This document shows, piece by piece, positions 1-38,615 of a stretch of DNA of 38,615 nt. The notes under the pieces were generated by a model, which made no database searches, had not been told where the DNA came from, and saw only the letters and a program-made list of their open reading frames with translations. The stretch is from a virus (taxonomy: Duplodnaviria > Caudoviricetes), in the IMG/VR virus record IMGVR_UViG_3300044708_000091, positions 1 through 38,615 of that record. One strand, given 5' to 3'. Numbering within the stretch: position 1 is the first letter of the stretch; every line of letters begins with the position of its first letter. A program made the translations under genes and the position numbers.

Positions 1-127
1 TGCCGTCGTCCAGGCTGAGAAAGGCTTCCACAGTGGAATCACCAACGTACGTACCGAGCAGCTGGATCTTGTAGAGGTCGCCGAAGCCACTCACGCCGAA
101 GGGGCGTAGCGAGCCTGTGCGAATCGA
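1..127. repeat. Terminal direct repeat, left copy (circular-assembly overlap)
   Basis: Bases 1-127 are identical to 38489-38615. A reading frame continues across the join, and 127 is a common maximum assembler k-mer, so this is probably a circularisation overlap. Confidence 0.95.
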
Positions 128-2728
128 TGCCGTCAGGGCCGTGCCGCCGCTGAGGCCAGCCGCGGTGTTTTCGCTGCTGAGATTGCCGGTGTTGAACGTG
201 AAGTAGGCTAGCTTGCCCTGATACTCCGTGACCGTGTCGGCAAGAATGTCATCGGTGTACCAAGTCGAGGTAGCGATATCATAAACTAGCAGCGCGCCCG
301 TCGTGCCGTCGGTCGAGTTGCACGCAAACACGACCTGCTGCGTGGCGCTGCAGAGGCAGGCGCCCACGATGACCGGGTACGACGCCAGCGTGTCCTGGAT
401 AGGCTGCCCGATCCACTCGGCCTGCCCGCCCGGGCGCAGGACGTAGAGCTTGTCCGTGTCGAGCTGAAAGAAGATGCCGGCGCCGCACGAGACGATCGAG
501 CGCCAGTCGATGCAGCCCCCGTCAGCGTAGAGCGTTTGAGGGGCGAAAAACTCGCCCGAGCCGTTGCGCTGAGGCCCAGAGCCGGGGATCGCGAAGATGG
601 CATCGCGGGTGAACGCCACGTAGGTGTCGCCGCTGGCCGCCACGCCCGTGCAGGGCTGGGGCAATCGGGCGACGAAGCCCGCCGCGGCGGGATGCGCGAA
701 CTCGGGCGGCTCGCCCGGCGCGAACAGCTGGCTGAGCTTGACCTGGTTTGGGTCCTGCAGCCCGCCCGCCAGCACCCTGTCTCGCCCCACGGCCAGAAAC
801 TTGGCCGCCCCCGGCGCCACGTTCGTGACGGGCTTCTGGCTCTGAGTATACAGGATCTCGTGGGTTTCCGCAATCACGTCGCTCACGCCGTCGTTGATTG
901 CGACGGTCGCTGCCGTGTCCAGCGCGCTGACGTCGGAGGACTCAGCCACCCTGAAAAACACGCTGTCGCCCGGGTTGGCCCTGTACAGGACGACGCGCGG
1001 CGTGATGCCGTTGCCCACCCGCTTGGCCGTGCGGGGCGTGCTGACGGTCGGGATCGCCCGGTTGTTACCTCCCGTGAGGGTGACAGCTATGGGCGCGCTC
1101 GGCGTGGACCGGACAGTGTTGCCCGAGGCATCCACGAACTCATAGGTGGCGATGTACTGGTACGCGGCGAGCAGCGTTTGCGAGCCGCTGGCGTCCTGCG
1201 CGATCGAGATGATATCGGGCGCGTTGGGGAAGCTGGCCGTCGACAGCACTGCGCCGTCGTACGTCCCGACGTTGCCGCCGCTGATGTGAAGGATCCCGCC
1301 GGCCTCAACGCACTGGCGCTGATGGTCGCGCGAGATCTTGACGACGCGCAGCGCGCCCGGCACGCTGCCGCCGAGCTCGAGCCCGCGCGCGAACGTGGTG
1401 AGGGCGTAGTAGTACGTGCCGTCAGACGCAACGCTGGCTCGCCCGCCCGTGTCAGAGGCGCTCAGAATGTCGAGCGGCGCGCACACGCCGTAGTCCCACA
1501 CGCCGTGCACGTTGGCAGGGAACGCCGCGTCGTACACGCAAGCCGTGTAGAAGGGCAGGCTAAACGCGCTGCCCGCGCTGACGCGCCCTACGATCATGCC
1601 TGCGCCATAAAGGTCGGAGGTGATGACCGTGAAGGGCTTGGACGCGCCCCACACGTTCGGCGCGCTCGCGTCGGACAGCGTGATAGCCGCGTAGTTCGTG
1701 ACAGAGCACAGGTAGAGCTCGGATGCCGTGGCCGTGGTGGCAGCGATCCAGATCTTACTGCTGTCGATGCCGAACGTGGTGTTTACGCCGAACGCCAGCC
1801 CTGGCGCGCGGATACTGGCCGTCGTGCTGACCGTGGAGGGGCCTGTCGTGACCGTAAGCGAGCCGTCGACGGTGCGTAGCTTGAGCGCAGCGCCGTCCGT
1901 AATGGCCCAGACGATGACCGACGTGGAGGCGGCCGCGACGGCCAGGTCGCCGACTGCAGTCGTCGGCGTCACGTCGAGCGTGGCGGACAGCGCGTGCGCA
2001 ACGGTGTAGCGGCGCAGCCGGACGCTGGTCGAGCCAGGGCGCGGGTACGTGACCAGGTAGTCGGTCGTGCCGGGGATAGAGCACAGATCCCAGTGCGTCG
2101 TGCCCGTCGCGACCGTGGCCTCTAGCGTGGTAGGCGCGCTCGGCGTGGTGCCCACGGTCGTGCCCAGCGTGCGCGCTGCCATCGTGCCCGTAGTGCCGCG
2201 CGTGACGATTACGAACGTGGTGCCGCAGGCCACTACGCGCGCGCTGCTGATAGGGCTGATCTGCGTTCGGCTCAGCTGCGTGCCGTCGGCCGTTGCGATC
2301 TTCGTGACCGTCAGCACGTTGCTGTCGTCCACCTGCACGACGCACAGGATCCCGCCGACGGTGCCTGCCGCGTACGCAACATCGAACTGACGCGCAGCCG
2401 CGCCGCTCGGATTCTGCCACAGGTTCTCGACCGCGCTGAGCGCGCCGATCGGTGACGCGGCGGTAAGGCCTACGCTGAGCTCGGGCGTGTACGTGTTGAG
2501 GTAGTAGGACTTGCCCAGCGAGACGAGCCGATCCTTGTACGTGGCGAGCTGATCGCACGCGCTGAGCGAGGTCAGCGTCGTGTACTGCGGCCTGACTGCG
2601 ATGCGCCCAATGCGATCGAGTCTGCAGTTCTGCATCAGGCGGAACTTCGTCCCGTCCGACGGCAGCAGGATCCGGTCTGTGCCCTCGTCCTGGCCGCCGT
2701 TGAGCGGCATGTCGAGCACTTGGGTCAT
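1..2728 (-). CDS. Tail nozzle / tail tubular protein B-like (N-terminal part; continues across the junction to the stop at 38226; ~996 aa in total)
   Basis: Frame open from ATG 2728 (MTQVLDMPLNGGQDEGTD...) off the left end, joining in frame to ...DDGKTWTSLG...AAGMKN* (38226-38488). Beta-rich sequence; lies between adaptor/fibre and ejection genes like T7 gp12 / P22 gp10. Missed by the ORF track. Confidence 0.75.
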   Translation of the reverse strand, partial: MTQVLDMPLNGGQDEGTDRILLPSDGTKFRLMQNCRLDRIGRIAVRPQYTTLTSLSACDQLATYKDRLVSLGKSYYLNTYTPELSVGLTAASPIGALSAVENLWQNPSGAAARQFDVAYAAGTVGGILCVVQVDDSNVLTVTKIATADGTQLSRTQISPISSARVVACGTTFVIVTRGTTGTMAARTLGTTVGTTPSAPTTLEATVATGTTHWDLCSIPGTTDYLVTYPRPGSTSVRLRRYTVAHALSATLDVTPTTAVGDLAVAAASTSVIVWAITDGAALKLRTVDGSLTVTTGPSTVSTTASIRAPGLAFGVNTTFGIDSSKIWIAATTATASELYLCSVTNYAAITLSDASAPNVWGASKPFTVITSDLYGAGMIVGRVSAGSAFSLPFYTACVYDAAFPANVHGVWDYGVCAPLDILSASDTGGRASVASDGTYYYALTTFARGLELGGSVPGALRVVKISRDHQRQCVEAGGILHISGGNVGTYDGAVLSTASFPNAPDIISIAQDASGSQTLLAAYQYIATYEFVDASGNTVRSTPSAPIAVTLTGGNNRAIPTVSTPRTAKRVGNGITPRVVLYRANPGDSVFFRVAESSDVSALDTAATVAINDGVSDVIAETHEILYTQSQKPVTNVAPGAAKFLAVGRDRVLAGGLQDPNQVKLSQLFAPGEPPEFAHPAAAGFVARLPQPCTGVAASGDTYVAFTRDAIFAIPGSGPQRNGSGEFFAPQTLYADGGCIDWRSIVSCGAGIFFQLDTDKLYVLRPGGQAEWIGQPIQDTLASYPVIVGACLCSATQQVVFACNSTDGTTGALLVYDIATSTWYTDDILADTVTEYQGKLAYFTFNTGNLSSENTAAGLSGGTALTASIRTGSLRPFGVSGFGDLYKIQLLGTYVGDSTVEAFLSLDDG

Positions 2729-2871
2729 CGGTGGAAGATCTGCCAAAGCTGCAGCGCGGTAGGCACCACGCCTAGAATGAGCCCGCCCATCTTCACCGTC
2801 TGCTCGAGCTTCACCAGGCGGATCTCGAGCTGGTGGATATACATCTTGAGCTGCTCTAGTTCAGGGATCAT
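2725..2871 (-). CDS. 48-aa coiled-coil protein with hydrophobic C-terminus (XhlA/holin-like)
   Basis: MIPELEQLKMYIHQLEIRLVKLEQTVKMGGLILGVVPTALQLWQIFHR; ATGA overlaps with both neighbours. Confidence 0.6.
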   Translation of the reverse strand: MIPELEQLKMYIHQLEIRLVKLEQTVKMGGLILGVVPTALQLWQIFHR

Positions 2872-3866
2872 GCTGTAGCCACGATTCGGTGCCGCTGGTT
2901 GATGTAGCAGGTGATGATCCTGTGGCCTGCAGTCAGCGCGTAGTTGGCGCCGCCAGGGCAGCGAAAGCGGTTGCCCAGCGCTGCAGCCGATGCGTCGTCA
3001 TTGTTGAACGTGACCGTGCTGGCTACGCCGTCGTTGACTTCCCAGATTATGAATTGGCCCTGCTCAGCTGGGATCGTCGCCCCGCGCAGCGTAATGGCTG
3101 CGCCCACGCCCGCTACGAAGCGCACAACGTTGGCAGCGCTGGTCAGCGTGTAGGTGACGATGGTGCCGGTTGAGGTGGCGTCTGTGATCGTCGTCTCGAA
3201 ACGCAGAATCTCGCCCAGCTGCGCGCCAGTGCCGTCTGTAGGCGCGCCCGTGCCCGCGCTGTCAGCGCGCAGCTTCACGGTGCGCTCTGCCATGTTGGCC
3301 AGCTTCGCGTTCGTCACAGCGCTGGCCGCGATCGTCGTTGCGTTGCCGTTGGCGGCAGCCGTCACGTCGCCCGTCAGGGCAGCGCGCGTGACCTGGTCGC
3401 CCGTGACCACGATGCTGGTCGAGCCCGTCACGTCGAGCGCCGCGCCGTTGCGCACCAGCCCTGCGCCCGCCAGCGCGTCGAGCGTGTTGGACGACAGCCC
3501 GGGCGTCAGCCAGCGCTCGCCGTCGCTGAAGATCTGTAGGCTGTAGGCGCCGGCCGCAAACACCAGCTGGCTCGCGCCGTTGATCGTCCCGCTCACTGGC
3601 GCCACGGTCAGCGCGCCCGGGCCGCTCACGAACAGCGCCACGCTCTGCCCGGCGTTGCTCGCGCTAGGCGCCTGCAGCACCGCAGTCTGGCCGCCGCTGC
3701 GCGGGCTAAGCCGCTTGATCTCGCCCGGCGCGCAGCTCACGGCGGTCGCAATCTCGGGCGCGAAGCGCATGCGCGGCTGTGCGTCCAGCACGCGGCTCAC
3801 GTCGGAGAGGGCCTGCTGCGCGCGTTGATCCTGCACGCCTAGCGGCGGCTGAAAGCGATCGGTCAC
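2868..3866 (-). CDS. Tail fibre-like virion protein (332 aa)
   Basis: GTG start at 3866 overlaps the upstream stop (GTGA). Ala/Thr/Gly-rich with the fibre-type segment GDVTAAANGNATTIAASAVTNAKLA. Confidence 0.6.
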   Translation of the reverse strand: MTDRFQPPLGVQDQRAQQALSDVSRVLDAQPRMRFAPEIATAVSCAPGEIKRLSPRSGGQTAVLQAPSASNAGQSVALFVSGPGALTVAPVSGTINGASQLVFAAGAYSLQIFSDGERWLTPGLSSNTLDALAGAGLVRNGAALDVTGSTSIVVTGDQVTRAALTGDVTAAANGNATTIAASAVTNAKLANMAERTVKLRADSAGTGAPTDGTGAQLGEILRFETTITDATSTGTIVTYTLTSAANVVRFVAGVGAAITLRGATIPAEQGQFIIWEVNDGVASTVTFNNDDASAAALGNRFRCPGGANYALTAGHRIITCYINQRHRIVATA

Positions 3867-4648
3867 CTGCCCCACCCTGCGCCGCGATAGTCCGACCCTC
3901 TTACCCACGTGCGCGGGCCCGAGGCCGTGGGCGCCTGATGCTGTATGTTCCACGCGGGCGTGCCGGGCGCGCTCGGGTCGAGCTGGCGCGCGATGGCAGC
4001 CAGCTGCGCGGCGTTGTTCTTGTCGCGCACGCCCGCCACCTTCTGCATGGCGTGGAACATGTGCCACTGAGCCCACGACTCGCTGTGGTAGATGAAAACG
4101 TCAGTCGTGTTCACCAGGTCGGGCGCCTCAGTCATCGTCCAGAGCGCGTAGCTGCCGCTGCTCGGCACGGGCGCGATGGCAATCTGGCCCTTCACGAACG
4201 CAGTTGTGCCCGTGACAGAGCCGCTGTTGAGCCAGCACCACCCGCACGGGTACGTTCCCCTAGCGGGGAGGTCGCGCAGTTGCAGCGCCGTGACCTCGGG
4301 CAGGTCGCGCCAGTCGCCCCCGCCGATCTTGACGTCTATCTTCTTGACCTGCGTGATGGTGCTGACCGTGCCGGGCGTCCCGCTCGTGCCCACGTCGATG
4401 ATCGCGTACGTCTCGCCGGCTTCCACGGCGCTCGTGGGCAGCGTGGTCGTGGTGCCGCGCTGCAGAAACTGGCCGTAACCGAGGGCCGTCACGTACTCGC
4501 GCAGCTCCTTGTAGCTCGCGTTGAACACGGGCAGCAGGCGCGCGCTCGGGTGCCTGCCCACGGCCGTGCCGAGGCCTTGCAGGTCGGCAAGAAAGCGGAA
4601 GTCGCCTTCGAAGCCTGTGGTTGAAGTGCCGAGCGCGCGTGTGAACAT
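3863..4648 (-). CDS. Head-tail adaptor / tail tubular protein A-like
   Basis: 261 aa with helix-beta-helix layout, upstream of fibre and nozzle; assignment by synteny and layout. Confidence 0.55.
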   Translation of the reverse strand: MFTRALGTSTTGFEGDFRFLADLQGLGTAVGRHPSARLLPVFNASYKELREYVTALGYGQFLQRGTTTTLPTSAVEAGETYAIIDVGTSGTPGTVSTITQVKKIDVKIGGGDWRDLPEVTALQLRDLPARGTYPCGWCWLNSGSVTGTTAFVKGQIAIAPVPSSGSYALWTMTEAPDLVNTTDVFIYHSESWAQWHMFHAMQKVAGVRDKNNAAQLAAIARQLDPSAPGTPAWNIQHQAPTASGPRTWVRGSDYRGAGWGR

Positions 4649-4651
4649 AGA

Positions 4652-4816
4652 TCAGCTGTTCGGATCGTCGTACTTGAGGTCGAGGCGGCCGCCGACGCGC
4701 GTATCCACGAGCGCCGACGCAGTGATCGTGGCCTTGAGCAGGTCGCTGATAAACGCCGCGTACAGGTGCGGCTCGAGCCTCGTGGCTTTCGCGGGCGTGA
4801 AGACTTTGCGGCTCAT
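4652..4816 (-). CDS. Hypothetical protein (54 aa)
   Basis: MSRKVFTPAKATRLEPHLYAAFISDLLKATITASALVDTRVGGRLDLKYDDPNS; ATGA overlap upstream, fills the gap. Confidence 0.6.
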   Translation of the reverse strand: MSRKVFTPAKATRLEPHLYAAFISDLLKATITASALVDTRVGGRLDLKYDDPNS

Positions 4817-5598
4817 GTGGGCCTCTCGAAGTTGAGCAGCTGCGTGATCTCGGCAGCCGTCAGGTTGTCGTTGAACGCGAAGATGTTAGGGCCGATCACG
4901 CCGTTGTTTGCGATCGGCGTGGCGGGTGTGTCAGAGTCAGTCGCGCCGCCGATCGTGGCCGAGCCGCTAGCTGCAGGCAGAGCGCCTAGCGTGCCGCCTG
5001 CGCCGTCGTTCGAATAGGTCAGGCTCTGCGCTACGCCGTTCAGATAGATAGCGATGTTGGCGTCACCGCCGCGCGAGCTGTCGTACTGCGCGTAGATTGC
5101 TGAGTACGCACCTGCCGTCAGCGTGGCGGCCGGTGTCGACCCATGGCGCCCGTTGAAGTTGTCAACATAGCCAGTGAAGCGCACCACTGCGCCGTTCGCG
5201 CCTAGGGCCAGGCGCCGCGTGGATGAGCCTGCAACGCCGTTCTGCACGTTGTACAGCATCTGAAAGCCAGCGACGGTCGCTGGCTTATACCAGAGCCAGA
5301 TCCCGACCTTGGTCGTGGCCGAGTGCGCAGGGCTCTGCGGCCACAGGTGCACGTCGGTCCCGTCGAACACGGCCGTGGGGAAGCCGTTAGCGCTCGCTCC
5401 GACGGCGGCGATCCTCACGCCGCTCGACGTCATAGGCGAGCCCGCGTTGAGCACGTCCACCACCGTCGGCCACTCGCTGCTCACGGCCGTGGAGGCAGCC
5501 AGGCGCAGCCAGCCACTAACCTTGCTCAGCTGGCGCGGGTTGAACACCGAGCCCGTCGAGAGCGGCGCGCGCAGCGGCTTAGGCAGCCACAGGTGCAC
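4813..5598 (-). CDS. LamG/concanavalin A-like lectin-domain virion protein (possible head fibre)
   Basis: LamG-type pattern: VGIWLWYKP...IAIYLNGV...ATIGG...IFAFNDNLTAAEITQL. Confidence 0.7.
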   Translation of the reverse strand: MHLWLPKPLRAPLSTGSVFNPRQLSKVSGWLRLAASTAVSSEWPTVVDVLNAGSPMTSSGVRIAAVGASANGFPTAVFDGTDVHLWPQSPAHSATTKVGIWLWYKPATVAGFQMLYNVQNGVAGSSTRRLALGANGAVVRFTGYVDNFNGRHGSTPAATLTAGAYSAIYAQYDSSRGGDANIAIYLNGVAQSLTYSNDGAGGTLGALPAASGSATIGGATDSDTPATPIANNGVIGPNIFAFNDNLTAAEITQLLNFERPT

Positions 5599-5601
5599 GG
5601 C

Positions 5602-5898
5602 TCAGGGCTCCGGGCACCAGCCCACGAGCACGATGAGCGCGTTCGCGGACGTCAGTTCCGCCACGCCGCCGATGGGCAGCAGCTGGCCCGCCTGCACAGC
5701 GAACGTGGTCGTGACGCCAATCACGTCCTTGAACACTGCGTTGCCGCCCGCGGCGCCGCCCTGGAAGATCACAAGCGACGGCAGCACCTTGCAGTTGGCA
5801 GGCGCGTCAGCGTCGTGCAGGACGGCGGCCGTCGAGACGGCGAAGGCCTTCCAATAGACGGGCGCGTGAAGGTCGTTGCGAACAGTAGCGAGTGCCAT
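5602..5898 (-). CDS. Head spike base-like protein (resembles RcGTA Rcc01079 family)
   Basis: 98 aa; GGAAGGNAVFKDVIGVTTTFAVQAGQLLPIG resembles the recalled family pattern; directly precedes the LamG protein. Confidence 0.5.
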   Translation of the reverse strand: MALATVRNDLHAPVYWKAFAVSTAAVLHDADAPANCKVLPSLVIFQGGAAGGNAVFKDVIGVTTTFAVQAGQLLPIGGVAELTSANALIVLVGWCPEP

Positions 5899-6275
5899 TA
5901 GATGAGCTCGAAGTGTGGGAGGTCAGGGAAGCCCGCGTAGTGCCCGCCCCATCGCACGCGGATGCCGAGGTCTGAGGCCGCGGCTAGGACGTACGTGGCC
6001 AGCTCGACGAAGGCGTGGCGGTCGTTCCAATCGGTGGGGAACGGGGCTAGGTCCACGGCGCGCGCGGGCGAGCAGTTGTGGCGGCTGTTAGGCCACTGCA
6101 ACTTGCTCTTGCCCGACGCGAAGGCAATATTCTGCTCTTTCTGGCCGCGCCAGACGCACAATACTGTCAGGTCAGACTCGGCAGGCATGCGCGCGACCGT
6201 GGCCTTGACCAGGCGCGCTATGTCCGGGTGGCCCTCACCGAGCTTAGCTAGCGAGCCTGCGCCGAGCTTAGCCAT
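5898..6275 (-). CDS. Endolysin, M15-family (L-Ala-D-Glu type) peptidase
   Basis: Motifs R-x4-Q, SRH, AVD, WGG and DLPHFEL. Confidence 0.9.
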   Translation of the reverse strand: MAKLGAGSLAKLGEGHPDIARLVKATVARMPAESDLTVLCVWRGQKEQNIAFASGKSKLQWPNSRHNCSPARAVDLAPFPTDWNDRHAFVELATYVLAAASDLGIRVRWGGHYAGFPDLPHFELI

Positions 6276-6684
6276 CGGTGTACTTCCACGGGTTGTTCCA
6301 GTCGTCCTGGCCCGGTTGAGCGTTCTGCCATGCGTTCGCTCGCGCGGGCGTCACGCCCGGCGCAGCCCTGCGCTGCATGTCGAGCTGCATAGGAGAGGCT
6401 CCCGGGTTGGCCAGCTGCTGCATACGGGCGCGCAGCTGCTGCTGAATCGCGTCGCGCTGCCCTCCCTGCATGAAGCGGTCGTTGTCCACGAACGCCTGCC
6501 CCTGCGCTGCGCTCTTGCCCATTGAGTCCGCCATGCGCTGCATGTGGCCGGGGCGAGCGCCAGGGGCAGCAGCTGGTTGTGTACCGCCCTTGGCGTTCGC
6601 CGCGGCCAGCTGAGCCCTGAGCTGCGCCACGTGCTGCTCTGCCTCGGCCAGCGCCTGCGCGATTGCTTGGCTGTTGTCGGCCAT
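6268..6684 (-). CDS. Hypothetical Gln/Ala-rich protein
   Basis: 138-aa ORF coupled to its neighbours; N-terminal coiled coil. Confidence 0.65.
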   Translation of the reverse strand: MADNSQAIAQALAEAEQHVAQLRAQLAAANAKGGTQPAAAPGARPGHMQRMADSMGKSAAQGQAFVDNDRFMQGGQRDAIQQQLRARMQQLANPGASPMQLDMQRRAAPGVTPARANAWQNAQPGQDDWNNPWKYTDG

Positions 6685-6908
6685 CAGCGGACCATCAAGC
6701 CCATCACGGCCCGCTGCAGCGCGCTCAGCTGCGCGTCGGTCAGGTCCGGGAACGCCTCGCTCACGTCGGAAGCGAACTGCGGGTCGAGCTCGCCCGTGTC
6801 ACCTGTGGACATTGCGTCGTCGGCGTCAGCGTCGGGCGCGCCGCCCATCTCGTCCGCATCGGGCTCGAGCGGGCCGTCGCCCATAGGCATTGAGGGCGGG
6901 GCAGCCAT
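6684..6908 (-). CDS. Hypothetical acidic protein (74 aa)
   Basis: ATG at 6908 (TAATG overlap); MAAPPSMPMGDGPLEPDADEMGG... Confidence 0.65.
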   Translation of the reverse strand: MAAPPSMPMGDGPLEPDADEMGGAPDADADDAMSTGDTGELDPQFASDVSEAFPDLTDAQLSALQRAVMGLMVR

Positions 6909-7213
6909 TAGCTCGCGTTGCCTTCGGGCAGCTTGACGGGCGGTTCGCAAGCGTTGAGCGCCTCAACCAGCGCCTCCACTTCGGCCTGCGTGGCCTTGAG
7001 CGCGTGCAGTGCGCTGGCCAGGTCGGCCTTGCCCGCGTACACGTCGAGCAGCAGCTGGCGCGCGTCGAGCACGTCACCTACTGCAGGCTGCAGCGCCCGG
7101 ACCTGGCACTCGAAGCGCTCGGCCTTAGGCGACGCGGGCTTGAGCAGGCTGCAGCCCAGCACGGCAGAGAGCGCGAACAGCGCCAGCATCAGCTGATGCT
7201 TGACGCGGATCAC
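6908..7213 (-). CDS. Putative lipoprotein (spanin candidate), 101 aa
   Basis: GTG start 7213; signal peptide MIRVKHQLMLALFALSAVLG-C with lipobox-like Cys; helical body with two more Cys; near the endolysin. Confidence 0.55.
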   Translation of the reverse strand: MIRVKHQLMLALFALSAVLGCSLLKPASPKAERFECQVRALQPAVGDVLDARQLLLDVYAGKADLASALHALKATQAEVEALVEALNACEPPVKLPEGNAS

Positions 7214-7329
7214 GGGCACACCGCCGGGGCGTTGACGACAGGCTGCACCACGCCCGTGCCGCCGAGCGCGTTGAGCGCCAGGCTGAGCACCAGCGCGATC
7301 AGCGCCTTGTTGTTTTTCAGGAAGGCCAT
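7210..7329 (-). CDS. 39-aa single-TM protein (holin candidate)
   Basis: MAFLKNNKALIALVLSLALNALGGTGVVQPVVNAPAVCP; coupled on both sides. Confidence 0.55.
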   Translation of the reverse strand: MAFLKNNKALIALVLSLALNALGGTGVVQPVVNAPAVCP

Positions 7330-7505
7330 TACTCGGCCTCGCTGGTGTCATCCTCAAAGTCGTAGTCGTCTTCGTCAGCGTAGTAGTACAGCTCTTCGTC
7401 TTCGCCGGCTTCGGTGAGCAGGTAGAAGCCCGACCCGTCTTCGGTCTCTTCGCAGTCGCTGTCATCCACTTCGTAGCAGTCGCCGTTGTCTTCGATCAGG
7501 AGCAT
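7329..7505 (-). CDS. 58-aa extremely acidic protein
   Basis: MLLIEDNGDCYEVDDSDCEETEDGSGFYLLTEAGEDEELYYYADEDDYDFEDDTSEAE; 26 D/E, no K/R/H; TAATG coupling to the next gene. Confidence 0.75.
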   Translation of the reverse strand: MLLIEDNGDCYEVDDSDCEETEDGSGFYLLTEAGEDEELYYYADEDDYDFEDDTSEAE

Positions 7506-7507
7506 GG

Positions 7508-7927
7508 TCAGGCTTTCTCTTGTAGGTAGTCTTGCATCTGCCGTTGGGCTTTCAGGCCCTCAGGCGTCCAGTAAGTGACGTGCTTGCAGTCCGGGATGTC
7601 AGGGCCCCAGAAGATCTGCGTATAAGTCTCGGGCTCAACCTCGGCGATCCGGTGGAACAAGCTATGCGGCATGAAGTTGACGTCGCCTGGCCTGAACGCG
7701 CGCAGCTCGCGCTTGCTCAGGCTGCCGTCGGGCTGCAGATACGCGAACTCATGCACGTACCCGCCGCTCAAGATGAGCGCCCAGCACCACTCCCACGGGT
7801 GGTTGTGCAGGTGGGGCGCGTCGGGCGCCTTGATCTTGTTGATGCGCAGCCGGCTGGCGTCGAAGCTCCAGGTGTCCAGCACCTCGACGCCGAGCCGACG
7901 CCCCGCTTGCGGGGCAGAGTCGATCAT
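7508..7927 (-). CDS. Cupin-fold protein
   Basis: HLHNHPW...ILSGGYVHE...PGDVNFMPHSLFHRI matches cupin motifs 1 and 2. Confidence 0.75.
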   Translation of the reverse strand: MIDSAPQAGRRLGVEVLDTWSFDASRLRINKIKAPDAPHLHNHPWEWCWALILSGGYVHEFAYLQPDGSLSKRELRAFRPGDVNFMPHSLFHRIAEVEPETYTQIFWGPDIPDCKHVTYWTPEGLKAQRQMQDYLQEKA

Positions 7928-8529
7928 TCGAAGGTGATCGTGCTCTTGGGATAGACGCGCACTTCGAACTGGCCGTTGGTCACGTCGCCAGACTGGCCGG
8001 TGTACGTGATGGTCAGCGTGGAGGCGCCCGCGGCCATCGCCAGCGTCTGTGCTTCGCCCGAGGCCTGCAGCGTGCGCTCCAGGTCCACGTCGAGCGTGGC
8101 CAGGCCGTTGGTCGTCTGCACGGCGCCGCCGGTGGAGCCGCCGAACACGTTGAGCGTGGGCGTCGTGCCGCCCTCAACGATGTAGCGCCGGTGGAAGCTG
8201 GCCACGCCAGCGTCGTCAACCGAGTCGCCCGTCACGTCGATGCGCCGGACGCTGCCCGCCGCTGCAGTCACGCCGCGAGCGATGAGCTCGAGCGTGACCG
8301 TGTCGTTCGTGGAGCACGTGAACGTGCGTTTGAACGTGACGTAGCCACGCAGCGCCAGCTCGAGCGCCTGGTTGGCAATGTCGCCAGCCGTGATGCCGAG
8401 CAGCACCTCGGCGGCCGTGGGCGCGCGGCCCGAGCCGTCCAGGGCCAGCTTGAGCAGGTCAGGCAGCGCGAGCTGCTCGAGCGCTTCGCAGTAGCCGGCG
8501 CGGGACAGTGTGAGATTGGAGGTAGTCAT
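7924..8529 (-). CDS. Putative virion structural protein
   Basis: 201 aa, Thr/Gly/beta-rich, in the capsid operon. Confidence 0.55.
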   Translation of the reverse strand: MTTSNLTLSRAGYCEALEQLALPDLLKLALDGSGRAPTAAEVLLGITAGDIANQALELALRGYVTFKRTFTCSTNDTVTLELIARGVTAAAGSVRRIDVTGDSVDDAGVASFHRRYIVEGGTTPTLNVFGGSTGGAVQTTNGLATLDVDLERTLQASGEAQTLAMAAGASTLTITYTGQSGDVTNGQFEVRVYPKSTITFE

Positions 8530-8906
8530 TACGGGGCTCCGACGAGGATTGCGATGTAGATGACAGAGCCGTCAGTGGGCGTGGCCGGCGTGTCTGCGGT
8601 TTCGGTCGTGGTTTCGAATGCGTATGTGCCGGAAGCGGTCAGGCCCTCGCAGTGCACAGACTGGCCCACGCCAGCTGCTTCAGCGTTGCGGTCGACAATG
8701 ACGTTCAGCCAGTGCGCCGTCACGCCCGCGGGGAACGTGCCGGTGAATTGCCCAGCCGTCCCGAGCGCGATCGTGGTGTCGGGCGAGCTGGCAGCGGCGT
8801 CACGCACTGGCGCGCCTGCCGTCATGGTGGCCCTGATCACGACGACGTTCAGGTCGCCGAGCATCTTGGGCCCGTACAGGTTTTGCGCGTAGCCTTCTTT
8901 TGCCAT
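8529..8906 (-). CDS. Putative capsid-associated/decoration protein
   Basis: 125 aa, beta-rich, shortly downstream of the major capsid gene. Confidence 0.55.
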   Translation of the reverse strand: MAKEGYAQNLYGPKMLGDLNVVVIRATMTAGAPVRDAAASSPDTTIALGTAGQFTGTFPAGVTAHWLNVIVDRNAEAAGVGQSVHCEGLTASGTYAFETTTETADTPATPTDGSVIYIAILVGAP

Positions 8907-8907
8907 G

Positions 8908-9120
8908 TCAGATGAATCGTTTCAGGTAGAGAAGGAGAGCAGCGATGCGCGCTGGATCGTCCTTCAGATTGCCGAGCGCGTGGTTGCACGCCCGACAGAG
9001 CCAACCGCGCGCGACGCCTGTTGCGTGATCGTGGTCGAGGTAGAGAGGTGATTGAAACTCGCGACACACCTCGCAGAGGCCATCGCGCGTCTCGCCCGCG
9101 GAAACGTTAGACAGTTGTAC
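8908..9120 (-). pseudogene. Endonuclease VII-like (His-Me finger) domain with no canonical full-length start
   Basis: Frame reads ...GLCEVCREFQSPLYLDHDHATGVARGWLCRACNHALGNLKDDPARIAALLLYLKRFI*, with CxxC, DHDH and RGxLCxxCN motifs. Upstream in-frame TGA at 9121-9123; no ATG. Confidence 0.7.
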
Positions 9121-10393
9121 TCAAGCGTACATGCTTCCAGGGGGCCGACATCTTGGCCGCGATGTACGACACGGGCCGAAGCTCGAGGTCGTTGGAGTTG
9201 GCCATGCGCGAGACGATCGCGCCGTCCTGGTCAACCATCTCGGCAACCGTCCCGGTGGGGGTGTGCCAGACGATGTCATCCTGAGCGAGCAGGAAGCACG
9301 TGCCGCGCGGGCACTGGGGCTCAGAGATGAGCTTCAGCGGGCCGTTGGCGGTCGTGATCTCGAGGTACTGGTAGCCATCCTCGGCCGTCTTGGCCGGGTC
9401 GCGCGCGAGGTGCGTGGTGAGCTCCTCTTCGCACTTGCCCCAATCGATCGGGTTCATGTAGCAGCAGTCGATCTCCGACTCGTCTGCCATGTAGCCCAGC
9501 TGCTCACGGTGCTCGTTCACCACGCGCTTGATGCGCGCGCTGATGCTCTTGCCCGAGAGGCTGGTGTCCGCGACGCGGAAGCCGCACAGGATCGAGTCGA
9601 TCGAGCGGTCCACGTTGTGCAGGGTCGAAGTCTGCACAGAGCTCGGCAGGTACGCCTGCAGCGGCGTGATCATGTCGATCGCGCCAGAGGTGGTGGGCAG
9701 GAACTCGCCGCGCCGGAAGTAGAAGTAGGACGTGGCGGCCCAGTTGGCCGGGGCTGCAGCTGCTCCACCGGAGACGTTGCTGACCGTGACGGTCAGGGCC
9801 GTGAAGTCGCGGCTGACCACGTAGCCAGCGCCAGCGCCCGCCACGATCACGTCGGTGGACGTGTTGCCGGCGGACAGCGACGGGAAGATCTCGTCGCCGG
9901 GAATGAAGTTGGAGACCTCACGCGCGTTGTTCAGCGTGATCACGCCCGCGGCGTGAGCGCGCGCGGCGTCGGTCAGAGCGTAGCCCGGGTTGCTGAAGAA
10001 CAGCCGAACCAGGTTGGCCCCGCGCTGCTTGAGCGCGAGATCCACGTCGAACTGCAGAGCGCGCGCCGCGGCGTCCTTGTCCTTGCGGGACAGGGCGATA
10101 TCGCGGTGGGGCACGCGGACCGAGCCCTCGTAGGTGCCGTAGGGCACGAGCCAGCGCAGCTTGCGCGAGGCCTTCTGGTTGGCACTCACGGTCTGGGCCG
10201 ACGCTAGGTCGCCCGAGTCACCGCGATGGCCGTAGATCACGAACGGCTGAGCAACGGCTTCGCCGCCGGTCTCTTCGTATCGGACGCGCTGCAGCCAGGG
10301 AGAAGACTTGATGCTGGGAGCGTGGATCTTGTCCAGCTTCAGGTACCAGCGGTTGAGCCACTGAAGGGCAAAACTAGTAGGGGTTGCGGCCAC
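9107..10393 (-). CDS. Major capsid protein
   Basis: 428 aa, GTG start with GGAGG RBS, first gene of the structural arm; C-terminal YMNPxDW and KLISEPQCPRGTCFLL are typical of HK97-fold capsids. Confidence 0.8.
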   Translation of the reverse strand: MAATPTSFALQWLNRWYLKLDKIHAPSIKSSPWLQRVRYEETGGEAVAQPFVIYGHRGDSGDLASAQTVSANQKASRKLRWLVPYGTYEGSVRVPHRDIALSRKDKDAAARALQFDVDLALKQRGANLVRLFFSNPGYALTDAARAHAAGVITLNNAREVSNFIPGDEIFPSLSAGNTSTDVIVAGAGAGYVVSRDFTALTVTVSNVSGGAAAAPANWAATSYFYFRRGEFLPTTSGAIDMITPLQAYLPSSVQTSTLHNVDRSIDSILCGFRVADTSLSGKSISARIKRVVNEHREQLGYMADESEIDCCYMNPIDWGKCEEELTTHLARDPAKTAEDGYQYLEITTANGPLKLISEPQCPRGTCFLLAQDDIVWHTPTGTVAEMVDQDGAIVSRMANSNDLELRPVSYIAAKMSAPWKHVRLSTTV

Positions 10394-10515
10394 TTAGGGC
10401 CTCCGAGGATTGACTGGGAACGCTCTGGGAACAGCCAGCGCACCGAGTAGCAATGCTACCCACTCCAGTTTTTCAGGTCGGGAGGCGACCGCAGAGAGGA
10501 CAGCCTCTCACTCTA

Positions 10516-10544
10516 AGTATGGGCACGAGTCGTGCCAAAGTCAA
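10516..10544 (-). promoter_or_regulatory. Sigma70-like promoter for the capsid operon with a palindromic spacer
   Basis: Minus strand TTGACT-17 nt-CATACT; spacer contains the dyad GGCACGA-C-TCGTGCC (10522-10536). Confidence 0.65.
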
Positions 10545-10549
10545 GCACG

Positions 10550-10583
10550 AAAAACAGCAAGGCCCCGGATTTCTCCGAGGCCC
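10550..10583 (-). terminator. Intrinsic terminator
   Basis: Minus strand GGCCTCGGA-GAAA-TCCGGGGCC followed by TTGCTGTTTTT. Confidence 0.75.
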
Positions 10584-10584
10584 T

Positions 10585-10830
10585 GTGCCACACCGCTGAT
10601 CGACCGTGTGGGCGCATCTAGGTGGCTTTCGGTCCACTCCGCCCGTGCCCCGTTTTTCGACAGTGGGCGAGTCGTGCTGTATCCGCCGGAGCGGGCCGCT
10701 TGCGCGTTCAGCCTCGGGCGTCTTGCGCCCTATGCAGAGGTGAACGGCGCTGTTCGTCAGCCCTAAAGAAGAATCGTACGTGTGCCGCTACAGCTCTCCC
10801 GGCTGTGGCACTGTGCACCTGCGTCATTTT
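10585..10830 (-). ncRNA. Candidate structured non-coding RNA
   Basis: No convincing ORF. Consecutive hairpins, several with GCAA, UCCG or GAAA loops on the minus strand, end at the terminator above. Confidence 0.45.
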
Positions 10831-10835
10831 TCAGC

Positions 10836-10864
10836 TTTACCCTGACGGGGTGAATCCGTACATT
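10836..10864 (+). promoter_or_regulatory. Putative promoter for a leaderless transcript
   Basis: TTTACC-17 nt-TACATT, then 6 nt to ATG 10871; no SD. Confidence 0.5.
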
Positions 10865-10870
10865 CGGGGC

Positions 10871-11209
10871 ATGAAAAAACGAACCGTCAACTACGCTGCT
10901 CCAGTCACCCGCGGTCGCACCGTGTTACTCGAGGCGCGGCTGCTCGCCGAGATCGCCGCGACCCACGGCGGCCTGACCATGCGCGAGCTCGGGGATAGCC
11001 TCGGCTGCGGCCGGGTAGATGCGACCTACCACTGCAAGCGCCTGGCCGCGAACGGCGAGCTGGTGCTGCAGGTCGAGCCGTGTGACGACAACTCGGGCAT
11101 CCGGCTGCGCGCGTGGGACCTGGACCAGTGCATCAGGCGATCTCGCCCGGCGCCGGCCCAGAGCGAGATCAGCGAGCTCGGGCCGCGCTCGAAGCGCGCA
11201 GCCTCATGA
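10871..11209 (+). CDS. Winged helix-turn-helix DNA-binding protein (112 aa)
   Basis: RLLAEIAATHGGLTMRELGDSLGCGRVDATYHCKRLAANGELV fits the wHTH pattern; isolated plus-strand gene. Confidence 0.75.
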   Translation: MKKRTVNYAAPVTRGRTVLLEARLLAEIAATHGGLTMRELGDSLGCGRVDATYHCKRLAANGELVLQVEPCDDNSGIRLRAWDLDQCIRRSRPAPAQSEISELGPRSKRAAS

Positions 11210-11443
11210 GCGGCGCTTCGTTGACCCGTCGTGGAACGGGATTGGCTTGCCCTGCCGCGCGGCCACCGCGCATTGTTCACGCTCCCACTCGCGCGTGCAC
11301 TCTCGCGGCACGAGCAGCCCATCGTTGCGGGGCAGGTAGGTGTCGGGCGAGTCGCCCTCCAGGTAGGCCTCGAAGCAGCGCGAGCAGGCCGGCTTCTGCG
11401 CGCTCTTGCGCTTGCCGCACTTGCACTTGTGGCTTGTGTTCAC
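11204..11443 (-). CDS. Small Cys-rich (CxC...CxxC) protein, 79 aa
   Basis: GTG start at 11443 (GTGA overlap): MNTSHKCKCGKRKSAQKPACSRC... Confidence 0.6.
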   Translation of the reverse strand: MNTSHKCKCGKRKSAQKPACSRCFEAYLEGDSPDTYLPRNDGLLVPRECTREWEREQCAVAARQGKPIPFHDGSTKRRS

Positions 11444-11664
11444 GGGATCTTCTTTGGCGCAGGTGGCGGCAGGACGGCGGCGGGCATGGCGGGCGGGGTG
11501 TGGCGGCGCGCGTGCTTGCGGGCGACCAGGGCGGCAGTGGCGACGAGCTGGCGGCTGAGCTTCCAAGCCCAGGCATCGCCGCGCGTCAGGCCCTCGATCA
11601 TCTGGGCCACCGTTATGCGGCGCAGGTCGACGGTCGGGTGAAGGGGCAGCGGGGGCGGGCTCAT
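11440..11664 (-). CDS. Hypothetical protein
   Basis: 74 aa, coupled by 4-bp overlaps. Confidence 0.55.
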   Translation of the reverse strand: MSPPPLPLHPTVDLRRITVAQMIEGLTRGDAWAWKLSRQLVATAALVARKHARRHTPPAMPAAVLPPPAPKKIP

Positions 11665-11843
11665 GGCGATCCTTGTTTTTCAGCCTGCAGAGCGCGCAGC
11701 TGGTCGTCAGACAGCGCGGCGCGGATGAGCGCTGCCGCGGCGGGCGTGGCGCTGGCGAGCAGCTCTTGAACGCGCTCGGCGTTAGCTTCTAGGGCTTCCC
11801 TGTACCAGCCGATGGGCTGGCCGTTGAACGTGTAGCTGCTCAT
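11661..11843 (-). CDS. Hypothetical protein
   Basis: 60 aa, coupled by ATGA overlaps. Confidence 0.6.
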   Translation of the reverse strand: MSSYTFNGQPIGWYREALEANAERVQELLASATPAAAALIRAALSDDQLRALQAEKQGSP

Positions 11844-12076
11844 CGTAGCCCCGCTTGTTTTTCAACCCACTGGGCTGCCTCGGCGAGCGTGAGGAACTCG
11901 CACATGCGATACTGAAAGTTCGCGCTCCAGAAGTAGTGTACCTTGTAGGCCCAGCCTACGCAGACGTATTCATCGACTAGTTTCCAGTCTTCGCCTTCAG
12001 AACCGCGTCCGAAGATCGATGATCTGGGCAGGTCAGTGTTGTGTTCGGGCACCCACTCAAACTTCGGCTTGATCAC
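11840..12076 (-). CDS. Hypothetical protein (78 aa)
   Basis: GTG start at 12076 overlaps the upstream stop; aromatic-rich. Confidence 0.6.
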   Translation of the reverse strand: MIKPKFEWVPEHNTDLPRSSIFGRGSEGEDWKLVDEYVCVGWAYKVHYFWSANFQYRMCEFLTLAEAAQWVEKQAGLR

Positions 12077-12564
12077 AGCGTAGCCCCTTCCACCCACTCG
12101 ACGTCGCGATCGGTGATATCGCCGTCCAGCGAGCCGCCATTACACATCAGGTCGTCACCCGGCATGACCTCGCAGGGCAGGTGGTGCTGGCTGTGGTTGG
12201 CCGTGTGTGAGTCGCGGATCAGGTGTCCCATCTCGTGACGGATGACCATGGGCAGGCGCGGGTCATTCAGCGCACCGTCGAGAATCCACATACGAGCCCC
12301 GCCAGCGCATCCGAGCGCGTGGACGCCCTCAGGTAGCCCGCACGTGTCGTCGAGCTCACCTTGAGCCCGCCAGGCGGCGGCGTCGATGTACGGGACGGCC
12401 ACGCCCGCGTCGCGCCACTCGCTGGCCGCAATGGCCAGGGCGCCGAGCAGCTCGGGCGGGCCTTCGGTGGCCGCGAGCGGGGCAGTCGAGCCTTCGAACT
12501 CGAGCGTCAGGTCGGCGCCGCAGGCAGGCAGCGCGAGGAGCAGCAGGGCGAGTAGCTTCGTCAT
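12073..12564 (-). CDS. Lipoprotein with zinc-metalloprotease (HExxH) motif
   Basis: Signal MTKLLALLLLALPA-C; HEMGH followed by a His-rich stretch and DDLMC (possible Met-turn). Confidence 0.7.
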   Translation of the reverse strand: MTKLLALLLLALPACGADLTLEFEGSTAPLAATEGPPELLGALAIAASEWRDAGVAVPYIDAAAWRAQGELDDTCGLPEGVHALGCAGGARMWILDGALNDPRLPMVIRHEMGHLIRDSHTANHSQHHLPCEVMPGDDLMCNGGSLDGDITDRDVEWVEGATL

Positions 12565-12570
12565 GTTGTT

Positions 12571-12598
12571 AGCTTAACCTTGTTTTTCAGGGTGTCCA
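12571..12598 (-). promoter_or_regulatory. Putative leaderless promoter with CTGAAAAACAAG in the spacer
   Basis: TGGACA-CC-CTGAAAAACAAG-GT-TAAGCT-6 nt-ATG(12564); a second motif copy lies just upstream (12600-12610). Confidence 0.6.
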
Positions 12599-12606
12599 GT
12601 TGTTTT

Positions 12607-12792
12607 TCAGCCCCGGCGGGTCGTGAGGTCGACTTCCACGATGTCCAGGATATGCCCGTCAGCGCCGACGAGCTGGACGAACCGGCGGCCGTGGCGCCAG
12701 GCGCGGTTGCGCGCGTACGCTATCAGGCTGGCGCGGGAGGCGCCGCAGTAGGTGGCGGTTTCGGAGGGCGAGAGGTAAATCGTGGCGAGCAT
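12607..12792 (-). CDS. Small protein with excisionase/AlpA-like HTH N-terminus
   Basis: YLSPSETATYCGASRASL resembles the HTH_17-type pattern. Confidence 0.45.
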   Translation of the reverse strand: MLATIYLSPSETATYCGASRASLIAYARNRAWRHGRRFVQLVGADGHILDIVEVDLTTRRG

Positions 12793-12835
12793 GACTTAGT
12801 GAACGGGCGGGCGGGTCGATCCTTGAGAAGTTTTT

Positions 12836-12920
12836 CATCCTGCAGGGTCCTGCATAGTCTATATAGACCCCCACGTGTCCGAGACCCTATATGTAGACCC
12901 TGCAGTACCCTGCAGGCTTT
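12836..12920. repeat. Intergenic inverted and direct repeats (origin candidate)
   Basis: CTGCAGGGTC (12840-12849) / GACCCTGCAG (12896-12905) inverted pair; palindrome GTCTATATAGAC (12857-12868); three AGACCC. Confidence 0.5.
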
Positions 12921-12940
12921 CGACCAAGTAGTGGAGATCA

Positions 12941-14989
12941 TTAGAATTCGACCCCTAGGCCGACGTAGATGTTACCCTTGCTGGTCTTCTTTTTCGGGTA
13001 TAAACGCGCAAGATCGGCCTCTCCGAGGCGTCTACCCATGGCAGTTTCGGTCATCGGCGCGTCGTTTTTGCCCTTTGAACGCTCCCAAAGTTGCCAGATA
13101 GAGCGGCCACTGGAGCCCTCACCGCTCGGTTGTGAGGCGAGCCACTGCACGAACGGCTCGGCCATGCGCTCAGCCTGTACCGAACGCGCACGCTCAGGCA
13201 TGGGCAGCGGCCCGCCCCTGGCCGCTGCCTCTAGCGCGCACCGGACGATCATGACCAGCGCCGCCGGCACGTACGTGGGTAGCACTTCGTCAGCCCAGCG
13301 CTGGTCAGAAGGGAACGTGCGGGTGAGGGGCAGGAACAGCGCGCGCGCTCTCATGGCGCCGTCCGCCCCTTCCGGCACGTCATTGCCCGTGATCCAGATC
13401 AGGCCGTGGGGCTTCAGGTCGCGGGCCGACTTGTACTTGCCGGCCACGCTGACCGTGTCCTGCCCGCCCGACGAGAAAGCCTTGATGACCGGATGCCAGC
13501 GCCCGCCGGGCATCTCGGCGCTGGTGATGAGCCGCGCGCCGCGCGTGCGGCTGAGCTGCTCTTGGCGCTCGCTCTCGGTCGTGCCGCGCAGCCACGTCTC
13601 CGGGCTCACGCTGGCCGTGTAGCCGCCGAGCGCCCTCTCGATCAGCGCAGTGAGTGAGCTCTTGCCCGTGCCCGTTGGGCCGTAGCAATTGACGAACGTG
13701 CGTTTGCCGCGGCCCAGCGCAGCCTCACCAGCCAACGACCAGGCGTAGGCCGCCAGGTCCGGCTCGCCGTCGCACCAGTCGAGCATCAGGGCCTCTACGC
13801 GCCCCGTGTCGAGCGTGTCGTCATAGCGCGCCCCTGCTGTGCGCGTGCAATACTGCTGTGGGTCGTGTGGGCGCAGTTCGCCGGTGCGCAGATCAATCAA
13901 CCCGTTGCGCGCGTTCAACACCCACGGGTCTGTGTCGGTTTCGGGCATCGTGTAGCGCCTGTGGTCGCGCAGCAGGTCCGCGCGGCGCCTGTTGCGCGCG
14001 CCGGTCTCCAGCCCGTTGATCTCGGGCCGAGCAGCGTGGACGAAGGCCTCGGCGTGAGCCTCACCCGCCGGCACCCACGCGCCCTCGCCGCCGAGCAGGT
14101 ACCAGGGCTGCGCCTGGTTGGCCTCGTTCCGCCTGAGCTCGAGCGGGCGTGCCGTTTCGATATCGCTCTGGCCGAGCAGCGCCAGCCCGTACTCTTGCAG
14201 CCTGCGCGCCCCGTTCCACTGCCCGCGCTCGCCGTCCCGCACGGAGCGGAACGCGCTCATCGCGCTCGCCACGTGGCGCGCGTTCTGCCCGGTCAGGGCC
14301 GCAGTGCAGTAGGCCAGCGCGGCGTCCTCTGCCCATCGGTGCTGGGCCAGCATGGCGCCGAGGTGGCCCGCCTTGTCGTTCGTCCCCTCAGGCTCGGCCA
14401 GCAGCTTATCGAGCGAGGCGCGATCCCAAGCCTCGAGCCCCGCCGTCGCGCCCGCGCTCTTCTTAGCCTTGCGTTCAGGCTTCGCCTGCGCAGCCAGCAC
14501 AGGCATGCGCTCGCCCTGGTACGCGATTACCGACCCGCCAGGCGCGGGCGAGAACAGGAACCGGCTCACGTCCCGCGCGCGCTTGTCCGCGCCGGCCTTG
14601 ACCCAAGGCGTGATAGTGGCCTCGTATTCTTCAGCCGTGGCCAGGCGCTCAAGGTGGATGAGCGCGTGCCAGTTGCCGCTGTGAGACTGCACCTCCACGC
14701 GCTCGAAGCGCTGCAGCGCCTCGGGCAGCGCCGAGTGGTCCACGTCGAGCACCAGCCACTCGCTGCCCTTGATATTCACCTTGCGCCGCGGGCCGCGCGG
14801 GTCGATCAGCTCGGCCAGCACGTAGCCCGGCGAGCCGAGCTTGAGCGTGCACTTACCGTCGCCCCCCAATACGCACCGTGTGCCGTCGCAGAGCCCGTTG
14901 TGAGGGATCGTGGCAGCCACGTCCTCCACTGTCTCTGCGTGGTGGTATATGAAAGGCGGCGAATCGGACTTGTTTTTCAGGAAGTGCAT
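12941..14989 (-). CDS. Primase-helicase (AEP primase + D5/P4-type SF3 helicase), 682 aa
   Basis: WLVLDVDH and SHSGNWH primase motifs; D5_N-like LNARNGLIDLRTGELRPHDP; Walker A GPTGTGKS. Start taken at ATG 14989. Confidence 0.9.
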   Translation of the reverse strand: MHFLKNKSDSPPFIYHHAETVEDVAATIPHNGLCDGTRCVLGGDGKCTLKLGSPGYVLAELIDPRGPRRKVNIKGSEWLVLDVDHSALPEALQRFERVEVQSHSGNWHALIHLERLATAEEYEATITPWVKAGADKRARDVSRFLFSPAPGGSVIAYQGERMPVLAAQAKPERKAKKSAGATAGLEAWDRASLDKLLAEPEGTNDKAGHLGAMLAQHRWAEDAALAYCTAALTGQNARHVASAMSAFRSVRDGERGQWNGARRLQEYGLALLGQSDIETARPLELRRNEANQAQPWYLLGGEGAWVPAGEAHAEAFVHAARPEINGLETGARNRRRADLLRDHRRYTMPETDTDPWVLNARNGLIDLRTGELRPHDPQQYCTRTAGARYDDTLDTGRVEALMLDWCDGEPDLAAYAWSLAGEAALGRGKRTFVNCYGPTGTGKSSLTALIERALGGYTASVSPETWLRGTTESERQEQLSRTRGARLITSAEMPGGRWHPVIKAFSSGGQDTVSVAGKYKSARDLKPHGLIWITGNDVPEGADGAMRARALFLPLTRTFPSDQRWADEVLPTYVPAALVMIVRCALEAAARGGPLPMPERARSVQAERMAEPFVQWLASQPSGEGSSGRSIWQLWERSKGKNDAPMTETAMGRRLGEADLARLYPKKKTSKGNIYVGLGVEF

Positions 14990-15142
14990 GGTATCTTCTC
15001 TTGTGTGGGCGACCGCTTGTGTGGGCAGGAAGCAACTGCGCAGGCGGTCGTCTGTTGTTTCGAGTGTGACACGCACACAGCTGAAAAACAAGCGCTTGCG
15101 CACCCTGAAAAACAAGTCAAGCTCAAGCGTAGGAGAACGAAC
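14990..15142. promoter_or_regulatory. Divergent control region with two CTGAAAAACAAG sites
   Basis: Gap between divergent operons; motifs at 15081 and 15105; TTGCGC-16 nt-CAAGCT brackets the second; AGGAGA RBS before ATG 15143. Confidence 0.6.
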
Positions 15143-15757
15143 ATGATCGATATCAAACACCGTTACACAGGCGCCGTCCTTACAACCGTTGACGCCGCGA
15201 ACCTGCGCGGCGCGGACCTGAGCCGCGCGAACCTGCGCGACGCGAACCTGCGCGGCGCGGACCTGAGCTGCGCGGACCTGAGCCGCGCGGACCTGCGCGA
15301 CGCGGACCTGAGCGACGCGGACCTGAGCCGCGCGGACCTGCGCGACGCGGACCTGAGCGACGCGGACCTGAGCTGCGCGGACCTGAGCCGCGCGAACCTG
15401 CGCGACGCGAACCTGCGCGACGCGAACCTGCGCGGCGCGAACCTGCGCGACGCGAACCTGCGCGACGCGAACCTGCGCGGCGCGGACCTGCGCGGCGCGA
15501 CGCTACCCACGGGCGAGACGTGGGAAGTGTATTGCGCAGAAGTAGTGCCAGCGCTGCTCATCGCGGGCGGCAGCGCTGTCACGCCCGATGCCTGGCAGTG
15601 TCACAACTGGAGCAACTGCCTGATGGCCTGCGCCTTCGGCGCGAAAGGGCTGCAGGACGTGCCCGTGCTCTTCAGGCCCAGAGCCGAGCAGCTGATCCAG
15701 TTCTTCGACGCTGGGCTGCTCGACCATCTGGCGCCGAAGTGCGAGACACCCGCGTGA
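15143..15757 (+). CDS. Pentapeptide repeat protein (204 aa)
   Basis: 20 A(D/N)Lxx repeats; strong RBS. Confidence 0.9.
   Translation: MIDIKHRYTGAVLTTVDAANLRGADLSRANLRDANLRGADLSCADLSRADLRDADLSDADLSRADLRDADLSDADLSCADLSRANLRDANLRDANLRGANLRDANLRDANLRGADLRGATLPTGETWEVYCAEVVPALLIAGGSAVTPDAWQCHNWSNCLMACAFGAKGLQDVPVLFRPRAEQLIQFFDAGLLDHLAPKCETPA
15197..15496 (+). repeat. 20 x 15-bp coding tandem repeat
   Basis: Units such as GCGAACCTGCGCGAC and GCGGACCTGAGCCGC encode the pentapeptides. Confidence 0.95.
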
Positions 15758-17067
15758 AGCGGATCGGCCTATCCCCAAGCGCGCTAAAAGCCTTCCTGGC
15801 CTGCCGGCGCAGCTGGTGGTTGCAGTTCAGCGCGCGCGTCGATCGCATCGTGCCGCCCTACGTCACGGCCGGCAGCGCGCTGGATCAAGTGGTGCAGGAC
15901 TACCTGACCAGCGGCGCTATGCCTGTGCACCTGCCGCTGGGCTCGCCCGAGCTGGCCGAGCTCGCAGTCTTGCGGCCCGAGCTGCCTGCGCCAGGCTCCG
16001 TGCTCGTGCAAAAGAAGTTCACGCTGCCCTGCCCGGGCCTCGAGCAGCTGGTCGATATCACGACCGGCGGCCTCGACTACCTCACGCCGCCGAATCTCGA
16101 CCTGATTGTCATCGGCGACCTAAAGCGCATCTGGCACAAGGACGCGGCCATGTCGCCTGAGCAGCTAGCGGCGAACGAGCAGGCGCAGATGTATGCGTGG
16201 CTCGTGTGGCAGGTGTACAACCCGGCCGAGATCATCTGGCGCTGGACGTATTGCGTCAGAGAAACACGCAACGCCACGACGGGCGCCGTCACGCGCAAGG
16301 CGAAGGCGTTCAGCGTCGATGAGAAGGCCGACCGCTCCAAAGTGGAGGCCTGGTTTGCAAGCGTCGTGTTGCCTGCAGCGCGCGCCATGCTAGAGATAAG
16401 AGACAGCGCGCGCGCAGCCGAGGCCGTGGAACACAATCCCGACAGCTGTGAAGAGGGCGCCCGCTGCTTCGTCCGTCACCACTGCCCGATGTACCAGGGC
16501 CCAGTCAGAGGAGAATCAAACAACATGGTCGACCTATCCCGCTTCAAGACGAACAAGAGCAGCCCAGTGATGCCCCTGGGGCAGGCCGTGGAGGAGCAGC
16601 GCGCGCGGATCGCTATCAACCCGCCTGCGCTGACCGAGTTCGCAGCTGCGCTGTCCGTCACCACGATCGAAGGCCCCGGCGCCGCGCTGCTCGCCACGGA
16701 GGACGACGGCATCGACGCCGTTGAAGACAAGGCACACGCCGCGGCGCTGGCCGAAGCGCGCCCCACTGAGCCCGCGCCTGCGCCCGAGGCTCCGGAGCCG
16801 CCTGCCCCAAAAGCCCGGCGCCGCCGCGCCAAGATCACCGATGTTCAGCCTGCGGCTGCTCTTACCACAGCTCAGATCACAGACGAGCTGCTTGTTTATT
16901 CGCCTGGTGCCTCACTTGCAGCTGCCCCTGAAAAACAAGGCCTGAGCCAGCACGAGCGCGAGGCCGTCGGCGCGCCGCCGAGCGTGGAAGCCGCGTCCAC
17001 TGAGGCGCTCGTGTGGGAACTGCGCGACCGCGGATGGGTTGTGAGCCTGACGGCAGGCGCGCTGTGA
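15754..17067 (+). CDS. PD-(D/E)xK (Cas4/AddB-like) exonuclease with low-complexity C-terminal extension
   Basis: GTG 15754; LSPSALKAFLAC, GGLDY, IGDLK, QAQMYA and a distal Cys cluster (CEEGARCFVRHHC). Confidence 0.8.
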   Translation: MKRIGLSPSALKAFLACRRSWWLQFSARVDRIVPPYVTAGSALDQVVQDYLTSGAMPVHLPLGSPELAELAVLRPELPAPGSVLVQKKFTLPCPGLEQLVDITTGGLDYLTPPNLDLIVIGDLKRIWHKDAAMSPEQLAANEQAQMYAWLVWQVYNPAEIIWRWTYCVRETRNATTGAVTRKAKAFSVDEKADRSKVEAWFASVVLPAARAMLEIRDSARAAEAVEHNPDSCEEGARCFVRHHCPMYQGPVRGESNNMVDLSRFKTNKSSPVMPLGQAVEEQRARIAINPPALTEFAAALSVTTIEGPGAALLATEDDGIDAVEDKAHAAALAEARPTEPAPAPEAPEPPAPKARRRRAKITDVQPAAALTTAQITDELLVYSPGASLAAAPEKQGLSQHEREAVGAPPSVEAASTEALVWELRDRGWVVSLTAGAL

Positions 17068-17210
17068 GCAGCTCTGAGCTGATCAAGCTGGCGCGCCGCT
17101 ACAGCGCTAACGCCAAGCGCTGGCGTCGACTTGGTTTTGAGCATACGGCTAGCGTATTCTCAGCCCGCGCCGAGCTGGCGGCCTGGCACGCGGCGAGGGC
17201 GCAGTCATGA
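17064..17210 (+). CDS. Hypothetical protein (48 aa)
   Basis: GTGA/ATGA coupling on both sides. Confidence 0.5.
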   Translation: MSSSELIKLARRYSANAKRWRRLGFEHTASVFSARAELAAWHAARAQS

Positions 17211-17674
17211 CGGACGTCATAACGGCGGCGGAGCGGGCCTGGTTCGAGACTAGCATAAGCCGGGTGGATCCGCTTTACGCCTACGAGCGAGACCTATGCC
17301 TCAAGCTCCTGCGCCTCTACGACGCCGCGCTGGCCCGGGCGGAGGCTGCGGAACGCAAGCAAGGCGACGCGGAGTTCGTGGCCAAAGAGCTTCAGTCCGA
17401 GGTAGAGAGCGCTAACGGTCTGCTTTCCCAGCGCGCACAGGACATCGCGCAGCACAAGGACCGCTTATTCACCGCCGAGTCCGCCCTGGCAGAAGCGACC
17501 GCGTGCATCACCGGCACCCTGGCCGAGTTGGACAAGCTACGCGAAGGCCTGTGCGCTCTGGATATTGAGCCAGTGGACTCGGACCTGGTGGCGGCGGACA
17601 TTGACGACGCCTCATGTGGCCTGCGCGCCTTCCTATCCCGCACCCCAGCGCCAGCAGCGAAAGCCGGCGAATGA
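17207..17674 (+). CDS. Hypothetical coiled-coil protein
   Basis: 155 aa, heptad-like, coupled. Confidence 0.7.
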   Translation: MTDVITAAERAWFETSISRVDPLYAYERDLCLKLLRLYDAALARAEAAERKQGDAEFVAKELQSEVESANGLLSQRAQDIAQHKDRLFTAESALAEATACITGTLAELDKLREGLCALDIEPVDSDLVAADIDDASCGLRAFLSRTPAPAAKAGE

Positions 17675-19032
17675 TCCCACACGCTTGGCAGCAGGCTGCA
17701 ATCGCCAGCTTCGACGCACTCGGCGGCGTGGCTTGTTTTCAGCCTCCGGGCGCCGGCAAGAGCCTGGTCGGCGCCGAGTGCATGAAGCGCGGCGCCCGCC
17801 CGCTATACGTGACCAAGGCCTCGGCCCGGGCGCAGACGCGCAGGATGCTCAAGTCGTACGGTTATACAGGCCCGGACGACAGCGTGATCAGCTACAACGC
17901 TATCAGCCTGGACGATGGCCTGCTCGAGCGCCTGCGCCCCGACGTATTAGTGGTGGACGAGTCGCAGGCGCTGAAGAATCTGCGCAGCGCCGCCTGGACA
18001 CGCAGGGTCGCGCGCTACCTGGCGCAGCATCCGGAGTGCCGGGTGGCCGCGCTCAGCGGCTCCGTGATGGGGCGCAGCGCGCTCGACTACCTGCACTTCC
18101 TGGTCTGGACGCTGCGCGCGGGCGCGCCCTGTCCGCGCTCGAGCGCCGCCTGGCCGCGGTTCGTGCTGGACATTGAGCGCGACCCGGCGGCGTGGCTCGA
18201 GCGCCTGCGCAGCTGCCCTGGCGTCTTTCTCGACGCGGCGCCGAGCTGGAACGGCCACCTGCTGATCACGGAGGATTGGCGCGAGCCGCTCTGCCCGGAC
18301 GCGCTGGCGCGCGCTGAAGCCGGTACGGCGCCTGACGGGTGGGCGGTTGAGGGCTGGGCTCAGGACGAGCTCGAGAAGCAGCTAGCGTGCGGCTTCTACC
18401 TGCGCCGTGAGCCCCGCCCGAGCCCTGCTCTGCTCGACGCGCAGCGCAGCTGGAACAAGTGCGTCGAGCAGGCCAAGGCTTACGGGTTATCTGATACTGA
18501 GCTCGGCGCCCGCGCCGTTTACCCGACGGGCTGGGCCCAGTGGCAGCGCGCGCTCGCGGCTGAGCCTGAAGCTGAGCAGGTCGTGGAATGGCTTAGTCGG
18601 CCATATGTGCCACACCACGCGCAGGACGGTACTATCATCTGGGTTCACCACGGCGCACTCGGCGAGAGCCTAGCCTGGCTCATGGGCGTGCCGTATCAGC
18701 GCGAGGGCGGGCTGAGCGAAGATGGCGTGCGCCTTGATGAGACACACGAGCCGGTCGTCATAGCGTCTATTGCAGCGTGCAACGAAAGCTTCAACGCGCA
18801 GCAGTTCCGGCACAACATCGTGCTCGAGCCGCCGAGCGACGCGCGCGTCTGGCAGCAGCTTCTGTGCCGAACCGCGCGCCAGGGGCAACTCGCCCGCGAA
18901 GTGACGTGCGAGGTTGTTATTCAGGCGCCTATCTTCGGTCGAGCGCTTGACTCTGCCCGCAAAGCGGCGCATAAGATAGAGAGCGAGTCCGGGCAACAAC
19001 AATGGTTGATCCAGGCTGAAAAACAACGATGA
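17671..19032 (+). CDS. Superfamily 2 (SNF2-like) helicase
   Basis: PPGAGKS, VVDESQ, LSGS and motif VI QLLCRTARQGQ; ATG 17671. Confidence 0.85.
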   Translation: MIPHAWQQAAIASFDALGGVACFQPPGAGKSLVGAECMKRGARPLYVTKASARAQTRRMLKSYGYTGPDDSVISYNAISLDDGLLERLRPDVLVVDESQALKNLRSAAWTRRVARYLAQHPECRVAALSGSVMGRSALDYLHFLVWTLRAGAPCPRSSAAWPRFVLDIERDPAAWLERLRSCPGVFLDAAPSWNGHLLITEDWREPLCPDALARAEAGTAPDGWAVEGWAQDELEKQLACGFYLRREPRPSPALLDAQRSWNKCVEQAKAYGLSDTELGARAVYPTGWAQWQRALAAEPEAEQVVEWLSRPYVPHHAQDGTIIWVHHGALGESLAWLMGVPYQREGGLSEDGVRLDETHEPVVIASIAACNESFNAQQFRHNIVLEPPSDARVWQQLLCRTARQGQLAREVTCEVVIQAPIFGRALDSARKAAHKIESESGQQQWLIQAEKQR

Positions 19033-19202
19033 ACTGGATCAAGCTAGCCCAGCTGAGCGTCGAGCTCTTGATTGACCTGGTCCGAGGCCAGCTCGAAAAG
19101 AAGCCTCAGCCCGCGCCCGGGCTCTCCTACAAGGACGTTGAGCATCAGCGGGCGCAGATGAAAGCCGCAACGGAGAAACATGGCCCAAGTCAACCGCGCT
19201 AA
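19029..19202 (+). CDS. Hypothetical protein (57 aa)
   Basis: MNWIKLAQLSVELLIDLVRGQLEKKPQ...; ATGA overlap, fills the gap. Confidence 0.55.
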   Translation: MNWIKLAQLSVELLIDLVRGQLEKKPQPAPGLSYKDVEHQRAQMKAATEKHGPSQPR

Positions 19203-19713
19203 CGCGCCTCAGGATTACCGCACGTCGCCCGAGCTGCTCGCCGCAGTCGAGGCCCGCTACGGGCGCATAACGTTCGACGCCGCGTGCACGGTCGAGAACG
19301 CCGTGGCTGACCTAGGCTTTCACTACCCAGAGCACGACGCGCTCGCCGAAGACTGGTCAGCGCTCGAAGGGCAGACGATCTGGGCAAACCCACCTTTCAG
19401 GCAGTCTGGCCAGTTCGCTCTGAAAGCCAAAGCCAGTCAGCAGGGCCTCACAGGGCCTGCCCGCGTCCTGCTGCTAGTGCAGGCAGCCGTCGACACGCAG
19501 TGGTGGGAAGATCACGTGCGCTACAACGCGCTGGTTCTGCACCTCGCACCGCGTCCCGCCTTCGTCGGCATGACAGCGGGCATCAATCGCGCGCTCGCGC
19601 TTTGCGTGTACGGACCCGGCATCGCGCCGGGCGAGCAGCGCTGGGTTTGGAAGCCGCGCAAAGTCAGAGGGCTGAAAAACAAGCCCGCCAATAAGAAAGA
19701 AGAGAACAAGTAA
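19180..19713 (+). CDS. Phage DNA N6-adenine methyltransferase (Dam-like family)
   Basis: DYRTSP, FDAAC, DAL..DW, WANPPF and DTQWW motifs. Confidence 0.85.
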   Translation: MAQVNRANAPQDYRTSPELLAAVEARYGRITFDAACTVENAVADLGFHYPEHDALAEDWSALEGQTIWANPPFRQSGQFALKAKASQQGLTGPARVLLLVQAAVDTQWWEDHVRYNALVLHLAPRPAFVGMTAGINRALALCVYGPGIAPGEQRWVWKPRKVRGLKNKPANKKEENK

Positions 19714-20267
19714 TGGCAAACGCAATCGTAGCAACCAACCCCAACACGCAGCTCGTCAAGCCGCTGCAGCTCTCCAACGTAGCGCTCGACGCGCTCGACC
19801 GTGACGTGGAAGACTTCGGCGTTCAGGCAGCCCTGCTACCGCTCAAGCCGTTCATCATCGAAGGCGCCATTACGTTCCTCGAGTGGTGCGAGTTCGGCGC
19901 CGTAAGGCCGGGCGCGCCGAGCGAGAGCGAGGGCCTCAAGTTCCTCATTCGCGTTGACAGGCTGGAAGAGCCAGGCTTCACCAACGGCAAGGGCGTCGTG
20001 CAGCCGGCCATGATCAAGGTCGGGACGGAATGCCCGAACATATACTTCAGTCGTCATCCCAAGCTCACCTTTGCTCTGCCTGAGATGGCCGTGCATCGTA
20101 AGCGCTTGTTCAACGCGATCGATCCATCGGCCAAGCCGAGCGATGTGCTCAAGCAATTGAGCGGTCAGACAATCTCTGTACCAGTTCGGATGATCAGGTC
20201 GTACGTGCGCACTACGCGCAACGGGTCAGATCTGTTCGCCGACAGTTTCGAGGCTATCCAGGGCTGA
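19713..20267 (+). CDS. Hypothetical replication-module protein (possible ssDNA-binding protein)
   Basis: 184 aa upstream of the polymerase; function inferred from position only. Confidence 0.5.
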   Translation: MANAIVATNPNTQLVKPLQLSNVALDALDRDVEDFGVQAALLPLKPFIIEGAITFLEWCEFGAVRPGAPSESEGLKFLIRVDRLEEPGFTNGKGVVQPAMIKVGTECPNIYFSRHPKLTFALPEMAVHRKRLFNAIDPSAKPSDVLKQLSGQTISVPVRMIRSYVRTTRNGSDLFADSFEAIQG

Positions 20268-20349
20268 AAAACAACACCGACCAGCCGCGCGACGCGAACA
20301 TACCGTTGACTGAATTATGCAACGGCGCGCGGCAGGTCACCTAATAACT

Positions 20350-20472
20350 ATGATCATCATTACGACATCGAGGCCCCAAACTGAGCCGCCTGCAGGACGC
20401 TGCAGGGAGCAAAGCGGGTCGCTACCGCCTGCGCCGTGTGCTCGGTGCGGGGCCTGGGTGCCGCAGTCATGA
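20350..20472 (+). CDS. Possible 40-aa ORF coupled to the polymerase
   Basis: MIIITTSRPQ...CARCGAWVPQS*; ATGA overlap with the polymerase start. Confidence 0.35.
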   Translation: MIIITTSRPQTEPPAGRCREQSGSLPPAPCARCGAWVPQS

Positions 20473-22310
20473 TCATCGTCCCGATTGACAGCGAAACGAT
20501 TCCATTCAGCCCCGGCAACGGCGCCCCGGCGCTGGTCTGCGTGCAGTACGCCTACGACGGGCATGCGCGCATCTGGACGCGCAAGCGCGGCGCGCTCATG
20601 ATGATCGAGCAGCTGCTCACGGATCCAGCCGTGCGCCTTGTGGGCCACTCAATCGCCTACGACTGCGCCGTGTGGGCCGCCGAAGGCCTGCTGCCTGAAG
20701 TCTGGGCCGCGCTCAAGGCCGGGCGCGTCCACTGCACCTGGGTATACGAGCGCCTGGGTGAAGTGGCAGGCCACAGCAGCCGAAAGAAGCTCGACCTGGC
20801 CACGTGTTTGAAGGCTCACGGTCTGCCCGCGCCGTCACTGAAAGACTCCGGCCTGGCCACTGACTTCGCCCGTTTCATCGATGCCGACGAGATCCCCGAG
20901 CCGCACCGGACGTACGCGCTGGAGGACCTGCAGGTGGGCAAGCTGTATGAGCGCCAGCTGCGCCGGTTCGACCGCGTCCCGCTCGAGGCCGTGAGCCGCC
21001 TCACGCTGCGCCAGTTCGCGCTGCAGCTCATGAGCGTGTGGGGCCTCACCACGAGCGGCGACGCAGTGAGCGCGCTCGAGCGGGATGCCATGAAGGCGCT
21101 CGGCGAGATCCGCCCGCTCGCGCTAGAGTGGGGCTTCGTCCGCCCTGACGGCTCGCGCAATATGAAGGTGATCAAGGCCGAGGTGGAGGCCGCCTATGGC
21201 GCTGCGTGCCCGCGCACGCCCACCGGACAGGCGCAGACGGGCGAGCTCGTGCTCGAGAGCGCCGACAGCATCAAGCTGCAAACGTTTGCGGAGTACGCAA
21301 CGATCCTCAAGACGCTGAGCAACGACGTGCCGAACCTGCGCGCGTCCGGCACGGGCTGGATCTCGACGCGCTACGGCATGGCCGACACGCTCCGCACGAC
21401 CAGCTCGGGCGACAAGAAGGGCAAGCGCAGCGGGCTGATTGCCATGCAAAACCTGAAGCAATTCGGGGGTATACGCGAGTGTATCCGCCCGCGCCCTGGC
21501 TTCAGCTTCTACAACGTCGATGCGAGCGGGCTCGAGCTCTGCTCGCTCGCGCAGCTCTGCGTGTCGCGCCTGGGGCGCCGCGGCATGGCGCAGGCCATCG
21601 CGGCCGCCGGCACACCAGGCGTGATTCACACGCGCGTGGGTGCGGCCATGGCGCGGCAGAGCGAGGCGGCGTTCGCTGCGCGGCTCGCTGCCAAAGAGCC
21701 GCTGGCCGTTATGATCCGCACGCGCGCAAAGAACTGCGTGTTCGGGCGCATGGGCGGGCTGGGTGATCAGACGTTCGTGGACTACGTCGCTAAAAACAGC
21801 AAAGGCAAAGTCAAGATCACGCTGGCCGAGTCTAAGCAGCTGAAGCAGGACCTATTAGCTGCAGTGCCTGATATCGAGGCCTGGCTGCGAGATGCATGCG
21901 AGAGCCTAGACGGCGGCGACACGTTCGATTCGCTGATCGGCTACGGCATCACGCGCGCCGGCATCTGGTACGCAGCGAGCCGGAACAACCCGTTCCAATC
22001 GCTGGCCGCAGAGGCCATGAGCGAGGTGGTGGTGGATATAGCCGAGGTCTGTTATCTAGGCGTTTTGAGCGGCGCGCGGCCTTGCCTGTTCGTGCACGAC
22101 GAGCTACTCTTTGAAGTACCCCGCGGCTCTGAGCACGACTTCGAGCAGACGTTTCTGCGCATCGCCAAAGCCGCCACGACGCGCATCATGCCCGACGTGC
22201 CCGTGCAATGGGAAGGCGAAGCTTGCGACCGCTACAGCAAGAGCGCGAAGCGCGTAGTAGACGGCAAGGGCCGTCTTCAAGTTTGGACACCTGAAAAACA
22301 AGGAACCTGA
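20469..22310 (+). CDS. Family A DNA polymerase with 3'-5' exonuclease (613 aa)
   Basis: Exo motifs DSET, GHSIAYD, YALED; polymerase motifs DASGLE, RxxAKxxxFG, VHDE. Confidence 0.95.
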   Translation: MIIVPIDSETIPFSPGNGAPALVCVQYAYDGHARIWTRKRGALMMIEQLLTDPAVRLVGHSIAYDCAVWAAEGLLPEVWAALKAGRVHCTWVYERLGEVAGHSSRKKLDLATCLKAHGLPAPSLKDSGLATDFARFIDADEIPEPHRTYALEDLQVGKLYERQLRRFDRVPLEAVSRLTLRQFALQLMSVWGLTTSGDAVSALERDAMKALGEIRPLALEWGFVRPDGSRNMKVIKAEVEAAYGAACPRTPTGQAQTGELVLESADSIKLQTFAEYATILKTLSNDVPNLRASGTGWISTRYGMADTLRTTSSGDKKGKRSGLIAMQNLKQFGGIRECIRPRPGFSFYNVDASGLELCSLAQLCVSRLGRRGMAQAIAAAGTPGVIHTRVGAAMARQSEAAFAARLAAKEPLAVMIRTRAKNCVFGRMGGLGDQTFVDYVAKNSKGKVKITLAESKQLKQDLLAAVPDIEAWLRDACESLDGGDTFDSLIGYGITRAGIWYAASRNNPFQSLAAEAMSEVVVDIAEVCYLGVLSGARPCLFVHDELLFEVPRGSEHDFEQTFLRIAKAATTRIMPDVPVQWEGEACDRYSKSAKRVVDGKGRLQVWTPEKQGT

Positions 22311-22312
22311 AG

Positions 22313-22789
22313 ATGACGAAACCGAACACGACGCTGCTCCCGTGGGACTGCCTGCGCGTAGCCACGAACGACCTGACAGCCGAAACGCTGACGAAGATCG
22401 CGCGTCTCTACTGGACCCGGCGCACGAACAGCGTGCCGGCCGTGTTGCCGCACAACCTGCTGCTGCCCGTCAGTAGAGTCCTGACCATGGGCGCTGAGAA
22501 GTACACGCCGCGATCGTGGGAGCTGGACGCGAAGTATCACAGCGTGAGCCAGCACTTCGCGTCGATGATGCGCCACGCCACGAACCCGGCTGAGCTGGAC
22601 GAAGAAAGCGGCCTGCCGAACACGTGGCACGTGGCCTGTCGGTACATCATGCTCGCCACGCTGATCGCGCGCGGCGTGGTCGTGGATGACAGGCCCTCTA
22701 AGCAGCCGAACAAGTTTGAGCTGCCTGGTGACGACTGGGTTGACGTGGTGGTTGACGAAGGCGCTGGCGAGGGCGGGGGGTTGTCGTGA
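22313..22789 (+). CDS. dATP/dGTP diphosphohydrolase-domain protein (DUF5664-like)
   Basis: VLTMGAEKY..RSW...ASMMRH...DEESGLP..WHVAC. Confidence 0.8.
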   Translation: MTKPNTTLLPWDCLRVATNDLTAETLTKIARLYWTRRTNSVPAVLPHNLLLPVSRVLTMGAEKYTPRSWELDAKYHSVSQHFASMMRHATNPAELDEESGLPNTWHVACRYIMLATLIARGVVVDDRPSKQPNKFELPGDDWVDVVVDEGAGEGGGLS

Positions 22790-23052
22790 AGTGCTCAAGA
22801 GACTACGTTTTTACTGCGATCGATACAGAGCGCGAGTACCAGCGTCAACGCTGGGGCGCGGGCGGCGAAGCTCACTCTCCTTTGGAGTACCTGGCTTACG
22901 TACAGGACTATGTTAACGAGGCCATGCACAGGCTATCGCGAGAGAGCGACGCTGAGGCGTTGAAGGCTACGCAAGACAGCCTGCGCAAGATTGCGGCGCT
23001 GGCCGTGTGCGCGCTTGAGCTTCACGGCGTCAATATGCGGAGTCTACCGTGA
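22786..23052 (+). CDS. MazG-like all-alpha nucleotide pyrophosphatase-fold protein
   Basis: EREYQRQRWG...H...NEA...LRKIAALAVCALE; acidic residues partly diverged. Confidence 0.55.
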   Translation: MKCSRDYVFTAIDTEREYQRQRWGAGGEAHSPLEYLAYVQDYVNEAMHRLSRESDAEALKATQDSLRKIAALAVCALELHGVNMRSLP

Positions 23053-23597
23053 GCCCGCGCACCTGGCTCGCTGGCGACTGGTTCACGAGTTACTCGGGCA
23101 CGCCGCTGGATCCGCTCTGCGTCAAGGCGAGCGATATCAAGTTAATTGATATTGCCCACCACCTGAGCATGATCCCGCGCTTCGGCGGCGCCTGCCCCAC
23201 GTTCTACAGCGTGGCCTCACACTCGATGTATGTGGCTGACGCGGTCCCGCGCGGCCTGGCGATCGAGGGCCTTCTGCACGACGCGGCCGAAGCATACGTA
23301 GGCGACCTGATCAAGTGCATCAAGGTGCACTGTCCCGACTACAGCACGATCGAGGCGCGCTTTGAGGCGGCGATTCGCGAGCGCTTCAACCTGCCTGCAG
23401 AGCAGGACCCGCACGTGAAGCGCGAGATCAAGCGCGCCGACATTGCGGCCCTGCTCGCCGAGCGCCGCGATATATTCCTGGACAGGCGCGAGTATGACGA
23501 GATCGCCAAAGCCGGCGAGCGCGGCTGCGTGGCGCTTCACCCGCACGACGGCAAGGTGGCTTTCCTGCGCTACGCGCAAGATCTGGGGATTGAATGA
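23049..23597 (+). CDS. HD-domain deoxynucleotide phosphohydrolase (YfbR-like)
   Basis: DIAHHLS..RFGG, YSVASHS, LLHDAAEAYVGD, KRAD. Confidence 0.9.
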   Translation: MSPRTWLAGDWFTSYSGTPLDPLCVKASDIKLIDIAHHLSMIPRFGGACPTFYSVASHSMYVADAVPRGLAIEGLLHDAAEAYVGDLIKCIKVHCPDYSTIEARFEAAIRERFNLPAEQDPHVKREIKRADIAALLAERRDIFLDRREYDEIAKAGERGCVALHPHDGKVAFLRYAQDLGIE

Positions 23598-23863
23598 TGA
23601 CACCGAATGTGCACTGGAAACTCTGGGAACTGCCTGTCATGTACGGCCCGCGCAAGCCTGTCAATGGGCGACGCGCTGAGCGGCCTGAGCTGCGCGTGCT
23701 CGAGGCTGTGGCGCCTAGCACGCGCAACAGGCGCCGACGCGCTGGCGGCGACACGCTGACGCGCCTGCTGTCGTGCAAGCCGCTCGACGTTGAGCTGCGC
23801 CGCCTCCAGCGCGCAGCCGCGCGCAGCAAAGCCAGGCTGAAAAACAAGACGGTGAAGCCGTGA
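23594..23863 (+). CDS. Hypothetical basic protein
   Basis: 89 aa, Arg-rich, coupled. Confidence 0.55.
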   Translation: MMTPNVHWKLWELPVMYGPRKPVNGRRAERPELRVLEAVAPSTRNRRRRAGGDTLTRLLSCKPLDVELRRLQRAAARSKARLKNKTVKP

Positions 23864-24120
23864 CGCCCGATCACATCAATGCTTGCTTCGAGCTCGGCGG
23901 CGCGCTGCTGATCTGGCTGAACGTCAGGCGGCTCTGGCGCGACCGCACCGTGAGCGGCGTGTTTGCGCCAGTGTTCGTGTTCTATACGCTCTGGGGCTTC
24001 TGGAACTGCCTGTTTTACCCTGCGATAGGTCAGATGCTGAGCTTCTACGCGGGCGCAGGCACCACGCTGGGCAACCTGGCCTGGTGCGCGCTGGCCTGGC
24101 GCTTCAGGGGGCGCAAGTGA
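23860..24120 (+). CDS. 3-TM membrane protein, PQ-loop/SemiSWEET-like
   Basis: 86 aa, three hydrophobic segments, RRLWRDRTVSGV loop. Confidence 0.6.
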   Translation: MTPDHINACFELGGALLIWLNVRRLWRDRTVSGVFAPVFVFYTLWGFWNCLFYPAIGQMLSFYAGAGTTLGNLAWCALAWRFRGRK

Positions 24121-24494
24121 GCGCGGCTGAAGAGTTGTTCGCAGCAGAGCTATCAGCGCGCCTGGCCTGCTACCCGCCGCGCCGAGAGTACAAGTTCGAT
24201 CCCCGGCGCGGCTGGAAGTTCGACTTCTGCTGGCCTGAATACATGCTGGCCGTTGAGATTGACGGCCGCGGGCGTCACCAAAGCTTCACAGGTTTTCGCG
24301 ACGATTGCGAGAAGCTGAATAACGCGCTGCTGCTGGGCTGGCGCGTTCTGCGCTACCCTGCCGCCTGCCTAGCGCCCCGTCCCGCCCCACGCAAGCCGAA
24401 GCGCATAACCAAGCGCTCGCGCCCTCCGCTCTGGCCCAACGGGGCCGCCGACATGATTGAGGAGATCCGCCGTGCCCTACAAGAACGCAGCTGA
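24117..24494 (+). CDS. PD-(D/E)xK endonuclease (DUF559/Vsr-like)
   Basis: EYKFDPRRGWKFDFCW...AVEIDG...H...D.EK.N....GWRVLRY; GTG 24117. Confidence 0.85.
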   Translation: MSAAEELFAAELSARLACYPPRREYKFDPRRGWKFDFCWPEYMLAVEIDGRGRHQSFTGFRDDCEKLNNALLLGWRVLRYPAACLAPRPAPRKPKRITKRSRPPLWPNGAADMIEEIRRALQERS

Positions 24495-25680
24495 CCGCAA
24501 CGCGCGCAGGCGCCAATTGACAGCCGAGCGCCGCGGCGCGCTCGGCCTGGCCGCGCCGCCGCAGGGCTTCGTCCCCACGGTCATCTCAACCGACGGCGAG
24601 GGCGCCGTCCGCGCCGTGCGCTCGATCCCGGAGAACGACGGTGAGGAGCGCCAGCAGCCTATCGTGCTCGAGGGCCACCAGATCCGCTTCGTAACGTCGC
24701 TGCTGGACGCCGAAGGCAACGTCAAGCTGCAGTACGTGAGAGGAGAGCGCGGCGCGGACCGCTATGCAGACGCGCTGGCTGCGGTGGATCGGCACTTTGA
24801 CGCGCTGGCGTGGAAGCTCGAAGTCACGGCTCGCATGCCCCCGCCCATAGCCGAGCCCGACGTGCCGGCCAACGAGCTGCAGGTCACGCTGCTGCTCGGC
24901 GATCCTCACATCGGCATGCTGAGCTGGCACCTGGAGACGGGCACTGACTTCGACCTGCGCATCGCCACGGCGCAGCTCAACCGGGCCGTGGACATGCTGA
25001 TCGCACGCGCGCCGCAGGCGCAGCGCCTGGTGATCGCCAACCTAGGCGACTTCTTCCACGCCGAGAACGACGAGCAGCGCACGCCTCGGGGCGGCAACAA
25101 GCTCGACGTGGACGGGCGCTGGGGTAAGATCCTCGACCTCGGCTTCGCGGCTCTCGAGCGCTGCATTGAGCGCGGGCTGCAGAAGTACCCGTGGGTGGAG
25201 GTGGTGAATCTGCCCGGCAATCACGACCCTCGGCTGGCGCGCGTGCTGGCGCGCTGGCTGGCCACGCGCTTCCGGAACGAGCCGCGCGTCAGCGTCAGGG
25301 GCAATGACGACCCGTTCATGTTCGTCAGCTGGGGCCAGAATCTGCACATGTACGTACATGGCGACGGCGCCAAGCCCGCCGACTTGCCGGCCATCATGGC
25401 TGCCTATCGCGACGGCGAGCCCTGGGGCCAGCACCGGCATCGCATGATCTACACCGGCCACATTCACCACCTCCAGCGCAAGGAATTCCCGGGCGTGGTG
25501 TGGGAATCGTCGCGAACGCTGGCGCCCGGCGACTACTGGCACCATCACAGCGGGTACAGGGCCGGCCGCGGCATGCGCGCCGTCACGCACCACAAGGAAC
25601 ACGGACACATCCGCGAAGACCTGATCTCGGGCCGTGAGGTGGAGTTGTCGCTGCTGAACGATTCGGCCTTGACGGGCTGA
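24472..25680 (+). CDS. Calcineurin-like metallophosphoesterase
   Basis: GDPHIG, LGDFFH, GNHD, HGD and GHIHH motifs; GAGGAG RBS before GTG 24472. Confidence 0.9.
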   Translation: MPYKNAADRNARRRQLTAERRGALGLAAPPQGFVPTVISTDGEGAVRAVRSIPENDGEERQQPIVLEGHQIRFVTSLLDAEGNVKLQYVRGERGADRYADALAAVDRHFDALAWKLEVTARMPPPIAEPDVPANELQVTLLLGDPHIGMLSWHLETGTDFDLRIATAQLNRAVDMLIARAPQAQRLVIANLGDFFHAENDEQRTPRGGNKLDVDGRWGKILDLGFAALERCIERGLQKYPWVEVVNLPGNHDPRLARVLARWLATRFRNEPRVSVRGNDDPFMFVSWGQNLHMYVHGDGAKPADLPAIMAAYRDGEPWGQHRHRMIYTGHIHHLQRKEFPGVVWESSRTLAPGDYWHHHSGYRAGRGMRAVTHHKEHGHIREDLISGREVELSLLNDSALTG

Positions 25681-25696
25681 AAAACAAGGCTAGGCT
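25669..25696 (+). promoter_or_regulatory. Putative leaderless promoter with CTGAAAAACAAG in the spacer
   Basis: TTGACG-GG-CTGAAAAACAAG-GC-TAGGCT-6 nt-ATG(25703). Confidence 0.65.
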
Positions 25697-25702
25697 CTGG
25701 TC

Positions 25703-25954
25703 ATGCACAACATTCTGCACGCCCTGCCCTGGCTCACGTGCGCGCTCGTCTGCTGCGTGTGCGCCCTGCTGCTGCGCGCGGCCGACAAGCGCCTAGCCTC
25801 GGCGAGCGCGGCGATAGCCGCGTACCGGGCCGCTCTGGTCGTAGAGCGCGCCCTGCGCAAGCGCAAGGGCGCTGGCTTCGACTGGCGCGACTCTCACCTG
25901 TTCACGCGCATCAGCGACGATAACGCGCTGACGCGCGTCTGGAGGCAGTCATGA
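25703..25954 (+). CDS. Small membrane-anchored protein
   Basis: 83 aa with an N-terminal TM segment. Confidence 0.6.
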   Translation: MHNILHALPWLTCALVCCVCALLLRAADKRLASASAAIAAYRAALVVERALRKRKGAGFDWRDSHLFTRISDDNALTRVWRQS

Positions 25955-26130
25955 GCCGGCACCGCAGGCAGCGCAACCGCCGTTGGCGCAGAACGCTAGG
26001 CAGCGTCACGTTTGAGCAAGTGATGGCTGTAGGCTTCTACTGCGATCGTCACAGCGGACACTTCCCGAGCTGGGCCAGTCCGCTCACCAGGCTAGTCACT
26101 GCAATGGTTCACGGTCGGAGGCAGGCATGA
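25951..26130 (+). CDS. Hypothetical protein (59 aa)
   Basis: ATGA overlaps on both sides; MSRHRRQRNRRWRR... Confidence 0.45.
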   Translation: MSRHRRQRNRRWRRTLGSVTFEQVMAVGFYCDRHSGHFPSWASPLTRLVTAMVHGRRQA

Positions 26131-26495
26131 AAAAGAAGTGTACGTGCGGAACGCAGATCGTGGGCGGGCTCTGCTCGAGCTGGTGCGACCTGGTTAGGCC
26201 GGACGAGACGCCGCCTTATACCGAGCGCAGCGCTGAAGAGCCCTTCACGTTTGATCCCTACGTGTACAACCCGGCCGGGTTTTGGCTGCTTCCGAAAGGT
26301 GTGCAGTACATACCGCCTCAGCCCCCGCCGCTGCCTGCAGCCAAGAAGCCGCAGCCCACGCTCAGCGCCGCTGGCGTTGCGGACGGCACGAGCGCCGACG
26401 ATCGCGTCTGCAAGTGTGGCAACTACATCATCAAGCACAAGTCTGTCCACGTGGACGCGCAGGCAAAGGCTCACTTTGAGCTCGGTTGCTTCTAG
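26127..26495 (+). CDS. Hypothetical Cys-rich protein
   Basis: 122 aa with GGAGG RBS; CxC...CxxxC at the N-terminus and CxC near the C-terminus. Confidence 0.6.
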   Translation: MKKKCTCGTQIVGGLCSSWCDLVRPDETPPYTERSAEEPFTFDPYVYNPAGFWLLPKGVQYIPPQPPPLPAAKKPQPTLSAAGVADGTSADDRVCKCGNYIIKHKSVHVDAQAKAHFELGCF

Positions 26496-27967
26496 CCCCG
26501 CCGAAGCCGTAGGGGCCGCTGCAGCGCCTCGCGCTTGCGCGCGGCCTGCGCCTCAAGCTCAGTCTCGCGCGCGCTGGCGATGCGGCTCTCAGTCGTGGGG
26601 GTGAAGTGCTCTAGGATCGCGTAGCCGAAAGCGTCGGCCGCGTGATCTTCCTGACGGCTGTCATGATCCTCACGTTTCTCGTTCCAGACGAGCATGCAGA
26701 GCTCGGAATGCAGCGCGGCCGCGCCCTCATAGATCGCGATCTGGCCGATGGCCATCAGATCGTTGAGCGTGTGAATGCGCGCGCGCTTGCTGCCCATGCC
26801 GGCCTTCTGCGCCGCAAGGATGGGCAGGCCGAACTGCGACGCGAAGGCCTCCACGATCTGGTAGTTGCCGCCCGAGTCGCACACGAGCGTGCCGGCTCGG
26901 TAGATCTGCTGCAGCTCCCTGATGCGCTCGGCCAGGTCGGGCAGCTGCCAATGCTGGCGCTTCTCTGCGCTCAACACGTGGACGCGCTCGCCCTCAACGA
27001 CGCGAACGGAGCCGTCGAGCTGGGGGAATTCCTCCCTGAACGGCACCAGCCGGATGATCACGATGGCCGTGTGGTCGTGCCAGCCCAGGTCGATCGCCAT
27101 GATCGTCCGGCCTGCGCTAGGCATGGCCGTCTGCGGCAAGAGCAGCAGCGGCGCATGGGGGTAGCAGCGCTGCTCGCTCGGCAGGCAGAACTGCGCCATG
27201 ACTTCGCGGCGAAAGCGGCTGTCCTCCCGGCTCACGTAGATGCCAGCGTCCAAGTCGGCCTGTATAGTCAGCTCCGCTTTGCCGCCTGCAAACACCGGGT
27301 TGTCGTGGATCGTGCCTGTGTGGCGGCTGCAGCCCAGCTTAGCCGTGCCGTCGGCGTTGTCCTGCGTGCACACTTCCCACCACAGCCCCTCAGGCAGCGG
27401 GCTTGGCGTGCCGGACAGCGATGCGCCCGCGCCCGGCTCGCCCCTGTGCTTGCGCAGCGCTTCCCACGCGCAGCTCAGCAGCGCTTCCCTCAGCACTGCG
27501 TCCTTGATCACGCCGCATTCGTCAAAATACGCGGCGAGCAGGTCCTCCCCGCGGAGCTTCTGCACCTCGGCCATGTTGCTCGCGCCCATCAGGCGCAGCT
27601 GCCCGCCGCGCTCGAAGGATATGACCTCGCCGCGCTGCTCCCACGCCACGCCGCAATCGCGGCGCAGCTGGCGCAGCAGGGGCAGCAGGATCTCGTTCGC
27701 GCGCGTGATGGTCGGCGCGACGTAAGCCGTCATCGTGTCGGGCCGGCTGTAGGTGATGATACGGGCCGCCACGGCATCAGTCTTGCCGTGACGGCGCCCT
27801 GCCAAGTAGGAGAGCAGCGCCGCCCGGTCGCGGATGTAGGCTTGCTGCAGCGGCGTGGCGCGCTCGAGCAGGCGCGGCGTGGGCGCGCTCGCCTGGCGCA
27901 GGCGCGCGGCCAGCGTGCCCGCTAAGCTGGCCTGCTGCCCGAACTTCCTGTGCTCGTCGCTTTTCAC
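26492..27967 (-). CDS. terL: Terminase large subunit
   Basis: Walker A AGRRHGKT, Walker B AYFDE, SGTP coupling motif, nuclease AIDLG...DHAADAFGY. Confidence 0.92.
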   Translation of the reverse strand: MKSDEHRKFGQQASLAGTLAARLRQASAPTPRLLERATPLQQAYIRDRAALLSYLAGRRHGKTDAVAARIITYSRPDTMTAYVAPTITRANEILLPLLRQLRRDCGVAWEQRGEVISFERGGQLRLMGASNMAEVQKLRGEDLLAAYFDECGVIKDAVLREALLSCAWEALRKHRGEPGAGASLSGTPSPLPEGLWWEVCTQDNADGTAKLGCSRHTGTIHDNPVFAGGKAELTIQADLDAGIYVSREDSRFRREVMAQFCLPSEQRCYPHAPLLLLPQTAMPSAGRTIMAIDLGWHDHTAIVIIRLVPFREEFPQLDGSVRVVEGERVHVLSAEKRQHWQLPDLAERIRELQQIYRAGTLVCDSGGNYQIVEAFASQFGLPILAAQKAGMGSKRARIHTLNDLMAIGQIAIYEGAAALHSELCMLVWNEKREDHDSRQEDHAADAFGYAILEHFTPTTESRIASARETELEAQAARKREALQRPLRLRRG

Positions 27968-28001
27968 CGGCGCTTGTTTTTCAGGGTGCTATTCTTTGAT
28001 C

Positions 28002-28157
28002 ATGAACAACGCAGTACGAATCGCCTACTACACCAGCAACTTCAGCTCCGGACGCACCACGCAGACCGTCGTAATTCAGCGCGGTAAGAAGATCCTGGCC
28101 AAGGCCACGGCGCCCACGTTCAAGGCGGCCCTCAAGGCCGCGCGGGCTGCACGCTGA
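28002..28157 (+). CDS. Small basic protein (51 aa), antisense to the packaging operon
   Basis: MNNAVRIAYYTSNF...; GC-rich third positions; extended -10 TGCTATTCT 6 nt upstream. Confidence 0.6.
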   Translation: MNNAVRIAYYTSNFSSGRTTQTVVIQRGKKILAKATAPTFKAALKAARAAR

Positions 28158-28465
28158 TGGGCATCTCGGTCGACCGCAAGGGCCGGCGAGTTTCTGAACT
28201 CGCCGGGGCGGGCGCCCCCGCTCAGTCGAAGCCGCCTCCGCCCGCGCTGGCCGCGAAGCTGGCAGCCACGACCTACTCGGCGTGGCTCTGGCACGGGTGG
28301 GCGTGGGATTCGCGGGCGATGTGCTGGCGCGCCGAGTGGCACCACAGGTCTCACCCGCTGACCGTGCGCGACTACGATGAATACGTGGCAGGGACGCTGA
28401 ACTACCGACACTGGCGCACGGCCGCCACGCCGAACGAGCTGCTAGAGTCATTCTTTCCGATATAG
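28157..28465 (+). CDS. Trp-rich hypothetical protein
   Basis: 102 aa; TGATG coupling to the previous ORF; GC-rich third positions. Confidence 0.55.
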   Translation: MGISVDRKGRRVSELAGAGAPAQSKPPPPALAAKLAATTYSAWLWHGWAWDSRAMCWRAEWHHRSHPLTVRDYDEYVAGTLNYRHWRTAATPNELLESFFPI

Positions 28466-28876
28466 CAACGCGCGCTCGCCCTCGGGCAGCGCCTCAGGGT
28501 CAGCCGAGCCCAGCGATAGCAGCTCGTCCTGAGCGGCCTTGCCCGGGAACGTGGCCCAGGCGCTCTTATCCAGGCGCTTGTCCAGCGCCTCGATCGCCCA
28601 CGACTCGCCGGCCTTGGCAGCCTTGACGACCCTGCCGTGATTCGTGGCGGCCTTGCGCGCGCGTATCTGGGCCACCTCGAAGGCCAGCGCGGCCCACAGC
28701 GGGTGAGGGCAGCCCTCGGTCTGGCCGCCCCAGTACCACGTCAGCACGTCCTCAGGCCTGTACCCGGCGGCCCTGGCGGCCGTGGGCAGGTCGTGCGGGA
28801 TCCGGCGGATCCAGGCGAGCAGAACGGCCAGGCCCTTCTCGGTGAGCTCGAATTGCTCAGGCACGCCCCGGAGCAT
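28448..28876 (-). CDS. Putative terminase small subunit
   Basis: 142 aa; HTH-like LPTAARAAGYRPEDVLTWY followed by helices; upstream of terL. Confidence 0.55.
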   Translation of the reverse strand: MLRGVPEQFELTEKGLAVLLAWIRRIPHDLPTAARAAGYRPEDVLTWYWGGQTEGCPHPLWAALAFEVAQIRARKAATNHGRVVKAAKAGESWAIEALDKRLDKSAWATFPGKAAQDELLSLGSADPEALPEGERALLYRKE

Positions 28877-29561
28877 CGTCCACCTCGGCCTGGCAATCCT
28901 CGAACGGCACGAGCCTGTACCACACGCCGTGTCGTCGAAAACGGCAAGAGGCGATCGGGTTGAAGAGCACGAGGGCGCCGGGCTTCTGCTCTGGCGCCCA
29001 CAGCCTCGGGTTCGTCTTGATTGTGCCGCCCTTGTCCGATTCCCAGTGGCCGGAGCCGGCCGAGACGACGCGGGCCAGCAGCACTTTCACGATGCCGTCG
29101 GCGCCGCTGTCCACGTGGATCCCGTCGCTGTGCTGGTTGTCGGTGAGGAGCAGCCCGCCGTTGCAGATGCGCTCGAACGCCTCGCGGTCCTCCCTCAGCA
29201 GAACGTAGTCGTTGACGGCCTCCAGCGTCTCGCCTGGCTCGCCAATGTGCCGGACGATCGCCGCGATGCCCGAGCTTTTGGTGAGCAGATGGGCCTGGCC
29301 GTTCAGCACGAGCACTTTGCTCGCGCCGAACAGGGGCAGCAACGCCACGTCGCCCGGGCGGAAGCTCGGAACGTCCGGCCAGGCCTCGCTGCCTGCCCCA
29401 ACGTGCTTGATCTCGCACACGGCTGCTGTGTCGTGCCGAAAGCCCGTCATGCTCGAGCTGCCGAGCAGGGCGCTGTCTGGCATGATGATCGTGTCGGACG
29501 CCCACTTGCGATCCAGGTCCTCACGGGGCGCCAGGATCGTCATGTCGTTGTACGCGCGCAT
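28857..29561 (-). CDS. Co-chaperonin with two tandem GroES (Cpn10) domains
   Basis: Domain 1: RAYNDMTIL...IIMPDSA...IKHVGAG...PGDVALLPLFGA...LLTKSSGIAAIV. Domain 2: EAVNDYVLL...GGLLLTD...VVSAGSG...KPGALVLF...LVPFEDCQAEV. Confidence 0.8.
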   Translation of the reverse strand: MRAYNDMTILAPREDLDRKWASDTIIMPDSALLGSSSMTGFRHDTAAVCEIKHVGAGSEAWPDVPSFRPGDVALLPLFGASKVLVLNGQAHLLTKSSGIAAIVRHIGEPGETLEAVNDYVLLREDREAFERICNGGLLLTDNQHSDGIHVDSGADGIVKVLLARVVSAGSGHWESDKGGTIKTNPRLWAPEQKPGALVLFNPIASCRFRRHGVWYRLVPFEDCQAEVDDAPGRA

Positions 29562-30592
29562 CAGCGGCCCGCCCTGCGCCCGCGGCGGATCTCAGCCTGC
29601 ACGGCCGCCTCTGCCTCCGCAAGCACGGCCCTGAATTCAGCCTTTTCCTGCTCTGCCTTGGCCGCCTTGCGCTCGGCGGGCGATAGCTTGCTCATGTCCT
29701 TGCGGATCGGCACGAGCGGTTTCTTCTCGGCCGCTTCGCGCTTCTGTCCTTTACTAACGGCCAGCGGCTTACCCGTGAGGGCCTCGGCGATCTTGGCCTT
29801 CTCGGCCTTGACCTTGGCGTACGCCTCTTTCACCGTCAGCGAGTAGCCGACGCCGTCCCACGACGCCTTGACCAGGTCGTGGATCTCCTTTGCCGCGCCT
29901 GGAACCTTTGCGAGCGGCGTGTCAGACAGGCGCTTTTCGATCGACTGCACTTCGGCCTGCGCCTGCGCGGCCTGAGCCTGAGCCTGCGTCTGCTGCTGTG
30001 CCTTCTGGTCACGCTCGGCCAGCTCTCGCCGCAGGCGCATCACTTCGGCCGTGCCGGCGTCGAGCGGCTTGCCAGCCTTCTGCACGAGCGCGACGATCTC
30101 TTCAAACGGGGCTTCAGCCATCAGTTCGATGGCAGCGCGCAGCTTCGCGCCGTCGCCCGCGACGCGCGCGGCGAAGCCAGCCGCGATCGGGCCGTAGGTG
30201 CGCTCAGCGTCGCCTTTGACGCGCTCCGCGTACGTCTTGGCCTTGACGGCCTCGGCTTCCTTCTTTTTAGCGTCTGCGAGCCCGCGCCGCATGGCAGCAA
30301 ACTGGCGCTTGTCGAGCTTGAACAGCTTCGGGTCGATCCCGAGCGCCTTAGCTGCGCCCTCCAGGTCGCCAGCCTCGATCAGCTTGCCGGCCGCGCTAGG
30401 CTCTGCGTCGAGCGGTTCGGGCTTGTCGTCGGCCGGCGCCTCGGGCTCGGTAGATTCGTCGCCTTCGGCCGCGTCGGGCTCGTCGCCTTCTACTTCGGGC
30501 GCCTCAGCGGTAGCCGCTTCGGCCTCGCCGCCCAGCTCGTCGAGCAGGGCAGCGAATTCAGCGGCCTCTGCGGCCGCAGCTTCTTTGCTCAT
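29561..30592 (-). CDS. Putative capsid scaffolding protein
   Basis: 343 aa; acidic disordered N-terminus, coiled coils, basic C-terminus; directly after the portal. Confidence 0.7.
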   Translation of the reverse strand: MSKEAAAAEAAEFAALLDELGGEAEAATAEAPEVEGDEPDAAEGDESTEPEAPADDKPEPLDAEPSAAGKLIEAGDLEGAAKALGIDPKLFKLDKRQFAAMRRGLADAKKKEAEAVKAKTYAERVKGDAERTYGPIAAGFAARVAGDGAKLRAAIELMAEAPFEEIVALVQKAGKPLDAGTAEVMRLRRELAERDQKAQQQTQAQAQAAQAQAEVQSIEKRLSDTPLAKVPGAAKEIHDLVKASWDGVGYSLTVKEAYAKVKAEKAKIAEALTGKPLAVSKGQKREAAEKKPLVPIRKDMSKLSPAERKAAKAEQEKAEFRAVLAEAEAAVQAEIRRGRRAGR

Positions 30593-30606
30593 GTTTTTCC
30601 TCTGAT

Positions 30607-30660
30607 GCGCCCGGCTTTCACCGGGCGCGGTTGTCGTTCACCTGCGCGGTTAAACCGCGC
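30607..30660 (-). promoter_or_regulatory. Two hairpins in the portal-scaffold intergenic leader
   Basis: GCGCCCGG-6 nt-CCGGGCGC (30607-30628) and GCGCGGT-3 nt-ACCGCGC (30644-30660). Confidence 0.5.
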
Positions 30661-30687
30661 GAAACGCTCACTCTGACTGCTTGTTTT

Positions 30688-32592
30688 TCAGGCTGGCATG
30701 GGCGGCGCGCCGCCTCCGGCAGCGCCCTGCGCCTGAGCCAGCGCGCTCATGGCGCCGTCGCTCAAACCGCCCCCGCCCGGGCCCACTGCGCCCTGCGCCG
30801 TGGCCTGAACGCTCGTCTGGCTGATGTAGGCCTGGACCTCGTCCAGGAATCTTGTGAAGTAGAGCAGCCGGTCGTCGGGCAGCCCCTTCGAGCGCGCGAC
30901 CAGCAGGTGCTGAGCCACGGTCTTAGCTGCGCTCTGCAGATCCATCCACGGGATTGGTCCCTGATACTCGATCGACTCGGCGTGCTGCCAGGCGTCGACT
31001 TGACGCTCGAGCCACTCTTCCTGCGCGACGGCCAGCGACGTGCGCTGTTTTTCGTCGAAGTCCTGCTGGAAAGAGAGCAGCTCGCTGCCCGTGATGAGCC
31101 CGGCCTCGAAGGCCTGATCCATCTTCTCGAGCCGCGCCTTCGGGCTCTGCTTGTCCTCGCTGACCGGCGCGACGGTGAGGCAATACTGCTCCTCGTCCAG
31201 GTCGAGATCGGCGAGTTTGATCTCCTCGATGTAGTCGCCCTTGACGTAGCGAGCGGCGTAATCCGGGTTTGATTCTAGCACATCTTGAAGCGTCCAGACG
31301 ATGAATCGGGCGCTTACCGTGGTGCGGACGTCAATTAGGCGCCGCTCGGCGTCGGCGAATCGCTCCGTAAACAGCGCGGCCACCATATTCTCGTGCTTGC
31401 CGCTGGTCGTCCCGACGCTGCGCTTCGCGCTCGTGTGCTGGTCCGACACGCCGCTGATATCGTGCGCACCCTGCTCGTGGAACTGGAGCAGGCCGAGCGA
31501 GTCCTGGCTGAACTTCGGCGGCGTCACGGCCTGGAATGCCGTGGACATGTCGCCCGCGCCGTTGATCTCGACGAACTGCCAGCCCCTGACCTTCTCCAGG
31601 TCGCCCTGGCGGGTCGCGTCTTTCTTGTGCAGCACGAGGCCCTGAGGGCTGTTGCGCTCTGCGTAATCCACGTCTGCGATGATCTGGTTGACCCGCATCA
31701 CCTGGTTGTAGATCGAGCGCGTCATACTCGCGCCCCATTGGCCGTAGAGGCTCCGCTCATAGTGCCACAGCGCCATGGGCGGGCAGTCGCGATCGAAGTC
31801 GTCATCGTGCAACACGGTGCCGTCTTTCAGCACGCACATGTAGCGCCCGGCCGTCTCGCCGCGCGCGCTGCGCCAGCCCTGATACACGCGAACGCCGCGC
31901 AAAGGCGTGGCCTCGTTCGTGTGCGGGTCCTCGGACTGCACGTCCGTGCTGACCTCGTTCTCGAGGATCTCCTCTTCGAACTTAGGGTAGCGCTCGATCA
32001 GGTCTTCCGCGCTGTACCAGGTGGTACGGACCAGCGCGACGATGCGCCCGAAGCGTCCGGAGCGCTCGATCCCGAGCGTGAGCGTGTCGTCCAGCTCTGC
32101 AGTCAGGCCGTCCACGTCGGCGCGATAGAACACTGCGAACGAGCCCGTGGCGGCCATGGCGAGCATGGCGCCGTGGCGAAACATCTCATGCAGGTTGCTG
32201 AACGAGCCCTGCTGGCGGCCGTACTCGGCCGTGACGAGCCGGTCGAGCCTGACGGCCTTGGTTCGCATGGCCCAGTCGCCGCCGTTGCTCATGAACTGAG
32301 GCAACGGGCTGTCCTGCGCCGTGATCTTGCTGACGGCTGTCTGCACGATCGACCTGCACGTGTTGCGCACGATCGGGATGTCCAGGTCCCGAAAAACTTC
32401 GTCGTTGTCGTTCACGTAGCCGGCGTCGCCGAAGCTGTTCAGGCTGAGGCCTTCGAACAGCGACGCGAACAGCAGCGCCTCAGCTCGGCGTTGCCCGTTG
32501 GCCTGGATCGAGCGCTCGCACTCGCTGATGAGCAGCTCGGGCGCGTCTTGTTTTTCGGCCCTATACCAGCGCTCTTTGGTTTCGTTCTTCAT
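30688..32592 (-). CDS. Portal protein
   Basis: 634 aa; portal-like segments (IVRNTCRSIVQTAVSKI, DISGVSD, TTSGK) and a low-complexity Ala/Gly/Pro tail; precedes the scaffold. Confidence 0.8.
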   Translation of the reverse strand: MKNETKERWYRAEKQDAPELLISECERSIQANGQRRAEALLFASLFEGLSLNSFGDAGYVNDNDEVFRDLDIPIVRNTCRSIVQTAVSKITAQDSPLPQFMSNGGDWAMRTKAVRLDRLVTAEYGRQQGSFSNLHEMFRHGAMLAMAATGSFAVFYRADVDGLTAELDDTLTLGIERSGRFGRIVALVRTTWYSAEDLIERYPKFEEEILENEVSTDVQSEDPHTNEATPLRGVRVYQGWRSARGETAGRYMCVLKDGTVLHDDDFDRDCPPMALWHYERSLYGQWGASMTRSIYNQVMRVNQIIADVDYAERNSPQGLVLHKKDATRQGDLEKVRGWQFVEINGAGDMSTAFQAVTPPKFSQDSLGLLQFHEQGAHDISGVSDQHTSAKRSVGTTSGKHENMVAALFTERFADAERRLIDVRTTVSARFIVWTLQDVLESNPDYAARYVKGDYIEEIKLADLDLDEEQYCLTVAPVSEDKQSPKARLEKMDQAFEAGLITGSELLSFQQDFDEKQRTSLAVAQEEWLERQVDAWQHAESIEYQGPIPWMDLQSAAKTVAQHLLVARSKGLPDDRLLYFTRFLDEVQAYISQTSVQATAQGAVGPGGGGLSDGAMSALAQAQGAAGGGAPPMPA

Positions 32593-35438
32593 TGGAGACT
32601 CGTCGGGCCTTTGGAGAAGCCGGCCGTGGCTGAGGCGGGCGCCGTCGCGCCGGACGCGGCGCTCTTTTTACCTGCGGCCGGCTGATTCCAGACCTGCTGC
32701 ATGGTTTTCGTCATGTCGGCTGAGAAGGCGGGCCCGCTCGCTCCGGGCAGATCGAACAGCACGTCGAGCTGGCGCAGCGTCTCGAAAGGCATCGTGGCGC
32801 GGTCGACTTGCTTAAGGATGTCAGTGCGGAGCGAGTCGTAGATGTCCGGATGCACTTCGCGCAGCGCTTTGATCTGCGTGGGCGTGGCGCTCCCTGTGCC
32901 GACATCATAGATGACGTCTCCCGGATTCATGGCGCCGGACCAGGTTTGGGCGAACTGAGCCAGCGCGATCGTGTCGGGCGTGATCCCGTCCGGATTCACC
33001 GCGCTGATGCCCACGCTCGGCGGCGCGTTAGCCAGCGTGTAGTGCGCGGCCGCGGCAGTCCGCTGCACGAGCTCGAAGTAGAGATCTTCATGCTCGTCCG
33101 CGACGGCCCCGTAGGCGTGGGCGATGCCGTTGACGAGCGCGTGCGGGTCAGAGAGGGCCTGTTGCAGGTCGTCCAGCTTCACGGCGTAGGCCGCGCCGAG
33201 GCTGCTCGAGCCTTCCTTGAACCGCTCGAGCGTGGACGGCAACGGCCGCGGGCGCGTAGCCTTCACGACCAGCCCGCCCGCGGCGCGCTCGCGCAGCGTC
33301 CGGTTGTCGTCGCTGATGTCCGCAAGAGCGTTCGTGATGGCCGGCGCGGCTGCGATTGCGCCAGCCGCGGCCAGGCCGCCCGCGGCCATCGCGCCCACGC
33401 TGGCTGAGCCTGCCTGGCTGCCCCGCGCGCCCCGGTCGGGCGCGGGCGCGGCTGCAGCGGGCGCAGGGCTGCGCCCGGCCGGGCCCGGCGCGGGGATAGC
33501 CCCGCCTTCGGCCGGCGGAGCGTAGGGTCGCTCCGCGGTGCGCCCGAGGCGCTTGCTCACGGCCGCGCGGGCGCCTTCTCGCGTCAGCTCGGTGCGCGCA
33601 GGCTTGATCTTAGGCTCGAATAGGCGCTCGCCAATCGACTTGCCCGTCAGCTTCTTGGCCGCCAGGTCGGCAGTGTGGATCGCGTGCCCCACGCCCGGCA
33701 CGTGCTTGCTCGCGTCAAACAGCGCCTCGGCCGTGCCGTGCGCGACGGGCGCGGCTGCCTTGCGCGCCAGAGCGTCTGCGCCACGTACTTGCGTCTCACG
33801 CAGCCGCGTCAGCTCGTCGGCCATCGATCGAATGTCGTTGACGCTCTGCTGCAGCCGGATCACGGGCGTGTTTGCCATCGTGTTTGCGCCGAGCTCGGCC
33901 TTCGTCAGGGTCATCTTCTCGACCTTGTCGGCCCACGTACGCATGGCGCCGACGGAGCGGTTAAACTCGCGCTCCGTCATGCCGAGCGCGCTCTTCACCA
34001 CGTCGCCTTTCACCTGAAAGACAGGGAATTCCTCGAAGCCCTTCCTGACCTTGCCAACTGGGCTGCGCTCCAGGAAGTCGGCCTGCCACTGACGACCCGT
34101 GTTGATGATCCCGTCGTTACCGCTCCAGAGCTTGTTAGTCTCGCGCTGGTATTCCGACCACGCCTTGCCGTAGATTGAGCCCTTCTCAAGCCGAGCGCGC
34201 ATCTTGTTCGTGCGCTCGCCGACGAACTCCGCAATGTCGGTCGCCACGATATCGCGCGCCGAGCCATACTTGCTGATCAGCTTGTCACCATACTGCTTCG
34301 CGCGGTCACCCGCGCGCGCTACGTACACTGCGTCGCCTCGCTCGAGACTCTCGTTCATGGCCTCGCCGATGCCGTTGGCGTGCTCGCGCGTGCGAATGGC
34401 CGCCTGCTTCTGGCCCTTGCTCTCCAGGTAGGAGGCGATCTCCTCGAGATCTGCCTGCTGCCGCGCGGCTTCTTTCTGCACGCGGCCCCACTTGGCGTCG
34501 CCCATCTTGCCTTCGAGGTCCGCGGCCTTGTTTTTCAGGCTGTGGACTTCGTCAAAAGCAGGCGCGGGCCCGCCTAGCGCGTCTTCAATCGCGTCGCCGC
34601 CCGAGCGCTCCACTTCACGGTGAATGTCATCGAAGTTGTCGACGTAGTGCTTTACGTCAGCCTCACCCATCGGGGCAGCGCCTGTCTCGTCTGCAGCGGC
34701 CGCGCCCACGCTGCGCCGCGCTTTGCTAGTCGCGCGCCCGCGGCTGATCGCGTTCGCGCCTTCGTCAGCGGCCGCCTCGATGCCTTCGGCTGCCGTGCGC
34801 GTGCCGCGCGCTGCGTCTGCAGCGGCCTCGAGCGGCGTGGTCACGGCGCGCGAAGCGCCGCGCGCCAGCCGCGCAGCTGCGCTCAGGCCGAACGCGAGCG
34901 GCAGGCCCTGTATCACGTTGACGGGCTCGATATTGCGATGTTCTTCACGCGCGTTCTGAACTTCGATCGCGCCTGAATTCGCTACCTCCTCGCCCACGAG
35001 CGAGCCGATCGAGGCCGCGCGCGCGCCGAAGCCTGCAGCTTCCATCGCGCCAGCGCCCGCTAGGCCGCCAGCGGCCATGGGCGCCACTGCGCCCGCCACC
35101 TGCGTCAGCGTGTGCAGCGTGGGGCTGGCTGCCTTGAAGTCGTTGATCGCCTGGATGTCCTGCGCGCCGCCAGACAGACCGGCGAGGCCGAACGTGGCAG
35201 TGGAGGCAGCAAGGCGCGCCGCTGACTCGGCCTGCGCGGCCGTGGTCGTGTTTTTCAGGTAAGAGGCGCGCTTCTCGATCTCCTCAGGCGTGGCCGGCAC
35301 GAGGCCCAGCGACTTGATGCGCGTGTCCGGCGTGGACCGCTTCCACATCTGGATCTGGCCCGTCGCAGGGTCGCGATAGGCCGTTAGCGACGGGTCTGCA
35401 GCCGCGTCGATCAGCGAGCTTGACGGCTCGTCAGCCAT
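32589..35438 (-). CDS. Large internal virion / DNA ejection protein
   Basis: 949 aa, helical and Ala-rich with Gly/Ala hydrophobic stretches; third of three large genes after the nozzle. Confidence 0.6.
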   Translation of the reverse strand: MADEPSSSLIDAAADPSLTAYRDPATGQIQMWKRSTPDTRIKSLGLVPATPEEIEKRASYLKNTTTAAQAESAARLAASTATFGLAGLSGGAQDIQAINDFKAASPTLHTLTQVAGAVAPMAAGGLAGAGAMEAAGFGARAASIGSLVGEEVANSGAIEVQNAREEHRNIEPVNVIQGLPLAFGLSAAARLARGASRAVTTPLEAAADAARGTRTAAEGIEAAADEGANAISRGRATSKARRSVGAAAADETGAAPMGEADVKHYVDNFDDIHREVERSGGDAIEDALGGPAPAFDEVHSLKNKAADLEGKMGDAKWGRVQKEAARQQADLEEIASYLESKGQKQAAIRTREHANGIGEAMNESLERGDAVYVARAGDRAKQYGDKLISKYGSARDIVATDIAEFVGERTNKMRARLEKGSIYGKAWSEYQRETNKLWSGNDGIINTGRQWQADFLERSPVGKVRKGFEEFPVFQVKGDVVKSALGMTEREFNRSVGAMRTWADKVEKMTLTKAELGANTMANTPVIRLQQSVNDIRSMADELTRLRETQVRGADALARKAAAPVAHGTAEALFDASKHVPGVGHAIHTADLAAKKLTGKSIGERLFEPKIKPARTELTREGARAAVSKRLGRTAERPYAPPAEGGAIPAPGPAGRSPAPAAAAPAPDRGARGSQAGSASVGAMAAGGLAAAGAIAAAPAITNALADISDDNRTLRERAAGGLVVKATRPRPLPSTLERFKEGSSSLGAAYAVKLDDLQQALSDPHALVNGIAHAYGAVADEHEDLYFELVQRTAAAAHYTLANAPPSVGISAVNPDGITPDTIALAQFAQTWSGAMNPGDVIYDVGTGSATPTQIKALREVHPDIYDSLRTDILKQVDRATMPFETLRQLDVLFDLPGASGPAFSADMTKTMQQVWNQPAAGKKSAASGATAPASATAGFSKGPTSLQ

Positions 35439-36868
35439 CAGTAGGAGCCCTCGGGCCCGCCCTCTTCAAGCTCGGTCGGGTCTGCCTCGCCGCCCGCGAA
35501 GCTCTTGTTTTCCTCGATCTTGTCGCGCGCCAGCTCGTCAAAGTACGTGTACGTGTTAGCCACGTCGCGGATCTTCTCCGGCACGCCCACCTTGCCGAAG
35601 CGCTCTTTCTCCTCGGCGCTCAGGCCAACCATGGTTGAGCCCGTGTGCAGGTGGTTGAGCTGCTCGAGCCGGGCCATCAGGATCGCGGCTTTCTGCTGCC
35701 CTGGCGGCAGCCCGTTGAGGTGTTCCTGCACCCAGTTGGCCCCGTGGGTGGCGACCGTGCCCAGATAGCCGTTAAGATCGCCGCTCTGCTCGGCGCCCTG
35801 CAGCTGAGACTTGATGTTTTGCCACTCGCGCACGAACTGGTTGTTGTTGGCATGCCTGACGGCCAGGCCGCGCGGCAGCTGCGCGCCCTTGACTGGCGCG
35901 ACGGGCGCTGTGTGCTTGCTGATCGTCGAGCTCACCTGCTTGCGCAGCGCTTTCTCTTGCTCGGCGTGCCACTCGGCAGTGCGGGCGGTCGCGGCGTCGT
36001 TGAACGCCTGCACGCCGGCCTGCGCCGACGGGATCTTGCTCAGCGCCGCGCGCGCATTGACCTTCTGCACGGCGTATTGCATCTGCCGCGCCTTGAGCTC
36101 GGCCGCTGCAGACTGTATGTCGCCCTTCTGCTCCCTCAGGAATTGCATCGTCGAGCTGTTGTGGCGTACCTGGTCGTTCACGTTCTCGTCGATCATGCGC
36201 TCGATCGCGCTCATGAACTGGTTGTCGCGGGTCATGCCGCGGCCTTGCATCCACCCGCCGGCCATCACGGCCACGGCCGCCAGGATGCCGCGCGCTGCGC
36301 CCGTCGAGCCCGCGAACAGCTCTGCGCGGTCGGGGCGCCAGTCTGCGCCCGCCTGCAGCTTGTTCTTGACCTCGGCCTCTTGCATGTCGACCACGCTCTG
36401 CTTAGCGGCAAGCTTGCGCTGCTGCTGCGCGGCTTCGTGCAAAAGGCGCGTCTGCTCAGCTTCGTCCGCTTTGACGGCCAGGCGCTGCTGCTCTGTTGCG
36501 CTGCTCGCGGCCTGCGTCTGCGCCGCTTCGGCTGAGGCGTTAGCGCCGCGCTGCGCCTTAGCGTCAGCGTCGCTCATGCCGCTCGTGGTCGTCTGGCTCG
36601 TCGTCTCCGTGGCCATCTGCGGCCCGGACGCGGCGTAGGCAGCCGCGGGATCGGGCGGCCCGCCCTGCGCCGCGGTCGGCGCTGGCGCAGTGGAGGCAAA
36701 CACGTGGGCCGGGTCCGGCGGGCGCGCCTCGGCGCCGATCGGCGGCGCCGGGCCTGCAGCGGGGTCGCTGTAGATGGGCGCCGGGTTGAGCGTGGGCGTT
36801 TCGGCCACGCCCGCGCCGGTGAGGAGCGCGTCGTTCGTCGCGGCCAGCTGCGGGATCTGCTCAGCCAT
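35438..36868 (-). CDS. Internal virion / ejection protein
   Basis: 476 aa, Ala/Gln-rich coiled coil with a hydrophobic segment. Confidence 0.6.
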   Translation of the reverse strand: MAEQIPQLAATNDALLTGAGVAETPTLNPAPIYSDPAAGPAPPIGAEARPPDPAHVFASTAPAPTAAQGGPPDPAAAYAASGPQMATETTSQTTTSGMSDADAKAQRGANASAEAAQTQAASSATEQQRLAVKADEAEQTRLLHEAAQQQRKLAAKQSVVDMQEAEVKNKLQAGADWRPDRAELFAGSTGAARGILAAVAVMAGGWMQGRGMTRDNQFMSAIERMIDENVNDQVRHNSSTMQFLREQKGDIQSAAAELKARQMQYAVQKVNARAALSKIPSAQAGVQAFNDAATARTAEWHAEQEKALRKQVSSTISKHTAPVAPVKGAQLPRGLAVRHANNNQFVREWQNIKSQLQGAEQSGDLNGYLGTVATHGANWVQEHLNGLPPGQQKAAILMARLEQLNHLHTGSTMVGLSAEEKERFGKVGVPEKIRDVANTYTYFDELARDKIEENKSFAGGEADPTELEEGGPEGSY

Positions 36869-38226
36869 TAGAGCGCCGCCGCTCCTAGTTGCGCGGCAGA
36901 GCCGATGATCGGGATCAGGTAGTCCAGCACGCCCTTATCGCCGCCAGCGCTGGCCGCAATCTTGATCTTGGCCGCCACGTCCTGGTCAATGCCATAGACT
37001 TTAACCCACCGGTCGAGCTCAGCCTGCTGCTGGTCGGCGCTCAGCTTGCTCCAGTCGAAGTCTTGCTTGTTCATGTCGGTTGCCATGCGGCCGAGCAGCT
37101 CTTGGCTCTGCTGGTTGAGCTGCAGCTGCTGGCCCGTAAGCTGCGCGATGTTGTCCGTCAGACGCATGCCTGCAGCCTGGTTGCTCTTGGCGATGTCCAC
37201 GTCCTGACCGCGTGCGCCGAGCGCGTTCTGCGTCTGCCCCTGCGCGATCTGGCCGGCGGCCTGCTGCCTCTGCACGTTTTCCGCCACGGCGCTCTGCGCT
37301 GCCTGCGCCTGTAGCTCGGGCGCCTGCGCCTGCGCGTTCTGCAGGGCCATCTGAGCGCCGCCTGCCGTGGGCGCAGAGCGCGCCAGCGCGAGCTGGTTGC
37401 GCAGGACCTGCGAGCCGATGCGCGCAGTCGTGGACGGCCCGTTCATGAGCTGGTCCAATACCTGACGGCTGGCGCCCTGAGCGCTATTGTAGTCGGCCAG
37501 GCCTCGATCGGCCAGCCCCTGCTCGACCGTGGAGGCAGGACCTAGCGCAGCGCCGGCTTGATTGGCGGCCGTTTGAGTGAGCCCGCGATTGACGAGCGGG
37601 TTCATGTCGGTCGCGTTACTGAGCGCGCCTTGCATGTTGTCGCGCCCACGCAGCTGGTCAGCGGCGAGCCCCGCGCGCAGGTCTTTCGTGGCGCCCACGG
37701 TCTGGTCGAGAATGGCGCCGCCGCCCTTGCCAATGTCGCCCGCGCCGCCCATCACGGTGCCGGACGGCGTGCGCGTGCCATCAGATGCGATAGAGCCGTG
37801 TGTTTGCCCGATCGCGTTCTCGAGCCCCGTGTCGCCCACGCCCACCGTACCAGAGTGTGTCACGGCCGAGGGCGCGCCCGGCGCGCCGCCCGTGTTAACG
37901 ACGGTTCTGTTCACGTCGGCGCCCGGCACGAGCTCGTCGTTGCTGCCGAGCTGCGTGGAGTGGATCACGTGCGAGCCCGGGTGATCTGCCATCACGGCCC
38001 ATCCAGTCGCTGTACCGCCGTTACCTGCGCTCGTGCCGTAGGCCGGCAGCTGGTTGCCGTTTTCGTCCAGCCCTTGGTTAGCCAGCCATTGCTTCTTGCG
38101 TTCGCGGTCTGCTGCCATCTGGTCGGGTGTCAGAGCGGGCGCGTTGACGTCGAAGCCGTTGGTAAAGCCGCCCTGCGCCGTGTCGCCGAGGAGGTCAACG
38201 TTGTTACCGTCTTGTGCGTAGTCCAC
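36868..38226 (-). CDS. Internal virion / DNA pilot-like protein (452 aa)
   Basis: GTG start at 38226 (TAGTG overlap with the nozzle stop); Gly/Gln/Ala-rich with a hydrophobic C-terminus. Confidence 0.6.
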   Translation of the reverse strand: MDYAQDGNNVDLLGDTAQGGFTNGFDVNAPALTPDQMAADRERKKQWLANQGLDENGNQLPAYGTSAGNGGTATGWAVMADHPGSHVIHSTQLGSNDELVPGADVNRTVVNTGGAPGAPSAVTHSGTVGVGDTGLENAIGQTHGSIASDGTRTPSGTVMGGAGDIGKGGGAILDQTVGATKDLRAGLAADQLRGRDNMQGALSNATDMNPLVNRGLTQTAANQAGAALGPASTVEQGLADRGLADYNSAQGASRQVLDQLMNGPSTTARIGSQVLRNQLALARSAPTAGGAQMALQNAQAQAPELQAQAAQSAVAENVQRQQAAGQIAQGQTQNALGARGQDVDIAKSNQAAGMRLTDNIAQLTGQQLQLNQQSQELLGRMATDMNKQDFDWSKLSADQQQAELDRWVKVYGIDQDVAAKIKIAASAGGDKGVLDYLIPIIGSAAQLGAAAL

Positions 38227-38615
38227 TAGTTTTTCATCCCTGCGGCGAGGCGCGCAGTGCCCTGAGCGGCCTGAACTTCCAGCGCGAGCGCGTGCACGCG
38301 CAGCGCGCCCGTGTCGGTCGCCTCTGTGATATCGAAGCGCAGCGCGAAGCGGCTCAGGTTCCCCCCGCCGTTGGGCTGCCACTCGAGCGTGATAGTGTCG
38401 CCGCTGGCCAGGGCCGAGCCGCTCACGTTGTTACCGAGCGCCGTGTTTGCGGCCGTGGCCGCGACGGAGCCCAGGCTTGTCCACGTCTTGCCGTCGTCCA
38501 GGCTGAGAAAGGCTTCCACAGTGGAATCACCAACGTACGTACCGAGCAGCTGGATCTTGTAGAGGTCGCCGAAGCCACTCACGCCGAAGGGGCGTAGCGA
38601 GCCTGTGCGAATCGA
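38226..38615 (-). CDS. C-terminal part of the junction-spanning nozzle gene (see 1-2728)
   Basis: In frame with the ORF running off position 1 through the 127-bp overlap. Confidence 0.8.
   Translation of the reverse strand, partial: SIRTGSLRPFGVSGFGDLYKIQLLGTYVGDSTVEAFLSLDDGKTWTSLGSVAATAANTALGNNVSGSALASGDTITLEWQPNGGGNLSRFALRFDITEATDTGALRVHALALEVQAAQGTARLAAGMKN
38489..38615. repeat. Terminal direct repeat, right copy
   Basis: Identical to 1-127. Confidence 0.95.

What the first reader, a model, noticed from the sequence alone, without database searches (positions are those of the whole stretch)
7310..34538. Genome-wide, transcription-oriented motif CTGAAAAACAA: candidate operator/stoperator network
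Seen: 17 exact copies by manual count (leftmost coordinates). Minus strand: 7310, 11673, 12580, 12600, 14970, 27974, 30681, 34528. Plus strand: 15081, 15105, 16928, 19016, 19672, 20264, 22291, 23837, 25677. Near-matches occur at 951(+), 10467, 11855, 32548 and 35248. With GC estimated at ~68%, chance expectation is about 0.001 copies. Exact copies follow the local operon direction and flip at the divergent region. They are read in different frames (EKQ, LKN, or as the TGA stop itself at 12607, 20265, 25678, 30688), so selection acts on the nucleic acid. Most lie at gene starts or ends, and they come in pairs at control regions. Established precedent: the asymmetric, oriented stoperators of mycobacteriophage L5/Bxb1, bound by the immunity repressor. 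Inference: a phage or host protein binds these sites to repress or stall transcription genome-wide, although no integrase is visible. Alternatives are an RNA-level antitermination/processing signal or a replication/packaging polarity signal.
Basis: partly seen in the sequence, partly recalled or inferred. Interest (0 to 1): 0.9.

Follow-up and report, generated by a model that had tools for sequence, protein, structure and literature searches.

The report
Oriented operator network in soil podophage
A soil phage with no detectable integrase carries 17 identical copies of one 11-base word, pointing the way its genes run, mostly at gene junctions and inside predicted promoters; these are likely docking sites through which one of the phage's own proteins, possibly a small winged-helix regulator, would switch off genes across the genome.

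Summary
Observation confirmed: 17 exact CTGAAAAACAA copies at the stated places in a complete 38.5-kb podovirus-like genome with no integrase found. Selection is on the nucleotides: 9 of 10 coding positions that could carry the word do (0.46 expected), 13 of 13 gene-overlapping copies are sense, and 14 of 17 lie within 40 nt of a gene boundary. Two copies stay unchanged in related strains while their flanks vary. New here: two copies sit at the same place in the spacer of predicted sigma-70 leaderless promoters, and all four such promoters carry a copy or near-copy, which points to a DNA-level operator. Nine relatives (capsid 60-79% identical) lack the word and any comparable one. The genome's only recognisable transcription factor, a winged-helix protein, has a recognition helix changed only in this clade. 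Best reading (0.5): an operator network that likely works like mycobacteriophage stoperators but is built from unrelated parts. Binding, repression and the binder are untested. The 61-aa 'HTH' is not supported. Similar oriented repeats are published for T1-like and Microbacterium phages, and this scan noted the kind before on other DNA. New variant of a known kind; interest 0.5.

The parts
7310..7320 (-). exact copy, codons 4-7 (LKNN) of a 39-aa single-TM holin-like gene at the head of the predicted lysis genes
   Evidence: holin role inferred from position before a lipoprotein and the endolysin
11673..11683 (-). exact copy, end of 11661-11843 (AEKQ), 8 nt before ATG 11664
12580..12590 (-). 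exact copy in the spacer of the predicted leaderless promoter TGGACA-16-TAAGCT-6-ATG of the 12073-12564 lipoprotein
   Evidence: unchanged in strain contigs of X2, X3, X6
12600..12610 (-). exact copy, supplies the TGA stop of 12607-12792; lies just upstream of the predicted -35 of the same promoter (pair, 20-nt spacing)
   Evidence: unchanged in X2, X3
14970..14980 (-). exact copy, codons 4-7 (LKNK) of the D5-like primase-helicase (ATG 14989); its complement could give the -35 of a rightward promoter 14970-14997
15081..15091 (+). exact copy, divergent region; its complement could give the -35 of a leftward promoter 15091-15063
   Evidence: promoter predicted only
15105..15115 (+). exact copy, divergent region, in the spacer of a weaker predicted promoter TTGCGC-16-CAAGCT (pair, 24-nt spacing)
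16928..16938 (+). exact copy inside the PD-(D/E)XK nuclease gene (PEKQ)
19016..19026 (+). exact copy, end of helicase (AEKQ), 2 nt before ATG 19029
19672..19682 (+). exact copy, end of Dam methylase gene (LKNK), 30 nt before ATG 19713
20264..20274 (+). exact copy, supplies the TGA stop of 19713-20267, upstream of DNA polymerase A
22291..22301 (+). exact copy, end of DNA polymerase A (PEKQ), 11 nt before ATG 22313
23837..23847 (+). exact copy, end of 23594-23863 (LKNK), 12 nt before GTG 23860
25677..25687 (+). exact copy, TGA stop of the exonuclease and spacer of the predicted leaderless promoter TTGACG-16-TAGGCT-6-ATG (25669-25696) of 25703
27974..27984 (-). exact copy before the terminase large subunit; lies reversed in the spacer region of the predicted extended -10 leaderless promoter (27987-27995, +) of 28002
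30681..30691 (-). exact copy, supplies the TGA stop of the portal gene
34528..34538 (-). exact copy in the middle of the 949-aa predicted internal virion protein (LKNK; most relatives read LKK or LKR here)
11855..11865 (-). one-mismatch copy (TTGAAAAACAA), 11 nt before ATG 11843, sense
32548..32558 (-). one-mismatch copy near the portal start (AEKQ with rare GAA-AAA-CAA codons), sense
35248..35258 (-). one-mismatch copy in the 949-aa gene, sense
10824..10834 (-). two-mismatch copy directly upstream of the predicted -35 of the wHTH promoter; autoregulatory site or a generic T-tract
10466..10476 (-). two-mismatch copy in the capsid leader, downstream of the strongest predicted promoter (10544-10510); may belong to a leader RNA structure instead
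10871..11209 (+). 112-aa winged-helix protein, lead candidate binder, with its own predicted leaderless promoter TTTACC-17-TACATT (10836-10864)
   Evidence: Pfam MarR_2 E=1.4e-5, below cut-off; model pLDDT 84; wHTH-type fold matches, none at E<=0.001 in PDB; clade-specific recognition helix
12607..12792 (-).

Best explanation
The 17 identical, transcription-oriented copies are likely operator sites on the DNA for one phage-encoded repressor, most plausibly the winged-helix protein 10871-11209, which would block host RNA polymerase where a copy lies in a predicted promoter and may act as a one-way roadblock at the other copies. Shown: number, places, orientation, nucleotide-level selection, conservation of two copies in close strains, absence from nine relatives, and a clade-specific recognition helix. 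Predicted: the sigma-70 leaderless promoters and the wHTH fold. Inferred: binding, repression rather than activation, the binder (about 0.35-0.4 for this wHTH overall) and elongation arrest (about 0.3). The life-cycle role is inferred too. Either it silences a non-integrated carrier state and blocks superinfecting kin, or it is a timed shut-off during lytic growth; copies at the heads of replication, packaging and lysis genes fit both.
For: Selection on nucleotides in three reading frames and between genes. 14 of 17 within 40 nt of a gene boundary, against 13.6% of the genome, p=3.5e-10. Only 4 of 54 genes have TAnnnT 5-7 nt before the start. Three of the 4 have an exact copy within 45 nt (7 of the other 50; Fisher p=0.017) and the fourth, the wHTH, has a 2-mismatch copy. 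Copies 12580 and 25677 share the layout -35/2 nt/word/3 nt/-10/6 nt/ATG, reached by 9e-5 and 3e-5 of genome positions (layout chosen after seeing them); such copies lie upstream of the predicted start site, so these promoters' own RNA lacks them. In strain contigs 0 of 22 word positions vary against 15 of 39 flanking positions, p=4.5e-4. The wHTH is the only transcription-factor fold among 55 proteins scanned. 37 of 38 distant family members aligned have SRQ at the start of the recognition helix; the window's clade has GRVD, on one branch with 100/100 support and length 1.07. The three fetched relatives with an SRQ-type gene (G001, G002, L072) have no exact copy. Asymmetric oriented sites at both promoters and gene junctions are what PMC9283540 describes for L5 (passages).
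Against: No binding or expression data exist. 14 of 17 copies are not in a well-scoring same-strand promoter. No integrase and no ParA/ParB hit, so a state that needs silencing is not shown; no prophage of the family was found in GTDB genomes. The strongest predicted promoter (capsid) has no exact copy. Helix change and word gain could both simply mark this clade: one lineage, one observation. T-tracts like the 10824 near-copy also occur at promoters of G001 and G002, and these two show a mild excess of 2-mismatch words (13 vs 6.9; 12 vs 4.4). In strains X2 and X6 the -35 hexamer at 12593-12598 changes while the word-to--10 distance stays, which also fits an activator box. MarR/ArsR-type proteins are usually dimers on palindromes (established knowledge, recalled); the word is only pseudo-palindromic.
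Confidence: 0.5

Rival explanations
1. The word is an activator or antiterminator loading box (like the T4 MotA box or the lambda Q-binding element, both recalled): a phage protein binds it next to the -10 and switches promoters on or modifies the polymerase.
For: Fixed distance to the -10 at two promoters, kept in strains while the -35 changes; orientation is expected of such a box; no integrase. An earlier scan note (e1-5910807) reached a promoter reading for another phage.
Against: No -10 at a fixed distance in 14 of 17 copies; P25703 already has a 5/6 -35; the copy at 27974 is reversed relative to its promoter; mid-gene copies (16928, 34528) have no promoter role.
Confidence: 0.15
2. The word acts in RNA (CUGAAAAACAA): a site for a translational repressor or enhancer, or for a sequence-specific ribonuclease, near start codons.
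For: Always sense in genes; 10 of 54 genes have a copy within 45 nt upstream of the start and two more just inside it; sequence downstream folds weakly (mean -6.6 vs -11.5 kcal/mol background); only 19 of 54 genes have an SD-like 4-mer; read-through transcripts would contain even the promoter copies.
Against: Distance from word to start ranges from 2 to over 190 nt, or the word lies inside the gene, unlike SAS elements; exact spacer placement in two promoters; no RNase or RNA-binding protein recognised; no Rfam match.
Confidence: 0.15
3. The word is the site of a host DNA-binding protein (a stress or developmental regulator, or a nucleoid protein) that this lineage has recruited.
For: No phage protein is shown to bind; the host is unknown; lineage-specific gain could follow a host change.
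Against: The promoter-plus-word pattern gave 16 hits in GTDB genomes, in scattered unrelated taxa, each with one copy in 3.5-6 kb. This is a weak test: no candidate host phylum could be sampled whole.
Confidence: 0.12
4. Another, unrecognised small phage protein is the binder and the sites serve something other than transcription control, such as DNA organisation or protection.
For: Many small ORFs have no family and are missing from relatives; an A5 tract suits minor-groove binders (inference).
Against: Does not explain spacer placement or the flip with transcription.
Confidence: 0.05
5. Replication or packaging polarity signal (KOPS-, Chi- or pac-like).
For: Asymmetric and oriented.
Against: Orientation flips at the divergent region (~15.0 kb) and between 25.7 and 28.0 kb, about 11-13 kb apart on a 38.5-kb circle, exactly with transcription. 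It does not flip across the presumed origin at 12.8-12.9 kb (copies 12600 and 14970 are both minus; origin inferred from repeats).
Confidence: 0.03

Closest known systems
Operators/stoperators of Cluster A mycobacteriophages (L5 gp71, TipsytheTRex repressor; PMC9283540, PMC6550527, passages read)
   Same: About 13-bp asymmetric sites, about 20 per genome, oriented with transcription, in promoters and at gene junctions; motif differs between related phages.
   Different: Unrelated sequence; podovirus-like phage, probably of a Gram-negative host; no integrase or parABS found; candidate binder is a 112-aa single winged helix with no match to the two-domain Cluster A repressor among 41 PDB hits at E<=1; elongation arrest untested; the network is confined to one clade.
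Oriented intergenic repeats of lytic T1-like phages (T1, TLS, Stevie; PMC11447400, PMC4319613, passages read)
   Same: 16-21 asymmetric oriented copies in a phage without lysogeny genes, using host polymerase; function unknown and named as an open question.
   Different: Those are 21-22 nt, degenerate, intergenic, about 76 nt before starts; here an invariant 11-mer is often written into coding ends and promoter spacers, with a candidate binder.
Microbacterium Cluster EC/EI oriented motifs and Cluster K/EF start-associated sequences (PMC7302621, passages read)
   Same: Repeated, oriented, near starts, in phages without repressor or integrase.
   Different: Those keep a narrow distance to the start codon (21-30 bp, or the RBS position); this word does not.
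Mycobacteriophage Cluster O 17-bp repeats (PMC4351075, passages read)
   Same: Dispersed invariant sites in a phage with no integrase or parAB.
   Different: Those are palindromic and not oriented.

Membership tests
Cluster A operator/stoperator system | Many copies of a short asymmetric site across the genome | tested here: met
   17 exact plus 5 one-mismatch copies
Cluster A operator/stoperator system | Orientation follows transcription | tested here: met
   13 of 13 gene-overlapping copies sense, p=0.007 against background skew; 2 of 5 one-mismatch copies are antisense
Cluster A operator/stoperator system | Sites at gene junctions and in promoters | tested here: met
   14 of 17 near boundaries; copies in predicted promoters; promoters not mapped experimentally
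Cluster A operator/stoperator system | Two-domain (HTH + Stoperator domain) L5 gp71-type repressor | tested here: not met
   No such hit in Pfam or PHROG scans of 55 proteins; wHTH profile and model match ArsR/MarR/DeoR types only
Cluster A operator/stoperator system | Temperate life style with integrase or parABS | tested here: not met
   PF00589 absent in six frames; no serine integrase or Par hit among 55 proteins; no family prophage in GTDB scan
Cluster A operator/stoperator system | Bound repressor stops elongation in one orientation only | not testable with these tools
   needs in vitro transcription or reporters
Start-associated sequences (SAS, Cluster K/EF) | Fixed position at the ribosome-binding site, anti-SD complementary | tested here: not met
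   distances vary widely, some copies inside genes; word has no GGAG core
Phage-specific promoter or activator box | Fixed spacing to a -10 element or start site at all copies | tested here: not met
   met at 2-3 of 17 copies only
Intrinsic terminator U-tract (antisense) | GC-rich hairpin before the T run | tested here: not met
   mean -9.7 kcal/mol against -11.5 background for 40-nt windows
MarR family | Pfam MarR/MarR_2 above cut-off and N/C-terminal dimerisation helices | tested here: inconclusive
   25.6 bits vs cut-off 27; model shows a wHTH core with one short C-terminal helix; oligomeric state not tested

The most novel reading that the evidence does not exclude
A stoperator-like silencing network arose recently and independently in one clade of integrase-less soil podophages: a family-wide winged-helix protein changed its recognition helix (SRQ to GRVD), and the genome then wrote the new site into promoter spacers, stop codons and protein ends. 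A single winged helix would then be a one-way roadblock for host RNA polymerase and keep a non-integrated carrier state silent and immune to kin.
Probability: 0.22. Interest if true: 0.78.

Novelty: new variant of a known kind. Interest (0 to 1): 0.5.

Why it matters
Orientation-dependent repressor roadblocks have been shown only for Cluster A mycobacteriophages in the papers found here, and oriented repeats of lytic phages such as T1 and TLS are a stated open question (PMC11447400). This genome offers a small testable case: an invariant 11-mer, promoters that look readable by standard sigma-70 polymerase, one 112-aa candidate binder, and natural controls (SRQ-type relatives without the word). 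It would show whether a single winged helix can do the job, and how fast such a network is written into coding DNA. The interest is tempered because the pattern is published for several phage groups and recurs in this scan.

Tried and rejected
Other viruses with the network: the paired-word scan gave 54 loci, all GC 0.46 or lower, unrelated, with chance pairs or tandem repeats. The 16-base scan gave 119 loci from 38 of 64 parts scanned; 116 held one copy and 3 held two, and the tool fetched flanking DNA for only 80 of them. The promoter-layout scan gave 8 loci with one copy each. Terminase, portal and wHTH queries found no viral loci. No capsid match among 50,697 INPHARED phages. De novo searches for an equivalent dispersed word in nine relatives found nothing near the window's signal (best log10 p about -10 against -34); CCTGAAAG x12 in G001 is of mixed orientation, inconclusive. 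A type I/methylase-type site CTG-N5-CAA was rejected because the five central As are invariant. A suspected second word, GTGGAGGC, did not rank among over-represented words. Rfam: no match. No RNA holder listed among 8 runs. A homodimer prediction for the wHTH was not obtained, so its oligomeric state is open. Host-genome enrichment could not be tested for the likely host group. Literature: 50 papers hold the 11-mer as a string; of the 25 listed none concerns phage regulation by title (not opened, the other 25 not seen). Supplements were not read; site lists there could hold similar words.
Full report
The window is a complete circular phage genome: an IMG/VR record with direct terminal repeats, 127 bases of overlap and 38,488 unique bases. 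Its genes are podovirus-like: capsid (NCBIfam capsid_maj_Podo, E=8e-8, below cut-off), portal, terminase, endolysin, D5-like primase-helicase, helicase, DNA polymerase A, Dam methylase and nucleotide enzymes. No integrase was found (14 of 14 control genomes rang), and no partition protein among 55 proteins scanned. It or close strains occur in soil metagenomes. The host is unknown. Lipoprotein genes suggest a Gram-negative bacterium (inference), and Myxococcota is only a weak lead from look-alikes of one lipoprotein.

Observation. The consensus is S-CTGAAAAACAA-S. Five one-mismatch copies exist against 0.15 expected, two of them antisense. The enrichment survives codon-aware nulls. Synonymous resampling gave at most 11 copies in 1000 runs. 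Of 10 sense positions whose peptide could carry the word, 9 do, against 0.46 expected from this genome's codon use (AAA 19% of Lys, GAA 26% of Glu, CAA 15% of Gln), and the tenth is one base off. Four stops are the word's TGA. All 13 gene-overlapping copies are sense; similar words are already 69% sense, so p=0.007. Fourteen of 17 lie within 40 nt of a gene boundary (13.6% of the genome; p=3.5e-10). Orientation flips with transcription and not across the presumed origin after the primase gene (origin inferred from CTGCAG repeats).

Promoters. Four of 54 genes have TAnnnT six bases before ATG, the layout of leaderless sigma-70 promoters (consensus recalled): 10871, 12564, 25703 and 28002. Three have an exact copy within 45 nt, against 7 of the other 50 (p=0.017), and the fourth has a two-mismatch copy directly before its -35. 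At 12580 and 25677 the layout is the same: -35 (TGGACA, TTGACG), 2 nt, word, 3 nt, -10 (TAAGCT, TAGGCT), 6 nt, ATG; I chose that layout after seeing it. At 27974 the copy lies reversed in front of an extended -10. In the divergent region copies overlap weaker predicted promoters in both directions. The other copies show no -10 at a fixed distance, and the strongest predicted promoter, before the capsid gene, has no exact copy. A site in the spacer lies upstream of the start site, so it most likely acts on DNA. Read-through RNA could still contain it, so an RNA role is lowered but not excluded.

Close strains. Contigs from runs X2 and X3 (two studies) span the pair at 12580/12600, and one from X6 covers 12580 at low depth. 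None of 22 word positions varies, against 15 of 39 flanking positions including indels (p=4.5e-4). The distance from word to -10 is kept. The -35 changes in X2 and X6, which a repressor site tolerates but which also fits an activator box. A polymerase homolog whose contig continues into the next gene ends at 'VWTP', without EKQGT, so that peptide is dispensable; its DNA was not seen.

Relatives. The capsid has 73 homologs, and 25 loci could be fetched. None holds an exact copy. Nine sequences of 5 to 41 kb, capsid 60-79% identical, including one complete genome and three long fragments, have no exact copy and no comparable dispersed word. L062 (capsid 94%) is only 2,453 bases and covers no exact site. 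At orthologous places the word looks gained: primase MHFLKNK against MHYLKG in L067. At the 34528 site, 21 of 23 homologs were aligned (two weak hits dropped): 1 reads LKNK, 2 LRNK, 15 LKK or LKR, 3 other. G001 and G002 show a mild excess of two-mismatch words and T-tracts at their own promoters, so the word may derive from an older promoter feature; this is inconclusive.

Binder. The 61-aa protein has no HTH support and has a 46% homolog in L067, which lacks the word. The 112-aa protein at 10871 is a winged helix on its own predicted leaderless promoter, read against the surrounding genes. A profile search gave 49 further representatives. I aligned 38 and dropped 11 long or weak generic hits; 37 of 38 begin the recognition helix with SRQ. 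The window's protein and nine near homologs read GRVD and form one branch (100/100, length 1.07; bootstrap not fully settled). SRQ-type genes occur in G001, G002 and L072, which lack the word, and G003 and G004 have no such gene. Against this: GRVD-type proteins share contig lengths with the virion-protein cluster whose representative reads LRNK at 34528, so the exact word is probably missing at that one site in part of the clade. Also, a single clade gives one coincidence, not a correlation. Binding is untested.

Mechanism. Most likely (0.5) a phage repressor, probably this wHTH, occupies the copies, blocks initiation at the spacer sites and may stop elongation at the rest. Copies at the heads of primase, polymerase, terminase, scaffold-like and holin-like genes would let it silence each module. 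Whether this serves a carrier state with immunity or lytic timing cannot be told. Rivals: activator or antiterminator box (0.15), RNA signal (0.15), host protein site (0.12), another role or binder (0.05), polarity signal (0.03).

Known systems. It works, by anatomy, like the operator/stoperator system of Cluster A mycobacteriophages (PMC9283540 and PMC6550527, passages read). It is not a member: no two-domain L5-type repressor, no integrase or parABS, and arrest untested. Oriented repeats of unknown function are also published for lytic T1-like phages (PMC11447400, PMC4319613; passages), Microbacterium clusters EC/EI (PMC7302621) and Nostoc phages (PMC4916379); Cluster O repeats are palindromic (PMC4351075). 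The original L5 paper was not read. MotA, lambda Q, KOPS and MarR dimer properties are recalled. This scan holds 12 similar findings in at least 11 other genomes (8 shown; unchecked notes) and none on this genome or its relatives.

Verdict. The feature is real and strongly selected, a new variant of a known kind. It stands out for its invariance, promoter-spacer placement, recent clade-limited origin and a candidate binder with a changed helix. Interest 0.5; the bolder reading (independent origin of a one-helix roadblock network in an integrase-less phage) has probability about 0.22 and interest 0.78.

Noticed in passing
window 10394-10505 (-); L062 1-122; L001 9340-9476: The capsid 5' leader looks like a structured RNA: a hairpin (GGTCG/CGACC, loop CCTCC) followed by an A-rich stretch and GGAG that could close a pseudoknot, a second hairpin with compensatory changes between the window and L062, and a 3' hairpin weakly shared by 8 relatives. 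No Rfam match.
   Followed up: partly
window 12800-12940: Presumed replication origin right after the primase gene: three CTGCAG repeats and TATAT tracts; L067 has GGGACAAG three times at the same place.
   Followed up: partly
window 12073-12564 (-): Lipoprotein with an HExxH zinc-peptidase motif under a word-bearing promoter; M10/M57-like look-alikes, often from Myxococcota; homologs in L066 and L067. Possible superinfection-exclusion or host-surface factor (inference).
   Followed up: partly
window 20469-23597 (+): DNA polymerase A followed by a dATP/dGTP diphosphohydrolase and an HD 5'-deoxynucleotidase, a set recalled from phages that reshape nucleotide pools or use modified bases; no PurZ-like hit.
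   Followed up: no
window 28857-29561 (-): GroES/Cpn10-like protein in the head-assembly block (Pfam E=5.5e-5), conserved in G001-G004.
   Followed up: no
window 28002-28465 (+): Two small genes inserted against the late operon between the presumed terminase subunits, with their own predicted promoter; not found in G001-G004.
   Followed up: partly
window 15754-17067 (+): PD-(D/E)XK nuclease ORF with a strong in-frame internal start (AGGAG...ATG at 16525), suggesting a nested second protein.
   Followed up: no
L067 3440-3630: GC-rich tandem array of GGGGCGCCGTC-like units between the lipoprotein and capsid genes, where the window has the wHTH island.
   Followed up: no
window 15143-15757 (+): Pentapeptide-repeat protein as first gene of the rightward operon, directly behind the paired copies.
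   Followed up: no
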